Part shown: positions 1 through 50,203 of the stretch, piece by piece
How the letters are laid out: each line of letters opens with the position of its first letter
How positions within the stretch are numbered: position 1 is the first letter of the stretch
Origin: Deltaproteobacteria bacterium
Lineage (GTDB): Bacteria > Desulfobacterota > Binatia > UBA9968
Direction of reading: 5' to 3'
NCBI GenBank assembly: GCA_016183145.1
Contig: JACPFE010000206.1
Location: 1 to 50,203 of the forward strand
Length of the DNA: 50,203 nucleotides
Notes under the pieces: model-generated
The model's database searches: none
Seen by the model: the letters and a program-made list of their open reading frames with translations, nothing else
Told to the model about the DNA's origin: nothing
Position numbers and translations under genes: made by a program

Positions 1-1
1 A

Positions 2-943
2 ATGCGAGGCCGGGTTCAGACTGGGCCGAGACAGCTAAAGGCCTTGGAAGTCGACTATAACGATTCCTCGACGCTCACTTGGGAAAAGGGCATCCGCGGA
101 ATTCTTTTTCAGCAGCGCGAAAAGCCCTACGACGTCGAGCTGAAAACCGCCAGCGCGGTTGTGGATGAGTCGCTATTCGAGGATGGCCGAAAGGCAGGTA
201 TCCACTCTGCCCTGCTTTCCCAACTGATGGACATATTCACCTGGGATATCGATTTAGAAAAGGAAATCCGCAAAGGCGACAGTTTTAAAATCTTATACGA
301 GCAGCGCACCCGGAAAGGTCAGAAATCCCGCCCATCGCTCCGGATCGTGGCAGCCGAACTGGTTAACGTGGGGCAGAAATTTACGGCAATCTATTTCGAA
401 AAGCAAAAAGGGCAAGGGAATTATTATAATCCGGAAGGAAGAAGCTTAGCCCGGGCGTTTCTCCGGTTCCCACTGGAATTCACCAGTATCTCGTCGCAAT
501 TCGCACATTCCCGTTTCCATCCTATGTTGAAAGTCAACTTACCTCATACGGGCGTCGACTTCGCCGCCGACAGGGGAACCCCGGTTCGCGCTGTGGGCGA
601 CGGCGTCGTCACTCTCGCCGGATGGAATGGTAATTATGGAAAGGCTATCGACATCCAGCATGATTCGACTTACACGAGTCGTTACGCCCATTTGGACCGG
701 TTCGCGGAAGGAATTCACAACGGGTCTTCGGTGTGGAAGGGCCAGGTTATCGGATACGTAGGCTCCACCGGACGCAGCACCGGCCCCCATCTTCACTTCG
801 AACTCTACAAGGATCAACAGTATATCGACCCATTGAGCGTTGATTTCCCGGCAGATGAGAGCATCGAACCCGCCCTGGAAAAACTTTTCGATAGCCAGAA
901 ACGAATCTATCTCGTCGAATTGTCTTCCGTGCCCCAGTCCTAA
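2..943 (+). CDS. M23 family metallopeptidase (5' partial, runs off window)
   Basis: ORF open to the window edge. LytM/M23 motifs 'HTGVDFAADRGTPV' and 'GSTGRSTGPHLHFELY'. Confidence 0.85.
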   Translation: MRGRVQTGPRQLKALEVDYNDSSTLTWEKGIRGILFQQREKPYDVELKTASAVVDESLFEDGRKAGIHSALLSQLMDIFTWDIDLEKEIRKGDSFKILYEQRTRKGQKSRPSLRIVAAELVNVGQKFTAIYFEKQKGQGNYYNPEGRSLARAFLRFPLEFTSISSQFAHSRFHPMLKVNLPHTGVDFAADRGTPVRAVGDGVVTLAGWNGNYGKAIDIQHDSTYTSRYAHLDRFAEGIHNGSSVWKGQVIGYVGSTGRSTGPHLHFELYKDQQYIDPLSVDFPADESIEPALEKLFDSQKRIYLVELSSVPQS

Positions 944-1060
944 CCCTGTACCAGCTAATCGCGCCAAGCGCAGTGTAAAACCACACCATATCGGTTATTA
1001 GCTCCGATTGGGCATGTTTCTACTTGAAGAGCCCGGTGCTTGTGCCTTCGCTATTCCTCA

Positions 1061-1558
1061 ATGTCGAAACAAACACCACATCAAGGGAGTCGGGGTTCCG
1101 CTAGAGTCATCCTGTTTTTTGCGACTGGCTTCGGCATAGGGTATTTTCCGTGGCTGCCGGGAACAGCCGGGGCGCTGTCAGCGGTGCCGCTATCGCTGGG
1201 CTTAAATGCGATCGCAGCGATTTCCCTTCCCATTGCCCTTTTGACTTTGGCTGGGGCAATTTGCTGTGCTATATGGCTATCAACTAGCGCTGCGCTGATT
1301 CTGGAGCAGAAGGACCCGCCGGTGATCGTCATCGATGAAATCGTCGGTTTTATGGTCGCCAATTTTATGGCGCCTCAGAGCGTGATGCTTCTGGGCGTCG
1401 CGTTTCTCTTGTTTCGCTTCTTCGACATCGTAAAAGTCTATCCATCGTCCAGGCTGGAGAAGCTCCCGGGCGGCGCCGGTATCGTGCTTGATGACGTCAT
1501 GGCCGGCCTATATGTCTTCGGCATTCTGCGGCTAGTCCCTTCATGGGGTCTTTTATGA
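1061..1558 (+). CDS. pgpA: phosphatidylglycerophosphatase A
   Basis: 'FFATGFGIGYFPWLPGTAGAL', 'IDEIVGF' and 'FRFFDIVKVYP' are typical of PgpA. I prefer the ATG at 1061 over the TTG at 1040. Confidence 0.85.
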   Translation: MSKQTPHQGSRGSARVILFFATGFGIGYFPWLPGTAGALSAVPLSLGLNAIAAISLPIALLTLAGAICCAIWLSTSAALILEQKDPPVIVIDEIVGFMVANFMAPQSVMLLGVAFLLFRFFDIVKVYPSSRLEKLPGGAGIVLDDVMAGLYVFGILRLVPSWGLL

Positions 1559-2790
1559 TCGATAAGGCCGTGATTCTAAGTACCGGCGACGAACTGACCA
1601 CCGGCCGGGTCGTCGACACTAACTCGGCGACCATAGCCGACCGATTGTTTGCTGCCGGCGTCGAGGTCGCGGCGGTGCTCAAAGTCGGTGATGACCGGGA
1701 AAAGCTGCTCTGGGCTTTTGGCCAGGCACGGGGTCTAGGGGACCTAATCATCGGCACCGGCGGCCTTGGGCCTACGGCGGACGACTTGACCACAGAAATG
1801 GTGGGCAAATTCCTTGGCCGTAGCTTGAAGCAAGACCAAGCAGTCGCGGCTGCTCTCAAACAACGCTTCGCGGCACGAGGTATCGCTTGGACAGAAAACA
1901 ATCTCAAGCAGGCTCTATTCCCGGAAGGCGCGACGATCATCCCCAACCCGGTGGGAACCGCGCCGGGTTTTAGGGTCGAGCTGGGCCAAGGCCAGACTCT
2001 GATCTGGCTCTCCGGAGTGCCCCGGGAGATGATCGCGATGTTGAACGAAACCGTCATGCCCTGGATCGCCGAGCAAAAGGGCGATGCCGCTAGGATTGCG
2101 GCATGCGCTTTCAAAATTCACGGTCTCACGGAGTCCAAGCTCGATGACCTCGTCAAGCCGGTAAAGCTAGGGACCTATGCGAAACTTTCTTTTCGCGCTC
2201 ATTTTCCCGACCTGACACTGGGCTTGACCGTGAGTGGAGGCGCCGCGCGAGAGAAAGACTTTACTGAAATCCGGCAACAGCTCCGCCAGATTCTGGGCCC
2301 TTACATTTACGCCGAAGGCGATGCAACATTGGAAGAGGTCGTCGGCCGGCTGCTCTTGGATCGACATCAATCCCTGGCCCTCGCCGAGTCTTGCACCGGC
2401 GGGCTGATCAGCCAGCGCATCACCCGCATCGCCGGCAGCTCGGCCTACTACCTCGGCGGCGCCGTCACCTATTCCAATGACGCCAAGGTGAGCTTTCTCG
2501 GCGTGCAACCGGCGACGCTGGAAAAGCATGGCGCGGTGAGCCGGGAAACCGCTCTGGAAATGTCCCAAGGCATCAGGGAAAGAACCGGCGCGGACATCGG
2601 TCTGAGCGTTACCGGAATCGCCGGACCTTCCGGCGGCAGCGCGGCAAAGCCGGTAGGGACGGTCTGGGTCAGCGTCGCCATGAAAACGTTTCACGAAGCG
2701 CGCCTGTTTCAGTTTCATGGCGAACGCGAGCGCGTGATTCTCGGCGCCTCCCAGGCCGCGCTCAACTGGCTGCGCCGGTGCCTGGCGTAA
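1555..2790 (+). CDS. cinA: CinA family protein (MoCF-like N-domain + nicotinamide-nucleotide amidohydrolase PncC-like C-domain)
   Basis: 'AVILSTGDELTTGRVVDTNS' N-domain and 'ESCTGGLISQRIT...VTGIAGPSGG' C-domain. The ATG at 1555 forms an ATGA overlap with the pgpA stop. The ORF track start is 1543. Confidence 0.9.
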   Translation: MIDKAVILSTGDELTTGRVVDTNSATIADRLFAAGVEVAAVLKVGDDREKLLWAFGQARGLGDLIIGTGGLGPTADDLTTEMVGKFLGRSLKQDQAVAAALKQRFAARGIAWTENNLKQALFPEGATIIPNPVGTAPGFRVELGQGQTLIWLSGVPREMIAMLNETVMPWIAEQKGDAARIAACAFKIHGLTESKLDDLVKPVKLGTYAKLSFRAHFPDLTLGLTVSGGAAREKDFTEIRQQLRQILGPYIYAEGDATLEEVVGRLLLDRHQSLALAESCTGGLISQRITRIAGSSAYYLGGAVTYSNDAKVSFLGVQPATLEKHGAVSRETALEMSQGIRERTGADIGLSVTGIAGPSGGSAAKPVGTVWVSVAMKTFHEARLFQFHGERERVILGASQAALNWLRRCLA

Positions 2791-2801
2791 AAGAAAACGC
2801 G

Positions 2802-2897
2802 GGTTCAAAGTTCAAGAGCCTGCCCTGAGTATGTCGAAGGGTTCAACGTTTAATGTTTTGATTCCGGACTTTGAACTTTGAACCTTTAACGTTGAAC
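2802..2897. repeat. cluster of GGTTCAA(A/C)GTT units in direct and inverted orientation (REP-like)
   Basis: GGTTCAAAGTTCAAG (2802-2816), GGGTTCAACGTTTAA (2839-2853), CTTTGAACTTTGAACC (2869-2884, reverse complement of unit 1) and TTTAACGTTGAAC (2885-2897, approximate reverse complement of unit 2). Confidence 0.65.
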
Positions 2898-2916
2898 AGA
2901 TTGCGAGAGCAATCCC

Positions 2917-3492
2917 GTGATCCGCGCCTTCGTCGCTGTCGACCTGGAGCCCCAAACCGTTCAGCAGATCACCGAAGCCATCGCCCGGCTCCGCCCGCAT
3001 ATACCCGGCATTCGCTGGCTGCCGCCAGCCAATTTTCATCTGACGCTCAAATTCCTAGGTGATATCGAGGAGGCCAAGGTCGAGCCCATCGCCGCCGCTC
3101 TGGAGCGTGATCTTTACCCCTTTTCGTGCTTCACCATAAATGCTAAAGGTTTAGGGGTATTCCCCGACCTGAAGCGACCTCGGATCCTGTGGGTGGGGCT
3201 GGTCGGCGGCGAACTTAACGCGCTGGCCTCCAGAGTGGAGAAGGCATTAGTCCCGTTCGGTTTCGCGGCGGAGAGGAGAGCATTCACGCCGCACTTGACC
3301 GTCGGCCGCTGGCGCGAGTTCAATGGTTCGCCGAAGGAACTGAGGGATGAAATCGAAAAATGGCAAGGCCATGATTTCGGCCGATCCAACGTCGATGAAG
3401 TGGTCTTATTTCAGAGCGTGCTTAAACCCGAAGGGGCTGTATATCGCCCGCTGAAAACCGTCGGGTTGACGAAAAAAGCGCCGCAGCCATGA
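2917..3492 (+). CDS. thpR: RNA 2',3'-cyclic phosphodiesterase (2H family, LigT/ThpR)
   Basis: Two HxTx motifs ('HLTLKFLG' and 'HLTVGRW') in a 191-aa protein. Confidence 0.85.
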
Positions 3493-3520
3493 CCGGCGCA
3501 GCGATCGAAGGAGGCAGCAG

Positions 3521-4573
3521 ATGGACTTGAATCGAGAAAAGGCGATCGACCTCGCCGTAAGCCAGATCGAGAGACAGTTCGGCAAAGGGGCGATCATGAA
3601 GCTCGGCGAGGGCGGAGTGGTGAAAGACGTCGCCGTGATCTCGACCGGTTCTCTCGGACTCGATATCGCTCTGGGGATCGGCGGCGTGCCGCGCGGCCGG
3701 GTCATCGAGATTTATGGTCCTGAAGCTTCGGGCAAGACAACGCTGGCGCTGCAAATTGTCGCCGAAGCCATGAAGCAGGGCGGCATGGCAGCTTTTATCG
3801 ACGCGGAACATGCGTTGGACCTGGGTTATGCGAAGAAACTCGGCGTCAAGACCGACGACCTTCTGGTCTCGCAACCGGACCATGGCGAGCAGGCCCTGGA
3901 AATCGGCGAGACTCTGGTGCGCAGCGGCGCCATCGACGTCCTGGTCATCGATTCCGTAGCGGCCCTGGTTCCTAAGGCGGAGATCGAAGGCGAGATGGGC
4001 GATTCGCACATGGGACTCCAGGCCCGCCTCATGTCTCAGGCCTTGCGAAAGCTCACCGCGACGATCGCCCGTTCCCACACCGTAGTGATTTTCATCAACC
4101 AGATCCGCATGAAGATCGGCGTGATGTTCGGCAACCCGGAAACCACGACAGGAGGCAATGCGCTTAAATTCTATGCCTCGGTGCGCATGGATATCCGCCG
4201 CATCGGAGCGTTAAAGGACGGCGACAATATCGTCGGCGGGCGCACGCGGGTCAAAGTCGTGAAGAACAAGATGGCGCCGCCGTTCAAAGAAGCGGAGTTC
4301 GACATTCTCTACGGCACCGGCATATCCCGCGACGGCGAAATCGTCGATCTCGGCAGCGAGATGGGCATCGTCGAGAAAAGCGGCGCGTGGTACTCCTTCG
4401 GCGGCGAAAGGATCGGCCAGGGACGCGAGGCCGCCAAACAATTCTTGAAGGAACACCCAGAAACTGCGGATCAGATCATGGCTAAAGTGATGGAGAAGGT
4501 CGGTTTGAAACGGCCCGCAGCCGAGGCTGAAGCGCCGGTCGCGGATAAAAAAGAGAAAGCCAAAGGCAGGTAG
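3521..4573 (+). CDS. recA: recombinase RecA
   Basis: '[12 protein letters not shown]' Walker A, '[20 protein letters not shown]' and '[32 protein letters not shown]'. GGAGG ribosome-binding site upstream. Confidence 0.98.
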
Positions 4574-4595
4574 ATTCAAAAGGTCTTGATCGACG

Positions 4596-5090
4596 CTGAA
4601 AACCCCAAGATCCAGCTCCAAGCCGAAAGACGCGCCGGAAGATGCGCTGCAACGCGCGCTCCGTTTTCTCGGCTATCGGCCGCGCAGCGAAGCCGAAGTT
4701 CGCAACCATCTGTCGCAGCGGGGCTACTCGCCCACCGTCATCGCCCAAGCGGTGGAAAAACTCCGTTCGCTGAATTACCTTAACGATGAAACGTTTGCGC
4801 GCAACTGGGCGCGCTCCCGGGCCCAGAGCCGGGGGTACGGCCCAAATAGAATCGAACAGGAGCTAAGAGCCAAGGGCATCGCGCCAACGCTGCTGCGCGA
4901 GGTCGTGCGCGAGCTGTTTAACGACATGGATGAAGCCGGAAATGCTCAGAGGGTCTTGGCAAAAAAGTTCAAAGGCCAAAATCTCAGTGAGCCCAAGGCA
5001 CGCACCAGAGCGGCGGCTTTTTTGCAGCGACGGGGCTACAGTAGCAAAGTTATCTTTGACCTGCTGCGTTATTCAATCGAAGAAGACTGA
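4596..5090 (+). CDS. recX: recombination regulator RecX (start codon unresolved)
   Basis: The RecX-like sequence 'DALQRALRFLGYRPRSEAEVRNHLSQRGYSPTVIAQAVEKLRSLNYLNDETFARNWA...' is open in frame from 4590. There is no ATG/GTG/TTG before the GTG at 4752. The only near-cognate codon is CTG at 4596. Confidence 0.75.
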   Translation: MKTPRSSSKPKDAPEDALQRALRFLGYRPRSEAEVRNHLSQRGYSPTVIAQAVEKLRSLNYLNDETFARNWARSRAQSRGYGPNRIEQELRAKGIAPTLLREVVRELFNDMDEAGNAQRVLAKKFKGQNLSEPKARTRAAAFLQRRGYSSKVIFDLLRYSIEED

Positions 5091-5096
5091 AACGTC

Positions 5097-7736
5097 ATGA
5101 TCACCGGAAACGAGATCCGTAAATCTTTTTTAGATTACTTCGTCAAGCGGGGCCATACCGTCGTCAAAAGCTCCGGCCTGGTGCCGGACAAAGACCCGAC
5201 CTTGCTCTTCACCAACGCGGGGATGGTGCAATTCAAGAATATTTTTCTCGGCGTGGACAAACCCGCATACGCGCGCGCCGCAAGCTCGCAGAAATGTCTG
5301 CGCATCAGCGGCAAACACAACGACCTGGAAGCGGTGGGCCGCGACACCTACCATCACACTTTTTTCGAGATGCTCGGTAACTGGTCCTTCGGCGATTACT
5401 ACAAAGCAGAGGCGATCGAATGGGCGTGGGAGCTATTGACGAAAGAATGGGGCCTGCCCAAGGACAAACTCTGGGCCACCGTCTATCTCGATGACGATGA
5501 CGCGGGACGGCTCTGGGCAAAAATCAGCGGCCTGCCGGCCGAACGCATCCGCCGCTTCGGCGAGAAAGAAAATTTTTGGGAGATGGGCGAGACCGGACCC
5601 TGTGGCCCGTGCAGCGAGATTCACCTCGACCGCGGCCCCGCCGCCTGCGACATGAAAGGCGAGGCGGGTCATGAATGTCGCGTCAACGGCGACTGCGCCC
5701 GCTACATCGAGCTGTGGAACTTGGTCTTCATTCAGTACAACCGCAACGAAGATCGCAGCCTTGCGGAGCTGCCGGCCAAGCATGTCGACACCGGCATGGG
5801 CCTGGAGCGCATCACCGCCGTGCTGCAGAAAGTCTTGTCCAACTACGACGTCGATTTCATGCGTGAGTTGACCGCGACGACGGAAAAACTCACGGGCAAA
5901 AAATACGGCGCCGACGCGGCGGCGGATATATCGTTTCGCGTGATCGACGACCATGCGCGAGCGGTAAGTTTCTTGATCGCCGACGGGATCACGCCGAGCA
6001 ACGAAGGGCGCGGCTATGTATTGCGCCGCTTGCTCCGAAGGGCCGCGCGACACGGCCGCTTGATCGGCGTCCATGAGCCGTTTTTGCACCAGGTCGCCGG
6101 CACGGTCGTCGCCGTGATGGGCGAAGCCTATCCCGAACTACGCAAGGAAGAGGCGCGCATTCGCGAGGTCATTCGCATCGAGGAAGAGCGTTTCGCCGAG
6201 ACTTTGGAAACCGGCCTGGTGCTCTTGGAGGAAGCCACCGCTACGCTCAAGAAAAACAAGGGAAAGATACTCTCTGGCGACATCGCGTTCCGGCTTTATG
6301 ACACCTATGGGTTTCCTTTGGACCTCACCGAGGACATTTTGCGCGGCGAAGGAATGACCGTCGATCAATCCGGCTTTGAAAAGTTGATGGACGAGCAACG
6401 CAGCCGCGGCCGCGAGGCGCGCGAAACGGTAAGTATGGAAGCGAAGATTCAGCTCGACCGTCCGGTTTGCTTCGTCGGTTACGACCGCCTCGACGGCGAA
6501 TCGACGGTGCTGGCGATTTACGGCAGCGGTAACGGTAAGCAGGAAGCGGTGGAGGGTGAATTAATCGACCTGCTGACGGCCGAAACGCCTTTTTACGGAG
6601 AATCCGGCGGGCAGGTGGGCGACCGCGGCACGATTGCGACGGCGCGGGGCGACCTGATCGAAGTAACCGACACCCAGCATCCGACCCCGCAGCTTACGGC
6701 CCATCGCGGGCGGGTTAAAAAAGGACGGATTCAGGTTGGCGACAAAGTCCAGCTAGCGGTTGACGCTCGGCATCGTCAGCGAACCATGCTCAACCATTCG
6801 GCGACGCACATTCTTCACGCGGTGCTGCGTAAGGAACTCGGCCAGCATGTCCGGCAAGCGGGCTCGCTGGTGGCGCCGGACCGGCTGCGCTTTGATTTCA
6901 GCCACACCGGGGCCATAGCGGAAGAGAAGCTGGCGCTGATCGAAACCGACGTCAACCAGCATATCCGGGAAGACGCCGATGTGTCGATCCGCGAGTTGAG
7001 CTACGACGACGCTATCCGCCAGGGCGCGCTCGCGTTCTTCGGCGACAAGTACGGCGACCGCGTGCGCGTGGTCAGAATCGGCGACTTCTCAACCGAGCTT
7101 TGCGGCGGCACCCATGTGCACCGGTCCGGCGAGATCGGCATTTTCAAGCTCCATTTCGAAGGGGGCGTTGCCGCCGGCGTAAGGCGCGTGGAAGCTTTCA
7201 CCGGCGAGGGCGCTCTGGACCTCATTCGCGGCTATGAGCAGCGGCTCCGGGAAATCGGCGATCTCATTCGCGGCAGCGCCGACGACGCCGTGGGTAAGGT
7301 CAAAAGACTCTTGGAGCGCCAGAAGGAGCTGGAACGAGAGATCGAGAAATTGCGCGGGCAAGCCCAGAAGGATCAAATTCCGGAGCTACTCAGCAAGAGG
7401 GAGCCGATCAACGGCACGGACTTTCTTATCACGCGGGTCGATGGTTTGGATGCCAAGCAGTTGCGCGAGATCTCCGATCAGCTCAAGGCGAAGATGGGGA
7501 GTGGCTTCATCTTTTTAGCGAGCGCCCTTGAAAACAGCGTGACGCTGGTAGGAAGCGTAAGTTCCGGCCTCACCCGGCGCTTCCATGCCGGCAATATCAT
7601 CAAGGAAGTCGCTCCGATTGTTGGTGGTGGTGGCGGCGGACGCCCCGACTTCGCTCAAGCTGGAGGCAAAGATCCGTCGAAGATCGATGACGTGCTGGCG
7701 CGCGTTCGGGAACTTGTCAAAGTGGCAACCCGTTAA
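5097..7736 (+). CDS. alaS: alanine--tRNA ligase
   Basis: 879 aa with 'FTNAGMVQFK', 'FFEMLGNWSFGDYYK', editing-domain 'HSATHILH' and 'CGGTHV', and a C-terminal DHHA1-type 'GGGGGGRPDFAQAGG'. Confidence 0.98.
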   Translation: MITGNEIRKSFLDYFVKRGHTVVKSSGLVPDKDPTLLFTNAGMVQFKNIFLGVDKPAYARAASSQKCLRISGKHNDLEAVGRDTYHHTFFEMLGNWSFGDYYKAEAIEWAWELLTKEWGLPKDKLWATVYLDDDDAGRLWAKISGLPAERIRRFGEKENFWEMGETGPCGPCSEIHLDRGPAACDMKGEAGHECRVNGDCARYIELWNLVFIQYNRNEDRSLAELPAKHVDTGMGLERITAVLQKVLSNYDVDFMRELTATTEKLTGKKYGADAAADISFRVIDDHARAVSFLIADGITPSNEGRGYVLRRLLRRAARHGRLIGVHEPFLHQVAGTVVAVMGEAYPELRKEEARIREVIRIEEERFAETLETGLVLLEEATATLKKNKGKILSGDIAFRLYDTYGFPLDLTEDILRGEGMTVDQSGFEKLMDEQRSRGREARETVSMEAKIQLDRPVCFVGYDRLDGESTVLAIYGSGNGKQEAVEGELIDLLTAETPFYGESGGQVGDRGTIATARGDLIEVTDTQHPTPQLTAHRGRVKKGRIQVGDKVQLAVDARHRQRTMLNHSATHILHAVLRKELGQHVRQAGSLVAPDRLRFDFSHTGAIAEEKLALIETDVNQHIREDADVSIRELSYDDAIRQGALAFFGDKYGDRVRVVRIGDFSTELCGGTHVHRSGEIGIFKLHFEGGVAAGVRRVEAFTGEGALDLIRGYEQRLREIGDLIRGSADDAVGKVKRLLERQKELEREIEKLRGQAQKDQIPELLSKREPINGTDFLITRVDGLDAKQLREISDQLKAKMGSGFIFLASALENSVTLVGSVSSGLTRRFHAGNIIKEVAPIVGGGGGGRPDFAQAGGKDPSKIDDVLARVRELVKVATR

Positions 7737-8161
7737 TGAAAACCTTTACCGCAAAACTAACCCAAAAGACCCAAGGTTTCTGCGACATCATCGACATTAC
7801 CGCCAAGGTTCGAGGCGTCATCGAAAAAGAAAAAATTCACAGGGGCCAGGCGACGCTCTTTGTCTCCGGGTCCACCGCCGCGCTGACGACCATTGAGAAC
7901 GAATCCGGTCTGGTTCAGGACTTAAAGGAATTTGTCGAGAAGCTCATCCCATCGGACAGAAAATATCATCACGACGAACGCTGGGGCGATGACAACGGCT
8001 TTTCCCATCTGCGCGCCTCGCTGTTCGGTCCGTCGTTGGCCGTCCCCATCGAGAATGGCCGGCCGTTGCTGGGCACCTGGCAGCAGGTGGTCCTGTTGGA
8101 TTTCGACAATCGCCCGCGCACGCGCGAAATCATCGTCCAACTGATAGGAGAAAGCGAGTGA
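7736..8161 (+). CDS. YjbQ/UPF0047 family protein (secondary thiamine-phosphate synthase-like)
   Basis: 141 aa with 'ATLFVSGSTAALTTIENE', 'NGFSHLRASLFGPS' and 'GTWQQVVLLDFD'. The start forms an ATGA-type overlap with the alaS stop. Confidence 0.85.
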   Translation: MKTFTAKLTQKTQGFCDIIDITAKVRGVIEKEKIHRGQATLFVSGSTAALTTIENESGLVQDLKEFVEKLIPSDRKYHHDERWGDDNGFSHLRASLFGPSLAVPIENGRPLLGTWQQVVLLDFDNRPRTREIIVQLIGESE

Positions 8162-9183
8162 AAGACGAAAAAGAACGAGCGGCAAGCGATGCTGCCGCGG
8201 AGCATAACGCTCACTTGGATTTCCACGACCCGCGCCTGTTCCGCGATTTGCTGGGGCAGCATGACCAGCATGTAAAAATTCTCCAGCACGCCCTCGACGT
8301 GAGCATTCGCGTGCGCGGGTCCGCTCTGGAAATAGCCGGCGATCCAATCCAGGTGGAACTGGCGAGCCAGATTGTCCGGCAGCTCTACGGCCTGCTGGAG
8401 AAAGGCTATCCGGTTTATGCCAGCGACGTCGACTACGCGATCCGTATCTTAAGCGGCGACAGCCGCGCCAAGCTGCAAGACATCTTTCTCGACACGATCT
8501 ATATCTCCGCCCACAAACGGACGATCACGCCGAAGAGCATCGCGCAAAAAGCCTACATCGACGCCATCCGCCGCTACGACATCGTCTTCGGCATCGGCCC
8601 GGCGGGCACCGGCAAGACCTATCTCGCCATGGCGATGGCCGTGGCGGAGCTGATGAAGAATAATTATGTGCGGATCATTCTCACGCGGCCGGCCGTGGAG
8701 GCCGGTGAGAAGCTCGGCTTTCTGCCTGGCGATCTCGCCGAGAAGGTCAACCCCTACCTGCGCCCGCTTTACGATGCGCTACACGACATGGTCGATTTCG
8801 ACCGCGCGCATAAACTGGTGGAACGGGGCACCATCGAAGTCGCGCCCCTGGCGTTCATGCGCGGCCGGACTTTAAACGACTCTTTTGTGATTCTCGACGA
8901 AGCACAGAACACGACGCCGGAGCAGATGAAAATGTTTCTGACCCGCCTGGGCTATGGCTCCAAGGCCGTGATCACTGGCGACGCGACGCAGATCGATCTT
9001 CCCGCGGGAAAACCTTCAGGCCTGAAGGAAGCCTGGCGCATCTTGAAGGGTGTCCCTGGCATTCGTTTCGTCACTTTCACCGAAAAAGACGTGGCGCGCC
9101 ATCACCTGGTGCAAGAAATCATCGCCGCCTATGAGCGCGACGACAATCAGACCGCGGCGCGGAATATTTTGGAAAAGGCCTGA
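8158..9183 (+). CDS. phoH: PhoH family ATPase
   Basis: 'GIGPAGTGKTYLAMAMAV' Walker A, 'FVILDEAQNTTPEQMKMFLTRLG' and 'VITGDATQIDLP'. Confidence 0.9.
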   Translation: MKDEKERAASDAAAEHNAHLDFHDPRLFRDLLGQHDQHVKILQHALDVSIRVRGSALEIAGDPIQVELASQIVRQLYGLLEKGYPVYASDVDYAIRILSGDSRAKLQDIFLDTIYISAHKRTITPKSIAQKAYIDAIRRYDIVFGIGPAGTGKTYLAMAMAVAELMKNNYVRIILTRPAVEAGEKLGFLPGDLAEKVNPYLRPLYDALHDMVDFDRAHKLVERGTIEVAPLAFMRGRTLNDSFVILDEAQNTTPEQMKMFLTRLGYGSKAVITGDATQIDLPAGKPSGLKEAWRILKGVPGIRFVTFTEKDVARHHLVQEIIAAYERDDNQTAARNILEKA

Positions 9184-9307
9184 GGTTCGGCGCGCAATTC
9201 GTTGTTCGTGTCGGTGGCTCGTGTTCGCAACCCGAGCACGGGTCACGAGAACGATGATCTTCGAGGCGATTGAGCACGACGAAGCCAATGGGGTCGTTAG
9301 CAGCCTT

Positions 9308-10444
9308 TCACTGAACCGCCTCCAGCGTTACTTTCGCCTGAACCGTCTTTCCTTCGCGCACAAGGGTAACGTTGACGCTGTCTCCGACTTTGTAGCGCTC
9401 CAATATGAGAAATAATTCGTTGGGGGATTCGATCTTTTTGCCATCGATCGCCGTGATCACGTCTCCTAATCTCACCCGCCCCGAAGCTTCGCGCCGGGTC
9501 GGCCGCAGTCCGGCTTTGGCGGCGGCGCTTCCTTGCACTACCTCGACGACCAAAACCCCCGTCACTCCGAGCCGCTCGGCGATCTGATCTTCGGCGATTT
9601 GAATGCCCATTCCCGGCCGCGTCACTTTGCCACTGCGAATGAGCTCCGGCACGATCCGATTGACCGTGTCCACGGGGATGGCGAAGCCAATTCCCGCCGA
9701 CGCGCCCGATGGACTATAGATCGCGGTATTGACGCCGATCAATCGTCCCGCGCTGTCGAGCAGAGGACCGCCGGAATTGCCCGGATTGATGGCCGCGTCG
9801 GTTTGAATGACGCCTTGAATGGGCCGGCGGGTAACGGATTCGATTTCCCTACCGAGCGCGCTGATCACGCCCGTGGTCAGCGATTGATCGAGGCCAAAAG
9901 GATTGCCGATGGCGAAGACGCTTTGACCCACCTGCAAGTCTTTCGATGTGCCGACCGGAATGGCGCGGAGCTTGTTCGCCGGCGCGTCGATGCGCAAGAC
10001 GGCAAGATCTTTATCCGGCGCCACCCCGACACGGCGCGCTTTCCAGTTGGACTGATCGGCGAGCGTGACTTGCGCGGCATCGGCGTTTTGAATTACGTGG
10101 AAGTTGGTGATGATGTTGCCGCTGTTGTCCCAAATAAATCCGGAGCCGGTGCCTTCGGGAATCTGGTAGAGATTGAGCGTGAATAGATCGCGCTGCACCG
10201 CGATCGCCGTGATATGAACCACCGACGGCGAAGCCTCGCGGAATAGCGCGATCGTCGATTTCTCGCCGGCCGACAGCTCACCGCGCGCGGCAATATTGCG
10301 CGGTGCGGCGCGCGGATCATTCAACGATGCGCCGCCGAGCCAAGATTGTTTGACGAGCAAGATCGCGAGAACGGCAAGCGCCGACACTGACCAAGCAATA
10401 GTTTTCAAGCGAGGCCCTGGTTCATTCTGTGGTTGATGGGACAT
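9308..10444 (-). CDS. HtrA/DegP family serine protease (trypsin-like domain + PDZ)
   Basis: N-terminal TM segment. Catalytic-triad context 'ITNFHVI', 'DLAVLRI' and 'GNSGGPLLD'. C-terminal PDZ 'GVLVVEVVQGSAAAKAGLR...GDVITAIDGKKI'. Confidence 0.9.
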   Translation of the reverse strand: MSHQPQNEPGPRLKTIAWSVSALAVLAILLVKQSWLGGASLNDPRAAPRNIAARGELSAGEKSTIALFREASPSVVHITAIAVQRDLFTLNLYQIPEGTGSGFIWDNSGNIITNFHVIQNADAAQVTLADQSNWKARRVGVAPDKDLAVLRIDAPANKLRAIPVGTSKDLQVGQSVFAIGNPFGLDQSLTTGVISALGREIESVTRRPIQGVIQTDAAINPGNSGGPLLDSAGRLIGVNTAIYSPSGASAGIGFAIPVDTVNRIVPELIRSGKVTRPGMGIQIAEDQIAERLGVTGVLVVEVVQGSAAAKAGLRPTRREASGRVRLGDVITAIDGKKIESPNELFLILERYKVGDSVNVTLVREGKTVQAKVTLEAVQ

Positions 10445-10524
10445 GGACTCTCCTTGGCCAAATCGCTAACGCCTAATAAACTATTGGAGGAAGTTAGGGA
10501 TGCCGGGGCTGCTTGTCAAGTGAG

Positions 10525-10553
10525 TTGACAGCCGGCATGGCCGTACTTAACTT
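10525..10553 (+). promoter_or_regulatory. candidate sigma70-type promoter TTGACA-N17-TAACTT upstream of hsp20
   Basis: TTGACA at 10525-10530, a 17-nt spacer and TAACTT at 10548-10553, about 40 nt before the start codon. Confidence 0.35.
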
Positions 10554-10593
10554 TTTACCATCTTAGTAATAACCCTAAAAGGAGGGGCTTTTT

Positions 10594-11040
10594 ATGGAAC
10601 TAGTAAGATGGGAACCGTTCGAGGGTGTGAACAGAATTCAGTCCCGGATCAATGATTTGTTCGACGACACGTTCGGTCGGACACGGGCGCAACAGAGTGT
10701 CGCCACTGGAGTCTGGTATCCTCCTGTGGACATTCTGGAAAGTAAGGATTCGTATCTCATTCGCGCCGAGCTGCCAGGGATGAGAAACGAGGACCTCAAA
10801 ACTGAAGTGAACGACGGGACATTGACACTCAGTGGCGAGAGAAAGTTTGAAGATGCGGCCAATGGCGTCGAGTACCACCGGGTCGAGCGGGTTGCAGGTA
10901 AATTTTCTCGATCCTTCTACCTGCCGCAAACCGTGAAACACGATGGCATCAAAGCGACCTATCGGGACGGGATACTTGAAATACAAGTTCCCAAAGCCGA
11001 CGAGGCCAAGCCACGACAGATCGCAATAAGCCTGAACTGA
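10594..11040 (+). CDS. Hsp20/alpha-crystallin small heat shock protein
   Basis: 'PPVDILESKDSYLIRAELPGM', 'LTLSGERK' and 'GKFSRSFYLP...ATYRDGILEIQVPK'. GGAGG ribosome-binding site. Confidence 0.92.
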   Translation: MELVRWEPFEGVNRIQSRINDLFDDTFGRTRAQQSVATGVWYPPVDILESKDSYLIRAELPGMRNEDLKTEVNDGTLTLSGERKFEDAANGVEYHRVERVAGKFSRSFYLPQTVKHDGIKATYRDGILEIQVPKADEAKPRQIAISLN

Positions 11041-11069
11041 TTCGCGTCAAATAGAGCAGCAACATTGGA

Positions 11070-11103
11070 GGGGGGAAGCAGGATTGCTTCCCCTTTCTTT
11101 TTC
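11070..11103 (+). terminator. rho-independent terminator after hsp20
   Basis: GGGGAAGCA-gga-TTGCTTCCCC hairpin followed by TTTCTTTTT. Confidence 0.7.
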
Positions 11104-11123
11104 GTTGAGTCATGATTTGGACG

Positions 11124-11158
11124 CAAAAAAAGGGCGCCTGATGTCTCAGGCGCCCTTT
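11124..11158 (-). terminator. rho-independent terminator after groEL
   Basis: AGGGCGCCTGA/TCAGGCGCCCT hairpin. On the minus strand it is followed by TTTTTTT (plus-strand A-run at 11125-11131). Confidence 0.7.
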
Positions 11159-11184
11159 CTGTTTCACACGGTCGATTAAACGGC

Positions 11185-12822
<1,638 letters not shown>

Positions 12823-13113
12823 TTATTCAATGACGCCCAGGATGTCATCTTCCTTCATGATGAGATGCTCTTCGCCATCAAGTTTGATTTCAGTGCCCGA
12901 GTATTTTCCGAAAAGGATCTTATCCCCAGCCTTAACACCCAACGGGATAATTTTCCCATCTTCATATCTGCCAGGGCCGACCGCCACAACTTTACCTTCC
13001 TGCGGCTTCTCCTTGGCGGTATCCGGGATGATGATACCTCCCTTGGTTTTCTCCCCTTCCTCTGTGCGCTTAACGATCACCCTGTCATGCAGGGGACGAA
13101 ACTTTATCGCCAT
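12823..13113 (-). CDS. groS: co-chaperonin GroES
   Basis: 96 aa with '[13 protein letters not shown]', '[24 protein letters not shown]' and '[10 protein letters not shown]'. Confidence 0.97.
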
Positions 13114-13172
13114 ACGAACCTCCTCAAATAAAACGTAGATTTACATTCCCAAACCAACTATTGGATGCAGCA

Positions 13173-13200
13173 AATTTAATCTCGTGGGGCCGATCGTCAA
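13173..13200 (-). promoter_or_regulatory. candidate sigma70-type promoter TTGACG-N16-TAAATT upstream of groES
   Basis: On the minus strand: TTGACG (13195-13200), a 16-nt spacer and TAAATT (13173-13178). No CIRCE inverted repeat seen. Confidence 0.35.
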
Positions 13201-13229
13201 GGGGGGAAGGCGAAAAAAATCAAGGATTA

Positions 13230-13616
13230 CTACCTTTTGTTTCCATCGCGCTTATAGGGAGGATCGGCGATGGTTCTCAGGTAGGCGACGATATCGCGGA
13301 TTTGCCTTTCGTTAAAAGAGCTTCCCCACGCCGGCATGAAGCTGGACTTGCCCACTGCGCTCCCGCCCTTTGATATGACATCGGTCAAGAACTTATCAGA
13401 AAGCTGATTCATGACCGCCCCATTGGTATGGTCCGCCGGTTTAACCGGAAACGACTGGGCGGCCATGCCATCCCCCTTGCCCTTTTCGCCGTGGCATGCT
13501 GTGCAATACGTTACATAGAGCTTTCTACCTTCTCCGCGATTCTGTGCCCCCGCCGTGTCGATGCTAATGCTGGAAAGCGCCAGGAATCCGAGAAGCGAGA
13601 CGATCCGGTGAATCAA
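13230..13616 (-). CDS. class I c-type cytochrome (secreted)
   Basis: Signal-peptide-like N-terminus, a single haem motif 'CTACH', and a distal Met context 'SFMPAWG'. Confidence 0.8.
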   Translation of the reverse strand: MIHRIVSLLGFLALSSISIDTAGAQNRGEGRKLYVTYCTACHGEKGKGDGMAAQSFPVKPADHTNGAVMNQLSDKFLTDVISKGGSAVGKSSFMPAWGSSFNERQIRDIVAYLRTIADPPYKRDGNKR

Positions 13617-13783
13617 ATCTAGACCACTTTCTATTTTAGAGTCTTTCCCTATACCAGATTAGAGAGCGAAACGAAACCAGACCGGTTAAACCAGCACCGT
13701 CCGTCTTAACGGGCGCTATCCATCGCGCAGAAAGAGTGATAAGAATTCCGGCTCAGGCAATCGACCACATTTCGGAGGACTGT

Positions 13784-14404
13784 ATGATCAAGATCTGGGG
13801 CAGAACGGATTCATCCAACGTGCAAAAGGTGCTGTGGTGTTGCGGCGAGTTGGGAGTCGAATTCGACCGAACCGATCTGGGCGGCAAATTCGGCGGCAAC
13901 AAGGAAAAACCGTATTTAGACATGAATCCCAACGGACTCGTACCGACGATTCAGGACGGAGACTTCATTCTTTGGGAATCGAACAGCATTATGCGCTATC
14001 TTAATGAGAAATACGGCCAGAGCAGACTGCTGCCATCGACTGTCGAAGGCCGGGCCAACGCCAACCGATGGATGGATTGGCAATTGTCGGCGTTGAATCC
14101 CTCCATCGTGCCGCTGTTTTCGAACCTCATCCGCACGCCGGCGGATAAACGCGATCCCAAAGTCGTTCAAGCCGCATTGGACAAAACCAGCGCCGCTTGG
14201 CAAATGGTCGAGAATCAGCTTACGCACGGCGCGTTTGTCGCCGGCGATCATTTGTCCCTGGGAGACATTCCCCTCGGCGTGTGGGCCTATCGCTGGTTCA
14301 ATCTGCCCATCCAACGGCCGAAATTCCCCAGACTGGATGCTTGGTACCAACGGCTGCGCGAACGCCCGCCGTACCAGAAGCACATCATGATTCCCGTGAC
14401 ATGA
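13784..14404 (+). CDS. glutathione S-transferase
   Basis: 'MIKIWGRTDSSNVQKVLW', 'NPNGLVPTIQDGDFILWESNSIMRYL' (thioredoxin-like N-domain) and a helical C-domain. The ATG at 13784 is preceded by GGAGGA. The ORF track start is 13736. Confidence 0.85.
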   Translation: MIKIWGRTDSSNVQKVLWCCGELGVEFDRTDLGGKFGGNKEKPYLDMNPNGLVPTIQDGDFILWESNSIMRYLNEKYGQSRLLPSTVEGRANANRWMDWQLSALNPSIVPLFSNLIRTPADKRDPKVVQAALDKTSAAWQMVENQLTHGAFVAGDHLSLGDIPLGVWAYRWFNLPIQRPKFPRLDAWYQRLRERPPYQKHIMIPVT

Positions 14405-14486
14405 GCCCTTTCTGACTTCATTTGAAGCAACCGCGCGAACAGAACGTAACGAAACTTTTTGAAGACGGGGCGGCGAGAACGGGCAG

Positions 14487-15399
14487 CTAGGCGATTTTGC
14501 CACCCTCAGCCAAGCGCATCACCGCGTCGACGATTTGATCGACGTCGGGTATCATCGCGTCAACCAGCGGCGGGCTGTGCGGCGGAGGAATCGGCTGGGC
14601 GCCGATTCTCACCACGGGTCCTTTGAGATCGGAAAACAAACGGCGCCAAAGAGCGCAGATCGACGATCTCGATATCGATGCCCTTTTGCTTCAGCAGATC
14701 GGCAGCGGCGTCGGCCTTCAGTACCATGCCGCCGCAAGTTACGATCGTGAGATCCTTACCTGCGCGGCGCACCACAGCCTTGCCGATGGGCACCAGGTAT
14801 TCGCCCTCCGGGACGGGTCCGCGTACGCCGTAAAGATAGTGGCTCTCGAAGCAGAGCACGGGATTGGGATCGCGAATCGCGGACAGCAGCAAGCCCTTCG
14901 CGTCCGCCGGCGTCGTCGGCATGATAATTTTCAGTCCGGGAAAATGGATGAACGCTCCGTGATTGCAGCTCGAATGGCTCGGCCCGCCGCCCGGCCGGGT
15001 GGCGAATTTGTTGCGCACGACCAGCGGCACGTTGACTCGCCCGCCGGTCATATAATGGTAGCGCGCCGCGTGGCTGGCGAGCTGGTCCATGGCGAGCGGT
15101 AAGAGATCGCAAAACTGGATTTCCACGACGGGCCGCATGCCGTTGATCGCCGCGCCGACGGCAAGTCCGATCATCCCCGCCTCCGAGATCGGCGTGTCGA
15201 GCACCCGGCTCTCACCGAACTCTTGCAGTAAGCCTCGGGTGACGCCGTAAGCGCCGCCGAAAAGCGCCACGTCCTCGCCCATGACGAAGACCCGATTGTC
15301 GCGGGCCATCTCGTAGCGCAACGTCTCGCGCAGCGCCTCCTGCATGCGCAGCTCTTTCACCGCGCCTTGAGTTTCTCCCGCGCTCATCGGCTTAGCCAT
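14487..15399 (-). pseudogene. 2-oxoacid (pyruvate/acetoin-type) dehydrogenase E1 beta subunit with internal deletion + frameshift
   Basis: The main frame is normal E1-beta up to 'IDIEIVDLRSLAPF', then runs into junk and stops at 14560. Another reading frame, offset by one nucleotide, continues as 'FSDLKGPVVRIGAQPIPPPHSPPLVDAMIPDVDQIVDAVMRLAEGGKIA*' (stop at 14487-14489), which is the normal E1-beta C-terminus. About 40-45 residues between the two pieces are missing. Confidence 0.6.
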
Positions 15400-16372
15400 C
15401 GGCCACCTCCGTCACAGCGTAAACGCCGCTCAAGTCCACTTCTTTCTTCGGCAGCGGCGCCGCTTCCGCTCGCTTCGCCACTTCGTCCAGCTCCGCGTAG
15501 ACATCTGCCGACATCTTCGCGAATTCCTGCTCGGTCAGATGACCTTCTTGGATTAACTTTTCTTTTAGTTTTTTGATCGGACACTTCTGCTTCCAAGCCT
15601 CGACCTCTTCCTTTGAACGGTAGCCGGTGCCCGGATCGCCGCCGAAGTGGCCGTCCCAGCGGTAGGTGACGCATTCGAGAAACGTCGCGCCGCCGCTGCC
15701 GCGTCCTTTAGCCGCCGCCGCTTGAGTCGCCTCGCAAACCGCTTCGACGTCGTTGCCGTCGATGGTTTTGCCTTCGAAGCCATAGGCTTGTCCGCGCACC
15801 GACAACTGCTTTACCGCGGTGCTCTTCTCCAAACTGACCGTCATCGCGTATTGATTGTTCTCGCATACATAGATCACCGGGAGTTTCCACACCCCCGCCA
15901 TATTCATCGCCTCATGCACCACGCCCTGATTGGCCGCGCCGTCGCCGAAGAAGCTGACGACGACTTCCTTTGAGCCGCGCACCTTCGCGGCGAGCGCCGC
16001 GCCGGTGGCCGTGGGCACCGTGCCACCAACGGTGCCGGTGTTGCCGAGAAAGCCAAAGGCTAGGTCGCCCATGTGCATCTTGCCGCCGCGCCCTTTTGAA
16101 TAGCCGTCCGCTCTGCCCATGCACTCGCAGAGCAGCGTGTACAGATCGGCGCCTTTGGCGATCAGATGGCCCGTGCCGCGGTGATAGCTGGCAATCAGGT
16201 CCGTCGCCTGCAAAGCCGAACAGACGCCCACTGCGATCGCCTCTTGGCCGCGATAGGAATGGGTACTGCCGAACATAGCTTTTCGCTGATAAAGCTCCTC
16301 CAGCTTCTCTTCGAACGCGCGGATTAATATCATCTGCCGCAGCATCGCTTTTCTCTTCGCCTGATCCAGCAT
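15392..16372 (-). CDS. 2-oxoacid dehydrogenase E1 alpha subunit (TPP-dependent)
   Basis: 326 aa with 'SYRGQEAIAVG' and the TPP motif 'FFGDGAANQGVVHEAMNMAGVWKLPVIYVCENNQYAM'. Overlaps the beta subunit start by 8 nt. Confidence 0.9.
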   Translation of the reverse strand: MLDQAKRKAMLRQMILIRAFEEKLEELYQRKAMFGSTHSYRGQEAIAVGVCSALQATDLIASYHRGTGHLIAKGADLYTLLCECMGRADGYSKGRGGKMHMGDLAFGFLGNTGTVGGTVPTATGAALAAKVRGSKEVVVSFFGDGAANQGVVHEAMNMAGVWKLPVIYVCENNQYAMTVSLEKSTAVKQLSVRGQAYGFEGKTIDGNDVEAVCEATQAAAAKGRGSGGATFLECVTYRWDGHFGGDPGTGYRSKEEVEAWKQKCPIKKLKEKLIQEGHLTEQEFAKMSADVYAELDEVAKRAEAAPLPKKEVDLSGVYAVTEVADG

Positions 16373-16436
16373 GGGCCCTCCTTCTCGCGGAGCGGTGTAG
16401 TAAAACGCGTTCGCTTTTCCGCTCGTCGCTCGTCTC

Positions 16437-16466
16437 TAGTTAGTTGTACTTGGTCGCGATTGTCAA
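16437..16466 (-). promoter_or_regulatory. candidate sigma70-type promoter TTGACA-N18-TAACTA upstream of E1 alpha
   Basis: On the minus strand: TTGACA (16461-16466) and TAACTA (16437-16442), about 65 nt before the start codon. Confidence 0.3.
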
Positions 16467-16540
16467 GCCGATCCCGGCTTGACGCAACCGAATGCTCCAC
16501 CTCCAAAAGGCACAACCACTCCGGCGGCGCACCGCTAGCG

Positions 16541-16578
16541 GATTGCTGTCTAATATTGGACAGCTTTGAAAAGATTTA
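16541..16578 (-). promoter_or_regulatory. conserved palindrome-containing element, copy A (upstream of E1 alpha)
   Basis: Plus strand: GATTGCTGTCTAATATTGGACAGCTTTGAAAAGATTTA. It overlaps the desaturase stop codon. Its near edge is 169 nt from the E1 alpha start. Confidence 0.6.
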
Positions 16579-17514
16579 CCGCGTAGCAAGAGCCGCCAAC
16601 GAGCGAAAACTTATCAGCTTTTGTTGTTTTTCATCGTACAAGGCTAGGCCTAGCGACTTGATGCTCGTTCGGATAGTCACGGGCTTGATTGCGTGAAAGG
16701 CGGGAGTGTCATCGTGGCAGCGTTGCAGGTTGTAATTGGGAATGCTTGGTCGAACATGGTGAATGTGATGCAGTCCGATGTTGCCTGTGAACCATTGCAG
16801 GATTGTCGGCAGCTTGAAATAAGAACTACCCTCCAGCGCCACTTTCATCGGATCCCAAGATTCGTGGCGCGACCAGTAGACGCTCTCAAATTGATGCTGG
16901 ATATAGAACAGCCACAAGCCAAGGCTGGCGCCGATCAATATGACGGGCAACTGAATCAAGAGATAGGTCTGAAAACCGATCGTCAAGCTCGCCGTTCCGA
17001 CAATGACCAAGAGCGCCACGTTGGTGAGGAACACGCTCCGTCGCTCCCTCTTTCCCGCACCCTTGGTAGCAAACCTCTGGAAGAATAAAAACAAAAGTGC
17101 TGCACCCGGACCAAACAAGACAAAGGGATTCCGATAGATCCGGTACACGAGGCGTTTTCGCGGGGGCGCTGCCAAATACTCTGCTGTCGTCATCGTCCAA
17201 ATATCGCCGACTCCCCGACGATCCAGGTCCCCGGCCGTGGCATGATGTAAGTTGTGAGCATGCCTCCAGTCCGCAAACGGTGTGAAAGTCAAAATACCTG
17301 AAACATAGCCCAGGATTGTGTTCGTCCGGCGCGAGGCAAAGAAAGAACCATGACAGCAATCGTGGAAAAGGATAAAAATGCGTACCATGAAGCCTGCCGC
17401 CACCACTGCCAACACCAGTGTGATCCAATAGGGATACTCCTGTTGAACCGTATGGATGCTGAGATCCGAATACGCGTACTTACCGATAGCCTGATACCAA
17501 ACCGGTTTGGACAT
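16576..17514 (-). CDS. membrane fatty-acid desaturase
   Basis: Three His boxes ('HDCCHGS', 'HNLHH', 'HHIHHV') and TM segments. I prefer the start at 'MSKPVWYQ' (17514), because the ORF-track N-terminal extension (to 17706) runs through element copy B. Confidence 0.85.
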   Translation of the reverse strand: MSKPVWYQAIGKYAYSDLSIHTVQQEYPYWITLVLAVVAAGFMVRIFILFHDCCHGSFFASRRTNTILGYVSGILTFTPFADWRHAHNLHHATAGDLDRRGVGDIWTMTTAEYLAAPPRKRLVYRIYRNPFVLFGPGAALLFLFFQRFATKGAGKRERRSVFLTNVALLVIVGTASLTIGFQTYLLIQLPVILIGASLGLWLFYIQHQFESVYWSRHESWDPMKVALEGSSYFKLPTILQWFTGNIGLHHIHHVRPSIPNYNLQRCHDDTPAFHAIKPVTIRTSIKSLGLALYDEKQQKLISFRSLAALATR

Positions 17515-17610
17515 TTTCAGTTTACTAGATCCTGCATCAGCGAGCATTAAGTACCTCGGGAGTGAAAAACCTACGTCGAGAATTGGTTTGACGATATGCC
17601 GACGAAGAAG

Positions 17611-17650
17611 GGATTGTTGTCTAATATTGGACGGTCTTAAAAATAGAATC
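17611..17650 (-). promoter_or_regulatory. conserved palindrome-containing element, copy B (upstream of desaturase)
   Basis: Plus strand: GGATTGTTGTCTAATATTGGACGGTCTTAAAAATAGAATC. 97 nt from the start at 17514. Confidence 0.6.
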
Positions 17651-17911
17651 TTCAGGTTTTTTTGTGTGGCTGACCGCAGATCCGCCAAAGGACGGATCAG
17701 CCACAATTTTCAAGGCTGAGGCGCGTCCCTCGACAGGCTCGGGACGTGGTGAGCCCGCTGAACCACGGAGGACGTGGAGGAAATTGAATGAGGATATCAT
17801 CTTGGGGAAACCCTCGGCGAACTCCGCGCCTCTGTGGTGAATACTTTTCCAGAATAAACCGGAACAACCTAAAAAGAAAGGGCGCGTAGCTCGGCGATGG
17901 GTAGAGCCGCA

Positions 17912-18598
17912 CTAGGCGATCTGAGTCAGATAGTCGGTGAGTTTCTTCTCTTTTATGATGAGAAACCGATCTTCATTCGTCTCGATCAGCCCAAGGTTAT
18001 GAAATCGCTGCATAAATAGACTGACTCGTGGCCGCGTCGTTCCCACCATCTCGGAGAGTTCTTCATGGGAAATCTTCAGCTCGATGCGAATGCTGCGCGG
18101 GTCCGTCTTACCCATGGTGCGGGCCAATTGTAACAGCGTCTGGCCCAGCCGCTGTTCGCTATCCACCGTCACCAGATTGGCGATGACCTGCTGTTGGTCG
18201 GCAATGCGCACCGCCAGGTAGCGCACGAATCCCTCAAACAACGAGTCGCGGCTTAGCCGCGCAAAGAACTGAGCGCAAGGTATTTGTTTCAAGGTCGTTG
18301 CTTTCATCGCCGTCGCCGTTTCCAGCCGTGCGCCCAATCCGGATAAACATAGCTCACCGAAGATGTCTCCCCCGCCATGGATGGCAAGGAGGCACTCCTT
18401 GCCTTCGGAGGAGAGCATGAGCAGTTTGATCTGGCCACTCTCGATGAAGTAGACCATCTCGTCCTGATCGCCGCAGGTGTAGACGTTGGCGTGTCTGGCA
18501 ATCTTGATAGCGCGAGAATTCATGGTCTCGCGCTGCAACGAATCGCGCAATTGCTGTTTGAACTCGTCGGCTTGAGGAGTCTGTTGAATCGTCATCAT
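17912..18598 (-). CDS. Crp/Fnr family transcriptional regulator
   Basis: cNMP-binding-like 'YFIESGQIKLLMLSSEGKECLLAIHGGGDIFGE' and C-terminal HTH 'SHEELSEMVGTTRPRVSLFMQRFHNLGLIE'. The ATG at 18598 is preceded by AAAGGAG. Confidence 0.88.
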   Translation of the reverse strand: MMTIQQTPQADEFKQQLRDSLQRETMNSRAIKIARHANVYTCGDQDEMVYFIESGQIKLLMLSSEGKECLLAIHGGGDIFGELCLSGLGARLETATAMKATTLKQIPCAQFFARLSRDSLFEGFVRYLAVRIADQQQVIANLVTVDSEQRLGQTLLQLARTMGKTDPRSIRIELKISHEELSEMVGTTRPRVSLFMQRFHNLGLIETNEDRFLIIKEKKLTDYLTQIA

Positions 18599-18712
18599 GT
18601 CTCCTTTCGATGCCCACAATGATTATAACAACAGTCTGCTTACTCAGGGGGCTTGGCCGATCGATTATTATTGGCGTCGCAATACCACGACGGCTGAATC
18701 ACTGTTGATATA

Positions 18713-21028
18713 CTATCTTGTTGCCTGGGCTATGTCTACACGCGCGCGGCTCACGGGCAGTTGCTCAGCCCGGGAGCCCGCACGGTAGGTGAAGGCAAAA
18801 GACATGGTGAGGAAAAAGTCCTTAATCAAGCTGGTGGTGAGTTTCCCAAGATCAATGCTCCATATCCTCATACCGCTTAATTGTTCCAGGGTGTTGCCCC
18901 AGAACCGCTGTAGCGGCTCGCGCGAGTAGAGCGCGCGATTGCTCAAGGCGTCAAACTTAGCGTAAACAAGCCAGAATTTTGACGGCAGGCTTTGCTGCAG
19001 ACGTGCGTACACCTGCTGCCATTCCTGAATCCTGCTTCCCAGCCGGATGCTCCCGTGGATACGAACCATCTCATCGACCCATCCGCGGGCAGCCTCCCCC
19101 TCTCGGGTCAGGTGGCGCCGCACTTCCTGCAATCGCGATTGCAGGCCCTCCCATTGTCGCAGAAAGGCATTCAGATCTTTTCGCGCGGTAAGTATCTTTG
19201 CGGAAAGCTCTTCAAAGGGATCCAATAGGGCCTTGGCCTTAGCGGGGAGCGTCGACTTGGCGTCGTTGTAGGCCTTTTGCCACTCTGCGATCTTGAGCGC
19301 CTGCCAAATCTCTCCTTGAATTCGCTGCGCCTCGGCGAGCCATTTTTCTTCTTTTTCGCTCTTGTTGCGCGACTGGAGCCATACCTCTTCCATCTCTTTG
19401 AGAAATTTCGCCCACAGGGCGAAGAGATGGAGGACTTCTTTGGCGCGTTTCCAGAGGTGGACAAGGAGGGAATCCACAGCGAAGCCAGGTCTCCGCAATA
19501 GCCGGTCTTTTAGTCTGAAGAAGCCGGCAATCATCGGGTGCTCTGCCTCGATGAGCGCGGCATTTTTATACCAGAAAAAGATCGACATGAGATTCCAATA
19601 AGCCTTAGGGTTATGGTTCCATCGCGACAAGATCTTGATCATGTTCTCTTTGCTGTAGAAGGATTTCCACGCGTCCTGGTAGGCCTGGAACCACTCCTCC
19701 GCGGTCATGTTGGGATGCTCGATGGTCGCATGGAAGGAGTCGCGCTTGTTGAAATCTGGATCCATCCACTCACCGCGCTTTTTCATCTCGCGGTGATCAT
19801 GGGACCCGGGTAGTGGGGTCAACATAAAAAAGGATGCCTGATCCGGCCCAATGACATCCATGAGATAGCGGATGTCCTGCGGCACTTGCTCTTTGGTGTC
19901 GAAGGGAAGTCCGACAATGTAGCCGGTATGGACAACGATGCCGGCGTCGTGCCACTCGTTAATGATTTCCTGGTACTCTTCGACGTGATTCTGCCCTTTG
20001 CCTTCGGCCTTGAGGTTCTGGGGATTCACGCTCTCCATCCCGATAAAGACCTGGGTACAACCCGCTTCGGCCGAAAGCCGAACGAAATCTTTCGGCTTGC
20101 GCGCGAGATCTACCTGCATCATGAAAGAGATCTTGATGCCCGCTTTCCTTAGCTTGATGATTTCTTCGAAGGTCTCGCGCCAGAGTTTCTTGCGGGCAAA
20201 ATTATCGTCCGTAAAGAAGTAGAAGGAAACTCCGTGTTCGCGATAGTTCCTGCGCAGTAACTCGGCGATACTTTCCGGGCTGCGCTCGCGCATTTTACGG
20301 CCTTGGACGTTTATGATGGTGCAAAAGGAGCAGGTGAAAGGGCACCCCCGGGAGGTATCCGCGGTGCCGAATGAGGGTTTGGCAAAGTGCTGCATGGTCT
20401 TGGGGCTGATTCGGGGGAGCGGCGCATTGCCGATATCGACAAGGCTTTGCAGGTCTTGAGCGAATGAATAAATGGGCTTTAATCGGCCATGGAGCGCGTC
20501 CGCCAGGATCTCCGCCCAGTTCTCCTCGACTTCCCCGGATACGATCGAGATGGATTCCTTACCCAGCTCCTGGATGTCCGGCTCCTGGTCGCTCAGCATG
20601 TTGATGGTGCCGCTGGTGTGGAATCCGCCGATGATCACATCGATCCCAGCGGCGCGGAACTGCCGAGCCAGGTCGAAGGCCCTCGGAAACTGATTGGTTT
20701 GGACTCCCACCAAGCCCACGACAAGCTCGATAGAAGGACGCCGGCTCCAGCGAATGATTTTTTTTACCGGGAGTTTTTCCGCGGTCTCGTCAAAGGTGAC
20801 GATCTCAATTCTAAGATTGCCGAAAACCCGACTGTGCTTCACCTCTTCTGTCAAGCCGTGCAGGACGTTGAGCGTGTTGCTCGGGAGCACACCTTTCCAA
20901 AAGCGAATCACATAGCCGTCATCGTCGTACTTGGAGGGTTTGATCAGAACAATGCGGAATTTCTTAAACGGCAGCTCTGGCGTCGGCTCATTGGTCGCCT
21001 CACGCCCGCTTGTAAATTGGCTTAACAT
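18713..21028 (-). CDS. B12-binding-domain radical SAM protein with long helical C-terminal extension
   Basis: 771 aa. N-terminal Rossmann-like B12-type domain ('VGLVGVQTNQFPRAFDLARQFRAAGIDVIIGGFH'). Radical SAM cluster motif 'CPFTCSFC'. The C-terminal ~300 aa contain two related repeats (I.EWQ..Y...LP.K...F..LS). Confidence 0.85.
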   Translation of the reverse strand: MLSQFTSGREATNEPTPELPFKKFRIVLIKPSKYDDDGYVIRFWKGVLPSNTLNVLHGLTEEVKHSRVFGNLRIEIVTFDETAEKLPVKKIIRWSRRPSIELVVGLVGVQTNQFPRAFDLARQFRAAGIDVIIGGFHTSGTINMLSDQEPDIQELGKESISIVSGEVEENWAEILADALHGRLKPIYSFAQDLQSLVDIGNAPLPRISPKTMQHFAKPSFGTADTSRGCPFTCSFCTIINVQGRKMRERSPESIAELLRRNYREHGVSFYFFTDDNFARKKLWRETFEEIIKLRKAGIKISFMMQVDLARKPKDFVRLSAEAGCTQVFIGMESVNPQNLKAEGKGQNHVEEYQEIINEWHDAGIVVHTGYIVGLPFDTKEQVPQDIRYLMDVIGPDQASFFMLTPLPGSHDHREMKKRGEWMDPDFNKRDSFHATIEHPNMTAEEWFQAYQDAWKSFYSKENMIKILSRWNHNPKAYWNLMSIFFWYKNAALIEAEHPMIAGFFRLKDRLLRRPGFAVDSLLVHLWKRAKEVLHLFALWAKFLKEMEEVWLQSRNKSEKEEKWLAEAQRIQGEIWQALKIAEWQKAYNDAKSTLPAKAKALLDPFEELSAKILTARKDLNAFLRQWEGLQSRLQEVRRHLTREGEAARGWVDEMVRIHGSIRLGSRIQEWQQVYARLQQSLPSKFWLVYAKFDALSNRALYSREPLQRFWGNTLEQLSGMRIWSIDLGKLTTSLIKDFFLTMSFAFTYRAGSRAEQLPVSRARVDIAQATR

Positions 21029-21178
21029 ACCTTTTGCGCCTTCCTAAGATCGAATATACACTATTCCAATGTATAATTTTTTCCACTCCACGAGTAAAGC
21101 CGTATGCCTTAAATAGCGGCGCTTCTGGCTTTGTTGTGAATCCTTGTTTTCTCTTCAAATTCCGCCGTCCCCCTGTTT

Positions 21179-21264
21179 CCTCCCCCCTTGCGGGGGAGGA
21201 CAGAGGTGGGGTATCCCACGACGTTCCTTCCCCCATCCTGACCTTCCCCCGCAAGGGGGGAAGG
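21179..21264. repeat. pair of inverted GC-rich hairpin units (REP/BIME-like)
   Basis: CCTCCCCCCTTGCGGGGGAGG (21179-21199) and CCTTCCCCCGCAAGGGGGGAAGG (21242-21264). The second is nearly the reverse complement of the first. Confidence 0.65.
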
Positions 21265-21482
21265 GAGCCAGAGGCCAACCAAGGCTCGCGGATCTTCATA
21301 AGTTCTAAGATGAACGACGGCCAGGAAAAGCAACATGAGCTTCCCCGGATTGATATATTGAGCGTTTATGTCCTTTTCCTTAAAAGTTTCCTTACTTAGC
21401 TCTTACCGATCCAAGGATGTGTTCCGTGACGAAAACTACCAGGATGGTAGCAGCCGGTGGAGAAAACTTTGGATTACTTTCC

Positions 21483-21511
21483 TTGACAATGGTCCGTCTC
21501 GTCCATAGCTT
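21483..21511 (+). promoter_or_regulatory. candidate sigma70-type promoter TTGACA-N17-TAGCTT upstream of hsp20-lon
   Basis: TTGACA at 21483-21488, a 17-nt spacer and TAGCTT at 21506-21511, about 60 nt before the start codon. Confidence 0.35.
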
Positions 21512-21571
21512 ATCTAGTAGCGCCCCTAATCTCAGCTCAGTGTAGGCAAATGGCATCGAGGCTCAGATAAC

Positions 21572-22003
21572 ATGGCATCGCACGATTGGGATTTCTTGAT
21601 TTGGCGGCGAGCTAACGATCTGCTCCAGCAGGCAGAGCGGATCCACAGGAATTTCTTACAGGTCGCCGCCGGCGCCCCCTATCGTGCATCGCACGGCAGA
21701 ACGCCAAGCTGGGAACCTCCCGTTAACGTCGTCGAGACTGACGAAAGCCTCTGGGTGATTTCGGCCCTCCCTGGAGTGGCAGTTGACCGAATGAACGTAC
21801 GGCTCGAGGGACACGAACTTGTCATCGCCGGCGAACGCCCGCTGCCAAGATGCTGCAGTGAAGGAGAACTGAAGATATGGGAGATCCCGCTCGGCCGTTT
21901 TGAGCGACGACTCACGCTGGTCGGAGGCGAGAATCCTTTATTGCTGGGAGAGATTTCTCTCCAGGATGGGCTACTCATCATCGAGCTAAGGAAACATTCA
22001 TGA
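21572..22003 (+). CDS. Hsp20/alpha-crystallin-like protein, translationally coupled to lon
   Basis: 'PPVNVVETDESLWVISALPGV', 'LVIAGERP' and 'FERRLTLV...ISLQDGLLIIELRK'. Its stop forms an ATGA overlap with the lon start. Confidence 0.78.
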   Translation: MASHDWDFLIWRRANDLLQQAERIHRNFLQVAAGAPYRASHGRTPSWEPPVNVVETDESLWVISALPGVAVDRMNVRLEGHELVIAGERPLPRCCSEGELKIWEIPLGRFERRLTLVGGENPLLLGEISLQDGLLIIELRKHS

Positions 22004-24408
22004 ACGCTGAAGCGACGGAAACCCCTAAATCCAAACCGCGCCTCAATATCCCTGCTGGAGCATTGGTCATCATACCTTTACGCAACCGGGTGCTCTTTCC
22101 CTCCATGATCATGCCGCTCATGGTCCGCCGCCCGGCAAGGCTCCAAGCTGTCGAAGAGGCTGTTCGCCAACAACTGCCGATTGGATTTGTCACCCAACGC
22201 GATCCAAACATAGAAGTTCCACAGCCCAAAGACCTGTACGGAGTCGGCACAGCCGCAGACATTCTACGGATGTTTGCTCTGCCGGACGGTCAGCGTCAGA
22301 TCCTCGTTCAAGGCCGCCGCCGCTTTGAGATCGGCGAATTCCTTGAGACCGATCCCGTCCTCATTGCGCGTGTCACCATGGTGGAAGAACGAATTCCTGA
22401 AACCAAGGAGTTCGAGGCGAGAGTCTTACATCTGCGTCAAGAAGCGGCCAGGGCCTTATCGTTATTCCCTGAACCCATGAACGAACTGAGATCGATGATC
22501 GAAAGGACTGAAGATTCCCTAACCGTAATCGATATGATCGCGTCCACATTGGACCTTCCGTCCGCCGAGAAGCAGGAAATTCTCGCGATCCTCGACCCGG
22601 AGGCGCGCGCCCAAAGGGTTTCGGAAAAATTGGCGCGTCAGATCGAATTGCTGGAACTGAGCAGGAAAATCGGCGATGAAACCAAGGAATCGATGGATAA
22701 GTCCCAGCGCCAATATTTCCTGCGCGAGCAATTGAAGGCCATTCAGAAAGAGCTGGGCGAAGAGGATGGGAAAACCGTTGAAGTTGAAGAGCTGCGAAAG
22801 AAACTTTACGAGGCAAAAATGCCCCCGGATGTTGAGAAGGAAGCGCTCAGGGAACTGAACCGGTTCGAGCGCATTCCTGAGATGGCGGCTGAACACTCGT
22901 TGATCAGGACTTACTTTGACTGGTTGGTGGAACTCCCTTGGAGCATTTTCACCAAGGAAGAGATTGAGCTGCCGAAGGCGCGCGAGATTCTGGACGCCGA
23001 CCATTATGGTCTTGAAAAAGTGAAAAAGCGCATCATTGAATTTCTCGCTGTTCGCAAGCTCATGCCGCAAGGGAAGAGCCCGATCCTGTGCTTCGTCGGT
23101 CCTCCGGGAGTAGGAAAGACCTCTCTCGGACAAAGCATCGCTCGGGCCATGAATCGTAAGTTCGTGCGCCAAAGTCTTGGCGGGGTCCACGATGAGGCGG
23201 ATATTCGCGGTCATCGGCGTACCTATGTCGGGGCATTGCCAGGTAATATTATTCAAGGGATTAGAAAGGCAGGCAGTAGAAACCCCGTCTTCATGTTGGA
23301 TGAAGTCGACAAGCTCAGCGCGAGTTTTCAGGGCAACCCATCCGCTGCGTTGCTGGAGGTCCTCGATCCCTCTCAAAATTCAACCTTTCAAGACCATTAC
23401 CTCGCACTGCCTTTCGATCTAAGCCAGGTTTTGTTCATTGCGACAGCCAACGTGCTCGATACGATTCCGGGCCCGCTTCGTGATCGAATGGAGATCTTGG
23501 AATTGCCAGGATACATCGAGGAAGATAAATTGGCCATTGCCAAGGGATACCTCGTACCTCGGCAAATCGCCGAAAACGGTCTCAAGCCCGGAGAGATTAA
23601 TTTTACCGACAATGCGATTCGGGAAATTATCCGGTCCTACACGCGCGAAGCCGGGGTTCGCCAACTCGAGCGTGAGCTGGGAGCTGTCTGCCGGAGTGTA
23701 GCAACGCGCGTCGCGGAGGGATTTAAAGAGACGATAACCGTCAATCAAGAATCTCTCCCTACGTACTTGGGCCCGCAAAAATTCTTCAACGAGATCGCGC
23801 TGCGCACCAGCTTGCCTGGAGTGGCTACCGGCTTGGCCTGGACGCCGTTTGGCGGAGACATCTTGTTTGTCGAAGCGACCAAGATGCCGGGAGACGGTAA
23901 GTTGCTTTTAACCGGCCAGCTCGGCGATGTGATGAAAGAAAGCGCCCAGGCCGCTTTGAGTCTCGTCAAGTCACGCGCGGACACACTTGGTATCGATCCC
24001 GATACCTTCAGGAAGAACGACCTGCACATCCATATCCCCGCGGGAGCTATCCCAAAGGATGGCCCCAGCGCAGGCATCACGCTCTTCGTCGCTCTCGTTT
24101 CACTGCTTACGGGACGGCGCATCAGCAAGGATGTCGCCATGACGGGCGAGATCAGTCTGCGCGGCTTAGTACTGCCGGTGGGAGGGATCAAAGAAAAAAT
24201 GCTGGCAGCCAAGAGAGCTGGTATTTCCTGCGTCTTACTTCCCGATTTGAATCGCAAAGATTTGGAAGAGATTCCCACCTCGGGCCGCGAGGGCATCCGC
24301 TTTGAGTTTTTGAAAACGGCCGACGAGGCCTTGCGGCTTGCCCTGGAGCCCGAAGCCCCGGGTGGTTTTTCCCCCGGTGAAAGACTCGCGGCTCGTTCGC
24401 TTTCCTGA
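22000..24408 (+). CDS. lon: ATP-dependent protease Lon
   Basis: 802 aa. LON N-domain, 'GPPGVGKTSLGQSIA' Walker A, 'FMLDEVDK', and protease-domain 'PKDGPSAGITLFVALVSL' (catalytic Ser). Confidence 0.98.
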   Translation: MNAEATETPKSKPRLNIPAGALVIIPLRNRVLFPSMIMPLMVRRPARLQAVEEAVRQQLPIGFVTQRDPNIEVPQPKDLYGVGTAADILRMFALPDGQRQILVQGRRRFEIGEFLETDPVLIARVTMVEERIPETKEFEARVLHLRQEAARALSLFPEPMNELRSMIERTEDSLTVIDMIASTLDLPSAEKQEILAILDPEARAQRVSEKLARQIELLELSRKIGDETKESMDKSQRQYFLREQLKAIQKELGEEDGKTVEVEELRKKLYEAKMPPDVEKEALRELNRFERIPEMAAEHSLIRTYFDWLVELPWSIFTKEEIELPKAREILDADHYGLEKVKKRIIEFLAVRKLMPQGKSPILCFVGPPGVGKTSLGQSIARAMNRKFVRQSLGGVHDEADIRGHRRTYVGALPGNIIQGIRKAGSRNPVFMLDEVDKLSASFQGNPSAALLEVLDPSQNSTFQDHYLALPFDLSQVLFIATANVLDTIPGPLRDRMEILELPGYIEEDKLAIAKGYLVPRQIAENGLKPGEINFTDNAIREIIRSYTREAGVRQLERELGAVCRSVATRVAEGFKETITVNQESLPTYLGPQKFFNEIALRTSLPGVATGLAWTPFGGDILFVEATKMPGDGKLLLTGQLGDVMKESAQAALSLVKSRADTLGIDPDTFRKNDLHIHIPAGAIPKDGPSAGITLFVALVSLLTGRRISKDVAMTGEISLRGLVLPVGGIKEKMLAAKRAGISCVLLPDLNRKDLEEIPTSGREGIRFEFLKTADEALRLALEPEAPGGFSPGERLAARSLS

Positions 24409-24445
24409 CAAAGGATCTCGCCATCACCCGTCTGATGCTTTCCTC

Positions 24446-24796
24446 TTAACTTTTCGTTGCCGTTTCATCCTTGGCAAAATATCGCTCGAGGAAAGCGCCC
24501 AGCGGACCGCGCGCCGCCTTTCTCAGAATCCCCTCCAGCTCGCCTTTATCCAGCCAAATCCCTTCACAGCTTTCGCAGCGATCTAAGGCAAAATCCATAA
24601 ACTTATAGCTCTCAAGCTTCCCCGAACACTTTGGACAGTTCACTATCTGTCCTGCCCGCTGGGCCGCTTCAATCTTTTGAAACTCGGCCTTCATCCCCTC
24701 AATCAGTTCGTGCTCTTTCGCGGCAAAATAACTATCTTCATTGGAGCGCTCGTCGAAGTTCAGCTTTTCTCCCGAGCGATCCTTTTCGTTCTCCAT
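24446..24796 (-). CDS. TFIIB-type zinc-ribbon domain protein
   Basis: 'CPKCSGKLESYKFMDFALDRCESCEGIWLDKGELEGIL' (four-Cys ribbon). The ATG at 24796 is preceded by GGAGAG. The ORF track start is 24829. Confidence 0.7.
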   Translation of the reverse strand: MENEKDRSGEKLNFDERSNEDSYFAAKEHELIEGMKAEFQKIEAAQRAGQIVNCPKCSGKLESYKFMDFALDRCESCEGIWLDKGELEGILRKAARGPLGAFLERYFAKDETATKS

Positions 24797-24843
24797 GGTT
24801 TTGCTCTCCTGAATTCTACGGATCAACAACAGCTAACGTGCAA

Positions 24844-26955
24844 TTAGGTGTCGCGTTCGAGGTTCCTCTCATGACTCTCACTCTCCTGTGTGTCTGCGGA
24901 TTTCTTTTTTTCATTTGTTTCCTTGGCGCTGTCGATGCTCCTCACTTTTAGAATCGCTTGCAAAGCGGGTCTGTCGACGACTTCCTTTTCCAGCAGCAGT
25001 TTGGCCAACTCTTCCAGTGCCGCTCGGCGAGAGATTAGTAGATCGCGAGCTCTGGTATGAGAGTCGGTCAGTATTTGTTTTACTTCTTCGTCAATGAGCC
25101 GGGCGGTTTCTTCGCTGTACTCTTTGGGACTGTAAGTGGGCACCATCAGGAACGTGGCGGTCCTGGGCCCTTCGAGAGAGACGAAGCCAAGCTTCTCGCT
25201 CATGCCGAATTGGGTGATCATCGTCCTGGCAATCTCGGTGGCTCGCTGCAAATCGTTCTGAGCGCCGGTTGATATGTCGCCGAAGACAATCTCCTCCGCT
25301 ACTCTTCCTCCAAGAAGGACACAGATCCGCGCCAGTAGTTCGGAACGGGTCATGAGATAACGGTCTTCCGTCGGTAGCTGGCTTGTGTAACCCAAGGCGG
25401 CGACTCCCCTCGGGATAATGGAGATCTTGGAAACGGGATCAGCCCCAGGCACCAGCTCCGCCACCAGCGCGTGACCCGACTCATGATAGGCGACGACCTT
25501 TTTCTCCTTGGGATTGATCACGTGGCTCTTCTTTTGTAGTCCCGCGACCACCCGTTCGATCGCCTCGTCAAATTCCGCCATCTCTATCGACTCCTTGTCC
25601 TGACGCGCCGCCAGCAACGCAGCCTCGTTGACGATGTTGGCGAGATCGGCGCCGACGAAGCCCGGGGTTTTGGCCGCCACGATAGCCAGATCCAAATCAG
25701 CAGAGAGTTTGACCTTCTTCGCGTGCAGCTGGAGGATTTTCGTGCGTCCCTTGATATCGGGACGATCCACCAGAATTTGCCGGTCAAATCGGCCGGGGCG
25801 CAACAGGGCGGCGTCCAAAATCTCCGGCCGGTTGGTGGCGGCCATGATAATGACCCCTTGGTTCGGATCGAACCCATCCATTTCAGCTAACAGCTGATTG
25901 AGGGTTTGTTCCCGCTCGTCGTTGCTCGTGAGCATGCTCACTCCCCTGGCCTTTCCAATCGCATCGAGCTCATCGATGAAGATGATGCTGGGGGCATGCT
26001 TGACTGCTTGCATAAAAAGATCTCTTACCCGCGCCGCTCCGATACCGACAAACATCTCGACAAAATCGGAACCGGTCAGGCTGAAGAATGGCACACCGGC
26101 CTCGCCGGCCACCGCGCGGGCAAGCAGGGTTTTACCCGTACCCGGCGGCCCCACGATCAAAACACCCTTGGGGATACGCCCACCCAATCTTTGATACTTA
26201 TCCGGATCCTTTAGAAATCCGACAACCTCGGCGACCTCTTCCTCGGCTTCGTCGATCCCCGCGACATCGGCGAATGTTACGCCGGTTTTTTTCTCAATGT
26301 AGACTTTCGCCTTGCTCTTGCCAATTTGCATTAAGCCGCCGCCTGCTGACCCCATCTTCTTGCCAATGTAGCTCCACACCAGAAAAAACAGGGCTACTGG
26401 AACCACCCAGGATAAAATGGTCGGTAGCCAAGTACTGGTTACCTCTCCCCGGAACGGTACTCTGGCCTTTTCCAGCTCGGCGGTCAGGCCGGGATCTTCT
26501 ACGCGCACCGCTGCAAACGGGAAAGGTTTTTTGCCTTCGACGATTTCCGGGGGAAGCGTTTTTACTTTCTCCGGCGTGAAAATTTCCTTAACTGCCTCTC
26601 CTTTCATGTTGCCTTCAATAGCTGTCTCGCCGATAGCCACATCAGCGATGAGGCCCTTATTGAGCAGTGACTTGAATTGGCTGTAGTGGATAATCTCGAC
26701 ACGGGTACGGCCATAATAGTTCTGGATCATCAGGATCGTGAAAAATGCGAAGATGAAGTACCAAATGGAAAATTGCCGGTGTTTCTTTTCCATAGGTATC
26801 CTATTCTTCTTTATCGCTTCGTAACTGGTTCGCAGACCGGCGAGGAACCCTTTCCGAGGCTCCGGCTGACCGGCTTCCTCTGGCGTTTTGGCTGTCTGCA
26901 GGATCGACGAGTGCGGGTCTCTCCAGTTTACGAACTTACAAATCGATATTTTCAT
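24844..26955 (-). CDS. ftsH: ATP-dependent zinc metalloprotease FtsH
   Basis: '[23 protein letters not shown]', '[11 protein letters not shown]', SRH '[20 protein letters not shown]' and 'HESGHAL' zinc motif. The start is uncertain: an alternative ATG at 26793 ('[13 protein letters not shown]') lies just before the first TM. Confidence 0.95.
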
Positions 26956-27098
26956 GAATCAGCGGCTTCCTCTTGTCTATTCGAAAAACTATTGTTCTTG
27001 TCAAAGGCCAAATCCCGGCAACCCAAAGGAAAACTTATCTTTTCAACCGCCTCCGGCCTATCTTTGATTTTCCATTTAAACTTACGCCGGCTGGGGAA

Positions 27099-27135
27099 GG
27101 ATTGCTGTCCAATATTGGACCATTAGGAAAGAATT
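27099..27135 (-). promoter_or_regulatory. conserved palindrome-containing element, copy C (upstream of ftsH)
   Basis: Plus strand: GGATTGCTGTCCAATATTGGACCATTAGGAAAGAATT. Perfect 12-bp dyad GTCCAATATTGGAC. 144 nt from the ftsH ORF start at 26955. Confidence 0.6.
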
Positions 27136-27308
27136 GTGGCGCTGTTATAGAAGACCCTGTCAGTGCTCGCATCCACCAACGAATCACAAACCCACGACGT
27201 ACGAAGGTGTGTGAAAAGCCTGCGGATTTGACGGGGCCGGGAGATCTCGGTCAAGTATCGGAAACGGACGTAATTTTCTTCGGCGACGCGATCGGCGCGA
27301 GTAGGCGA

Positions 27309-27707
27309 CTAGACGCGGTCGATCGCCTGTTTGATGGAGTCGAAGTTGAACATCGTGCTCCACGACGCCCCAGCACTTTGCAGGACGGGCGGCGAGTTGT
27401 AAATCGAATCGGTCTTGACGGCCACAAGCTTTTTCTTGAGTTCGACCGCCTTCCGGACTTCCCACGCCACCCAGCCGCTGCGGAAGCTTTCTTTGCCGAC
27501 GATGTACAGGAAGTAACTTGCGTCGCCTATACGCGCGGCGAGTTCCTGTTTGATAGCCGCCGCCCCAGGACTATCGACCGCGATACCGAAGGACTGGTCG
27601 TACGACGAGAAATCGAATTCTTTGTTGGCGTCCCACCCAAGCAGCCGATCCTTGGCAGCCTTGTCATTGTCATACTCGTAGCCGATGAACACTTTATTCG
27701 TAGCCAT
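27309..27707 (-). CDS. TIR-like domain protein (DUF1863/MTH538-type, ThsB-like)
   Basis: 133 aa with 'KVFIGYEYDNDK', 'ASYFLYIVGKESFRSGWVAWEVRKAVELKKKLVAVK', as I recall for stand-alone bacterial TIR-like proteins. I prefer the start 'MATNKVF' at 27707, because the ORF-track extension runs into copy D. Confidence 0.6.
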   Translation of the reverse strand: MATNKVFIGYEYDNDKAAKDRLLGWDANKEFDFSSYDQSFGIAVDSPGAAAIKQELAARIGDASYFLYIVGKESFRSGWVAWEVRKAVELKKKLVAVKTDSIYNSPPVLQSAGASWSTMFNFDSIKQAIDRV

Positions 27708-27808
27708 GCGCTTTTTCCTTTTCGGCGATGAACTAATGGCAAAAGATCTTATAACCGCAGAGTGAAACCCCATGCCTAGAATTGGTCTAACGTTACGCTG
27801 ACTCGAAA

Positions 27809-27848
27809 GGGATTGCTGTCCAATATTGGACAATGTTGAAAAGAACTT
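27809..27848 (-). promoter_or_regulatory. conserved palindrome-containing element, copy D (upstream of TIR-like gene)
   Basis: Plus strand: GGGATTGCTGTCCAATATTGGACAATGTTGAAAAGAACTT. Perfect 16-bp palindrome TGTCCAATATTGGACA. 102 nt from the start at 27707. Confidence 0.6.
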
Positions 27849-27938
27849 TCATTCACCGCGACGATCGATTGCAGTCGCCTCATGTGGTTTTGCGGCACGG
27901 CTATCCCGCCTTTTAGCGGCTCAAGTCCGGTCCCTCGT

Positions 27939-28169
27939 TTAACTTCTCACCATCCATATGAGCTCTTGGAGTCTCAAGCGCATCGGATTGTTCGGATCGG
28001 GGTCCTGAATGTCGTCAATTCGCTTAAACCTTTTCTGTAAGTCGTAGCGCAACATCTGTTTCCTTTGCCCGTAAGCAACGATCGATTGCGAACTGCTCGA
28101 CCAAGTGCGCCCTTTGTCTGCGCTGTAGAGTTTGACACGCTGACCGTAGATCTCGATTTGTTTGATCAT
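27939..28169 (-). CDS. hypothetical protein (76 aa)
   Basis: ORF only. Its start overlaps the stop of the upstream small ORF by 4 nt. No recognisable motif. Confidence 0.4.
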   Translation of the reverse strand: MIKQIEIYGQRVKLYSADKGRTWSSSSQSIVAYGQRKQMLRYDLQKRFKRIDDIQDPDPNNPMRLRLQELIWMVRS

Positions 28170-28444
28170 GGCATTCTCCTAACCCTTGGTAAGGGTTTGT
28201 TGCGACGTGATCGTGCATGTCGCAAGCGAATTGCCGTGCGAGGTTCGGCATCGTCTGGAGTCGGCCGGTTAGGAGTAGAATGACGAGGATAAACAGCACC
28301 ACCGCGGCGAAGACCGAGGGACCGCAGCCAAACGAGTGATAACCCCAGCGGGGCAGACACTAGCCCGAGAACGATGAGAGCGATACCAATGAGCATTATC
28401 TGATTGATACGCATAAGGGCTCCTTCCTTCGTTTTGAAGCCCAT
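28166..28444 (-). CDS. hypothetical small membrane protein (frame uncertain)
   Basis: One clear TM ('IMLIGIALIVLGLVSAPLGLSLVWL') followed by a Pro/Arg-rich tail. A competing ORF in another frame (28024-28302) makes the call weak. Confidence 0.3.
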   Translation of the reverse strand: MGFKTKEGALMRINQIMLIGIALIVLGLVSAPLGLSLVWLRSLGLRRGGAVYPRHSTPNRPTPDDAEPRTAIRLRHARSRRNKPLPRVRRMP

Positions 28445-28552
28445 ATGGCTACCAGTATTAAGAGGTTTAAGTCAGGCTTACTTGAAGACATTCAAATAAC
28501 CTCAGGAGTAAAACCCCACCCCAAAGTGCTTTAACAGTATACCGGCTCGGCA

Positions 28553-28592
28553 GGGATTTCTGTCTAATATTGGACGATTTTGAAAGGAATTA
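28553..28592 (-). promoter_or_regulatory. conserved palindrome-containing element, copy E (divergent region between small ORF and dnaJ)
   Basis: Plus strand: GGGATTTCTGTCTAATATTGGACGATTTTGAAAGGAATTA. 109 nt from the start at 28444 and about 150 nt upstream of the dnaJ ATG on the other strand. Confidence 0.6.
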
Positions 28593-28706
28593 TCGCGCGG
28601 CCCGTACGGCCACGCGGAATCGCTCTCCTCGACCCCTGTGCATGGCTTGCGTCCGTAAACGCCCAGGACTTGCTAAGATCTATGAAAAGTCGGTGGATTT
28701 TTCCTC

Positions 28707-28734
28707 TTGCAACTCTCCACTTCGGCGCTATTCT
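28707..28734 (+). promoter_or_regulatory. candidate promoter TTGCAA-N16-TATTCT immediately upstream of dnaJ (possibly leaderless mRNA)
   Basis: The -10-like TATTCT ends 9 nt before the dnaJ ATG (28744). There is no Shine-Dalgarno sequence between them. Confidence 0.3.
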
Positions 28735-28743
28735 ACCCTGACA

Positions 28744-29865
28744 ATGGCAGAAGGCGATTACTACCAGATCCTCGGCGTCGATCGCGGCGCCTCCCACGAA
28801 GAGATCCGCAAGGCGTACCGCAAGCTCGCGCGCAAGTATCACCCGGACCTCAACCCGGGAAATAAGGAAGCCGAAACTAAATTCAAAGATATCTCGGTCG
28901 CCCACGATATCCTGAGCGATCCGGCAAAGCGCAAACTCTACGACGAGTTCGGCGAGGCGGGACTCGCGGCCGGTTTCGACGCCGAAAAGACGCGCAGCTA
29001 CCAACAGTGGCAGCAGCAGTCGGCGCGGGCGGGCGGCGCTTACGAATTCAACATGGACGATCTCGGCGATCTCTTCGGCGATCTGGGTGGTTTCTCCACG
29101 GCAGGCGCTAGAACGCGACCGGGTCCGGCGCCCGGTCAGGATATCGAAGCGTCGATGGACATCGATTTTCTCGACGCCGTGCGCGGCTTTCAGACGTCAA
29201 TAACGCTTCAGCGGCCCGTCCAATGCGATACCTGTCATGGCGCCGGAACCAAACCGGGAACAAAGCCGACCGCGTGCCCCGACTGCCACGGCACCGGCAG
29301 CAAGTCGGTGAGTCAGGGACCGCTACAATTTCGCCGCACCTGCCCGCGCTGCATAGGAAGCGGGCAGTTACCGGGAGAACCCTGCGGTGTGTGCCGGGGC
29401 ACGGGCCGGGTGGTGCGCACCGAGACGATTCGCGTCAATATCCCACCCGGGGCCGAGCCGGGAAAGCGGATTCGCCTGCGCGGAAAAGGCGAGGCGGGTG
29501 TACGCGGTGGGCCAGCGGGAGACTTGTACATTGCTCCGCGCATCCGGCCGCACCCGTTTCTCACGCGCTCAGGCAAGGATGTATCCATGGAGCTGCCGAT
29601 CACGGTTGGCGAGGCGGTGCGTGGCACCATGGTCGAGGTTCCCACGCCGGTCGGAACGATCAAAGTCAAGATTCCGGCGGGCGCGCAGAGCGGCCAGCGC
29701 CTGCGCGTCAAAGGCAAGGGAGTTGCCGCCCACGGGCAAAGCCCGGCCGGAGATTTCTATCTGCGGCTCATGGTTCGCGTGCCGAAGGAAAGAGTCGCGC
29801 ACGATGTCATCGAGAAAATCGACCAGGCCTACGGCGAAGACGTGCGCAAAGACGTGCGGCTGTAG
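28744..29865 (+). CDS. dnaJ: molecular chaperone DnaJ (type I, with zinc-finger domain)
   Basis: J-domain '[35 protein letters not shown]', G/F-rich linker and four CxxCxGxG repeats ('CDTCHGAG', 'CPDCHGTG', 'CPRCIGSG', 'CGVCRGTG'). The ORF-track upstream extension (28570) is implausible. Confidence 0.95.
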
Positions 29866-29880
29866 CAGGGGAGGCGAGCG

Positions 29881-30174
29881 ATGCCCCGAAAGTTTCTGCG
29901 CATTACCGAGGTCGTTAAGATTTGCGGCGTTGACGAGGAATTCGTCATCCGCTTGGAAAGGGAGAAGGTGATTTACCCGATCGTCCGGCGCAGCCGGAAA
30001 CTTTACCCCTTGGATCAGGTCGATCGCGTGCGCGTGGCCCGCCTGCTCATCGAAGAAATGGGAGTGAATCTGGAAGGCGCCGAGGTCGCGCTCCACATGC
30101 GCGACCAGATGATCGCGATGCAGCGCCAGTTCAACGAACTCTTGCGCCTGCTCGGCCGGGAGTTGAAGAGATAG
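29881..30174 (+). CDS. MerR-family HTH protein (HspR/CbpM-like chaperone-linked regulator)
   Basis: 97 aa with 'LRITEVVKICGVDEEFVIRLEREKVI' (MerR-type HTH), directly downstream of dnaJ. Confidence 0.75.
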   Translation: MPRKFLRITEVVKICGVDEEFVIRLEREKVIYPIVRRSRKLYPLDQVDRVRVARLLIEEMGVNLEGAEVALHMRDQMIAMQRQFNELLRLLGRELKR

Positions 30175-30201
30175 GAGAAACGATCTGAACGGCATTGAAA
30201 G

Positions 30202-30420
30202 CTAGGGATTGTCATCAATCCATGCTTTCGCCATCTCGGTCATAAACCTTTCCGCATCCTGCCAATTTTCGAACTGAACTAGCGGTCCGGTTATCGTGTG
30301 CGATTCTCGCAGACCGTCGGTTCTCCAACTGACGTCAGCCATAGGAATCCAAAATGCAGTGGCTTCGTCGAAGCGTGCGAAGTTGACGATGGAGCGATCT
30401 TTGTAGAGCAAGTTGGCCAT
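30202..30420 (-). CDS. hypothetical protein (72 aa)
   Basis: ORF only. Confidence 0.4.
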   Translation of the reverse strand: MANLLYKDRSIVNFARFDEATAFWIPMADVSWRTDGLRESHTITGPLVQFENWQDAERFMTEMAKAWIDDNP

Positions 30421-30591
30421 ACGGAAACCTCCCTGTTCGGGCTTCCGGTCCCGCTGACCCGGGTCTTAAGCTCGGACAAAATTCTAAGTTACTCCTTCGC
30501 AATCTCCAGATTCAGGCATTGCAATCTTGGCAATCGTTCCCGAATCACCGACTTAAGGCTGACGCCACTTCTCCTTGACGCCAAAAACCGG

Positions 30592-30960
30592 TTATCTTCT
30601 TCTTCCCTGCGGGCGTCTAAAGAAGGACGGCTTGGATTCGTCCTTCGCGCCTCCGGACTGTTTCAGCATCTTCGCAACCCTTTTCCCCATGACATCCACG
30701 ACGTAGTTGGATAGCAAATGGTCGCGCGTGCTCTTGATCTTTTGCCGCACCGCATTCTTGCGCACGGCATCTTGCCCGGCCACTAGCAAATCGCCGGTCA
30801 AAAGAGAAACGGTTCCTTCTCGCCCGCGTGATGACAGCCGAAGAGAGAATCTCCCTTCTTGAGTCTGGTCCATTAAGCTGTACTCAAGCTTTTTATCGAT
30901 GCTGCGGATAATCCCTCTTAATAGCTCTGCGGTCTGTTTGACCATTTGACGTTCAATCAT
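30592..30960 (-). CDS. hypothetical protein (122 aa)
   Basis: The ATG at 30960 is preceded by GGGAGG. No recognisable motif. Confidence 0.5.
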   Translation of the reverse strand: MIERQMVKQTAELLRGIIRSIDKKLEYSLMDQTQEGRFSLRLSSRGREGTVSLLTGDLLVAGQDAVRKNAVRQKIKSTRDHLLSNYVVDVMGKRVAKMLKQSGGAKDESKPSFFRRPQGRRR

Positions 30961-31140
30961 GGAACCTCCCTTGGTTTCGGCCCGATAAGAGGCTTCCAAG
31001 GTTGGCGAATTCCTCGGGGCCTAAAAAAACTTGGAGAAAGAATATCTCTGTCCCGGTGTGCCCGACAGAGAGCGAACGCTAGTATCGCGGAAGTGGAGCC
31101 CTATTCCCGGTGAATCGGCGTCAAGCCGGTTCGTTGGTGG

Positions 31141-31172
31141 AAAAAAGAGGGGCAACCCGACCGATTGCCCCC
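31141..31172 (-). terminator. rho-independent terminator after RRM-protein gene
   Basis: On the minus strand: GGGGCAA-tcggtcggg-TTGCCCC followed by TCTTTTTT. Confidence 0.7.
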
Positions 31173-31199
31173 CTGGTGACTAGCTAACTAACGGAAAGA

Positions 31200-31502
31200 C
31201 TACCAGCGATTGCGGCCGCCGTCGCGTCCGCCGCCCCCGCCGTTATCGCGCCGCGCCATAGGCTTGGCTTCATTCACGGTCAGGGTGCGCCCGTCGAGCT
31301 GGGTGCCGTTTAGCGACTCGATGGCTTTTTTGGCCTCGTTGCTCGAACTCATCTCCACGAAGCCGAAGCCCCGCGACTGTCCGGTAAACTTATCCGAGAT
31401 CACGTTGGCCGATTCGACCGTCCCGTGCGCTGAAAAAATTTCCTGCAGTTTCCCTTCGGTTACTGAATAAGGGAGACCGCCAACATATAACTTATTACCC
31501 AT
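31200..31502 (-). CDS. RRM-type RNA-binding protein with Gly/Arg-rich tail
   Basis: RNP2 'KLYVGGL', RNP1 'RGFGFVEM' and C-terminal 'RRDNGGGGGRDGGRNRW'. Confidence 0.92.
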   Translation of the reverse strand: MGNKLYVGGLPYSVTEGKLQEIFSAHGTVESANVISDKFTGQSRGFGFVEMSSSNEAKKAIESLNGTQLDGRTLTVNEAKPMARRDNGGGGGRDGGRNRW

Positions 31503-31931
31503 GTTCTCCTCCTATGAGAGAATGTTTGTGTCTTTGACCCTGAGAATTGGACTGCTAATAGGGCAGAACATGGGAAACTTGATTTCGAAAACCACGCTCT
31601 GGTCGGATTGTCCTTTAGGTATCGTTCGCAAGGAGAGACGGATTAGAGGCCTTCAACGCTTGTGTCATCCTCTTTCAGAAGGCCTTTTACTGAAGTAGGA
31701 ATTTCACTCTACGTGTTAATAGGGATGCTGTCAACCACCAGCGCGCTTTATTTTTTGCGGCGATTCCGTGGAGCCCGACAGGCAAGCCCGTGGTACCTTC
31801 CGGTACGGTCGTGGGGCGAAATCCTGGGCAAGAGCCCCAGGCCCAAGGCCGGGGCTCGCGTCGAAGGGTCGATATCTCGACTCTGTAACTATGGGAAGGA
31901 ACAGGACTATCCTCGGGTTTGCCTGCCCGGC

Positions 31932-31972
31932 AATAATACTTTTCAAAATTGTTCAATATTAGACAGCAATTG
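31932..31972 (+). promoter_or_regulatory. conserved palindrome-containing element, copy F (inverted; upstream of 32081 ORF)
   Basis: Plus strand: AATAATACTTTTCAAAATTGTTCAATATTAGACAGCAATTG, which is the reverse complement of the orientation of copies A-E. 109 nt from the start at 32081. Confidence 0.55.
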
Positions 31973-32080
31973 TCGCCGAGTCGGCGCAGCATGAAGAGCG
32001 AAAGACCCCGCTCTGGATTTGTCAGTGGTGGGGGGAATTAAACCAGCGTGTTCCAAACTCAAATTTAACGGGGGTGTCTC

Positions 32081-32428
32081 ATGGATTGGGAGAAAATTAA
32101 GCTAGGCTCGTGGAGTGCCGCCGGCGGCGCGATCCTCGCCGTGTTCGTTGGATTCAACTTTGGCGGATGGGTTACCGGTGGTGGTGCTGCGGCAATGGCT
32201 AAGGAGCTCGCTGCAGATGCCGTCGCCGAGCGCTTGGGATCGATTTGTGTCGCACAGTTAAACCGGGACCCGGACAAGGACAAGAAGCTCATAGAAATGA
32301 AGGGAAAGGATTCTTGGGACAAAGGCCGCTATATAGAAAAGCAGAGTTGGGCGATCATGCCGGGTGAGGATAAACCCGATAGTAGGGTTGCCGACGCGTG
32401 CGCCAAGCAGCTTGCGGCGAAAACATAA
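32081..32428 (+). CDS. hypothetical membrane-anchored protein (115 aa)
   Basis: N-terminal Gly-rich TM ('AAGGAILAVFVGFNFGGWVTGGG') and a soluble tail. No family recognised. Confidence 0.5.
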   Translation: MDWEKIKLGSWSAAGGAILAVFVGFNFGGWVTGGGAAAMAKELAADAVAERLGSICVAQLNRDPDKDKKLIEMKGKDSWDKGRYIEKQSWAIMPGEDKPDSRVADACAKQLAAKT

Positions 32429-32789
32429 TTAGCCGCAGGCAGCAATTGCCGGTCAATTACTAGTTAACGACAACGTGGGCGTAACCGGCCGATTCACACG
32501 GACCGGTTGCAAGCCGGCTTGCGCACGTTTGCAAACGGCCGGTGATCGGCAGCGTTAGTGACAACGGGATTGGACGCGATGGGGCGGCTCGGTTCACTCT
32601 GAGCTCTGAATTCCTGATGGCCGGCCGACGGGGATTTTTCAACGATCGCTAGCAAGGTCCAGCGAGTGGGAAGAAATTTTAACGCGGTTTCCCAACGGAT
32701 TTAGTGGCATTGCGCTGGCGAGAAAATGCGACGGCTCCATCTGGATTTCTTTGATCTCCGCCGATCCTTCCTCCCGGCGAGATAGGAAA

Positions 32790-33944
32790 TCACGCTTCGG
32801 CTTTTTTCTTTCTCATTCCCCCGGCGACCATCTTGTACTCGAACAGCCGGCATTCGAGCGCGCCGTTGAAAAGCGGCGTGCGCTTGGAGGCGGCGAGGCG
32901 GATGAGCTTGGGCAAGCGCATATCGGCGCTGAGAATGTATGCGCGCCAGCCGGCGAAGTTTTTCTTTAGCGCGTCGCCGAGCTTCGGGTAGAATTCCGCG
33001 AGCTCCCGCTGCTCGCCGAGGCGCACGCCGTAGGGCGGGTTGGTGACGATGATCCCTTCCTTTGCCGGGGCGGAGATTTCCAGGACGTTTGCCTGCTTTA
33101 GGTTCACAGCTCTTTCCAAACCGGCCACCGCAAGATTGGCGCGCGCCGTCTTGAGCGCGTCGGCGGAAAGATCGCTGCCGTAAATCGCCAGCGGCGTCTT
33201 GGGCCTTTGCTGGGCCTGGCTTCGTTGCAACAGTTCGCGCCAACGACGCCCATCGAAATTCTTAAATTTCTCGAAAGCGAAATGGCGTCCCAGGCCGGGC
33301 GCGATATCGAGGGCCATCAACGCCGCTTCCAGTAAAATCGTCCCGCTGCCGCACATGGGGTCGAGCACGGGTATGCCCGGCTCCCAGCCAGCCAAGCGCA
33401 GGATGCCGGCGGCGAGATTTTCTCGTAGCGGCGCCTCGCCGGCGGCGATGCGCTTGCCGCGCTTGAACAGCGGTTCCCCGGTGGTGTCTAGGTAAAGGGT
33501 AAAGTCGCGATCCGTCAGATGGGCCTGGATCGAAATATTGGGTTGGTGGGTATCGACGCTGGGACGGCGACCGGTGAGGCGACGAATCTTATCGCAGACC
33601 GCGTCTTTGATTTTAAGCGTGACAAAATTGAGGCTCGTGAGCGGACTCTTGGTCGCGGTGACATCGACCCGGATGGTGCGCGCCGCATCAAACCAATCGG
33701 TCCACGGCAGCGCGTACGCACGGCGATAAATATCGTCCTCATCGCGATAACGATCGGTTGATACTTGCCAAAGAATCCGGCTCGCAACTCGGCTTGCCAG
33801 ATTGGCCCGGTAGCAGAGTAAGATATCGCCGCCGAAATGAACCCCGCCGCCTACCGCATGGACCTTTTCCGCGCCAAGTAACCGCAATTCCCCCGCCAGG
33901 ATTAACTCCAGGCCGCGCGGGCATGTAGCAAAGAATCGTTCCAT
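32790..33944 (-). CDS. THUMP-domain class I SAM-dependent RNA methyltransferase (RlmL/RlmK-like)
   Basis: 'FFATCPRGLELILAGEL', 'DPMCGSGTILLEAA' and 'TNPPYGVRLG'. Confidence 0.85.
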   Translation of the reverse strand: MERFFATCPRGLELILAGELRLLGAEKVHAVGGGVHFGGDILLCYRANLASRVASRILWQVSTDRYRDEDDIYRRAYALPWTDWFDAARTIRVDVTATKSPLTSLNFVTLKIKDAVCDKIRRLTGRRPSVDTHQPNISIQAHLTDRDFTLYLDTTGEPLFKRGKRIAAGEAPLRENLAAGILRLAGWEPGIPVLDPMCGSGTILLEAALMALDIAPGLGRHFAFEKFKNFDGRRWRELLQRSQAQQRPKTPLAIYGSDLSADALKTARANLAVAGLERAVNLKQANVLEISAPAKEGIIVTNPPYGVRLGEQRELAEFYPKLGDALKKNFAGWRAYILSADMRLPKLIRLAASKRTPLFNGALECRLFEYKMVAGGMRKKKAEA

Positions 33945-34141
33945 GATTCATTCCTATAACAGAGCCGGCGGGTTGGTGATAAGAGAAGGCCTGTAAAAAG
34001 ATCGGCGTGAGCGAACGCTCATGATTTCGCAGGTATTTCAGATTGGTTCTTGGTTTCTTTGGACCGGTCCCCTCCCTTGGCATCCGCCCCCCAATTCGCA
34101 TAGAATCACGGCAATTTAGTTAGCTAAAGAGGCTCGACTCC

Positions 34142-34327
34142 TTGCCGCGAATCTTCGACAATATCGACCAGCAACTTCTCCCCGCCCTTCGCGAGACGAT
34201 AGAGCTGTCTACCCGCTCCGATTTCTGCGTCGGCTATTTTAATCTCCGGGGATGGAAAGAGATCGATTCCTACAGTGAGCCCTGGCCGGGCGGGGACGGG
34301 CATTATTGCCGGCTGTTTGCCGGGTAG
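34142..34327 (+). pseudogene. N-terminal stub (~60 aa) of a PLD-nuclease/SNF2-helicase type protein
   Basis: 'RIFDNIDQQLLPALRETIELSTRSDFCVGYFNLRGWKEIDS...CRL' matches, from memory, the extreme N-terminus of ~1000-aa PLD-domain + SNF2 helicases. It stops before any HKD motif. Confidence 0.5.
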
Positions 34328-34374
34328 CATGGTGACTGTTAGGCTAGAAGAAGCTCACGCCTTTTCCAAAATAT

Positions 34375-34998
34375 ATGGTTAAAGAATATGAGATCTTGGA
34401 AATCAGGCCACCGCCTGGTCTCGAATCATTTTTTGATGGCAAACCTCCGACACTCTGGGGCTTGGGAGAACCGGCCATCTTAGAGCGCAAGCTTCTTGGG
34501 ATTATTTCTGCTCGACAGATTGATTCTGATCTGGCATTAAAAAGCTCACAGCTCTTGAAACAACTGGCGTTCTTGAAAGAGGTGTCCTTTATAAGCGGGT
34601 GGCATTCTCCCCTGGAGGAAGAAGCGCTCAATATCCTTTTAGCCCAAGAAGCCGCGATCGTTTTCTGTGTTCCTAAGAGCCTTAACCGGTTTGTTCCTTG
34701 CGCGGGAGTCAAGGATCGAGTGAGCCAGGGCGAAGCGCTATTGCTGACTCACTGCAGTCCAAGAGCGAAGCGAATCAGCAGAGATGCATCCCTTCGACGC
34801 AACGAATTGGTTGCAGTTTTGGCAGCGGCTCTGCTGGTTCTGTCCGCGCCGCAAGGGAGTGCCTCGTTGAAGCTCGCCAAATCAGCGCTGCGCTATGGAA
34901 AACCTGTATTGACGCCAGAGCACCGTATGAACAAGGAACTTCTTGGCTGCAACGCCTTACCTGCAACATTCGATAACATCCAAGCGGCCCTGCGATAA
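34375..34998 (+). CDS. DprA/Smf-like Rossmann-fold protein, paralog 1
   Basis: 207 aa with 'LLGIISARQ', 'ISGWHSPLEEEAL', 'IVFCVPKSL', 'ASLRRNELVAVLAAALLVLSAPQGSASLKLAK', laid out like the DprA core (G-rich loop / SG..GID / RNR). The stop is 5 nt before the next gene. Confidence 0.65.
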   Translation: MVKEYEILEIRPPPGLESFFDGKPPTLWGLGEPAILERKLLGIISARQIDSDLALKSSQLLKQLAFLKEVSFISGWHSPLEEEALNILLAQEAAIVFCVPKSLNRFVPCAGVKDRVSQGEALLLTHCSPRAKRISRDASLRRNELVAVLAAALLVLSAPQGSASLKLAKSALRYGKPVLTPEHRMNKELLGCNALPATFDNIQAALR

Positions 34999-35003
34999 GA
35001 ACT

Positions 35004-38000
35004 ATGGCAGCAGCAAAGACACTTGAAGACATCATCGCGGAGCAGGCGCCGATAGTTTGCGAGCAGATTGAAGCGGCCGTCGCGTTTGCCGAGTCGGAAG
35101 AAGATCTCCGGATCGAATGCGAGAAGGCTGTCGAGGTTTTTCGCAAAGAAGCGGATCTTCCGGAGCTGAAAGGTCACCATGAGGTAACGATCGGCAAAGG
35201 CAGAGCCGACTCGGTCTATGATTACGTTTTCATTGAATACAAAAAGCCCGGCCGGTTGAAGGAGTCGAACGATGCGCCGGGAAACCGCGAGGTCATCAAG
35301 CAGCTTCAAGAGCGTGCGAAGGCATTCAAGTCCGAGCTGAAACGAGATCCCAAGGAGCTTTTCGGAGTCGGCACCGACGGGAACTATTTCATCACCGGAA
35401 GGTATCGGAACGGCAGGTGGGAAATTAGCCCCGCCAAAACGCGGTCGGTTTATGTTGTAGAGGATTTTCTTCGAAAGTTATCGAGTCTCGGCGTTGCGGG
35501 CAAACCGTTCCTTGCCGACTACTTGGCCGGAGATTTCGGGGCCGAAAGTGAGCGCAAGCTTGCACGTGAGGGAATTGAGAAGCTCTACTGGCGAATCCGC
35601 GAAGTCGAAAAGAAGGCTGACGAATACCCTAAGGCCAAAGTTCTGTTCGAACAGTGGCGAATTCTCTTTGGCGAGGTCTGCGGGTACGACATCAAGACGC
35701 CGAGTAGCAAGATCAAACAGCTTGGGGAATTCTATGGTGTCAAAAAAGACCCGAATCCCGCTGCTTTGCTTTTCGCGGTTCACAGCTACTACGCGCTTTT
35801 CATGAAATTCTTGGCGGCAGAGATTGCCACGGTATCTGGATGCGTTGGTCTCGGCAAAACGATCGAGGCGGGAATGATCTGGCAAGCGTTGGCCCAGCGG
35901 GGGCAGGCAAAAAGGACCCTGATCATTTGTCCAGCCGGTCTAACGGTTCAATGGCAGGAGGAGATGCAGGATAAGTTCGGACAATTCTTTGAAATTTTCC
36001 AGCGTGATTTTCACACGATCAACCCGCGTATCTGGGACCTCAAGGCGTGCGCTATAGCGTCGTTAGATTGTCTAAAGCGCAAGGAGCACAAGGAAAAACT
36101 CTTCGAAAATCGCAAGTGGGATCTAATCATCTTTGACGAGGCCCATCGTTTGAGCGCGAGAGATTACGGAGAAACCAAAACGGAGAAGACTCAGAACTAC
36201 CGGCTCGCCGAGGATCTGAGAGACCACACGGACGCTTTACTCCTGGTAACTGCCACTCCGCACCAGGGCGACGCGACCCATTCACGCTTTCGCCATCTGC
36301 TTGGATTGCTGGATGACGAGATCGACTTCGGCGGGCTGGAGGACGGTCAGATCACGCTTTGGAACTACGCCGTCAGAGAACCGAGTGGCAACGGCTATCG
36401 GCCATACAAAGAGTACATTCTCCGCACGCCGAAGCTAAACGTGACGGATTCTCAAGGGAGAAAAATCTTCCGCGGACGCGACACCCATGCGCTGCGTTTT
36501 CCGATGTTTAAGGACGAGGCGGAGTTTTATAAGGAAGTCAGCCGCTATATCTCTGCCGGTTACCGCATGGTGGAGCATCTCAAGGATCGCAATAAGAAAC
36601 TAGCCATCGGGTTTGTCCTCACGGTTTTCCAGAAACTAGCTTCCAGCTCGACTCATGCAATCAAGGCGGCTCTTTATGGCCGGAAGATGCGCCTGCAAGA
36701 CAAATATCGGCGGCTGCCGGATTCCGTTGATCGCTTGGAGTCTCTTCTAGACGAAGCGGATGAGCGTTTCGAAGGCGAGACGGAAGAGAAGGCGGCCTGG
36801 AGACTCAAAACCGAGGAGGAATTTGTCAGAGACGAGCTTAAGGATCTCGAACGGCTGATCGCGATGCCGGTGAAACAGGATCGGAAGCTCGTTGAGTTAA
36901 AGCAACTGATTAAGCAGGTTTTCAGCGAAAGCGAAAAGGGCGAGAAAGAAAAAATCCTGATCTTTACCGAGTACAGAAAAACTCAGGACCATTTGGTGGA
37001 GGAGTTGGAGAAAGCGTCCGGAAAAGGATCGGTTGTAATCATCAACGGCGACATGAAATTGGACCAGAGGAAAACCAGCGTTCAGCGATTCCGAGATAAT
37101 GACAACGTCCGCTTTATGGTCAGCACCGAGTCGGGAGGCGAGGGGATCAACCTGCAATTCTGCCACGTTCTGGTTAATTACGACCTGCCTTGGAATCCCA
37201 TGAGAATCGAGCAACGGGTGGGTCGGATTTACCGCTTCGGTCAAACCAAGAGGGTTCAGATCTACAACTTTAGAGGCAAGGAAACCGTGGAGGATAAAAT
37301 TTACGGCTTTCTGGAGCAAAAGATTGATATCGCGGCGAAGGCTTTGGCGAAGGTCACTGGAGAAGACCCGGAAGACATCAAGACCACGATGCTCGGTCAA
37401 TTAGAGAGCGAGGTCGATTACAACTCGATCTACAAACGCGCCATCGTCGAGCAGAACATCGAGCAATCCAAAGAAGAGATCGAAGAAGGGGTCAAAAAGG
37501 CGCAGCTCGCCTATGAGATAGCCACGAACAGCTTGTTTAGAGATGTTTCGGGTTATTCCTTCGCTAATTACGAAAGGGAACTGAAAGCAGACATCGATCT
37601 TGAGGCGTTAAGGGAGCTGACGGAGCGGTTTCTGCAACACCATCACCGCCAGGTGCAAAAGAAAGACGGGCTCGTCGAGTTCCTCACGCCGGAAGACCTA
37701 CAAGGACCCGGCATTGACGAGCGATTTACCAAAGTGACCTTTGACCGCAAAGCAGCCATAGAGAACCCGGACTTAACATTTTTTGCGCTTGGCCACCCAT
37801 TTGTGGATAGCATGCTCAAAGCTTGCGGGGACGTGAGCTTTGGCGGTTATTGCACTCGACGATATGTCAAAAACCCGAAAGTAAGCCCGCGTTACGGGTA
37901 CACGTTTAATTTCATTGTGCGACAACGAATTCACAGGGACGACCACGAAGAGTTTTTGTTTGCGCTGCATCCTATATTCGTCGGGGATGATGGTACGATT

Positions 38001-38192
38001 GACGACATCGCAGCGAGGGTGTGTTTGGAATCTTATGGCGATTCGCTCAACAGAGAAATTCAGATCCATCTCGGACCCGACGGCGCCTTTGAAATCGCCA
38101 AAGGTCGCCTTCAGAAGCAAGTTAAAACTATCTGGGATTGGGAAGAGGACGTAACCTTACTGAATCTCGCTTTAGTCGCCGTTGGGTCGTGA
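35004..38192 (+). CDS. PD-(D/E)xK nuclease-like N-module fused to SNF2-family helicase core
   Basis: Residues 1-~278: 'GKGRADSVYDYVFIEYKKPG' (D...ExK) and 'LLFAVHSYYALFMKFLAAEI', which resemble the N-terminal part of type IIG/MmeI-YeeA-like R-M enzymes. From residue 282: 'GLGKTIEAG', 'IICPAGLTVQWQEEM', 'DEAHRLS', 'LLVTATPHQG', 'GGEGINLQ' and 'DLPWNPMRIEQRVGRIYRFGQ'. Confidence 0.85.
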   Translation: MAAAKTLEDIIAEQAPIVCEQIEAAVAFAESEEDLRIECEKAVEVFRKEADLPELKGHHEVTIGKGRADSVYDYVFIEYKKPGRLKESNDAPGNREVIKQLQERAKAFKSELKRDPKELFGVGTDGNYFITGRYRNGRWEISPAKTRSVYVVEDFLRKLSSLGVAGKPFLADYLAGDFGAESERKLAREGIEKLYWRIREVEKKADEYPKAKVLFEQWRILFGEVCGYDIKTPSSKIKQLGEFYGVKKDPNPAALLFAVHSYYALFMKFLAAEIATVSGCVGLGKTIEAGMIWQALAQRGQAKRTLIICPAGLTVQWQEEMQDKFGQFFEIFQRDFHTINPRIWDLKACAIASLDCLKRKEHKEKLFENRKWDLIIFDEAHRLSARDYGETKTEKTQNYRLAEDLRDHTDALLLVTATPHQGDATHSRFRHLLGLLDDEIDFGGLEDGQITLWNYAVREPSGNGYRPYKEYILRTPKLNVTDSQGRKIFRGRDTHALRFPMFKDEAEFYKEVSRYISAGYRMVEHLKDRNKKLAIGFVLTVFQKLASSSTHAIKAALYGRKMRLQDKYRRLPDSVDRLESLLDEADERFEGETEEKAAWRLKTEEEFVRDELKDLERLIAMPVKQDRKLVELKQLIKQVFSESEKGEKEKILIFTEYRKTQDHLVEELEKASGKGSVVIINGDMKLDQRKTSVQRFRDNDNVRFMVSTESGGEGINLQFCHVLVNYDLPWNPMRIEQRVGRIYRFGQTKRVQIYNFRGKETVEDKIYGFLEQKIDIAAKALAKVTGEDPEDIKTTMLGQLESEVDYNSIYKRAIVEQNIEQSKEEIEEGVKKAQLAYEIATNSLFRDVSGYSFANYERELKADIDLEALRELTERFLQHHHRQVQKKDGLVEFLTPEDLQGPGIDERFTKVTFDRKAAIENPDLTFFALGHPFVDSMLKACGDVSFGGYCTRRYVKNPKVSPRYGYTFNFIVRQRIHRDDHEEFLFALHPIFVGDDGTIDDIAARVCLESYGDSLNREIQIHLGPDGAFEIAKGRLQKQVKTIWDWEEDVTLLNLALVAVGS

Positions 38193-38377
38193 GGGGCCGG
38201 TGCCGGGCCGGTGCCTGACTTGCCTTGATTGCCTTACCTAACGATGCGCAAGAATCTACTTGTTCCAGCCTTTCAAATCGTTTCAGCCAAGCAATTTGAG
38301 GGATCCGTCCTATGGCGGACAAGCCGTTCCAAACGTTGAAGAGTTGCGGGAGTGATCCGGCGTCTGGCTCTTATTTC

Positions 38378-38614
38378 CTAACTCTTCTGCCTCAGCTCTA
38401 AATCAAAGCGAAGAACATGCTCGCCGATTCGATGGCCGATGAACCTGATCGCTGCATTTTCACTCGCTTCGTTTAAGAAATTCCGGTTATGACTGGGGTC
38501 TTGCATAGGAATCGATTCCGCTGAAAAAGTCCAATTCCAAGAATCGGGGAAAAATATTTCGCTCACAGAAGCTCTGTAACGCACGATCGGAGCTTGGTTA
38601 CTGATTTTCTTCAT
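38378..38614 (-). CDS. hypothetical protein (78 aa), only minus-strand ORF in the island
   Basis: ORF only. It could be a gene fragment. Confidence 0.25.
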   Translation of the reverse strand: MKKISNQAPIVRYRASVSEIFFPDSWNWTFSAESIPMQDPSHNRNFLNEASENAAIRFIGHRIGEHVLRFDLELRQKS

Positions 38615-38774
38615 CCCGAGTTTTCGTGAATAGGGGGTTTTTCAGCGGAATCACAATCTCATCAATCTGTGGTGAGTTCTCGGAGGAAGCGGATGGACCG
38701 GCTCAAGTCCTGCGCGCCACAAAACTTTGACCTGCGCCGCGGCGCTGGAGAGAGTTTCCGTGTCTCACCATCAC

Positions 38775-38794
38775 GTTTTGAGAATTCTCAAAAC
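38775..38794. repeat. perfect 20-bp palindrome GTTTTGAGAATTCTCAAAAC
   Basis: Read directly. It equals its own reverse complement. Confidence 0.9.
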
Positions 38795-38822
38795 AACAAT
38801 GTGTCGCCCCGATCGATGCTGA

Positions 38823-38854
38823 TTGCGTAGTTGCGCAATTGCGCAACTACGCAA
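38823..38854. repeat. perfect 32-bp palindrome TTGCGTAGTTGCGCAATTGCGCAACTACGCAA
   Basis: Read directly. Built from four TTGCG(T/C)A(G/A)-type octamers, two forward and two inverted. Confidence 0.9.
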
Positions 38855-38966
38855 CTATCCCCGGTCGGCGGAATCCTGGACGATTTTGCACGCCGCGCAA
38901 GTGTTTGATAGTGTCACCCGCAACGAGGACGCCACTAACGAAGAAAGCCGGCAGAAGGAAGGGTAA

Positions 38967-39080
38967 ATCAAAAGGGTGCTGGCGGCGCACTACGGATTCA
39001 CGGACGAGGAGTTGGACTTCATCATCAACTACGACATCAAGTACCGGATGGGACAGGACGTGGAAGCTGAAGACGAATGA
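38967..39080 (+). pseudogene. C-terminal tail remnant of a DNA methyltransferase / type IIG R-M gene
   Basis: Open for only 37 codons: 'IKRVLAAHYGFTDEELDFIINYDIKYRMGQDVEAEDE*'. As I recall, the 'YG(F/L)T(D/E)EE(L/I)' tail is characteristic of these methyltransferases. There is no upstream body. Confidence 0.5.
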
Positions 39081-39179
39081 AATGCGCGGACTCCACGATC
39101 CGTAGGTTGATTTCGGGATTAGCTCGCCATGGGGCGATGTGTTATTGATGGGTCTCCTGAGCGTTAGAGGGAGAGATTC

Positions 39180-40421
39180 GTGTTAAAGAAATTGATCGTT
39201 AAGGGTTTTAAGTCGCTGGAGGATGTCGCTGTCGAATTTCCCCGAATGGCGGTGCTTTTTGGTCCCAATGCCGCGGGGAAAAGTAATCTTCTGGACGCGA
39301 TCCAAGCGCTGTCTCGCATCGGAACAAGCCGGACCCTGTCCGATGCCCTATCGGAACCCATCAGGGGATACCCGATAGAGGCGTTTGCTTTTCCGGCAGG
39401 TGGTCTAGCTGCACTGCTCAGTCAAACGAGGGCAAGCTTCTCTCTTGAAACGGTTTTGGATGTGGGAATAGAACATTTTCTTTACAACTATCGTTTTTCG
39501 GTTGAGATCCAGCCAGGTTCCGGCAGCGTAAGCGTGCAGGACGAATATCTCGTTACGCTGGGCAAGCGAGGCGAACCAAAAGGAAATCCGTCAATAGAAA
39601 GGGTCGAAGATCAGCTCCGAATTCGTCGCAAGAGCAAACCAGCTAATCCCCGGCGGGAAAATGTGGGCCAAAATTATGCGATCCTGTCAGACCCACGATG
39701 GAGTGGAGTTGAATACCGTGCCATCGAACGCTGTCGTAACGAGCTTTCAGGATGGCGTACTTATTACCTCGATCCGCGCGTGGCCATGCGTTCGGCTCGT
39801 CCACCTTCAGATGTGAGGGACATAGGAGTTTTGGGAGAAGATATCGCACCATTCTTATACCGTCTGCGTGCAGAACAGCCGAAGCGTTTTGATGCCGTCA
39901 AACGGACACTCCGTTCCTTGATCCCGAGCGTGGAGGACCTGACAGTTGATCTGGACAAGAAGCGCGGCACACTGGACATTCTGGTTCGGCAGGGCGGAAA
40001 GGAATTCTCATCACGCATAGTCTCTGAAGGGACCCTTCGCGTGCTCGCGCTCTGCGCGCTAACGGTGAACCCTTGGAGCGGTTCACTTCTCGCCTTCGAA
40101 GAGCCAGAGAACGGAGTTCACCCGCGACGTCTTGAGCTAATCGTGCAGCTCCTATCGTCCCTCGCAGTTGACTCTGGCCGCCAAATCGTTGTTACGACTC
40201 ACTCGCCTCTGTTCTGCGACGCGGTTCTGAAACTTGCGAAGCAGCAACCGAAGGAAATCGCTTTGCTCAGAGTTCGCCAGGGCGGTCAAGGCACGGAGAT
40301 AGTGCCGTTTAGCGTTAGTGCCCCCCTCTTTAAGGACCTGGAGATCGCCGAGGCACTAACAACTGGGACAGAAGACGGACTCTTCGAAAGCCTGATCCTT
40401 CGGGGAATGATTGATGAGTAG
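39180..40421 (+). CDS. AAA/ABC-type ATPase (AAA_15/AAA_21-like, OLD/PARIS-AriA-like)
   Basis: 'FGPNAAGKSNLLDAIQAL' Walker A, 'SEGTLRVLAL' signature-like and 'LLAFEEPENGVHP' Walker B. 413 aa. Confidence 0.85.
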   Translation: MLKKLIVKGFKSLEDVAVEFPRMAVLFGPNAAGKSNLLDAIQALSRIGTSRTLSDALSEPIRGYPIEAFAFPAGGLAALLSQTRASFSLETVLDVGIEHFLYNYRFSVEIQPGSGSVSVQDEYLVTLGKRGEPKGNPSIERVEDQLRIRRKSKPANPRRENVGQNYAILSDPRWSGVEYRAIERCRNELSGWRTYYLDPRVAMRSARPPSDVRDIGVLGEDIAPFLYRLRAEQPKRFDAVKRTLRSLIPSVEDLTVDLDKKRGTLDILVRQGGKEFSSRIVSEGTLRVLALCALTVNPWSGSLLAFEEPENGVHPRRLELIVQLLSSLAVDSGRQIVVTTHSPLFCDAVLKLAKQQPKEIALLRVRQGGQGTEIVPFSVSAPLFKDLEIAEALTTGTEDGLFESLILRGMIDE

Positions 40422-41013
40422 CCCGCTGACTGTGGATCTTTTTGCCGAAGATCGCGCTCATGAAGAGTTTCTGCGAGCTATGCTTAACAGAATCTCCGAC
40501 GAACAAGAGAGATACCTCACCGTTCGCGTGCGCTCGGCGAGGGGAGGCCACCCGCGGGTTCTTGAAGAATTGTCGTTGTATCAAAAGAGCGTCTTGAAAG
40601 CTCCGGAGAGTTTGTCGATGCCGGACCTGCTTTTCATTGCTATCGATGCCAACTGTAAGCGTTGGAATAGAGCGAGAAGGGATATTCAAGGAACAATCCA
40701 GTCCCAATTCGCGGCGCGCGCAATTGTGGCTTGTCCGGACCCCCATATCGAACGTTGGTATCTCGCAGACCCAGACTCCTTTGCGCAGGTTGTTGGAGTC
40801 CGCCCCAAGGTTGGAAAGAGAAAATGCGAAAGAGATCGATACAAGGCGATTCTTTCGAAAGCCATTGTCGATGCCGGGCATCCAGCAACGCTAGGAGGAA
40901 TCGAGTTCGCTCGGGAGTTAGTTGCCGCTATGGATCTCTATCGGGCCGGAAAAGCCGAAGGGAGCCTCAAACATTTTCTTGACGAAACCATTGCTCGCGT
41001 TAAGACCCTTTGA
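40411..41013 (+). CDS. Toprim-like / DUF4276-like partner protein
   Basis: Overlaps the ATPase stop by 11 nt. 'VDLFAEDRAHEEFLRAML', 'LLFIAIDAN' and 'PHIERWYLADPDSF' resemble the vEG.tE / D.D / iE.W.laD pattern of DUF4276/OLD-Toprim proteins (from memory). The second Asp of DxD is Asn here. Confidence 0.5.
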   Translation: MMSSPLTVDLFAEDRAHEEFLRAMLNRISDEQERYLTVRVRSARGGHPRVLEELSLYQKSVLKAPESLSMPDLLFIAIDANCKRWNRARRDIQGTIQSQFAARAIVACPDPHIERWYLADPDSFAQVVGVRPKVGKRKCERDRYKAILSKAIVDAGHPATLGGIEFARELVAAMDLYRAGKAEGSLKHFLDETIARVKTL

Positions 41014-41068
41014 AAACCCAAACCAGCAGCAGTCGCGCGGAACGGAAGAACTTCCTGCACAAGAACGA

Positions 41069-41656
41069 ATGGGAATAAGTCCAATTCAGGTCGCGACACT
41101 GACGTCATCGCAAGCTCGTTGGCCTCGCGGGCTTGCTAATAGGCTACGTCGTGATGTTCCTTCTCGACTCTGGGCCATCGGAAGCCCTGAAATTCTCGAT
41201 GAGAAGAAGGTCGGCCTGTTTTGCTCGGTTCGTTGTCCAGGTGATGCCATTCTCGACGCTTACGACAGCGCCCGGAAGCTACGTGATGAAGGCGTGACTG
41301 TCGTTAGTGGCTTTCACTCTCCCGTAGAAAAGGAATGCCTGCGAATTCTGCTGCGAGGGAAACAACCAATCATCATGTGCTTGGCACGGGCGTTAGAAAA
41401 GATTCGCCTGCCGGCTGACTGGCGCAGCGCTGTGGAAGCCGGCCGCTTATTGCTTATTTCACCGTTCGAGAAGCGGCCACGGCGTCCGACAAAGGAGGCC
41501 TCCCAGCGTCGCAACGAAATCGTCGCCGCGCTGTCGGATGAGGTTCTAATCATACACGCCGAATCAGGCGGCAGCGTAGCGCGAATCTCGCAGATGGTTG
41601 AACATTGGAAAGTGCCCAAACTCAATCTACCGAACAACGGAGGTAAGTCCTCTTAA
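41069..41656 (+). CDS. DprA/Smf-like Rossmann-fold protein, paralog 2
   Basis: 195 aa from 'MGISPIQ', with 'VGLFCSVRCPGD', 'VSGFHSPVEKECL', 'IIMCLARAL' and 'ASQRRNEIVAALSDEVLIIHAESGGSVARISQ'. Collinear with paralog 1. Confidence 0.65.
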   Translation: MGISPIQVATLTSSQARWPRGLANRLRRDVPSRLWAIGSPEILDEKKVGLFCSVRCPGDAILDAYDSARKLRDEGVTVVSGFHSPVEKECLRILLRGKQPIIMCLARALEKIRLPADWRSAVEAGRLLLISPFEKRPRRPTKEASQRRNEIVAALSDEVLIIHAESGGSVARISQMVEHWKVPKLNLPNNGGKSS

Positions 41657-41712
41657 GCTGCCGCGTTGCCTGGGGTGAAGGAAACCAAATTCATGCTCAG
41701 CGAAACTAATCA

Positions 41713-41760
41713 TGTGGCGGCCGCGCGATACGGGTTTACGGACGAGGAGTTGGACTTTCC
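41713..41760 (+). pseudogene. second, shorter methyltransferase-tail remnant
   Basis: 'VAAARYGFTDEELDF' then divergence. The DNA tacgggtttacggacgaggagttggacttt matches 38991-39020 at 27 of 30 positions. Confidence 0.4.
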
Positions 41761-42261
41761 TTTGTCGAAGCTCAGGACGGGCACCCATCCTACGGCTACA
41801 AACTCTGTCAAAGTCTCACCTGCCCACTCGGCAACGCGAGTCATAGATTCACGCTCGGGGCGTCGATCGAGAGTCGGCCAAGCTCGCTGCGATTTTAATC
41901 CGCTCTCTTACTTTCACCGACGCGACGTGTTAAGGTTAACACCATGATTAAAGAAGAAAAGGCAACAAGATCCGAAATTTTTCACCATCTCTCGCAGGTT
42001 TACGACGTTTCTCGCATCAACCCGGTACCACGACTGGGCCCGCAGCGGTAGTTTCTCTCTAAGTCTCCCAACAACTATCTCGCCTTTTGGCCAATCGCCG
42101 CAGTGAAGCGGCGTGAATCCTAGGGTGCTTGTTAGTTTGAAAAAGGGCCGCACCTTAAGGGCTTTGCCCGAGGGTTTAAGCGATTTTCGCTTCCAGCCCG
42201 ACGGTATGGCCCGTTTTTTTTCGACCCCATAGCCGGTGGTCACGCAGAAAATCCACCAGGA

Positions 42262-43641
42262 TTGGGGTGGGTACTATGTGTAAGAGTCATAAAAATAGAA
42301 AGCAGGTCCGTGTCTAACCGTAAAAAAGGCTTCAATTTACTCATCCGCGCTCTGGGTTCAAGAAATTACCGCCTATATTTCTTTGGACAGGCGGTGTCCT
42401 TGATCGGCACCTGGATGCAACAGATAGCCATGAGATGGCTGGTGTATCGCTTGACCAAGTCCGAGTTATTGTTGGGCGTAGTGGGATTTGCCAGCGATAT
42501 CCCGGTATTTTTTCTGGTGCCTTTTGCCGGCGTGCTCGCCGATAAATTCAAACGCCAGCGCATCTTGGCGATAACGCAAGGGCTGGCGGCGCTGCAAGCA
42601 TTTATCCTGGCGGTTTTGGTCATCACGGACCAAGCGGCGGTTTGGCATGTCGTGGTGCTCGGCGCGTTATTGGGCGTCATCAACGCCTTCGACATACCCG
42701 CCCGCCAAGCCTTCTTGGTGGAGGTGGTCGAGAACAAGGAGGACTTAGGCAATGCCATCGCGCTGAACTCGTTCATCTTCAATGGCGCATTGCTGATCGG
42801 CCCCGTCATGGCGGGTGTTCTGATCGCCTTTTTCGGCGAAGGACTCTGCTTGATTCTGAACGGTGTAAGCTACCTTGCCCTTATAGGCGCGCTCCTTCTT
42901 ATGAAAATTCCAGAGAGAAAAACGACTTCAGGAAATATTCAATTAGGGCGCGGGATCCTCGAAGGCGCAACCTACGCGTTTCGCTCAGTGCCCATCAGAT
43001 CGATTCTACTGCTGGTCGCCCTGGTGAGTTTTATGGGGGTTTCCTACATGCTGCTCATGCCGGTATTCGCCGAAGATGTTTTGCACGGCGGTCCACAAGC
43101 ATTTGGCTACCTCATGTCGGCAACCGGCATTGGTGCTCTGGCTGGGGCCGTTTTCCTGGCCTCGCGAAGGAATATTTTAGGGTTAGGAAAAGTGATTGTT
43201 ATCTCGGGTATAATGTACGGCATTGGACTTTTTGCCTTGTCGTTGTCGCATCATCTAATCTTGTCTTTGGTCATTGCCGTGGCGGTTGGTTTTTCCTTGA
43301 TGATGCAGATGGCTTCCAGCAACACGATCCTGCAGACAATCGTCGATGACCGGAAACGCGGTCGCGTGATCAGCCTCTTTGTGATGGCGCGCCGCGGCGT
43401 CGAATCGTTCGGCAGTTTAGTGGCCGGCGTAGTGGCACATCGGTTCGGCACGCCGGACACGTTGATGATCGGTGGCATCGTTTGCTTGCTCGCCTCGGTA
43501 GCCTTCGCCACGAAATTATCGATGATACGAGAAACCAGCCGTGCCTTTTATAAGGATATGAAGGATGCGAAATCAGACGCTAAACCCGTTCCGGTAGTTA
43601 GAGTAATTAATGAGCTGCCGGTGGGCGCGCCAAATCCATAG
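42262..43641 (+). CDS. MFS transporter (MFS_3/EntS-like)
   Basis: About 12 predicted TM segments, 'NYRLYFFGQAVSLIGTWMQ' and 'GVLADKFKRQRIL'. The start is uncertain (the GTG at 42310 is also plausible). Confidence 0.85.
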   Translation: MGWVLCVRVIKIESRSVSNRKKGFNLLIRALGSRNYRLYFFGQAVSLIGTWMQQIAMRWLVYRLTKSELLLGVVGFASDIPVFFLVPFAGVLADKFKRQRILAITQGLAALQAFILAVLVITDQAAVWHVVVLGALLGVINAFDIPARQAFLVEVVENKEDLGNAIALNSFIFNGALLIGPVMAGVLIAFFGEGLCLILNGVSYLALIGALLLMKIPERKTTSGNIQLGRGILEGATYAFRSVPIRSILLLVALVSFMGVSYMLLMPVFAEDVLHGGPQAFGYLMSATGIGALAGAVFLASRRNILGLGKVIVISGIMYGIGLFALSLSHHLILSLVIAVAVGFSLMMQMASSNTILQTIVDDRKRGRVISLFVMARRGVESFGSLVAGVVAHRFGTPDTLMIGGIVCLLASVAFATKLSMIRETSRAFYKDMKDAKSDAKPVPVVRVINELPVGAPNP

Positions 43642-43673
43642 AGGCACGAAGCAAACGGTTATCCATCCAATGG

Positions 43674-43853
43674 CTATAAAATCGTCGGCCCGTGTTGAAA
43701 AGCAGGCTCTGCCGGGTTGGGATTTTCTCTCTCAACCTTGCTCTCGGTCCTCGCCTTCTCGTCCCTGCGCTCCATCCGGCGCGCCGCCTTCTTCTGCTGC
43801 TTCTCTTTCCGGGCCATTTCCTTCTGCCGTTTCTTAAATGTTTCACTTGCCAT
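43674..43853 (-). CDS. small highly basic protein (59 aa), below the ORF-track cutoff
   Basis: Hand translation: 'MASETFKKRQKEMARKEKQQKKAARRMERRDEKARTESKVERENPNPAEPAFQHGPTIL*'. The ATG is preceded by AAGGAG with a 6-nt gap (7 nt upstream). Confidence 0.45.
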   Translation of the reverse strand: MASETFKKRQKEMARKEKQQKKAARRMERRDEKARTESKVERENPNPAEPAFQHGPTIL

Positions 43854-43918
43854 AAACGCTCCTTTTCAGTTGGTTAACGTTCGTTTGGCTGTTGGCGAAA
43901 ACCCAGCGCCATCAAACC

Positions 43919-44037
43919 AAGCGCGAGAATCATTCTGTGGCACGCGGCTAAGACCGAATTCGGACCGTGCCGGCCGATCGCTTCACTGCTTTCTTCGCGC
44001 TTTGAGAGCCTGGTCGATGTATTCTTCGGCGGCGCTC
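43919..44037. repeat. 119-bp direct repeat, copy 1 (duplicate of carD 3' end + downstream hairpin)
   Basis: Identical base for base to 44145-44263. Confidence 0.9.
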
Positions 44038-44144
44038 ATCTAGGAAAGATTTCTCTCTTCGTTCGAAATGACAATGCTCTTCCTTGGCGCCTTTGCGCCT
44101 TTGCGGGAGACATGGTTTTTCCGATCTCGTCTTCGTTTCCGACG

Positions 44145-44263
44145 AAGCGCGAGAATCATTCTGTGGCACGCGGCTAAGACCGAATTCGGACCGTGCCGGC
44201 CGATCGCTTCACTGCTTTCTTCGCGCTTTGAGAGCCTGGTCGATGTATTCTTCGGCGGCGCTC
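44145..44263. repeat. 119-bp direct repeat, copy 2 (contains the real carD 3' end)
   Basis: Identical to 43919-44037. The two copies are separated by a 107-bp spacer. Confidence 0.9.
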
Positions 44264-44703
44264 CTTGTCTCTCCCATCACTTCGGAGATCTCGCAAATCA
44301 AAAACCTTTTCGCTCGGTCCAGCGTCTCCCGTTCGCGCGGCGATAGCGCCTTGGTCTCGTTTAGCTCAGTCAGCGACTCAACGACCGCCGCCAAGTCGAA
44401 TGGCGACCCGGAGGTCAGCAGCTTCGAATGCTCTATGGCGCGCTGCTTCCAGTTGGTGGCCGGCGCGGCGACCTTTTTTAGCTGTCCGAACAGCTTCGGA
44501 ATCTGAGACCTTTCGAGCAATCGCCGGATACCCAGGGCCTGGACTTTGTCCGTGGGCACCAACAACCTTCCGCCCCTGTCGTCCAGTATAGCCAAATGGT
44601 AGAAGCTCATCGACCGGCCATCGACGACTCTATCGACGACCTCGTCAATAACGCAGGGGCCTTGATGCGGATAGTTGACTTTATTCCCAACGGTCAGATT
44701 CAT
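44209..44703 (-). CDS. carD: CarD/CdnL family RNA-polymerase-binding regulator
   Basis: 'VGNKVNYPHQGPCVIDEV', 'FYHLAILDDRGGRLLVPTDK' (TRCF-RID-like) and a helical C-domain. Confidence 0.9.
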   Translation of the reverse strand: MNLTVGNKVNYPHQGPCVIDEVVDRVVDGRSMSFYHLAILDDRGGRLLVPTDKVQALGIRRLLERSQIPKLFGQLKKVAAPATNWKQRAIEHSKLLTSGSPFDLAAVVESLTELNETKALSPRERETLDRAKRFLICEISEVMGETRSAAEEYIDQALKARRKQ

Positions 44704-44808
44704 TTGGATCTCCTTTTCTGTTAAGACGCCGGATCATAGCGCGTCTATTGTTTTTGGCGATCATGCGATCGCCTTTCAAACCATTGGACTAAAGCAGCTC
44801 GCTCGCTC

Positions 44809-45756
44809 TCAGTAAGTTCTCTCTTCATCAAGCGACGCGAGCAGCGCGCGGACGCTGCCGGTGGCCAGCGCGATGCTGGTATCCGCCGCGCCATAATACA
44901 GGCGGATGGTGTCGCCATCAGGGGCCAGCGTGGCGCCGCAAGGAAAGACGACGTTGTCCACATCCCCGCGCCGCTCGTAGGGTTCCTCAGGGCCAAAGAT
45001 CCACTCGTCGCTCCGTTTCAGGCAACGCTCCGGCGCCTGCAAATCAAACAGAGCAAGTCCCAGCCGGTAAATCGCGCCGCCCGCTGTCTGCCGCACACCA
45101 TGGTAGATCACCAACCAACCCTGCGCAGTTTCGATGGGCGGCGGCGAGAGACCGATTTTATTCGCATCCCACCATCCACCATGCCGGGCTTCCAGCATCA
45201 GCTTGTGACTGCCCCAGTGGCGCAGATCGGGCGAATAGGACATCCACATATGCGCGCCGGGCGCGCTGACCGGGCGATGGATCAAAGCCCACTGGCCGCC
45301 GATGCGATGAGGAAACAGGGCGGCATCTTTATCTTCCGGCGGCATGATCATCCCGTAGCGCTCGAAGTCGTGGAAATCTTCCGTGAGCGCCAGGGCCACC
45401 CCCGGGCCGACGCGCGAGTAGGCGGTATAGACAATGACGTACTTGCCTAATTCGGCGAGGTAGGTAATGCGCGGGTCTTCAATGCCCCACACTTCTTCCG
45501 GGAACCGTTCGGGTTCGGCCAACAGAGTCGGCTGGCAGTCGATGTGCCAGTCATCGACGCCGTTGGCGGAGCGGGCGACACTCAAATGGGAATGGCCTCT
45601 GCGATCTTCCACGCGGCAGAGTAGCAGAGTAGTGCCATCGCGCAGCAACGTCGCGCCCGGGTTGAAGATGCTATTGGCCGGATAGGGCCACTGGGCGGCG
45701 GTCAAGATGGGATTGTGCCGATAGCGGTGAAAGAGTTCGGGGTGATGGTTATTCAC
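44809..45756 (-). CDS. GH130 family glycoside phosphorylase/hydrolase (beta-propeller)
   Basis: 'RHNPILT', 'SIFNPGATLLRDGTTLLLCRVED', 'GIEDPRITYL' and 'YYGAADT'. Confidence 0.85.
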   Translation of the reverse strand: MNNHHPELFHRYRHNPILTAAQWPYPANSIFNPGATLLRDGTTLLLCRVEDRRGHSHLSVARSANGVDDWHIDCQPTLLAEPERFPEEVWGIEDPRITYLAELGKYVIVYTAYSRVGPGVALALTEDFHDFERYGMIMPPEDKDAALFPHRIGGQWALIHRPVSAPGAHMWMSYSPDLRHWGSHKLMLEARHGGWWDANKIGLSPPPIETAQGWLVIYHGVRQTAGGAIYRLGLALFDLQAPERCLKRSDEWIFGPEEPYERRGDVDNVVFPCGATLAPDGDTIRLYYGAADTSIALATGSVRALLASLDEERTY

Positions 45757-48041
45757 TAAGCTCGCGCCTCCACAGATTGCATGACATTGTCGGCCAGGCG
45801 CAGCTCAAGCAGAGCCTGGAGAAAAGCCAGCGTAGACTCCGCGCCTTGATTTTGGTTCGCGCGGTCGGGATGCAGACCGTCTCGACAACCGCCTGTCATA
45901 GGGTCATAAATAGGAATGTTCAGATCATTGCGCCCAAGGAACCACTCGAAGGCTCGCTGGGCTTCCTTGCGCCAGCTCCCGTCCCCGGTGATTCTGCTTG
46001 CTTCGAGACTGGCGGATACCATTGCTTGAGCCTCCACCGGCTGTTGATCGAACCGGGCGCGCTTACCGCCCTGCTGGTAAAAGCCTTTGGATCCGATGGG
46101 GACAAAATGACCCCCAGCCTCTTCAGAGCGTTGTAAGTCGGCCAACCAACTGAGCGACTCCAGGCCGGCCTCGGTCATCGCTTTATTCGGCATCGATTGG
46201 CCGCACATGAGCAAGGCGTGAGGCAGCGCGGCGTTACAGTAAGATAGCATTTCCTCGTACCACCGCCATTGGTCCGAGCGATTCCTTTGATACAACCCCA
46301 GCAACCTCCCGGCCAAATCCTCCCGGACCTGGCTCGCCATACGGTCGCCGGCAAACCGCCGTAGATATTCGTGGATGCCAATGAGCGCGAACGCCCACGC
46401 CCGTGGGCTCGTCGTGGAGACGATGGCGGGCAAGGCCTGTTCGAACAACCAGCCGGCCATGCTATGGAGAGCCGGCGTGTTCGAGCGGCCCAACACGGTG
46501 CCCAACGCCCACAACGCGCGGCCGTGGCTGTCGTCTGATCCGCGATCTTCCAGCCAGTGGCGCTGGTAATCCATAAAGTTGCGGAAGCGACCGGTCTCAG
46601 CGTTAAAGGCATACCAGACGAAGGCGAGATAACGGGAGGCGAGTTCCAAGGCCTCGCCGTTGCCCAGTTCCTCCAGCAGAGTGCTCACCATCAGAGCGCG
46701 GGCGTTGTCGTCAGTGCAATAGCCCTCGTGATAATTGGGCACGGTGAAAATGGCGTGTTGCAAAATGCCGGTCTCATCCGCCATGTGGCGCAAGTGATCG
46801 AGTTTTAGAGGGGGCAGCTCGCCCGGGTGTTTGTCCAGCGCTTTGACCGTGAAGCCCGGCAGGCTGAAATGGCGGCGTTCGGCGCGGGCGCGTTCAAAAC
46901 TCTCCATGTAGCGGCGCGCCACCTGCGGCCAGATCATATCCCGCCCGAACAAATAGGCCCGCTTGCGCATCGCGTGGCGTTGGGTCTCGTTGTCCAGTAG
47001 CTCGATCACTTTACCGGCCAACGCCGCCGGATCGCGAAACGGCACCAGTGCTCCCCGTTGTTCAGCCAGCATCTCTTCCGCATACCAATACGGCGTCGAA
47101 ATCACAGCCTTGCCGGCCCCCAATGTATAGGCCAGTGTGCCCGAGACGATCTGCGCCGGGTTGAGATAGGGCGTAATATAGACGTCGGCCGCGCCGATGA
47201 AATTGACGAGCTCCTCCAGGCTGACGAATCGGTTATAGAAGATCACTTGATCTTCCACGCCCTTCTCGTGGGCCAGCCATTGCAGCGAGAGCCGATAGGA
47301 TTCGCCGTCGCGTTGTTTGACATGGGGATGGGTCGCGCCGACGATGATGTAGACCACGTTCGGATAGCGGGCGAGGACGCCGGGCAGCGCGGCGATGACG
47401 TTTTCAATGCCTTTGTTCGCCGACAACAATCCAAAGCTGAGCAAGACGATTTTACCTTCGACGCCAAATAGGTCCTTATGGTAACTCGGGTCGACGAATG
47501 GCACATCCGGGATGCCGTGCGGGATCAGATCGATCTTCTCCGGCGACACGCGATAGATCCGTTGCAAGAAGTCCGCGCCGCGCTTGCTCATGACCACCAA
47601 CCGATCCGACAGCGCCGCGACTTCTTTAAAGACCCGCTGTTGATCCGCATCGGGGTCCTGCAGAATGGTGTGCAAGGTCGTGACCACGGGCATGCGCAGT
47701 TGGCGCAAGAGGGCCAGGATATGGCTGCCCGCCCTGCCCCCGAAGATGCCGTATTCGTGTTGCAGACAAACGAGATCGACGTTGTTGCTATTGAGGAAGT
47801 CGGCGGCGCGGTGATAAGAGTCGATATCCTTTTCGGTCAGTTCGAAACGAACGCGGGGCGGGTAAGCATAGCCGTCCTCCAGGTCGTTGACCGGCACGGC
47901 AATGCATGTTGCCTCGCTGTGCTCGGCGGCAATCGCCTCGCACAAGTCGGTCGTAAACGTGGCGATGCCGCACTGGCGCGGCAAGTAGTTGCCGATAAAC
48001 GCGATGCGTTTGATCGGCGAATGGTTAAAGCTCTGTCTCAT
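45756..48041 (-). CDS. GT4 glycosyltransferase fused to a C-terminal (alpha/alpha)6-like domain
   Basis: N-terminal ~400 aa: 'RIAFIGNYLPRQCGIATFT', 'LLSFGLLSANKG' and 'ISTPYWYAEEML' (GT1/GT4 fold). The C-terminal ~360 aa is helical and repeat-rich ('GYCTDDNARAL', 'DDSHGRALWALG'). Confidence 0.85.
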   Translation of the reverse strand: MRQSFNHSPIKRIAFIGNYLPRQCGIATFTTDLCEAIAAEHSEATCIAVPVNDLEDGYAYPPRVRFELTEKDIDSYHRAADFLNSNNVDLVCLQHEYGIFGGRAGSHILALLRQLRMPVVTTLHTILQDPDADQQRVFKEVAALSDRLVVMSKRGADFLQRIYRVSPEKIDLIPHGIPDVPFVDPSYHKDLFGVEGKIVLLSFGLLSANKGIENVIAALPGVLARYPNVVYIIVGATHPHVKQRDGESYRLSLQWLAHEKGVEDQVIFYNRFVSLEELVNFIGAADVYITPYLNPAQIVSGTLAYTLGAGKAVISTPYWYAEEMLAEQRGALVPFRDPAALAGKVIELLDNETQRHAMRKRAYLFGRDMIWPQVARRYMESFERARAERRHFSLPGFTVKALDKHPGELPPLKLDHLRHMADETGILQHAIFTVPNYHEGYCTDDNARALMVSTLLEELGNGEALELASRYLAFVWYAFNAETGRFRNFMDYQRHWLEDRGSDDSHGRALWALGTVLGRSNTPALHSMAGWLFEQALPAIVSTTSPRAWAFALIGIHEYLRRFAGDRMASQVREDLAGRLLGLYQRNRSDQWRWYEEMLSYCNAALPHALLMCGQSMPNKAMTEAGLESLSWLADLQRSEEAGGHFVPIGSKGFYQQGGKRARFDQQPVEAQAMVSASLEASRITGDGSWRKEAQRAFEWFLGRNDLNIPIYDPMTGGCRDGLHPDRANQNQGAESTLAFLQALLELRLADNVMQSVEARA

Positions 48042-48267
48042 GAGAAGGCTCTCTTTCCGGTCATCGTGCCGCGCCGCTTTTTAGTTGTTTCCCGGCCCAT
48101 AAACGCAAAGAGGCGGTTACCCCTGGGGACCGCCTCTGCGAAACTCGGAAACAATCGGACCGAGCGTGATCTATCTGGACGTTGGGCTGTCAGTCGCTAC
48201 TGTATATGTAACTATATCAGACGGCGCGAATAAAGCTATCCCGTCTCGATCAATTTGCCTTGAAGGT

Positions 48268-48350
48268 GTAGGGGCAGGCCGGAGCCTGCCCTGAGTTTAT
48301 CGAATGTGTGCCTGCCCTCCGAACGGGCAACCACATAGGGTTGCCCCTAC
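48268..48350. repeat. composite GC-rich REP-like element
   Basis: The outer arms GTAGGGGCA (48268-48276) and TGCCCCTAC (48342-48350) enclose two internal hairpins, GGGCAGGC-cgga-GCCTGCCC and GGGCAACC-acat-AGGGTTGCCC. Confidence 0.6.
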
Positions 48351-48415
48351 AAATTTTGGCGAAACTGAACTACTACCCGGCGGAGCATCGCCTGGAGAGA
48401 GCAGGCGATGATTTT

Positions 48416-49012
48416 CTAGTCTTTATGATTCGATTCTTTTTCCTTCAACCGCTTGATTAGATCGTCGAAGGAACCGTTGGCGATGATGCGGCTGAACTGC
48501 GAGCGGTAGTTGGCCACAATGCTGATATCCTCGACCACGACGTCGTAGATTTTCCACTCCCCTCGCACGCGGTGCAGCCGGTAGTTGACCGAGGTGGACT
48601 CGCCTTTGCTGGGAATGATTTTGGTATTGACCTGGGCAAGATTTTTTTCTATCGACTCGTGGACGAAGATAATCTTTTCATCCTTGTAGGAACCGATCTT
48701 GCCGATGTAGGAGGTGCCGAGGAATTCGGCGAAAACCGCGACGAACTCATGCTGGCGGCTCGGGACGGCGCTCCAATGTTTGCCCAGCGTTTGCTTCGCC
48801 ATTTCATACCAATCGAAGCGCGGCATCAAGGCGTCGCGCAGCTTTTCGCGCAGCTCCGGGTCGCTCCGTTTGCCCGCGCCGTTCATGGTCAACATCACCT
48901 GCTGAATCGTTTCCTGAAGCTGAGCCATCGGCGTGTCGGCGTAAACCACCCCTTGTGCCAAACAGAGATTGACTGCGACGCCTAGCACTAGCCGCTTGAT
49001 TGAATCGATCAT
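48416..49012 (-). CDS. mlaC: MlaC/Ttg2D family phospholipid-binding protein
   Basis: Signal peptide, 'FDWYEMAKQTLGKHW', 'FVAVFAEFLGTSYI' and 'GEWKIYDVVVEDISIVANYRSQF'. The ATG at 49012 is preceded by GGAGGA. Confidence 0.8.
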   Translation of the reverse strand: MIDSIKRLVLGVAVNLCLAQGVVYADTPMAQLQETIQQVMLTMNGAGKRSDPELREKLRDALMPRFDWYEMAKQTLGKHWSAVPSRQHEFVAVFAEFLGTSYIGKIGSYKDEKIIFVHESIEKNLAQVNTKIIPSKGESTSVNYRLHRVRGEWKIYDVVVEDISIVANYRSQFSRIIANGSFDDLIKRLKEKESNHKD

Positions 49013-49208
49013 AAGTTCCTCCGCCAATGGCACTTCTAAACGCAATCGCAGGGCCAAATCCCAGGCTCACCAGGTTCAGTCGACCCGGCGGCATCGCAGG
49101 CATTTCGGCGCCAATGAAGCCGTCAAAGGGGATTATAAGGCGATACGCCGTTAGCAACAGTCGGCGGATCTGGAGAAAAATGAACGGCGCGAGAGAAACT
49201 TGGCCGGT

Positions 49209-50203
49209 TTACTTAACAAAAAAGCGCAGCGAATGGCTGGTGAATTGAGCGAGCGGAGAAAAGTAAACGCCCAGGACGACGGTCAGGACCGTCAGCGGAA
49301 TCAGCAGCGTGAAATGATTCGCGGCAACCGACACGGTCTTGTCCGTCGGCTCGGGATCGTCGAGGAACATCGTCTTGACAACCTTGGCATAGTAGTAAAG
49401 CGAGATGACGCTGTTGACGATGGCGACGACGGCAAGCATGACAAAAGCGCCGCCTTCTTTAAGCACGGCGGCGAACAAGAAAAACTTGCCGATGAATCCG
49501 GCGAAGGGCGGCAGCCCGGTCAAGGAAAAAAGAAAAATCGCCAGGCAGGCGGCCGGCAGCGCGGCGCCACGCCATGCCAGGCCGCGGTAACTTTCGATCT
49601 CTTCATCGCCGGTCACGTCGGCGACCATCGCCACCACCAGGAACGCGCCGAGGTTCATGATCAGGTAGACCACAACGTAAAAAAGAATCGCGCTCAGCCC
49701 GTCGTTGGTCAGCACGGCGAGACCCATGAGCATATAGCCGGCGTGGGCGATGCCGGAGTAGGCGAGCATGCGCTTGAGATTTCTCTGGTTCAAGGCGCAG
49801 AGGTTGCCGAGGGTCATGGTGATCATGCTGACGAACAACAGCACGTGCGGCCACTCGACACCGGAGACGAAAGCCCAGTCGCCGCCGGGTACCATGCGCG
49901 AGACCCCGGGATAAAAGAACCGGATCATGATCGCGATGCCGGCCGCGTTGGAGGCCACCGAGAGAAACGCGGTGAAGGGCGTGGGCGCCCCCTGGTAAAC
50001 GTCCGGCGACCACATGTGGAACGGCACGAAAACGATCTTGTAGCCGAAGCCGGCCATGATGAAGACGAAGGCGATGAAGAGCGCCGCTTTATTGATGCCG
50101 TCTTGCGCCAGCGCCGCTTGAATCGCCGCGTAGTCGAGGCTGCCGGCCATGCCAAAGATCCAACTCATGCCGTAGATCATCGTCCCGGACGCCACGCCGC
50201 CGT
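49209..50203 (-). CDS. nuoN: NADH-quinone oxidoreductase subunit N (5' partial, continues past window end)
   Basis: Polytopic membrane protein with 'FVPFHMWSPDVYQGAPTPFTAFLSV', 'KRMLAYSGIAHAGYML' and 'LFSLTGLPPFAGFIGKF'. Confidence 0.9.
   Translation of the reverse strand, partial: GGVASGTMIYGMSWIFGMAGSLDYAAIQAALAQDGINKAALFIAFVFIMAGFGYKIVFVPFHMWSPDVYQGAPTPFTAFLSVASNAAGIAIMIRFFYPGVSRMVPGGDWAFVSGVEWPHVLLFVSMITMTLGNLCALNQRNLKRMLAYSGIAHAGYMLMGLAVLTNDGLSAILFYVVVYLIMNLGAFLVVAMVADVTGDEEIESYRGLAWRGAALPAACLAIFLFSLTGLPPFAGFIGKFFLFAAVLKEGGAFVMLAVVAIVNSVISLYYYAKVVKTMFLDDPEPTDKTVSVAANHFTLLIPLTVLTVVLGVYFSPLAQFTSHSLRFFVK

Follow-up and report, generated by a model that had tools for sequence, protein, structure and literature searches.

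A conserved 62-bp module with a 14-bp dyad and a linked Crp/Fnr-family gene suggests a class II membrane and stress regulon in uncultured soil bacteria

We analysed six copies of a palindromic element in a 50,203-nt stretch of DNA (hereafter, the window) together with related sites from other genomes. In the reading that we favor, with a probability of roughly 0.7, the ~62 bp of each copy make up a full promoter whose use requires a Crp/Fnr-type activator, encoded in the same gene cluster and operating by a class II mechanism. A dimer of this protein (gene at 17912-18598, minus strand) would bind the 14-bp dyad GTYCAATATTRGAC, which would be centred ~41.5 bp upstream of the predicted transcription start and replace the -35 element. 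The bound factor would then recruit a sigma-70-type RNA polymerase to a -10 hexamer (TAnnnT) starting 22 nt past the dyad, similar to the class II activation by CRP, FNR, NtcA and CooA. The AT-rich tract ATAATTCTTTTCAA (approximately -66 to -52) would occupy the class II location of the alpha-subunit C-terminal domain and is probably an UP-like element, while the GC-rich block would serve as the spacer that links the -35 zone to the -10. The promoters would drive membrane, lipid, proteostasis and stress genes. Most likely, they belong to an undescribed membrane and stress regulon common to uncultured soil bacteria from Binatia, Acidobacteriota and Chloroflexota.

Six modules in the window and their target genes

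The first-pass annotation of the window had reported six copies of the dyad, and all of them were recovered as 16-mers at positions 16547-16562, 17618-17633, 27106-27121, 27817-27832, 28561-28576 and 31950-31965, while 0 copies of GTYCAATATTRGAC were expected by chance. Each copy had at most two mismatches to TGTCCAATATTGGACA, and no such match was found in 100 dinucleotide-preserving shuffles. A seventh copy was not found when the whole window was searched with looser patterns and a 64-nt PWM. The reported locking of orientation held as well, since all six copies faced the adjacent downstream gene (five in minus-strand and one in plus-strand orientation). The genes were those for E1 alpha, a desaturase, FtsH and a ThsB/TIR-like protein, together with a small membrane ORF and an ORF of 115 aa. 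Sites 5 and 6 were located in divergent intergenic regions, as had been described, and the earlier exclusion of a terminator was upheld.

The AT-rich character of the core amid GC-rich flanks was also reproduced (GC content of 0.31 immediately upstream of the dyad vs 0.57 in the flanks), and the weaker GC-rich block after the dyad read CCGAGYCRGCG. Some details had to be revised. Conservation extended over ~62 bp, from offset -18 to +43 relative to the G of GTYC, rather than 55-60 bp, and variation in the dyad was not limited to one half-site, since site 6 varied in both halves. Among the 186 sites used for dyad statistics, position 3 of the distal half was T in 25% and position 11 of the proximal half was A in 63%. 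Since the outermost T and A of the 16-mer were weakly conserved, the core was taken to be a 14-mer. The conserved ~62 bp also contained a TAnnnT hexamer that was absent from the earlier description.

Module 1 (16518-16579, minus strand; dyad 16548-16561; AT-rich tract 16566-16579) was located upstream of the 2-oxoacid dehydrogenase E1 alpha gene (15392-16372, minus strand, start at 16372), which was followed by E1 beta at 14560-15399. It had a PWM score of 49.9 and was the weakest copy because the canonical offset lacked a -10-like hexamer (GCCGGA, 16520-16525). Module 2 (17589-17650, minus strand; dyad 17619-17632; predicted -10 TATCGT at 17591-17596; predicted start site ~17584) preceded a fatty-acid desaturase gene (16576-17514, minus strand, start at 17514) and was located 279 nt 3' of the stop codon of the putative regulator gene. 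Fatty-acid desaturase was the commonest first gene after a site (15/179). Module 3 (27077-27138, minus strand; dyad 27107-27120; predicted -10 TAAGTT at 27079-27084; predicted start site ~27072) was upstream of the ftsH operon (24446-26955, minus strand), in which ftsH (24844-26955, start at 26955) was followed by a zinc-ribbon protein gene (24446-24829). The same gene pair was found after sites in other genomes.

Module 4 (27788-27849, minus strand) had a perfect dyad (27818-27831), a predicted -10 TAACGT at 27790-27795 and a predicted start site at ~27783, and it preceded the ThsB/TIR-like gene (27309-27707, minus strand, start at 27707). Module 5 (28532-28593, minus strand; dyad 28562-28575; predicted -10 TACTGT/TATACT at 28534-28540; predicted start site ~28527) was divergent from dnaJ and preceded a pair of small membrane ORFs (28166-28444 and 27939-28169). 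The true start of the first ORF was likely to be the ATG at ~28414, with GGAAGGAG as its ribosome-binding site. Module 6 (31933-31994, plus strand; dyad 31951-31964; predicted -10 CAGCAT at 31987-31992; predicted start site ~31999) was divergent from an RRM-protein gene and preceded the gene for a 115-aa membrane protein (32081-32428, plus strand). This protein had no Pfam family. Its gene recurred as the first gene behind a site, and in 9 loci an orthologous ORF followed the motif.

Across genomes, the predicted targets included ftsH, fatty-acid desaturases, NfeD, MlaE, CsbD and numerous small membrane proteins, and the set was rich in CsbD, YflT-like proteins, small membrane stress proteins and proteases. 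The window also encoded a CarD/CdnL-like RNA-polymerase-binding protein (44209-44703, minus strand), 12 kb from the nearest site. CarD/CdnL was the second most motif-linked gene family outside the window, and we tentatively assign this protein to the same system.

Architecture of the module across genomes

Approximately 190 related sites were collected from other genomes. The motif-anchored sample consisted of 70 unique sites from a genome scan, and an independent sample of 85 dyad contexts was gathered via the transcription factor (TF) gene rather than via the motif. In the motif-anchored sample, information content was high over offsets -18 to +43 and dropped to the background level beyond them. 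The dyad GTYCAATATTRGAC was near-invariant among the 186 sites and had the form of a two-fold symmetric 14-16 bp site for a CRP/FNR dimer. The AT-rich tract ATAATTCTTTTCAA was located upstream of it, and a GC-rich spacer separated the -35 zone from the predicted -10.

A hexamer of the form TAnnnT or nAnnnT began 22 nt past the 14-bp dyad, and conservation collapsed right behind it. An nAnnnT started at offsets 35-37 in 58/70 motif-anchored and 67/85 TF-anchored sites, with a background of ~5% per offset. The stricter TAnnnT was present at these offsets in 39/70 motif-anchored sites (background of 0.6/70 per offset), and the result was replicated in 61/85 TF-anchored contexts. In the TF-anchored sample, the -35 zone read cAGnAA and contained no usable -35 element; a sigma-70 consensus promoter was not called at any of the six window elements. 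Since the hexamer started 22 nt after the dyad, the dyad centre was placed at about -41.5, a position that depends on the predicted -10. According to a review of CRP, a 22-bp distance from the 16-bp site to the second -10 base is exclusive to class II promoters (PMC10187061), and -41.5 is also the centre of the NtcA sites GTAN8TAC (PMC3898017).

Among the 166 evaluable sites, 126 were intergenic and 116 had a co-oriented ORF start no more than 400 nt downstream. A simple class II model would not need the AT-rich tract, the AGnAAY CC that follows the dyad or the GC-rich spacer to be as strongly conserved as they were. These parts may be read by an additional factor, such as the linked CarD/CdnL paralog.

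The candidate regulator and its recognition helix

The gene at 17912-18598 (minus strand), located between sites 2 and 3, encoded a Crp/Fnr-family TF of 228 aa as called by NCBI. The first-pass annotation had not tied it to the element. Judging from the protein sequence and the genomic linkage described below, it is likely to be the cognate regulator of the dyad. The protein combined a cNMP-binding-like beta-roll (PF00027, 2.9e-12) with a C-terminal HTH_Crp_2 domain (PF13545, 2.2e-14), as expected for the CRP/FNR superfamily, and it had CRP-family matches in the PDB down to E 2.6e-20. None of the curated NCBIfam equivalog cutoffs for CRP, FNR, NtcA, PtrA, LdrP, FixK and YeiL was reached, and the best score was 62 bits vs the CRP cutoff of 266. 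In an alignment, its phosphate-binding cassette read R-L at the position of R-S/T in cAMP-binding CRPs.

The recognition helix of the window TF was MVGTTRPRVS, and MVGTTRPR[IV]S was invariant across the TFs from Binatia, Acidobacteriota and Chloroflexota. The best PDB match of its DNA-binding domain was CooA-1 (2fmy, E 8e-11). The consensus site of CooA is TGTC-N8-GACA (PMC7306483), and the dyad, TGTC-CAATATTG-GACA, fits this format.

The TF family was the commonest gene family in motif-anchored loci (10-13 of ~62 loci of 8 kb); the TF gene was usually not itself a target. Reciprocally, 65 of the 80 TF-anchored metagenome loci contained at least one site. In 31/72 TF-anchored loci, a site was located 42-121 nt past the TF stop codon, most commonly at 51 nt, and this layout was found in Binatia, Acidobacteriota and Chloroflexota. 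Moreover, 97 of the 101 sites near a TF gene shared its orientation.

The helix and the dyad changed together in Chloroflexota. Five TFs with the helix TTR[PQ]R[IV][SC] had the canonical dyad directly 3' of the gene. In the 10 kb flanking each side of two TFs with the helix [AT]SR[PS]RVS..YMHHF, no canonical dyad was present; at the corresponding place, inside the same promoter scaffold, both loci had GTTCCAWWTGGRAC. Here, C replaced A5 and G replaced T10, a symmetric swap at positions that were A5/T10 in 177/186 canonical sites, and the paired change is based on these two variant loci, which are Chloroflexota paralogs.

Alternative readings, related systems and the proposed regulon

The Crp/Fnr protein might instead be a repressor, an option that we regard as improbable but still the best of the alternatives. 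Here, basal activity would come from the AT-rich, UP-like tract together with the -10, and a dimer at -49 to -34 would occlude the polymerase until a signal arrived. The dyad does overlap the -35 zone, where a bound factor could equally repress; its proximal half-site TAGACA resembles TTGACA, and the strong AT-rich tract could stand in for a -35. However, no usable -35 is present, since TAGACA would leave a 21-bp spacer and a sigma-70 consensus promoter was not called. Additionally, the distance from the dyad to the -10 was near-invariant (offset 36 +/- 1 in ~80% of sites from three phyla), which favors an activator because face-of-helix contacts need fixed spacing, whereas occlusion does not. 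Family members whose sites lie at -41.5 are mostly activators (PMC10187061, PMC3898017).

It seems very unlikely that the element is a promoter for an alternative (ECF-type) sigma factor, with G/AAAC or GCAAY as the -35, CGTA as the -10 and the dyad as a separate or incidental operator. The sequences AGAAAC/AGCAAC and gCGTA are similar to the 'AAC' and 'CGT' motifs of ECF -35 and -10 elements, a consensus known from SigW/SigM-type promoters. However, the distance from AAY to CGTA was 14 nt rather than the 16-17 nt of ECF promoters (AAC-N16-17-CGT), and in place of a linked autoregulated ECF sigma gene, tblastn found no RpoE/SigW-like gene in the ~0.9 Mb of loci anchored on the motif or the TF. 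This model would also give no account of an almost perfect 14-bp dyad that varies in step with the recognition helix of a Crp-family protein.

The earlier proposal that the element is an entire promoter, locked in orientation and with a dyad inside it, was supported, but its assignment of TTCAAA-N17-AGCAAT as the -35 and -10 was rejected. According to that layout, to which we give even less credence, the dyad would be a spacer operator for a MerR-like protein or a repressor, and the GC block and TAnnnT would belong to a transcribed leader. The 17-bp spacing fits, and both hexamers were kept in the six window copies. However, the hexamer after the dyad (AGAAAC, AGCAAT, AGCAAC or AGTAAT in the TF-anchored sample) lacked both -10-defining bases, A2 and T6, because position 2 was G in 74/85 and position 6 was C in 44/85 sites. 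Moreover, conservation ran 24 nt further and ended at a properly formed TAnnnT, and the MerR-family gene of the window (MerR_2) was motif-linked in only one other of the ~62 loci. Thus, neither the form with 17-bp spacing nor the MerR type, with 19-20 bp and a linked MerR gene, described the element. Since the hexamer was at a fixed 22-nt offset, the dyad would lie over the -35 region and not in the spacer; on the sequence, TTCAAA is part of the upstream AT-rich tract and AGCAAT occupies the -35 location. Finally, a dispersed repeat, either REP/MITE-like or in the form of a mobile promoter cassette, has almost no standing, and neither has a structured RNA or DNA hairpin without a regulator, since the copies, although multiple, clustered (2-4 per 8 kb) and palindromic in their core, occurred as single copies in locked orientation at mostly intergenic positions, had no inverted pairs and no terminal repeats, kept the 62-bp architecture amid unrelated flanks in three phyla, lacked compensatory changes at symmetric positions (C.A 109, T.G 46, T.A 1) and gave 0 Rfam matches at the gathering score in the whole window.

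Returning to the class II activator, the closest known promoters are those of NtcA in cyanobacteria (GTAN8TAC at -41.5 with a TAN3T -10), which share the 14-bp CRP/FNR dimer-site format (3-4 specific, 6-8 central and again 3-4 specific bases), the distance to the TAnnnT -10, the lack of a -35 and a large regulon on one scaffold (PMC3898017). They differ in that the dyad GTYCAATATTRGAC has an invariant AT-rich centre and far more conserved flanks, the predicted regulon concerns membrane and stress functions rather than nitrogen, with no PipX-like partner known, and the window TF scored 56 bits vs the NtcA model cutoff of 245. CooA, the CO-sensing activator, has the closest solved DNA-binding domain (helix GTTRQTVS vs GTTRPRVS here) and identical outer site bases (PMC7306483). 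The regulon gene lists contained no CO dehydrogenase (cooS) or hydrogenase genes. In contrast to CooA, the sensor of the window TF kept the FGEL motif of cNMP-type domains, with FGELCL where the CooA heme-ligand residues would be expected. The TF therefore probably lacked the heme ligands, its regulon was not one of CO metabolism, and it was CooA-like in its DNA-binding domain only. Class II promoters of E. coli CRP similarly have a 16-bp 5-6-5 dyad with 22 bp to the second -10 base, a -35 that is weak or missing, and an AT-rich stretch upstream of the activator to which the alpha C-terminal domain binds (PMC10187061). However, the half-site here was TGTCC rather than TGTGA, and the phosphate-binding cassette was non-canonical.

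In its targets, the system presumably resembles the general-stress regulons of SigB, RpoS and EcfG and of the Thermus CRP-family stress regulator SdrP. Unlike in the former three, control would be exerted by a CRP-family activator instead of an alternative sigma factor; SdrP (2zcw) had weak similarity to the window TF (E 4e-6). More speculatively, the Crp/Fnr protein may be a master activator of general stress and membrane homeostasis in Binatia and Acidobacteriota, acting through an unusually rigid 62-bp promoter with additional dedicated readers and having paralogs in Chloroflexota. If so, it would fill the role played elsewhere by RpoS, SigB or EcfG. The AT-rich tract and the GC-rich spacer would be read by dedicated components, notably the CarD/CdnL paralog, which was repeatedly encoded beside the TF or within TF operons. 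In Chloroflexota, the cassette of TF and promoter would have multiplied into paralogs that switched their specificity at base 5 and act as local regulators.

Dyads in the window and in other genomes

The palindrome TGTCCAATATTGGACA occurred in six copies with at most two mismatches, at window positions 16547, 17618, 27106, 27817, 28561, and 31950 (sites 1 to 6), and no dyad of this type appeared in 100 dinucleotide-preserving shuffles. The six conserved copies described in the first-pass annotation were therefore all present, and neither looser half-site patterns nor a 64-nt PWM revealed further copies in the window. Read toward the gene, all six shared cTTTTCAAnnt-GTYCAATATTRGAC-AgcAATCC followed by the GC-rich block that had also been noticed earlier. 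According to Pfam, the downstream genes encoded E1 alpha (with E1 beta next), a fatty-acid desaturase, FtsH (with a zinc-ribbon protein next), and a ThsB/TIR-like protein; a pair of small membrane ORFs and a 115-aa ORF completed the set. A Crp/Fnr-family regulator gene (TF; 17912..18598, minus strand) was located between sites 2 and 3. Other neighbours in the window were hsp20-lon, dnaJ with a MerR_2 gene, an RRM protein, and a B12/radical-SAM enzyme.

The E1 beta ORF (14560-15399, minus strand) was 279 aa long versus 342 aa on a metagenome contig (L001) encoding an identical E1 alpha, and its C-terminal domain was matched over the first 49 positions only; the short form may reflect a frameshift or an assembly error. 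Upstream of the window heat-shock genes hsp20-lon (21400-21575), dnaJ-merR-like (28590-28760), and groES-groEL (13114-13235), we found no dyad, CIRCE, or HAIR element, while all three regions had a CCTTGAC/CTTGCA-type hexamer. Thus, control of these genes seemed to be separate from the dyad system.

Scanning one genome per species with the exact pattern GTYCAATATTRGACARMAAT yielded 76 loci, against an estimated chance expectation of ~17 matches. About 62 of them belonged to MAGs of Candidatus Binatia or 'uncultured delta proteobacterium' and to Acidobacteriota, a Caldilineaceae MAG contributed one, and about a dozen looked random. The PWM identified 113 sites in these motif-anchored loci and 101 in loci collected via the TF protein (TF-anchored); a stretch of 8 kb often contained 2-4 of them. 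Contigs from MAGs bearing the labels Clostridia and Heliomicrobium (L011, L060, L025) likewise had sites of complete architecture, with a -10 placed at offset 36 from the G of GTYC in the dyad; either the system spans more than three phyla or these contigs were mis-binned.

The linked Crp/Fnr-family protein

When ORFs were clustered over the motif-anchored loci, the Crp/Fnr-family protein ranked first, with 10 loci and fragments in three more. In 11 of 12 cases, no site lay upstream of its gene. The usual arrangement was the TF stop codon and then a site, 279 nt apart in the window, and this layout was also seen in L054, L046, L023, L026, L077 (Acidobacteriota), and L040 (Chloroflexota). Reciprocally, at least one site was present in 65 of the 80 TF-anchored loci, and 97 of 101 sites were co-oriented with the TF. 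A site lay 42-121 nt after the TF stop codon in 31 of 72 loci, most commonly at 51 nt. In a few TF-anchored loci a site preceded the TF, leaving room for autoregulation.

The TF contained cNMP_binding and HTH_Crp_2 domains and matched structures of GlxR, Mtb CRP, CooA, and NtcA, and it reached none of the curated NCBIfam subfamily cutoffs. Its called start was 7 codons downstream of the longest-ORF start. For the DNA-binding domain alone, the closest match was C. hydrogenoformans CooA-1 (E 8e-11; next match 2.5e-6), with recognition helices GTTRPRVS in the TF and GTTRQTVS in CooA-1. The CooA consensus TGTC-N8-GACA (PMC7306483) corresponded to the outer bases of our dyad. The helix MVGTTRPR[IV]S was invariant from Binatia to Chloroflexota. 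Homologs with E<=1e-20 formed more than 4,500 protein clusters (90% identity grouping), many of them >90% identical to the query. Judged by these cutoffs, the dyad system belongs to no characterised CRP/FNR subfamily.

Five Chloroflexota TFs with the helix TTR[PQ]R[IV][SC] (L040, L166, L162, L168, L169) had a canonical dyad 25-130 nt after the stop codon, on the same promoter scaffold. Two paralogs (L160, L164) possessed the variant helix [AT]SR[PS]RVSTYMHHF, and no canonical dyad was found within 10 kb on either side of their genes. At its place they carried GTTCCATTTGGGAC and GTTCCAAATGGAAC, followed 22 nt further on by CATACT and TATATA. The change in the dyad was symmetric (A5 to C, T10 to G), and canonical sites had A5/T10 in 177 of 186 cases. 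This pairing of helix and dyad, at two loci, was the strongest indication that the TF reads the dyad.

Other candidate regulators were rejected. An HspR/MerR protein was considered, and the MerR_2 gene after dnaJ was linked in only one other locus; the corresponding search yielded no HAIR or CIRCE element. The zinc-ribbon protein was always a partner in the ftsH operon and was seen in only 3 loci.

In several genomes (L026 391-676, L043 163-258, L035 2073-2198, and L023 6559-6900), short pieces of the TF gene directly preceded sites, suggesting duplication of the TF-plus-site unit followed by decay of the TF copy. The end of the radical-SAM gene, immediately before the TF, contained a sigma-70-like TAGACA-N17-TAGTAT (18710-18738, minus strand). 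Since the sigma-70-like scan as a whole was at chance level, this gave no more than a hint of a separate constitutive promoter for the TF.

Promoter anatomy and probable mode of action

Among 70 unique non-random sites, information content was high from offset -18 to +43 and at background beyond. On the 5' side of the dyad was an AT-rich tract, ATAATTCTTTTCAA, and the 3' side opened with AGnAAY CC, continued with a GC-rich stretch (cCCGAGTCaGCg), and closed with T36 A37 n n n T41. A nAnnnT hexamer started at offsets 35-37 in 58 of 70 sites (background 3.7 per offset), and TAnnnT in 39 (background 0.6 per offset). Because the scan pattern had fixed ARMAAT, we analysed an independent sample of 80 metagenome loci obtained via the TF protein, with dyads chosen only by at most one mismatch in the 14-mer. 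Its 85 contexts gave the same profile (TAnnnT in 61/85, nAnnnT in 67/85).

With the predicted -10 hexamer set at -12 to -7, the dyad centre fell at -41.5 from the predicted TSS, and the distance from the 16-bp site to the second base of the predicted -10 was 22 bp. This spacing was described as exclusive to class II promoters in a CRP review (PMC10187061), and NtcA boxes share the position (PMC3898017). For sites 2 to 5, transcription is predicted to begin near window positions 17584, 27072, 27783, and 28527 (minus strand), and for site 6 near 31999 (plus strand). Our preferred reading of the dyad promoter, with a probability of about 0.7, is that the linked Crp/Fnr protein activates it in class II fashion, much as at NtcA, CRP and CooA type promoters. 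No sigma-70 consensus promoter was called at any of the six window elements, and TAGACA of the proximal half-site was rejected as a -35 since the spacer would then have to be 21 bp long. Conservation across phyla extended to the AT-rich tract, the AGnAAYCC box, and the GC-rich spacer, and the half-sites were asymmetric, the proximal one preferring TTAGAC (63%) and the distal one GTCCAA; the class II model left both features unexplained.

At site 1 (16518-16579, upstream of E1 alpha), the AT-rich tract and the dyad were kept and the -10 position read GCCGGA. It was the exception among the window sites in having no -10-like hexamer at the expected position, and may have decayed as a promoter, serve purely for binding, or use another -10.

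The main rival was that the same protein represses at the same site. We considered this unlikely, since the dyad-to-(-10) spacing was near-invariant and a -35 was missing. An ECF-type promoter was a good deal less probable still, as the spacing of 14 nt was wrong and no sigma gene was linked. A sigma-54 promoter was rejected on inspection, since the GG/GC spacing did not match. Even less credible was the earlier proposal of a TTCAAA-N17-AGCAAT promoter with the dyad as an operator in the spacer: the hexamer right after the dyad in the TF-anchored sample was AGAAAC, AGCAAT, AGCAAC or AGTAAT, and with G at position 2 and frequent C at position 6 it cannot be a -10. The earlier claim that the copies point toward genes held beyond the 6/6 in the window: in the PWM scan of related loci, 116 of 166 evaluable sites were followed within 400 nt by the start of a co-oriented ORF, and 126 of 166 were intergenic by crude ORF calling. 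This placement, with the orientation locked to the TF, made a REP/MITE element scarcely credible. The same applied to an RNA element, because Rfam gave no match in the whole window and symmetric dyad positions showed no compensatory substitutions (C.A 109, T.G 46, T.A 1), so that a hairpin was not what is conserved.

The predicted regulon and its meaning

In a census of the first genes after 179 sites, the desaturase was found at 15 sites, an unannotated 141-aa protein at 14, a 106-aa protein without Pfam match and the 115-aa membrane ORF at 13 each, a YflT-like protein at 10, a 185-aa membrane protein at 8, and FtsH and a GAF hybrid kinase at 6 each. NfeD, MlaE, an ABC permease, CsbD, response-regulator receivers, and a second desaturase type were also recorded. 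By its composition, the regulon resembled a set for membrane lipids, proteostasis, and general stress.

Second only to the TF in linkage to the motif was the family encoding a CarD/CdnL-like RNA-polymerase-binding protein (window 44209-44703, minus strand), present in 10 of ~62 motif-anchored and 11 of 80 TF-anchored loci (L010, L017, L028, L032, L039, L046, L049, L054, L074, L085, L104, L107, L108, L122-L124, L131). It was often directly upstream of the TF or within site-driven operons, and stood beside two sites in a MAG labelled Clostridia (L011).

A subset of the regulon shared a leader box, GGCaTGGGGTTTCACTCC, ~10-20 nt after the predicted start (window 17540-17575, 27745-27775, and 28490-28520, minus strand; also L009, L018, L026, L039, L042, L043, L074), and in one subgroup the whole ~100-nt leader was conserved (..GGTTAyCTGAAATTCTTCAAGTAAGCCTG..TTAACCCTC..AGGAGG). 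The leader as a structured RNA was set aside: its consensus fold of 16 pairs had no covarying pair or compensatory change among 6 sequences, and no Rfam match. The box could be a second cis-regulatory layer.

Chloroflexota had several TF paralogs per genome, each followed by its own dyad promoter and unrelated genes such as peptidase S8, PatG-like, SDR, beta-lactamase, and pectate-lyase-like (L162 and L164 on one 14.3-Mb Caldilineaceae contig; L160, L166, L168, L169). There the system looked like a set of local regulators, not one global regulon.

Both the dyad sequence and a Binatota/Acidobacteria Crp regulon were absent from the searchable literature. Binatia and the majority of soil Acidobacteriota have not been cultured or grow with difficulty, and their transcriptional control is, to our knowledge, almost unexplored. 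The conserved TF, the 14-bp site, and the promoter provide a concrete, testable regulator-operator-regulon triplet for these groups. Start sites of this promoter become predictable to within a few bases, and dozens of unannotated small membrane proteins gain a common regulatory context. Moreover, the helix variant and the symmetric change at base 5 that accompanies it form a naturally occurring specificity switch, useful for studies of DNA readout in the CRP/FNR family, and the promoter could become a portable inducible module once the inducing signal is known.

Follow-up and report, generated by a model that had tools for sequence, protein, structure and literature searches.

Between an RlmL-like gene (THUMP/UPF0020; 32790-33944, minus strand) and an MFS gene starting at position 42262, a contig of 50,203 nt from a Deltaproteobacteria bacterium (GCA_016183145.1, JACPFE010000206.1; the whole contig is here called the window) carries a block of nuclease, helicase, ATPase and DprA-like genes, all on one strand and closely spaced, which raises the question of whether these genes form one defence system or several. 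An earlier note had read the block (34142-41760) as a single gene combination with two parallel modules. The ORFs indeed sit where they had been placed, both flanks were borne out, and the AT-richness noticed by eye exists, albeit slight (GC of 52.6% vs 56.2% in the rest of the window, the 10th lowest value among 171 sliding windows of the same size). The defence-related, accessory character of the block is supported as well, and so is its misfit to DISARM, BREX, Gabija, PARIS and Septu, but one gene combination or a pair of modules is not: the block is a recombined, partly deleted mosaic. It consists of the broken remains of two restriction-modification-like anti-phage systems and one embedded ATPase/nuclease pair, and likely represents a defence hotspot in which these two related systems, which we call A and B, have become a partly dead mosaic.

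Both systems can be recognized from related loci. System A is intact in the genome of locus L008, which shares 85-94% nucleotide identity with the window; there, a stub is followed by the DprA-like gene (207 aa), the type IIG restriction/methylase gene (1092 aa) and the SNF2 helicase gene (911 aa) of system A, and then by a tail, an ATPase gene (413 aa), a DUF4276 gene and another DprA-like gene. System B starts with a PLD-SNF2 helicase (1128 aa) and a type IIG-like methylase (~1105 aa) and ends with a DprA-like gene (~195 aa), in front of which a cassette of variable content is embedded. In L010 and L011, the helicase of 1128 aa and a methylase of 1110 aa are followed by ATPase, DUF4276 and a DprA-like gene of 195 aa, whereas L013 has the same ends with AIPR, MJECL33 and other genes between them. 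Two Binatia genomes carry systems A and B at the same chromosomal position.

In the window, system A begins with DprA-like 1 (34375-34998, plus strand; Pfam PF02481, 2.5e-16), a 207-aa protein consisting of a Rossmann-fold domain only, whose homologue is directly followed by a type IIG gene in six loci (L006, L007, L008, L018, L019 and L021). After a gap of 5 nt, as had been claimed, comes a 1062-aa ORF that had been taken for a PD-(D/E)xK::SNF2 protein, which is not a natural architecture. Its first part (35004-35843, plus strand) is the surviving 5′ part (aa 1-280) of the type IIG gene of system A, with an N-terminal domain containing a D...EYK motif and without the methylase and target-recognition parts. 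The remnant shares 92% identity with aa 1-277 of the enzyme that L008 encodes in full (1092 aa) and matches the PADLOC profile REase_MTase_IIG at 6.8e-40 (aa 18-287), a profile that the L008 enzyme covers end to end (3.5e-299). The second part (35844-38192, plus strand) is the system-A SNF2 helicase without its first 129 residues; it begins at motif I (VGLGKT) and is 93% identical to aa 130-910 of a 911-aa database protein (P0002) and 97% identical to aa 130-906 of the L008 helicase, the identity to intact 911-aa helicases starting exactly at V281 (nt 35844). The NCBI annotation of this helicase remnant comprises 772 aa only (P0001).

The junctions of the locus could be mapped to the single base, and blastn of the window and of locus L003 against L008 placed two deletion junctions within 35830-35844. 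A deletion of 2710 nt at 35843/35844 (L008 4139-6848) is common to the window and its near-identical sister contigs, in which it is out of frame. Another of 152 nt at 35830/35831 (L003 9806-9957) occurs in this contig only; the 152 extra bases are present in three independent near-identical assemblies, where the two parts are separate ORFs. Because 2710 + 152 = 2862 = 3 x 954, the ORF in the window reads through in frame. System A has thus lost 2.86 kb, comprising the methylase and target-recognition part and helicase residues 1-129, which makes the 1062-aa ORF a deletion chimera; none of its 5986 homologs is full-length, with a maximum coverage of 82%. The in-frame fusion could in principle have gained a function, and the 152-nt deletion, seen in this contig alone, could be an assembly error.

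System B is represented in the window by a helicase stub, a methylase tail, the ATPase and DUF4276 pair and DprA-like 2, accompanied by a second methylase tail and by a third DprA-like gene of which the 3′ end is left. The stub and both tails had already been proposed, and all three proved to be real. The stub (34142-34327, plus strand) corresponds to the first 61 codons of the PLD-SNF2 helicase, ends in a stop and lacks the HKD catalytic region; it shares 88.5% identity with residues 1-61 of the intact 1128-aa helicase encoded in L010 and 55-87% with 20 other PLD-SNF2 helicases, and the same stub lies 5′ of system A in L008, L009 and L018. Tail 1 (38967-39081, plus strand) comprises the last 37 codons and the stop of the type IIG-like methylase, with 38967-39077 sharing 89% identity with aa 1074-1110 of the methylase of L010. 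Tail 2 (41681-41806, plus strand) is the diverged end of another system-B-type methylase (tblastn, 42% identity over the last 45 residues, aa 1066-1110, E = 3e-5) and forms a direct repeat with tail 1 (44 nt at 84%); a methylase tail 3′ of a DprA-like gene also occurs in L029 and L065. DprA-like 2 (41069-41656, plus strand; PF02481, 3.5e-16), the last gene of system B, encodes 195 aa identical to a database protein (P0241), and in L010, L013 and at least 20 further loci its relatives are found 3′ of the PLD-SNF2 helicase and methylase genes. The Pfam matches confirm that both genes are DprA-like, and their products are 31% identical.

The stretch of about 1 kb before tail 1 had been described as mostly non-coding with two perfect palindromes. 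The palindromes (38774-38793, 20 nt, and 38826-38853, 28 nt) are indeed there, both unique within the window and without an Rfam match, and the sister contig L004 diverges from the window right after the second. However, the stretch also holds the 3′ end (~17 codons) of a third gene of the DprA-like-2 family and its downstream flank (38193-38423, plus strand; blastn). This region shows 98.7% identity to L014 1561-1639 and 82% to L013 10564-10795; in both loci the matched segment spans the terminus of a DprA-like gene and the sequence that follows. The encoded end reads CLTCLDCLT-stop, as in the C-terminus of the database protein P0349, and the region is the leftover of another system-B unit.

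The ATPase gene (39180-40421, plus strand; 413 aa, Pfam AAA_21, 5.1e-32) and the gene for a Toprim-like DUF4276 protein (40411-41013, plus strand; 200 aa, Pfam DUF4276, 8.5e-9, 36.4 bits against a cut-off of 30.2) overlap by 11 nt on the same strand, as had been stated; the pair is the PADLOC candidate HEC-01, which has been described before. The ABC-type ATPase matches HEC-01A (PDLC04184, 1.4e-56, and nine more HEC-01A profiles) and adjoins a same-strand TOPRIM-like partner, to which the HEC-01B profiles match weakly (best 5.9e-5). The ATPase equals the L008 copy in length (dN/dS 0.13), the dN/dS of the DUF4276 gene against L008 is 0.08, and both genes appear intact. No methylase gene survives in the block, where a Pfam search found neither an N6_Mtase nor an Eco57I domain, and both systems have lost their methylases. 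Only HEC-01 and the two DprA-like genes look functional in the window.

We reconstruct the history of the block as follows, although other orders of events could lead to the same end state. System A replaced the helicase and methylase of a system-B unit, of which 61 codons at the start of the B helicase gene and 37 at the end of the B methylase gene were left, and the embedded HEC-01 pair and the DprA-like gene of system B were kept in place. The next loss, from system A, was that of the 2710 nt with the methylase/target-recognition part and the helicase N-terminus, and in this contig a further 152 nt went, by chance joining the remnants in frame. Within the remnants, the sister contigs differ by indels of their own (152, 83 and ~55 nt), which is a pattern of decay.

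A lack of conserved linkage for the DprA-like homologs had been named as a refutation of the earlier note; in the gene neighbourhoods examined, however, linkage to helicase and methylase genes is present and conserved across phyla. Upstream of 42 relatives of DprA-like 2, each with at least 8 kb of upstream sequence, we found a methylase gene in 23, a PLD helicase gene in 24 and both on the same strand in 20 cases, the gap from methylase to DprA-like gene ranging from -70 to 7229 nt. Conversely, an SNF2 helicase gene lies upstream in 45 of 48 methylase-anchored loci, and a DprA-like gene downstream in 22 of 37 loci with at least 3 kb of sequence (13 of 21 with at least 6 kb); the linked loci come from many phyla. 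About 40% of the system-B loci have no DprA-like gene, which is therefore not obligatory, and ~45% of the DprA-like-2 relatives are solitary, beside housekeeping genes. The small DprA-like protein is a frequent partner of methylase and helicase systems in many bacterial phyla, and a name for this triad was found neither in PADLOC and NCBIfam nor in the literature searched. We tentatively suggest that a widespread, unnamed family of methylation-based defence systems might be built from a large type IIG-like N6-adenine methylase, an SNF2 helicase with a nuclease as domain or partner and, as integral safeguard or regulator, a DprA-like protein of ~200 aa. In such systems, the conserved 3′ tail of the methylase gene and the DprA-like gene would bracket a slot for captured and exchanged defence cassettes (HEC-01, AIPR, ABC-3C, TIR, PLD).

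What the DprA-like proteins may do is suggested by their predicted fold. For the AF2 model of DprA-like 1 (pLDDT 90.8), the best Foldseek matches are DprA Rossmann domains (TM 0.76-0.80), with ShosA at 0.71, and the model thus points to the fold of the DprA Rossmann domain, the matches being only 18-22% identical in the structural alignment. Competence DprA has SAM and Rossmann (and winged-helix) domains, whereas the proteins studied here, of 195-207 aa, have the Rossmann domain only and score 59.5 and 46.8 bits, below the TIGR00732 equivalog cut-off of 191. ShosA binds ssDNA and RecA and neutralises its toxin (PMC11961720, PMC12961424), and HpDprA of H. pylori inhibits restriction enzymes and stimulates methylases (PMC3597690). 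In intact systems A and B, the methylase probably modifies a short asymmetric sequence in host DNA, sites lacking the mark would recruit the helicase motor, and cleavage would fall to the nuclease domain at the N-terminus of the type IIG protein in system A and to the PLD domain of the helicase in system B. The DprA-like protein may bind single-stranded DNA and/or RecA, or the methylase itself, and thereby limit or repair host DNA damage, by analogy an antitoxin-like safeguard comparable to ShosA or H. pylori DprA. The DprA-like genes outlast the nuclease and helicase genes in decayed loci (the window, L018, L019 and L177), an order of loss that would fit a protective component.

Several other explanations have to be weighed. 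If the block were one intact, novel multi-gene system of two parallel modules with a DprA-like gene apiece, and the 1062-aa nuclease::SNF2 protein its effector, then ORFs on one strand with tight spacing (the 5-nt gap and the 11-nt overlap) and an uninterrupted ORF across two deletions summing to a multiple of three would be in keeping with it. But homologs spanning the fusion were not found, three other assemblies have the junction out of frame, the helicase part lacks the 129 residues before motif I and the type IIG part its methylase and recognition domains, and an intact ancestor-like locus exists, so that this very improbable reading is already largely refuted. It is hardly credible that the mosaic is a chimeric contig produced by metagenome assembly. 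The window is a MAG contig with a 152-nt deletion of its own, yet three independent assemblies (GCA_016176915.1, GCA_016184285.1 and Logan SRR12113429) show the 2710-nt junction, the stub, the two tails and the gene order again, and the intact form recurs in GCA_040961615.1.

Within the mosaic of two decayed systems, the DprA-like genes could still be part of the HEC-01 cassette or unrelated neighbours, given that ATPase, DUF4276 and DprA-like genes are contiguous in the window, L008 and L010 and that many DprA-like relatives stand alone beside uvrA, relA, cobN or BamB-like genes. We consider this improbable: at least 13 loci have the DprA-like gene downstream of the methylase gene at a gap of -70 to 26 nt and no ATPase gene between the two, the ATPase pair is replaced by other genes in L013, only 2 of 80 loci anchored on the methylase had such an ATPase detected 3′ of it, and DprA-like 1 lies at the opposite end of system A without an ATPase. 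The DprA-like genes go with the methylase/helicase systems and not with the ATPase/Toprim pair. As members of these systems, they might encode a sensor or effector partner instead of a safeguard, which would switch the helicase-nuclease on in response to, e.g., phage ssDNA or replication intermediates, or a nucleotide-binding SLOG-type sensor. Ligand sensors such as ThsA belong to the SLOG/DprA superfamily, and there are weaker fold matches to LOG and Moco-carrier proteins; however, ssDNA-binding DprA domains are the best fold matches by far and the DprA-like genes outlive the nuclease and helicase genes, which makes a sensor rather unlikely and the safeguard our preferred role.

Compared with named systems, the block shares single parts with several. 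SNF2 helicase (DrmD), large N6 methylase (DrmMI) and PLD nuclease (DrmC) recall class 1 DISARM, and the helicases match DrmD profiles, but they score 318.6 (window) and 341.6 bits (L008) against the NCBIfam cut-off of 610, and the block contains neither DrmA nor DrmB (DUF1998). PglZ and BrxC of BREX have no match in the block, and PglX profiles give the intact methylases 36-61 bits, with cut-offs of 400-900. For Hma, HmaB (DUF1156) and HmaC (DUF499) are missing and the HmaA match (7e-89) is weaker than that to BrxHI; for MADS, whose published model makes MAD6-8 mandatory, MAD3 reaches 132 bits against a cut-off of 420 and no other component was found. The PARIS AriA profile matches the ATPase at 1.2e-30, more weakly than HEC-01A does, and its partner is a DUF4276 protein without a match to DUF4435, the Toprim type of AriB. 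The intact A and B methylases match the REBASE-derived PADLOC type IIG profiles PDLC03630/PDLC03628 end to end (3.5e-299 and E = 0). Classical type IIG enzymes work alone, whereas here they nearly always come with an SNF2 helicase and often with a DprA-like gene. The complete polypeptide with nuclease, N6-methylase and target-recognition parts is found in L008 and L010, while the window holds only aa 1-280 and the two C-terminal tails.

Closer likenesses lie elsewhere. HEC-01 (Hma-embedded candidate 01), which did not protect against the phages used in the one published test of it (Payne et al., bioRxiv 10.1101/2024.01.29.577857), likewise consists of an ABC-type ATPase followed by a TOPRIM-like DUF4276 protein, nested among the genes of a methylase and helicase system; here, the host system is not Hma, and the cassette sits between a type IIG-like methylase gene, now only a tail, and a DprA-like gene. 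The DprA-like proteins match the PsyrA and ShosA profiles in part and also match the ShosA structure, PsyrA also has a helicase partner, and persistence after loss of the nuclease and helicase would fit an antitoxin-like role as in ShosTA and PsyrTA. However, the proteins are of ~200 aa, Rossmann only, without the SAM domain of ShosA, and their partners are a methylase and an SNF2 helicase, with no PRTase or RecQ toxin gene beside them. System B, with its ~1100-aa N6-adenine methylase and a Swi2/Snf2-type helicase that carries a PLD (HKD) nuclease at the N-terminus, resembles MANTIS/Gao_RL (BREX-related type 2), and the effector logic is that of MtsC and MtsD (bioRxiv 10.64898/2026.09.23.753747, 10.1101/2025.10.09.681413), in two papers that do not mention DprA. 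The DUF499 (BrxC-like) ATPase MtsA and the DUF3870/DUF3780 protein MtsB are absent from the window and from 57 system-B loci, which have no conserved additional large ORF; instead, ~60% of the system-B loci possess a DprA-like protein.

All open reading frames proposed in the earlier note for the block at 34142-41760 were found at their coordinates, between an RlmL-like THUMP/UPF0020 gene on the minus strand (32790-33944) and an MFS transporter gene starting at 42262. Both small genes carry the Pfam domain DNA_processg_A (2.5e-16 in DprA-like 1 and 3.5e-16 in DprA-like 2) and share 31% identity, while the 413-aa protein carries AAA_21 and the 200-aa protein DUF4276. The block is also richer in AT than its surroundings, as had been judged by eye, with a GC content of 52.6% compared with 56.2% elsewhere in the window and the 10th lowest rank among 171 windows of the same size. 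Two other readings did not survive: the block is not one system, as it consists of the remains of a DprA-like, type IIG and SNF2 helicase system (system A), of at least three units of a second system (system B) and of an ATPase-DUF4276 pair, and the large open reading frame, taken for a 1062-aa PD-(D/E)xK::SNF2 protein, is a deletion accident, since no homolog covers the fusion and the two parts are separate in sister contigs.

In this 1062-aa frame, Pfam detected only helicase domains, starting at about residue 275, and among its 5986 relatives in 5.8 billion proteins none had a coverage above 82%. The top match is the 772-aa NCBI annotation of the same gene, followed by helicases of 911-918 aa that align over residues 281-1062 only. 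The identity to an intact 911-aa helicase (93%) begins at exactly V281, in the VGLGKT motif I, and intact helicases possess their own N-terminus of 129 residues. Residues 1-280 instead match the N-terminal part of a type IIG enzyme of the REBASE type (PADLOC REase_MTase_IIG, 6.8e-40), whose putative PD-(D/E)xK assignment is drawn solely from a D...EYK motif and REBASE-type family homology. Three independent assemblies that are 99.8% identical to the window, GCA_016176915.1 (L003), GCA_016184285.1 (L004) and a Logan assembly (L005), contain 152 nt more, located between 35830 and 35831 of the window, and the two parts are called there as separate genes (341 or 250 aa, plus 772 aa). L004 bears a different, 83-nt deletion within the type IIG remnant (35004-35843), and more small indels occur near 38460-38560 in the sister contigs; such differing indels among near-identical genomes are the pattern expected for DNA no longer under selection.

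The intact arrangement was reached via the neighbourhood of a DprA-like protein with 91% identity, in GCA_040961615.1 (L008; contig JBFONE010001226, with intact system A at 2285-9197). There, a 61-aa stub is followed by a DprA-like gene (207 aa), a type IIG gene (1092 aa), an SNF2 helicase gene (911 aa), a short open reading frame with a methylase tail, an AAA_21 ATPase gene (413 aa), a DUF4276 gene and a second DprA-like gene. The type IIG protein has N6_Mtase, MmeI_Mtase and Eco57I domains and a full-length PADLOC match (3.5e-299). Positions 2286-3974 of L008 align with window 34143-35831 and positions 6849-9198 with window 35844-38193. Sister contig L003 lacks L008 positions 4139-6848 (2710 nt), and the window lacks a further 152 nt, 13 nt upstream of that deletion, so that the total loss of 2862 nt (3 x 954) lets the frame of the window read through. 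The deletions removed the first 129 helicase residues as well as everything from about residue 278 of the type IIG protein, including its methylase and recognition domains. A 1062-aa nuclease-helicase annotated automatically would mislead, and the block in the window, in which nothing new seems to work, appears to be a fossil whose copy of the methylase, helicase and DprA-like triad is a non-functional mosaic. L006 also carries the three system A genes without the other parts of the block, as does L007, whose type IIG gene is split. Distant relatives of the helicase form a methylase-helicase pair without a DprA-like gene in L176 and are decayed in L174 and L175. PDB sequence searches with the methylases and the helicase returned distant generic matches only.

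System B, to which the stub, the tails and DprA-like 2 of the window belong, was seen in the neighbourhoods of DprA-like 2 relatives. In L010 (GCA_037024495.1, JBAIGM010000026) and L011 it comprises a PLD-SNF2 helicase (1128 aa), a type IIG-like methylase (1110 aa; PADLOC PDLC03628, E = 0), an AAA_21 ATPase, a DUF4276 protein and a DprA-like protein of 195 aa, and L013 shares the first two genes and the last one, with AIPR, MJECL33, a DarG-C-like protein and others in between; the interval between methylase and DprA-like gene serves as a slot into which other cassettes fit. No fourth large gene conserved across system B emerged when one was looked for. In the window, the stub has 88.5% identity to residues 1-61 of the L010 helicase, and the first methylase tail (VLAAHYGFTDEELDFIINYDIKYRMGQDVEAEDE*) has 89% identity to the final residues of the L010 methylase. 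The second tail has 42% identity to the last 45 residues of the methylase, and the two tails are joined by a 44-nt direct repeat (84% identity). Window 38193-38423 and ~38831-38949 resemble the 3′ end of the DprA-like gene and its downstream flank in L013, L014 and L063. Together, the matches to the stub, tails and DprA-like 3′ ends indicate that at least three system B units were left as remains, and both methylases are lost in the window. System A sits in the former place of the helicase and methylase of the first system B unit. In two Binatia MAGs, system A (L006 4366-11021) and system B (L010 1370-10588) occupy the same chromosomal site, with lplA on one side and dcd/His_Phos_1/surA on the other, and thus behave as alternative occupants of one defence hotspot.

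The two perfect palindromes described before lie at 38774-38793 and 38826-38853; neither recurs in the window, which rules out a REP-type element. The Rfam search of 33900-42400 gave no match, nor did Pfam on the small open reading frames in both stretches regarded as non-coding. One of these, a 78-aa frame on the minus strand (38378-38614) without a Pfam match and at most a putative gene, has a conserved counterpart in L004, annotated there with 92 aa. L004 is collinear with the window through the final base of the 28-nt palindrome (window 38826-38853; L004 12992-13022) and continues with unrelated DNA (a PIN gene, an amidohydrolase), without the ATPase, DUF4276 and DprA-like 2 genes; this palindrome may mark a recombination breakpoint. 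Separately, a solitary gene for a ThsB-like TIR protein (PF08937, 132 aa) lies 6.5 kb to the left of the block at ~27309-27707 on the minus strand, a position inferred from how sister contig L003 is annotated (1285-1683), among the housekeeping genes ftsH and dnaJ and with no ThsA seen nearby.

The linkage of DprA-like genes to methylase and helicase genes proved real and is conserved in neighbourhoods across phyla. A DprA-like-anchored census, with one genome per species, yielded 79 loci from Binatia/'Deltaproteobacteria', Verrucomicrobiota, Acidobacteriota (Bryobacterales), Chloroflexota, Poribacteria, Lentisphaerae, Planctomycetota, Omnitrophota, Cyanobacteria and others. Among the 42 DprA-like 2 relatives with at least 8 kb of upstream sequence, 23 had the system B methylase, 24 the PLD helicase and 20 both on the same strand. 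Gaps between the methylase stop and the DprA-like start ranged from -70 to 7229 nt, and in several loci the two genes abut or overlap, giving a minimal three-gene form, of which L026, L031 and L067 are examples. The remaining relatives are solitary, beside uvrA, relA, cobN, BamB-like genes and the like. Distant solitary relatives also occur in conserved non-defence contexts, next to aldolase/cupin/UbiD genes, a BamB-like PQQ propeller gene and uvrA (L020, L022 and L023, with the gene at ~10000; L030 and L088; L012 and L061), which suggests that the short DprA-like family has a chromosomal, possibly housekeeping, branch. In a methylase-anchored census of 80 metagenomic loci, the PLD helicase was upstream of the methylase in 45/48, and a DprA-like gene was downstream in 22/37 loci having 3 kb or more of sequence and in 13/21 having 6 kb or more, counts that are lower bounds because the script missed at least one case. 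Where it is lacking, the same position is filled by other defence-type genes: ABC-3C CTD9 + MC5, PLDc_2, TIR_2, DUF3644 or an integrase. These counts make the methylase-SNF2 pair the core and the DprA-like gene a frequent third member, present in ~60% of system B loci and in all close relatives of system A.

Decay and recombination recur among these loci. Large independent deletions in system A removed the methylase and helicase (L019 10592-11413; L018 10630-11616) and, as in the window, spared DprA-like 1 and the first 256-330 type IIG residues: type IIG residue 256 is joined to helicase residue 891 in L019, and the type IIG protein ends at residue 329 in L018. A DprA-like 1 relative is solitary in L177. 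Triad loci thus often decay by loss of methylase and motor with the small DprA-like gene kept. Orphan methylase tails are common, within the slot as a second tail (L013 6769-6915), after the DprA-like gene as in the window (L029, L065) or upstream of DprA-like genes (L052, L063, L074, L075). The copies in L013, L052, L063, L065, L074 and L075 are conserved at the DNA level, with 39-68-nt matches of 75-90% to the second tail of the window, and may provide the homology used in cassette exchange. In three independent open reading frames, the N-terminus of the PLD-SNF2 helicase is fused to the final 44-50 methylase codons (L054 7116-7592, L055 7814-9049, L064 5515-7065); that all are in frame (chance ~1/27) hints at a role for translation through the tail in the expression of the genes downstream. 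Between the window and L008, dS ranges by segment from 0.13 (DprA-like 1) to 0.96 (type IIG N-part), a mosaic history in which most divergence predates the deletion, so that dN/dS is uninformative on the decay of the remnants. The type IIG recognition part (aa ~475-955) shares 54% identity between loci with 93% identical N-parts (L007 12061-13485 and L006 4995-8250 compared with L008 3147-6425). The uneven dS and this diverged part indicate frequent recombination, and the latter suggests swapping of target-recognition domains. The loci are a concrete example of defence cassettes nested and swapped between conserved anchors.

From what is known of these families, the methylase of intact loci would mark host DNA, and sites without the mark would undergo helicase-driven cleavage, by the type IIG N-domain in system A (D...EYK motif at residues ~68-80) and by the PLD domain of the helicase in system B. 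The same mark-then-cleave logic was shown experimentally for the MANTIS MtsC/MtsD pair. The AlphaFold2 model of DprA-like 1 (28-sequence alignment, pLDDT 90.8) matches the DprA Rossmann domain, with TM scores of 0.76 to H. pylori 5mll, 0.80 to R. palustris 3maj, 0.79 to S. pneumoniae 3uqz and 0.71 to ShosA 8zva, and far poorer ones to LOG and Moco-carrier proteins; the conserved motifs are SG(F/W)HSP(V/L)E(K/E)E and RRN. ShosA neutralizes its toxin by a mode that requires binding of ssDNA and RecA (PMC11961720, PMC12961424), and in H. pylori, DprA contacts restriction enzymes and methylases directly, inhibiting the former and stimulating the latter (PMC3597690). By analogy, we tentatively consider the DprA-like protein a safeguard that might bind ssDNA and/or RecA, or the methylase, although this is rather doubtful. 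The main alternative is that it is a sensor; the persistence of DprA-like genes beyond the nuclease and helicase fits a protective component. More generally, the findings suggest that DprA-like proteins may act as partners of restriction-like systems, a role open to testing, which would tie the known effects of H. pylori DprA on restriction and methylation, together with the antitoxin ShosA, to a wide class of methylase-helicase defences.

The window itself represents ordinary decay; what merits attention, and an experiment, is the conserved partnership with DprA-like genes, along with the slot for cassettes. Among known systems, the ATPase-DUF4276 pair has the features of HEC-01 (PADLOC HEC-01A 1.4e-56; HEC-01B weakly). 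HEC-01 was discovered inside Hma systems as an ABC ATPase paired with a TOPRIM protein, and no protection by it was seen when it was assayed (Payne et al. bioRxiv 10.1101/2024.01.29.577857). Type IIG membership applies to the intact relatives only. As the earlier note held, the block falls outside DISARM, BREX and PARIS, the defining features of each being absent, as are those of MANTIS/BREX-related systems, Hma, MADS, ShosTA and PsyrTA, and none of the proteins reached the curated NCBIfam cut-offs (DrmD, PglX, MAD2/3, DpdE, dprA and other named families). MADS, considered for a MAD3 match, was rejected because the score is far below cut-off and MADS is a kinase/type-I-like system; Hma, considered for the HEC-01 and HmaA matches, because both its DUF1156 methylase and its DUF499 ATPase are absent; and MANTIS/Gao_RL and BREX-related systems because a DUF499-type gene is absent here and from 57 related loci. 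DprA is mentioned neither in the BREX-related survey nor in the MANTIS paper (bioRxiv 10.64898/2026.09.23.753747; 10.1101/2025.10.09.681413), and no description of a DprA-like, type IIG and SNF2 system turned up in the literature searched on DprA with type IIG, SNF2, defence islands or SLOG. The combination of DprA-like, methylase and helicase genes is, as initially suspected, unnamed in the literature searched, and we therefore rate this triad as a variant of methylation-based restriction-like defence.

What the first reader, a model, noticed from the sequence alone, without database searches (positions are those of the whole stretch)
34375..41656. Two divergent paralogs of a short DprA-like protein, one per module
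The products of 34375-34998 and 41069-41656 align collinearly. Shared segments are LW(G/A)(L/I)G.P.IL, SG(W/F)HSP(L/V)E(E/K)E.L.ILL, I(V/I)(F/M)C, G.LLL, and AS.RRNE(L/I)VA(V/A)L....L(V/I)..A..GS. They keep the DprA Rossmann-core layout. They are only about 200 aa and lack the SAM and winged-helix extensions of competence DprA. DprA-fold (SLOG-type) domains bind ssDNA or nucleotides, so a sensor or loader role for the adjacent helicase and ATPase-Toprim effectors is conceivable. From memory, a DprA-like + phosphoribosyltransferase pair has been reported as anti-phage. That should be verified, and it is a different partner set in any case.
Basis: partly seen in the sequence, partly recalled or inferred. 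Interest (0 to 1): 0.7.

Follow-up and report, generated by a model that had tools for sequence, protein, structure and literature searches.

The report
DprA-like accessory genes of decayed restriction systems
The two short DprA-like genes are real, ancient relatives, and each is the surviving accessory gene of a different helicase-plus-methyltransferase restriction-like system that has been largely deleted in this genome; the family-wide link to the methyltransferase did not turn up in my literature searches.

Summary
The two ORFs are 31% identical (E=2e-24). Both pass Pfam's DprA threshold, and both fold as a single DprA Rossmann domain without SAM or winged-helix domains.

Across about 165 related loci, the conserved partner is an MmeI-like type IIG methyltransferase with an SNF2 helicase, not the ATPase-Toprim pair.
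- B-type order: HKD-SNF2 helicase, then methyltransferase, then 0-3 variable embedded genes, then the DprA-like gene.
- A-type order: DprA-like gene, then nuclease-methyltransferase, then SNF2 helicase.
- Fusions of a methyltransferase-like domain lacking its NPPY catalytic motif to a DprA-like domain also exist.

The window holds wrecks of both systems. Only a 61-codon helicase stub and a 37-codon methyltransferase stub remain of the B system. An A cassette sits between them, and its methyltransferase domain is deleted. The ATPase-DUF4276 pair is an interchangeable embedded cassette.

Most likely the DprA-like protein is a DNA-binding self-protection or antitoxin-like accessory acting with the methyltransferase. 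Precedents are PsyrA/RqlI, ShosA and H. pylori DprA. This mechanism is inferred, not shown. The gene is frequent but not obligate (about two thirds of helicase-methyltransferase pairs), and solitary copies stay under purifying selection.

The parts
34077..34106 (+). Promoter-like site (TTGGCA-18-TAGAAT) ahead of the helicase stub. It is probably the retained promoter of the B-type operon.
   Evidence: the only sigma-70-like match in 33900-42300 (weak evidence). DNA from about 34056 onward aligns with the region upstream of the intact helicase gene of L004 (76% identity).
34142..34327 (+). 5' stub (61 codons, then a stop) of the B-type HKD/PLD-SNF2 helicase gene.
   Evidence: tblastn gives 89% identity to aa 1-61 of the 1128-aa helicase of L004. 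Similar stubs occur in L010, L036, L042, L046, L047, L056 and L061.
34375..34998 (+). DprA-like paralogue A (207 aa, pI 9.1), the first gene of the A-type cassette.
   Evidence: In L001, L003, L010 and L013 the orthologue lies 5-7 nt upstream of an MmeI-like nuclease-methyltransferase gene.
35004..38192 (+). 1062-aa deletion-fusion ORF. Residues 1-277 are the N-terminal PD-ExK nuclease domain of the type IIG enzyme (D69-X8-E78-X-K80). Residues 281-1062 are the SNF2 helicase from its Walker A onward. The methyltransferase and target-recognition part and the first 129 helicase residues are missing.
   Evidence: 91% identity to L003 methyltransferase aa 1-277 and 90% to L003 helicase aa 130-908; no NPPY or DPxCGxG motifs remain; sibling MAGs carry 152 bp more at 35830|35831 and have two ORFs there (341 aa and 772 aa).
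38193..38966 (.). Non-coding spacer with rearranged repeats and a palindrome (arms 38809-38838 and 38839-38868; core GTAGTTGCGCAATTGCGCAACTAC).
   Evidence: Segments recur in shuffled order in L055, just before its methyltransferase stub.
38967..39080 (+). 3' stub (last 37 codons plus stop) of the B-type MmeI-like methyltransferase gene.
   Evidence: 89% identity to aa 1074-1110 of the L004 methyltransferase. Equivalent stubs occur in at least 15 other loci.
39180..40421 (+). ABC-type (AAA_21) ATPase, HEC-01A-like: an embedded cassette gene.
   Evidence: It is only 26% identical to the ATPase in the same position in L004, although the flanking stub (89%) and DprA-B (70%) are close.
40411..41013 (+). 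DUF4276 (Toprim-like) protein, HEC-01B-like: partner of the ATPase.
   Evidence: (PF14103, 36.4 bits against 30.2).
41069..41656 (+). DprA-like paralogue B (195 aa, pI 10.0), the terminal gene of the B-type system.
   Evidence: Orthologues end intact helicase-methyltransferase operons in more than 9 phyla.
41714..41757 (+). Second, truncated copy of the methyltransferase 3'-end sequence (...YGFTDEELDF). It is a direct repeat of 38976-39019.
   Evidence: (44 nt, 84% identity). The two copies bracket the ATPase-DUF4276-DprA-B block.

Best explanation
Both genes encode single-domain, basic, DprA-fold proteins of one subfamily, with the signature SG[FW]HSP[VL]E and R-x8-RN. Members of this subfamily are accessory components of helicase-coupled, MmeI-like (type IIG/IIL) restriction-modification-like systems. 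In the B-type system the gene order is HKD-nuclease/SNF2 helicase, nuclease-less MmeI-like methyltransferase, a hypervariable slot for embedded defence cassettes, then the DprA-like gene. In the A-type system the DprA-like gene comes first, followed by a nuclease-bearing MmeI-like methyltransferase and an SNF2 helicase. The window is a gutted B-type locus. Only the promoter region, 61 helicase codons, 37 methyltransferase codons, the embedded ATPase-DUF4276 cassette and DprA-B remain. An A-type cassette replaced the core of that locus, and its methyltransferase domain was later deleted. All of this is shown. The mechanism is inferred. The DprA-like protein binds DNA (ssDNA preferentially) and works with the methyltransferase as a self-protection, antitoxin-like factor. 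It could do this by stimulating or targeting methylation and shielding DNA, or by channelling self-inflicted damage to RecA repair. That would keep a nuclease-helicase tolerable when it is paired with a methyltransferase that, if it behaves like the characterised MmeI enzymes, marks only one strand (not tested for these homologues).
For: - Fold and family.
- Closest defence-related profile: PsyrA at E=4e-25 (B) and 3e-14 (A). PsyrA/RqlI and ShosA are DprA-like antitoxins. PsyrA's toxin is a RecQ-type helicase, and psyrA or shosA deletions could not be transformed (PMC11232893 table).
- ShosA needs ssDNA binding, dimerisation and RecA binding, and does not bind its toxin (PMC11961720, PMC12961424).
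- Linkage, seeded on the DprA-like gene: of 48 non-redundant loci with at least 8 kb upstream, 20 have a full methyltransferase and/or helicase and 11 have stubs or partial genes.
- Linkage, seeded on the helicase: in metagenomes, 17 of 25 loci with a complete methyltransferase and enough downstream DNA carry a DprA-like gene on the same strand. Two IMG/VR contigs carry the compact triad.
- Adjacency is to the methyltransferase gene in both gene orders.
- Rosetta-stone evidence: 8 of the top 150 cluster representatives are 690-770 aa. All four that were tested join a methyltransferase-like region of the same type IIG family (E down to 3.5e-47) to a C-terminal DprA-like domain. NPPY was absent in the three sequences read.
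- H. pylori DprA, the closest solved relative by sequence (E=2e-9), inhibits restriction enzymes and stimulates methyltransferases by direct contact (PMC3597690).
- MmeI-family enzymes methylate one strand only, and nuclease-less homologues come with a helicase and a third gene (PMC2731913).
- The basic residue at the position that aligns with the GTRR stretch of H. pylori DprA is kept (that this stretch is DprA's ssDNA-contact motif rests on my memory of the 4LJR paper), R139, R148 and N149 are 98-100% conserved, and the pI is 9-10.
- Orphan copies are harmless and are retained, as expected for an antitoxin-like part: dN/dS is 0.26-0.35 for solitary pairs and 0.22-0.34 in intact systems.
Against: - No experiment or complex prediction ties the protein to the methyltransferase, RecA or DNA.
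- About a third of helicase-methyltransferase pairs lack the gene. Cultured examples (Synechocystis pSYSX, Pelobacter pPRO1) have other small third genes. It is therefore dispensable for the core activity.
- Purifying selection on solitary copies next to metabolic genes (L012, L014, L015) shows a function that does not need a cis partner.
- The C-terminal region that carries the RecA and dimer contacts in S. pneumoniae DprA could not be aligned at residue level.
- In the fusion proteins the signature His is Gln, so the signature pocket may not be essential.
- The conserved H/E/C/R residues lie at the ends of strands and starts of helices in the AF2 secondary-structure assignment, where a Rossmann-type binding crevice would be; that placement is an inference from topology, not read from coordinates, and it would equally fit a small-ligand site.
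Confidence: 0.5

Rival explanations
1. The DprA-like protein is an infection sensor or loader. It recognises foreign ssDNA or replication intermediates and licenses the neighbouring helicase-nuclease, or the ATPase-Toprim pair, to attack.
For: - DprA-fold proteins bind ssDNA.
- Escape mutants of T7 against ShosTA map to the phage SSB and primase-helicase genes (PMC11961720).
- The gene is co-oriented with a helicase-nuclease in both system types.
Against: - The ATPase-Toprim link is not conserved. It is seen in about 4 of roughly 45 informative loci, and the ATPase in the window is only 26% identical to the one in L004.
- The gene abuts and fuses with the methyltransferase, not the helicase.
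- A third of helicase-methyltransferase pairs manage without it.
- Orphans persist after the effectors are lost.
Confidence: 0.2
2. It is a free-standing recombination or repair mediator, a short housekeeping-type DprA that loads RecA. It merely lies at integration hot spots, so the link to defence genes is positional.
For: - Solitary, selectively maintained copies exist (L002, L012, L014-L017, L022, L063, L080).
- RadA is adjacent in L016, L017, L042, L046 and L052, and a UvrA-like 1,900-aa gene lies next to several Binatia copies.
- DprA motifs are retained.
Against: - The gene travels with the helicase-methyltransferase pair across more than 9 phyla with unrelated flanks, and onto viral contigs.
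- Some genomes hold two or more copies (window, L057, L049+L084, L026+L055).
- The signature was found in only 245 of 185,579 species genomes.
- Scores are far below the TIGR00732 equivalog cut-off (59.5 and 47.6 against 191 bits).
- Fusions to a methyltransferase-like domain exist.
Confidence: 0.15
3. It is a SLOG-type small-molecule binder or enzyme, LOG-like or a sensor of a nucleotide signal, rather than a DNA-binding protein.
For: - The conserved residues G81, H83, P85 and E87 (part of the scan pattern), the B-clade C52/C56/C90/C104, and R139, R148 and N149 lie at the ends of strands and starts of helices in the AF2 secondary-structure assignment, which is where a Rossmann-type ligand crevice would be (topological inference, no coordinates inspected).
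- More distant fold matches are LOG, Moco-carrier and ThsA SLOG domains.
- A phage 'DprA/Smf' anti-Avs protein is predicted to bind AMP (bioRxiv 10.1101/2025.06.06.658234).
Against: - TM-scores to DprA and ShosA (0.72-0.80) far exceed those to LOG, Moco-carrier or ThsA domains (0.4-0.6).
- The residue aligning with H. pylori DprA's GTRR stretch and the RN(R/E)[LI]V motif are kept.
- The LOG-type PGGxGTxxE motif was not seen where I read the family alignments by eye; no pattern search was run.
- No signal-generating enzyme recurs in the loci.
Confidence: 0.1

Closest known systems
PsyrA / RqlI, the antitoxin of PsyrTA (RqlHI)
   Same: It has a DprA-type Rossmann domain and is the best PADLOC match of both paralogues (E=4e-25 and 3e-14). 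It is paired with a helicase whose activity is toxic, and it has been found embedded in a BREX locus right after the PglX methyltransferase (PMC11232893 table).
   Different: The PADLOC PsyrA model is 398 positions long, and only positions 97-266 are matched. Its partner is a RecQ-family helicase, not an SNF2 helicase. It has no methyltransferase partner. PsyrTA is a two-gene toxin-antitoxin module.
ShosA, the antitoxin of ShosTA (Rst_DprA-PPRT)
   Same: It has the DprA fold and is the top structural match of paralogue B (8zva, TM 0.80). It is a type IV antitoxin that acts through ssDNA and RecA binding rather than by binding its toxin (PMC11961720, PMC12961424).
   Different: ShosA has an N-terminal SAM domain and an unstable C-terminal tail. 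Its partner is a phosphoribosyltransferase. The profile match is weak (E=4e-7 and 1e-3).
Competence DprA, especially H. pylori DprA
   Same: It has the same Rossmann-fold domain and is the closest solved sequence (E=2e-9). It has no SAM domain. It binds ss and dsDNA, inhibits restriction enzymes and stimulates methyltransferases by contact (PMC3597690).
   Different: H. pylori DprA has a C-terminal winged-helix (DML1) domain (its domain layout is from my memory) and is a competence gene. The window proteins score far below the DprA equivalog cut-off.
Helicase-coupled MmeI-like systems (YeeA/DnmA-YeeB-YeeC type; Morgan et al. 2009)
   Same: An MmeI-family methyltransferase that lacks the PD-ExK motif is flanked by a helicase and a conserved third gene, and the three are predicted to work together with one-strand methylation (PMC2731913).
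   Different: There the helicase is of the DEAD type and the third gene is GIY-YIG-like. Here the helicase is an HKD-SNF2 fusion and the third gene is DprA-like. The A-type keeps the nuclease on the methyltransferase.
Hma, BREX-related systems and class 1 DISARM
   Same: They combine an SNF2 helicase with a methyltransferase, and defence cassettes (including ABC ATPase + Toprim, HEC-01) are embedded between the core genes. The window helicase hits BrxHI, HmaA and DrmD profiles.
   Different: Hma needs a DUF1156 methyltransferase and a DUF499 ATPase. DISARM needs DrmA and DrmB. BREX needs BrxC and PglZ. None of these is present. None of those papers mentions a DprA or SLOG component.

Membership tests
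DprA domain family (Pfam PF02481) | Profile match above the curated gathering score | tested here: met
   59.9 and 60.2 bits against a cut-off of 29.6.
DprA domain family (Pfam PF02481) | DprA-type extended Rossmann fold | tested here: met
   AF2 pLDDT is about 90. Foldseek TM-scores are 0.72-0.80 to 8zva, 3uqz, 3maj and 4ljk, and 0.6 or below to other SLOG folds.
Competence DprA (TIGR00732 equivalog) | Score above the equivalog cut-off (191 bits) | tested here: not met
   59.5 and 47.6 bits.
Competence DprA (TIGR00732 equivalog) | Accessory SAM and/or DML1 winged-helix domain | tested here: not met
   The proteins are 195-207 aa and fold as a single alpha/beta domain.
Competence DprA (TIGR00732 equivalog) | ssDNA binding, dimerisation and RecA loading | not testable with these tools
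   Only the basic residue at the position aligning with H. pylori DprA's GTRR stretch and the basic pI could be checked.
PsyrTA / RqlHI | PsyrA-like DprA protein | tested here: inconclusive
   The match is domain-level only (model positions 97-266 of 398), at E=4e-25 and 3e-14.
PsyrTA / RqlHI | Adjacent RecQ-family helicase toxin (PsyrT) | tested here: not met
   No RecQ-type gene lies in the locus. The neighbouring helicase is SNF2.
ShosTA | Adjacent phosphoribosyltransferase toxin (ShosT) | tested here: not met
   No PRTase is found among the ORFs from 32.8 to 48 kb. The ShosA profile match is weak.
MmeI-like type IIL/IIG restriction-modification | Single polypeptide with a D-X9-EXK nuclease motif, gamma-class N6-adenine methyltransferase motifs and a target-recognition domain | tested here: not met
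   This refers to the window copy. The intact relative L003 has D69-X8-EXK, DPACGSG and NPPW, and matches REase_MTase_IIG at E=2.6e-234. The window keeps only residues 1-277, so the methyltransferase motifs are gone.
Hma | HmaA SNF2 helicase + DUF1156 methyltransferase (HmaB) + DUF499 ATPase (HmaC) | tested here: not met
   Only the SNF2 core matches HmaA. Neither DUF1156 nor DUF499 appears in the window or in related loci (PMC11232893).
DISARM class 1 | DrmA, DrmB and DrmC core plus DrmD and DrmMI | tested here: not met
   The DrmD profile scores 318.6 bits against a cut-off of 610. No DrmA or DrmB (DUF1998) is seen in any locus.
HEC-01 (ABC ATPase + Toprim embedded candidate) | AAA_21-type ABC ATPase followed by a DUF4276 Toprim-like protein | tested here: met
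   HEC-01A at E=1.4e-56, HEC-01B at E=5.9e-5, and PF14103 above its cut-off. This concerns genes 39180-41013, not the DprA-like genes.

The most novel reading that the evidence does not exclude
This DprA-like subfamily is the dedicated self-protection (antitoxin-like) subunit of a widespread, uncharacterised three-gene restriction system: an HKD-SNF2 helicase, an MmeI-like methyltransferase (one-strand methylation assumed by analogy with MmeI) and the DprA-like protein. The methyltransferase-like::DprA-like fusion proteins and PsyrTA/RqlHI would then be reduced derivatives of that system, linking a 'toxin-antitoxin' defence module to restriction-modification by descent. A bolder version: as a RecA mediator, the protein also drives the turnover of embedded defence cassettes, which are bracketed by copies of the methyltransferase 3' end.
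Probability: 0.25. Interest if true: 0.75.

Novelty: new variant of a known kind. Interest (0 to 1): 0.55.

Why it matters
DprA-like proteins are known in defence only as antitoxins of two-gene modules (ShosTA, PsyrTA). This analysis finds a distinct, recognisable subfamily that recurs as an accessory gene of helicase-coupled MmeI-like restriction systems in many uncultured phyla. It is sometimes fused to a methyltransferase-like domain that has lost its NPPY motif.

If the inferred role holds, it would explain how systems that (by analogy with MmeI, untested here) methylate only one strand avoid self-damage. It would also give a biological context to the old biochemical finding that H. pylori DprA stimulates methyltransferases and blocks restriction. 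Finally, it would offer an evolutionary bridge between restriction-modification and toxin-antitoxin defence.

The loci also document how defence hot spots decay and exchange cassettes while small accessory genes survive. For this particular window the practical message is more sober: both systems are wrecks, and the apparent 'modules' are not functional units.

Tried and rejected
- Hma, DISARM or BREX membership was rejected. Only the generic SNF2 core matches, and the defining partners are absent.
- DprA-B as a partner of the ATPase-Toprim pair was rejected by neighbour tabulation.
- A housekeeping DprA was judged unlikely, given rarity, multiple copies per genome and scores below the cut-off.
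- RadA and the UvrA-like neighbours as functional partners: I read these as hot-spot flanks. Orientation and distance vary, and the island sits between them and the DprA-like gene in L001.
- A recent local duplication of A and B was rejected. Identity between clades is 22-30%, and each clade has its own system.
- PLSDB plasmids hold helicase-methyltransferase pairs but no DprA-like gene of this subfamily, so no cultured, plasmid-borne triad was found.
- The exact 1062-aa fusion protein is not on record elsewhere. Sibling MAGs explain why.
- Residue-level mapping of the S. pneumoniae RecA and dimer contacts was not possible.
- Literature searches for DprA together with type IIG, MmeI or SNF2 returned nothing relevant.

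Full report
**1. The observation**

BLASTP between them gives 31% identity over 157 aa with one gap, E=2e-24.

Both match Pfam PF02481 (DNA_processg_A) at about 60 bits, against a gathering score of 29.6. Both fall far below NCBI's DprA equivalog cut-off, at 59.5 and 47.6 bits against 191.

AF2 models are confident. B has pLDDT 89.8 and pTM 0.87. A has pLDDT 91.4 and pTM 0.90. Each model is a single alpha/beta domain.

Foldseek against the PDB puts ShosA (8zva) and the DprA proteins of S. pneumoniae, R. palustris and H. pylori on top, with TM-scores of 0.72-0.80. Other SLOG folds (Moco carrier, LOG, ThsA) reach only 0.4-0.6. A profile of the family finds H. pylori DprA (E=2e-9), ShosA (2.5e-5) and S. 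pneumoniae DprA (2e-3) among solved sequences.

So the observation, the DprA fold and the absence of SAM and winged-helix extensions are all confirmed. The two proteins belong to well-separated clades: 62-91% identity within a clade and 22-30% between them. They are ancient paralogues, not a local duplication. Source names place the contig in an uncultured 'Deltaproteobacteria' / Candidatus Binatia MAG.

**2. What lies next to them in the window**

Downstream of A is a 1062-aa ORF, 35004-38192.
- Residues 1-277 are 91% identical to the first 277 residues of a roughly 1,100-aa type IIG nuclease-methyltransferase in a related Binatia locus, L003.
- Residues 281-1059 are 90% identical to residues 130-908 of the SNF2 helicase that follows that enzyme in L003.
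- The retained N-terminal part carries an MmeI-like D69-X8-E78-X-K80 nuclease motif.
- The methyltransferase motifs present in L003 (DPACGSG, NPPW) are gone.

Near-identical sibling MAGs (99.9% identity) show an earlier state. They carry 152 bp more at 35830|35831 and have two ORFs there. One is 341 aa (methyltransferase residues 1-331). The other is 772 aa and starts after the helicase Walker A. One sibling has a different 83-bp deletion. The window's ORF is therefore a secondary, frame-restoring deletion inside an already decayed cassette.

Upstream of A, 34142-34327 encodes 61 codons that are 89% identical to the start of an 1128-aa HKD/PLD-SNF2 helicase in L004. Upstream of the ATPase gene, 38967-39080 encodes the last 37 codons (89% identity) of the 1110-aa MmeI-like methyltransferase that follows that helicase.

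A truncated second copy of the methyltransferase 3' end lies just after B. It forms a 44-nt direct repeat, 38976-39019 and 41714-41757, at 84% identity.

The window is thus a B-type locus whose helicase and methyltransferase were replaced by an A-type cassette, and that cassette then lost its own methyltransferase domain. The ATPase (AAA_21, HEC-01A-like), the DUF4276 Toprim-like gene and B remain intact.

**3. What the family is linked to elsewhere**

*DprA-seeded genome scan.* A scan of one genome per species (185,579 species) with the signature [SG]G[FW]HSP[VL]E[KE] gave 245 confirmed relatives. I analysed 79 loci from many phyla, using ORF calling, clustering and profile labelling.

In the B clade the recurrent architecture is an HKD-SNF2 helicase of about 1,130 aa, then an MmeI-like methyltransferase of about 1,100 aa, then 0-3 variable genes, then the DprA-like gene, all on one strand.
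- PADLOC labels the helicase 'HKD+Snf2' (E=1e-49) and the methyltransferase REase_MTase_IIG (E=0).
- The methyltransferase has NPPY and DPTCGSG but no PD-ExK motif.
- Intact examples come from Binatia, Acidobacteriota, Lentisphaerota, Chloroflexota, Thermodesulfobacteriota, Omnitrophota, Verrucomicrobiota, Planctomycetota and Syntrophorhabdus.

Of 48 non-redundant loci with at least 8 kb upstream, 20 have a full methyltransferase and/or helicase, 11 have stubs or partial genes, and 17 have neither.

The variable slot is empty in some loci. In others it holds AAA_21 + DUF4276, SLFN_AlbA_2 + HATPase_c_4, a DUF1016/YhcG nuclease, or a PIN pair.

The window's ATPase is only 26% identical to the ATPase in the same slot in L004, whereas the flanking stub (89%) and B (70%) are close. 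The ATPase-Toprim pair is therefore an exchangeable embedded cassette, not B's conserved partner.

In the A clade (Binatia only), the DprA-like gene sits 5-7 nt upstream of the nuclease-bearing methyltransferase, followed by the SNF2 helicase (L001, L003, L010, L013). L011 has an independent truncation.

Of 25 loci with a complete methyltransferase and enough downstream DNA, 17 carry a DprA-like gene downstream and 8 do not.

Two IMG/VR contigs carry the compact triad. Cultured plasmids have the helicase-methyltransferase pair with other small third genes, and PLSDB holds no member of this DprA-like subfamily. Examples are Synechocystis 6803 pSYSX and Pelobacter pPRO1.

The DprA-like gene is therefore a frequent accessory, present in about two thirds of cases. 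It is not an obligate core gene.

*Fusion proteins.* An exhaustive profile search found 476 cluster representatives at E<=1e-30.
- Eight of the best 150 are 690-770 aa.
- The four that were tested combine an N-terminal region of the same type IIG methyltransferase family (E=3.5e-47 to 9e-11) with a C-terminal DprA-like domain.
- In the three sequences I read, NPPY is replaced (for example FDVVLGDSARPG) and the DprA signature reads GGFQSP[LV]E.
- The N-terminus of these proteins resembles that of the B-type methyltransferase.

This is Rosetta-stone evidence for a functional link to the methyltransferase. It agrees with the gene always abutting the methyltransferase gene in both gene orders.

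*Selection.* dN/dS is 0.26-0.35 for pairs of solitary copies, 0.22-0.34 within intact systems, and 0.08-0.21 for stub-locus pairs, where dS is saturated. Orphan copies, like the two in the window, are still maintained by selection.

**4. How it most likely works**

Shown:
- the fold;
- the family signature;
- a basic pI (9.1 and 10.0);
- retention of the basic residue at the position that aligns with the GTRR stretch of H. pylori DprA (that this is DprA's ssDNA-contact motif is from my memory of the 4LJR paper), and near-invariant R139, R148 and N149;
- the genomic and fusion link to MmeI-like methyltransferases and SNF2 helicase-nucleases.

From the literature:
- PsyrA/RqlI and ShosA are DprA-like antitoxins, and deleting them is not tolerated (bioRxiv 10.1101/2022.05.11.491447).
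- PsyrT is a RecQ-type helicase (PMC11232893).
- ShosA neutralises its toxin without binding it, through ssDNA binding, dimerisation and RecA binding (PMC11961720, PMC12961424).
- H. pylori DprA protects DNA from restriction enzymes and stimulates methyltransferases by direct interaction (PMC3597690).
- MmeI-family enzymes methylate one strand only, and nuclease-less homologues come with a helicase and a third gene (PMC2731913).

Inferred: the DprA-like protein is a DNA-binding self-protection factor. It helps the methyltransferase, or RecA repair, to keep the host safe from its own helicase-nuclease. This is antitoxin-like behaviour inside a restriction-like system. I put this at about 0.5.

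Rivals:
- an autonomous recombination mediator that merely sits at hot spots (about 0.15);
- a SLOG-type small-ligand binder (about 0.1). The conserved H, E, C and R residues lie at the ends of strands and starts of helices in the AF2 secondary-structure assignment, where a Rossmann-type crevice would be (a topological inference; no coordinates were inspected), so this cannot be dismissed.

**5. Comparison with known systems**

The proteins are members of the DprA domain family. They are not equivalogs of competence DprA. They are also not PsyrTA (no RecQ partner, and only a domain-level match) and not ShosTA (no PRTase).

The surrounding systems are not Hma (no DUF1156 or DUF499), not DISARM (no DrmA or DrmB) and not BREX. 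They belong to the loosely described class of helicase-coupled MmeI-like systems noted by Morgan et al. in 2009.

I found no paper in the searchable library that links a DprA-like gene to type IIG or MmeI methyltransferases or to SNF2 helicases. The Hma-embedding paper does not mention DprA.

**6. Verdict**

The finding is real, and it is more interesting at the family level than in this window. It is a new variant of a known kind: a DprA-like accessory of restriction-like systems, related to known DprA-like antitoxins.

In this window, both copies are survivors in a nested, decayed defence hot spot. Interest 0.55.

Noticed in passing
window 35830|35831; L178 7457-7608, L180 6830-6981, L181 1618-1769; L179: Sibling MAGs that are 99.9% identical carry an extra 152 bp exactly at the fusion junction, which gives two ORFs of 341 aa and 772 aa. 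Another sibling lacks 83 bp (window 35642-35724). The remnant is heterogeneous in the population, or the region is prone to assembly errors.
   Followed up: partly
window 38976-39019 and 41714-41757; also L044, L046, L055, L057: Copies of the last 40-60 codons of the methyltransferase gene recur, sometimes two per locus, and they bracket embedded cassettes. This looks like a footprint of cassette exchange by recombination at the methyltransferase 3' end.
   Followed up: partly
window 38809-38868: A palindrome with 30-nt arms (80% complementary) and a perfect core, GTAGTTGCGCAATTGCGCAACTAC. It lies about 100 nt upstream of the methyltransferase stub and could be an operator or a recombination site.
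   Followed up: no
window 38193-38966; L055 94-573, 4573-4654, 5691-5789: The non-coding spacer shares 85-99% identical segments, in shuffled order, with a locus from another MAG. There they also precede a methyltransferase stub, and parts are repeated. They may be small mobile or repeat elements.
   Followed up: no
L010 10630-11616; L011 10592-11413: Two other A-type loci have independent truncations of the methyltransferase gene at about residue 329 and residue 256. The sibling MAGs break at residue 331. The boundary after the N-terminal nuclease domain seems to be a recurrent break or swap point. In L001 the enzyme is 93% identical up to residue 474 and 44% beyond.
   Followed up: partly
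L016, L017, L042, L046, L052 (RadA); L008, L021, L062, L068, L074, L084 (a roughly 1,900-aa UvrA-like protein): In Binatia and 'delta' MAGs, the DprA-like genes and their islands often lie next to radA or next to a giant duplicated UvrA-like ABC protein. I read these as hot-spot flanks, but a repair link was not excluded.
   Followed up: partly
B-clade alignment, window B residues C52, C56, C90, C104: Four cysteines are conserved in 76-95% of the aligned sequences; three of them (C52, C56, C90) are specific to the B clade, while C104 is also kept in the A clade (C98). They lie at the ends of strands or starts of helices in the AF2 assignment, near the H83/E87 signature in sequence. A metal site is possible.
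   Followed up: no
L088-L096 (IMG/VR contigs of 54-92 kb, mostly from one sample): Phage-like contigs carry solitary DprA-like genes that are 26-32% identical to the window proteins, with no helicase or methyltransferase nearby. They could be phage counter-defence or recombination genes.
   Followed up: no
L097 3975-5966 and 8136-10415: The methyltransferase-like::DprA-like fusion P0254 lies two genes away from a RecQ-family helicase on the opposite strand. This is reminiscent of PsyrT-PsyrA.
   Followed up: no
L186 (Synechocystis sp. PCC 6803 plasmid pSYSX, record 43696-56236): A cultured example of the helicase-methyltransferase pair has a VapC-type pair embedded between the two genes and a DUF2513 gene in the third position. 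Next to it are a ThiF/E2/multiubiquitin cluster and an ImmA/IrrE-HTH pair.
   Followed up: no
L003 and L004 (LplA ... dCTP deaminase interval): Two Binatia genomes hold an A-type and a B-type system, respectively, between the same flanking housekeeping genes. This is a defence hot spot with whole-system replacement.
   Followed up: partly

Follow-up and report, generated by a model that had tools for sequence, protein, structure and literature searches.

Sequence comparison indicates that the 1062-aa open reading frame (ORF) P0001 is a real in-frame join, in which the front of a restriction enzyme gene has been fused to the back of the neighbouring helicase gene. We think it probable that a phage-defence operon has decayed here and left this ORF as a young pseudogene remnant, most likely a non-functional one. 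It lies in what we call the window—the whole stretch of 50,203 nucleotides of contig JACPFE010000206.1 that was analysed here. Read from its start, the ORF consists of type IIG residues 1-276, the four residues VSGC, and a RapA/DrmD-like SNF2 helicase from Walker A on; its parts are the following.

35004..38192, plus strand: fusion ORF P0001, 1062 codons in a stop-free frame
35004..35830, plus strand: type IIG codons 1-275 and 2 nt, PD-(D/E)xK nuclease and helical linker (PADLOC profile, amino-acid identity, DNA homology)
35846..38192, plus strand: SNF2 (RapA/DrmD-like) helicase codons 130-911 and stop (Pfam/NCBIfam matches, amino-acid identity, RapA alignment)
35847-35861, plus strand: Walker A / motif I, GLGKT (alignment)

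The N-terminal part closely resembles type IIG restriction enzymes. Residues 18-287 match the PADLOC profile REase_MTase_IIG at positions 11-273 of 1100 (E 6.8e-40), and residues 1-279 show 91-94% identity to the N-terminal part of complete type IIG enzymes, which measure 1088-1093 aa. An earlier note on this DNA had proposed a D...ExK nuclease motif and a helical segment of a type IIG-like N-terminus, and both are borne out; the motif D69...E78-x-K80 is kept in the relatives. Homology then stops, at 35830 in DNA comparisons with L003, L031 and others and at residue 276-279 in the protein, and the C-terminal target-recognition domain (TRD) is absent. The methyltransferase body is missing as well, as had been noticed before: Pfam gives no match to N6_Mtase, Eco57I or MmeI_Mtase at E up to 1 (N6_Mtase/Eco57I are found in the intact relatives), and no MmeI N-terminal or helical-domain family of Pfam reaches E 1. 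The protein has neither methylase nor TRD, and it therefore has neither sequence recognition nor self-protection.

Residues 281-1062 are 93% identical to residues 130-911 of a 911-aa helicase, and the helicase part has the same identity to residues 127-910 of P0003. GLGKT stands where the earlier note had placed motif I, 'FDEAH' motif II occupies residues 377-381, and a RapA_C-like tail is also kept; Pfam reports Helicase_C (E 1.6e-24) and SNF2-rel_dom (37.7 bits, cut-off 24.9). The SNF2 profiles BrxHI, DrmD and HmaA match only from profile position ~116-147 on. In relatives, 'VGLGKT' is preceded by '...ILPHQIF...RRFLLADE'; in P0001 this pre-motif-I segment is gone, in agreement with the earlier note, and type IIG sequence and VSGC stand in its place. 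The losses are the N-terminal Tudor-like domain, the Q motif (LPHQ) and the 'RFLLADE' strand before the P-loop. RapA, the best solved-structure match of the intact helicase relative (E 3e-42; 8so8, 6bog), has the counterpart of the lost segment, '...IPHQ...RVLLADE', conserved directly before GLGKT. From a complete RecA lobe 1 (Q motif, strand beta-1, Walker A), P0001 thus retains only Walker A. The AlphaFold2 model (43-row alignment) has a mean pLDDT of 55, with residues 214-284, including the junction, below 50—too low to judge whether lobe 1 folds without its first strand or whether 'ATVSGC' can take that strand's place. Against DISARM DrmD (NCBIfam NF038317), P0001 scores 318.6 bits and the intact relative 345, with a cut-off of 610; neither DrmA nor DrmB is found near P0001, whose neighbours are the DprA-like gene, HEC-01 and an MFS transporter.

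By exact look-up, the window's contig is the only one for which the protein is recorded. No homolog sharing the junction was found among the best 120 of 6125 scored helicase relatives (coverage 52-82%), and neither 40 related genomes nor the rest of the genome to which the window belongs had one. Among the matches listed, the helicase relatives align only from residues ~200-280 to 1062, and the N-terminal relatives are ~1090-aa enzymes bearing a methylase. Both parts are separate genes, ~2.8-3.7 kb apart, in G011, G021 and G026, and the missing type IIG body and helicase N-terminus were not found elsewhere in the 5.45-Mb assembly. Distinct sets of relatives for residues 1-279 and 281-1062, with no full-length homolog in these searches, confirm the in-frame chimera that had been suspected from the sequence.

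The parent of both parts is a gene cassette, of which the window carries a degraded copy. Upstream of the fusion ORF, the window holds the following.

34077..34106, plus strand: candidate promoter-like site TTGGCA-18-TAGAAT (consensus scan, 10/12 matches)
34142..34327, plus strand: 61-codon ORF, first cassette gene (conservation in cassettes)
34375..34998, plus strand: intact DprA-like (DNA_processg_A / SLOG-type) gene, 207 aa (Pfam PF02481, E 2.5e-16; PADLOC PsyrA and ShosA profiles)

Intact cassettes (L003-L006, L030, L031; G011, G026), from related uncultured soil and sediment bacteria, have on one strand the 61-codon ORF, the DprA-like gene, a 1089-aa type IIG gene and a helicase gene of 911-916 aa; the relatives with this conserved set are up to 94% identical. 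The spacer from type IIG gene to helicase gene measures 10 nt in L003-L005 and 10-109 nt in L006, L030 and L031, the order being unchanged; the DprA-like gene precedes the type IIG gene in L026 and L027 as well as in these six. Order, strand, 61-codon ORF and DprA-like gene are as in the window; however, the intact cassette consists of separate genes, whereas the window lacks type IIG codons ~277-326 and 332-end, the spacer, and helicase codons 1-129. In the window the DprA-like gene is intact, and the type IIG and helicase genes are truncated and fused. The surviving parts have 91-94% protein identity to intact cassettes, and the DNA is collinear up to each junction. The promoter-like site lies at the left edge of the cassette and overlaps the start of the homology block to intact cassettes (34092). 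In G021, what looks like a fusion of DprA to type IIG (open frame of 1145 aa) proved to be an artefact of a run of N.

The 61-codon ORF had been taken for a PLD N-terminus left as a stub by the junction. A weak resemblance to the N-terminus of PLD-SNF2 proteins stands (12/36 identical to residues 8-43 of P0042, pairwise BLASTP E 6e-6; no Pfam or NCBIfam match), but the junction is not its cause: L003 and L005, both intact cassettes, have the ORF at 90% identity and ending at the same stop, and in the sister contig L033 it is 98% identical. No name for the trio of DprA-like protein, type IIG enzyme and RapA-like SNF2 helicase was found in the literature searched. Four names were weighed for the parent cassette (MANTIS/Gao_RL, DISARM, BREX and Hma) and rejected, since DUF499/DUF3870, DrmA/DrmB, PglZ and the HmaA C-terminal nuclease are all missing.

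How the fusion was put together can be read from seven sister contigs, whose identity to the window exceeds 99.5% over the locus. Four come from NCBI MAGs (GCA_016176915.1, GCA_016184285.1, GCA_016187805.1, GCA_016192765.1) and three from Logan runs (SRR12113426, SRR12113429, SRR12113432). DNA homology to every relative breaks at 35830/35831 and restarts at 35844, within the interval 35830-35846 to which the earlier note had assigned a single recombination junction. A join does lie there; it does not connect unrelated loci, however, but is an internal deletion across two adjacent operon genes, and there are two junctions—an older, out-of-frame one of ~2.68 kb and a window-specific one of 152 nt. 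Both the methylase body and the pre-motif-I segment are missing because of the join.

35844..35846, plus strand: junction 1, join between 35845 and 35846, ~2.68-kb primary deletion (L031 2512-5187; three-way comparison of window and sisters with intact genes)
35830..35831, plus strand: junction 2, 152-nt deletion, window only (the 152 nt are present in all seven sisters, L033-L039)
35831..35845, plus strand: 15-nt type IIG leftover GGTATCTGGATGCGT, from '...S W Y L D A' (unbroken continuation of the type IIG sequence in sisters)

Junction 1 is common to the window and 7/7 sisters. Here type IIG codon 331/332 meets helicase codon 130 in a join that by itself is out of frame, with a GT overlap inside imperfect microhomology (GATGcG-T vs GATGaGGT); a 30-mer across it had no match in JGI metagenome contigs. 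Junction 2 removes type IIG codons ~277-326 and shifts the frame by 2 nt, which reopens the frame into the helicase. The 152 nt in the sisters are homologous to intact type IIG genes, and no flanking repeat was found around the deletion. Where the window has GATTGCCAC meeting GGTATCTGG at 35830 and 35831, the sisters have GATTGCCAC running into CATGTTT and TTTTAGCT running into GGTATCTGG; around junction 2 the window reads GATTGCCACGGTATCTGG. The leftover matches AGCTGGTATCTGGATGC of L030, L031 and L026, and is read out of frame in the window as V277-S-G-C280, so that the peptide across the junction is '...AAEIATVSGCVGLGK'.

The ORFs of the sisters are a type IIG stump of 341 aa (or 250 aa) and a helicase fragment of 772 aa. 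Their helicase frame is open for just 15 codons upstream of Met291, with no start codon within; because Met291, the earliest possible start, comes after Walker A, the sister helicase cannot be an ATPase. In one sister, L034, the type IIG stump has lost a further 83 nt, a sign that decay is continuing. Two other readings of the junction were rejected: a 12-13 nt 'filler' from the helicase side (CTGG..ATG similarity), as the sisters show these nucleotides to be an unbroken part of the type IIG gene, and a crossover at 'KFLAAEI'/'RFLLADE' (shared TTCTTG), as the window retains type IIG sequence past that site.

The proposed history starts from an ancestor that carried the 61-codon ORF, the DprA-like gene, a type IIG gene (~1089 aa: nuclease, linker, N6-adenine methylase, specificity domain) and a RapA/DrmD-like helicase gene (~911 aa). 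An illegitimate deletion of ~2.68 kb took out type IIG codons 332-end, the 10-nt spacer and helicase codons 1-129, leaving two stumps joined out of frame—a state that is still found in the seven sister contigs. A further 152-nt deletion just upstream of junction 1, seen in one assembly only, then shifted the frame by 2 nt, and translation from the type IIG start now passes via VSGC into Walker A and the remaining helicase, for 1062 aa. The product has lost the specificity and self-protection parts of the type IIG enzyme; from the helicase, the Q motif is missing, and so is the beta-strand that leads to the P-loop in a RecA fold. Because methylase, TRD, Q motif and pre-P-loop strand are lost, it is unlikely that P0001 hydrolyses ATP or is targeted to DNA. 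An ORF with a restored Walker A, an intact start and an upstream operon is also what would be expected under selection for a revived motor.

The age of the fusion was judged from counts of private amino-acid changes instead of three-point branch-specific dN/dS, which is unreliable here because dS to the outgroups is saturated. In the helicase part the window lineage has 10 private changes vs 16, 24 and 41 in others; in the type IIG N-terminus it has 4 vs 3, 1, 6 and 7. There is no excess of amino-acid change on the window lineage, and the deletion events are therefore recent. Given this and a pairwise dN/dS to L001 of 0.044, the open frame reflects youth, not maintenance. That the frame had stayed open for 3.2 kb was pointed out earlier, and we give this argument no weight, since in the immediate ancestor state the frame was closed and the helicase part has not yet had time to decay. 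One substitution sets the window apart.

36102, plus strand: window-private non-synonymous SNP, TTC Phe367 (CTC Leu in 7/7 sisters; Leu in 8/8 relatives aligned)

This SNP shows that the window strain is a distinct genotype; as evidence for relaxed constraint, a single SNP is anecdotal.

The same SNP bears on the possibility that the in-frame state arose in assembly or consensus building, in which case the organism would have the sister state and the contig would have dropped the 152 nt. The window is the one contig in eight without these nucleotides, and its genome is a fragmented MAG of 789 contigs with 4.9% contamination. However, the 152 nt have no flanking repeat through which a de Bruijn path could collapse, so the new junction k-mer must come from reads, and the window is not a mis-assembly of the same reads because the SNP at 36102 marks a distinct genotype. 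We therefore regard an artefact as improbable; for the primary 2.68-kb deletion it certainly does not apply, since this deletion is found in eight independent contigs.

A functional neo-fusion, in which the 152-nt deletion was selected because it revived a motor tethered to a PD-(D/E)xK nuclease, seems to us very improbable. Such a protein would be a motor-driven nuclease devoid of specificity; in architecture it would resemble HmaA, ZorD, PLD-SNF2 proteins or a type ISP enzyme in its N-terminal half, and its partner might be the DprA-like protein. GLGKT is again part of an ORF with a proper start and operon context, and the catalytic motifs left (D...ExK, GLGKT, DEAH, Helicase_C) are all intact. 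Nor is the architecture absurd, because HmaA-type nuclease-SNF2 fusions are proven in defence against phage (PMC11232893) and PLD-SNF2 proteins belong to the helicase family of P0001, where PLD-helicase relatives of ~1096 aa are common; the ZorD and PLD_Helicase profiles also match P0001. Against this, the in-frame state occurs in 1/8 near-identical contigs and in no diverged lineage, its immediate ancestor state was already dead, and a neutral accident would restore the frame with one chance in three. The helicase has lost its Q motif, its pre-P-loop strand and its entire N-terminal domain, the sole private substitution is non-synonymous and falls where every sister and relative has Leu, and the AlphaFold2 model lends no structural support. 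We give very little credence to the reading that a new defence gene is being born here, in which, once the first deletion had killed the operon, the 152-nt deletion revived the ATP-binding loop and joined it to the orphaned restriction nuclease, the fusion being polymorphic in a natural population (1/8 near-identical contigs). A genuine conserved architecture, as a native fusion of a type IIG nuclease module to SNF2 motif I, is extremely improbable: nothing was found to support it, no full-length homolog occurs among the matches listed or in 40 related genomes, and the four junction residues come from type IIG nucleotides translated in another frame.

The pseudogene reading carries a caution, and P0001 is a worked example of it: nested deletions can by accident leave a defence island with an in-frame multi-domain ORF that is long and clean, and strain-level sister assemblies can reveal the intermediate state. 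Decay of this restriction-like cassette within one population has been stepwise and rapid—2.68 kb, then 152 nt in one strain and 83 nt in another—which fits the view that defence systems are quickly gained and lost. The survey also adds loci for the recurrent DprA-like / type IIG / RapA-like SNF2 helicase trio. Were the fusion active, nature would have carried out an experiment in domain shuffling, with a restriction nuclease and a motor as the two partners.

Known systems resemble P0001 in part. With type IIG enzymes of the Eco57I/MmeI class, it shares the N-terminal PD-(D/E)xK nuclease (D-X8-E-X-K) and the helical linker; these enzymes have an N6-adenine methylase and a target-recognition domain, and P0001 has neither. 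With RapA / DrmD-like SNF2 ATPases, it shares Walker A, DEAH, Helicase_C and the RapA_C-like tail; these have a Tudor-like N-terminal domain, a Q motif and the preceding strand, whereas P0001 begins at Walker A. Type ISP enzymes (LlaGI/LlaBIII class) carry from the N-terminus a nuclease and then a helicase with a complete motor, followed by a methylase and TRD. Compared by domain order alone, the nuclease-helicase order is alike, but P0001 is without methylase, TRD and full motor. HmaA, ZorD and PLD-SNF2 proteins, like P0001, have a nuclease and an SF2/SNF2 motor on one chain, and its helicase core matches the PADLOC profiles of all three. HmaA is an SNF2 helicase with a C-terminal PD-(D/E)xK nuclease whose partners are a methylase and an ATPase (PMC11232893); P0001 matches only positions 132-647 of 1176 of its profile, the C-terminal nuclease being absent. 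The nuclease is C-terminal in HmaA and ZorD (PMC11232893; PADLOC profile notes) and N-terminal in P0001. PLD-SNF2 helicases, which include MANTIS MtsD-type effectors (bioRxiv 10.64898/2026.09.23.753747), have the PLD ahead of a complete motor, whereas the motor of P0001 is truncated. In all of these nuclease-motor proteins the junctions are conserved across many genomes; that of P0001 is unique, and its codons are read out of frame.

The open reading frame at 35004-38192 (forward strand) runs for 1062 codons without a stop. In profile searches, residues 18-287 match positions 11-273 of the 1100-position PADLOC type IIG REase-MTase profile (E 6.8e-40), and residues ~281-950 match the SNF2 helicase profiles BrxHI, HmaA, and DrmD from profile position ~116-147 onwards. 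The helicase part also matches RapA, Helicase_C, and SNF2-rel_dom (NCBIfam and Pfam), with RapA_C below threshold; neither collection gave a methyltransferase match. D69...E78-x-K80 is kept in the N-terminal part, and GLGKT (motif I, 35847-35861), DEAH, and Helicase_C in the helicase part. The in-frame nuclease-SNF2 chimera of the earlier note is thereby confirmed—nuclease motif and helical segment leading straight into motif I, with the preceding segment and the methylase missing—while its interpretation overall is partly supported.

Searches with the whole protein and with its N-terminal part, along the lines that the earlier note had proposed, returned no protein with the same junction among the clusters listed or in 40 related genomes. 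Against 5.8 billion protein clusters, the best 120 of 6125 whole-protein matches were helicases only; the top ones measure 886-940 aa, reach at most 93% identity, and align over 73-82% of the query. A further top match is the gene call of 772 aa from the window itself, beginning at Met291. These relatives align with an N-terminus of their own (~130 residues) ending in '...ARTEILPHQIFAAHKVV.S.KRRFLLADE' before VGLGKT, where the window has '...YYALFMKFLAAEIATVSGC'. Residues 1-285 retrieved enzymes of 1088-1093 aa, at most 94% identical, each with N6_Mtase and Eco57I domains. None of the 40 genomes holds the fused form; three (G011, G021, and G026) have the two halves as separate matches on one strand, ~2.8-3.7 kb apart. 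The MAG containing the window (789 contigs, 5.45 Mb, the window being all 50,203 bp of contig C496) has no second copy of the lost type IIG body or helicase N-terminus. It does contain two more SNF2 helicase paralogues (C734:928-2538 and C372:721-2595), 37-39% identical to the intact relative and probably parts of other defence loci.

On contigs of close relatives the two halves belong to a conserved cassette, on a single strand throughout, of which the fusion locus is a degraded copy:

61-codon ORF; in the window at 34142-34327
DprA-like gene, 200-209 aa; in the window at 34375-34998 (Pfam PF02481), with the fusion next
type IIG gene, 1088-1093 aa, followed by a spacer of ~10 nt
SNF2 helicase gene, 886-916 aa

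The DprA-like/type IIG/RapA-like trio recurs at six loci (L003-L006, L030, and L031) and in genomes G011 and G026. In a complete genome of the same taxonomic order (L029, G026:C1, 5552-12440), the type IIG enzyme (1083 aa) and helicase (990 aa) genes are separated by a 198-aa gene of unknown family, and an upstream DprA-like gene is missing; this arrangement makes the type IIG-helicase pair the invariant core. In a same-family genome (L026, G011:C88, 4938-8259) the type IIG gene is broken into ORFs of 951 and 177 aa, through either a frameshift or a sequencing error, and the cassette appears decay-prone in this family.

The 61-codon ORF had been taken for a PLD stub left by the recombination. 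A weak likeness to the first ~40 residues of PLD-SNF2 relatives stands (pairwise E 6e-6), and the ORF recalls the first strand-helix-strand of the PLD (HKD) domain, ending before any HKD motif; profile searches gave no family match. As evidence for the junction it falls away, since cassettes with intact large genes carry the same ORF, 90% identical and with the same stop, across loci whose DNA is ~85% identical. It is a standing cassette component or a far older relic, perhaps a small regulatory gene.

In nucleotide alignments, 34092-35830 of the window is collinear with 5806-7547 of intact locus L003, and 35844-38170 with 10388-12732, the intervening ~2.84 kb being absent; both break points recur against L001, L005, L006, L026-L028, L030, and L031. 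Exact look-up of the 772-aa product and its one-residue variant (P0242) gave seven sister contigs, >99.5% identical over the locus, from four NCBI MAGs (GCA_016176915.1, GCA_016184285.1, GCA_016187805.1, and GCA_016192765.1) and three Logan assemblies (SRR12113426, SRR12113429, and SRR12113432). All seven carry 152 nt, absent from the window, between its positions 35830 and 35831; these are true type IIG codons ('...TMFNPLSASFLAGLHQAGSTEKLREKLRELEDGGIYRHLGIKNFLEGDLFS'), homologous to the same stretch in every intact relative. The type IIG frame of the sisters runs past 'WYLDA' and enters helicase DNA out of frame ('LVSAKRSRRE', then stop), which makes an ORF of 341 aa; upstream of Met291 their helicase frame stays open for just 15 codons, with no start codon, so Walker A is untranslatable.

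The primary junction (35845/35846), common to all eight contigs, joins type IIG '...TGGTATCTGGATGCGT' to helicase '(GT)TGGTCTCGGC...', overlapping by GT inside an imperfect microhomology (GATGcG-T / GATGaGGT); the deleted DNA corresponds to L031 2512-5187 (~2.68 kb). The window's additional deletion (152 nt = 3x50+2) restores the reading frame: codon 276 still encodes Thr, the 15 nt left over from the type IIG gene translate as VSGC, outside their original frame, and Val281-Gly-Leu-Gly-Lys-Thr follows in the helicase frame. Both junctions fall inside the predicted interval, 35830-35846, and no direct repeats were found flanking either deletion. The ~2.68-kb deletion thus came first and fused the two genes out of frame; the 152-nt deletion, seen in the window alone, then put the helicase back in frame with the type IIG start. 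In another genus, a truncated type IIG gene with unrelated genes next to it (L027, G010:C97, ~7380) loses homology after '...AGCTGGTACCTGG' (at WYL), ~6 nt from the primary junction; two independent breaks so close suggest a possible hot spot.

RecA-fold ATPases place the P-loop between strand beta-1 and helix alpha-1, SF2/SNF2 enzymes bind adenine through an upstream Q motif, and type IIG enzymes depend on the methylase-TRD body to recognise their sites and protect themselves. In the closest solved relative, RapA (E 3e-42), 'IPHQ...RVLLADEVGLGKT' aligns with 'LPHQ...RFLLADEVGLGKT' of the relatives; the window lacks this whole segment up to 'V'. With the Q-motif/pre-P-loop segment and the methylase-TRD both gone, the product would be expected, from sequence, to have neither ATPase nor targeted nuclease activity. 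The AlphaFold2 model is of poor quality (mean pLDDT 55; residues 214-284 below 50).

The fusion ORF is probably a young pseudogene remnant. Its helicase differs from the closest intact one (L001) with dN 0.031, dS 0.71, and dN/dS 0.044, and private amino-acid changes show no excess on the window lineage (helicase, 10 versus 16, 24, and 41 in relatives; type IIG N-terminus, 4 versus 3, 1, 6, and 7), so almost all divergence is older than the deletions. The open 3.2-kb frame, offered earlier as an argument, reflects youth rather than maintenance. Small signs of drift are an extra 83-nt deletion in sister L034 (window 35642-35724), which cuts the stump to 250 aa, and the window's private substitution at 36102 (Leu367Phe; Leu in all sisters and all eight aligned relatives). 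An assembly artefact, which would concern the 152-nt step only, is unlikely: no repeat at that site could cause a collapse, and the SNP at 36102 marks the window as a distinct genotype. Also unlikely is a new nuclease-SNF2 gene kept by selection; such fusions do defend cells, as with HmaA (PMC11232893), and PLD-SNF2 versions are plentiful among relatives of the window helicase, but the allele was found once, its ancestral state was already dead, and an accidental frame fix has a 1-in-3 chance. Operon decay by deletion is ordinary biology; what is unusual here is the clarity of the two-step history and its natural polymorphism.

Downstream of the helicase, non-coding 38459-38563 differs by small indels from sisters L033 and L034 (~55 nt are absent from L033). 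Two 44-nt direct repeats, 84% identical and encoding a '...YGFTDEELDF'-type tail, flank a cassette of HEC-01 and a second DprA-like gene:

38976-39019, first repeat
39180-40421, HEC-01 AAA_21 ATPase
40411-41013, HEC-01 DUF4276/TOPRIM-like gene
40922-41656, second DprA-like gene
41714-41757, second repeat

L003 has one repeat copy downstream of its helicase (12876-12934), and the arrangement resembles the scar of a cassette insertion. Collinearity of L034 (GCA_016184285.1) with the window extends to 38853, within a palindrome (38809-38868); beyond the break at 38853/38854, from L034 position 13022 on, different genes (PIN, amidohydrolase) replace HEC-01, so that either the strains differ by a swap at the palindrome or the contig is chimeric.

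Among the named systems that could be tested, none matched the parent cassette. It differs from MANTIS in missing the DUF499 and DUF3870 proteins, from Hma in missing the HmaA C-terminal nuclease, and it has no PglZ; compared with DISARM, DrmA and DrmB are missing, and DrmD scored under its cut-off (318.6 bits for the fusion versus 610, NCBIfam).
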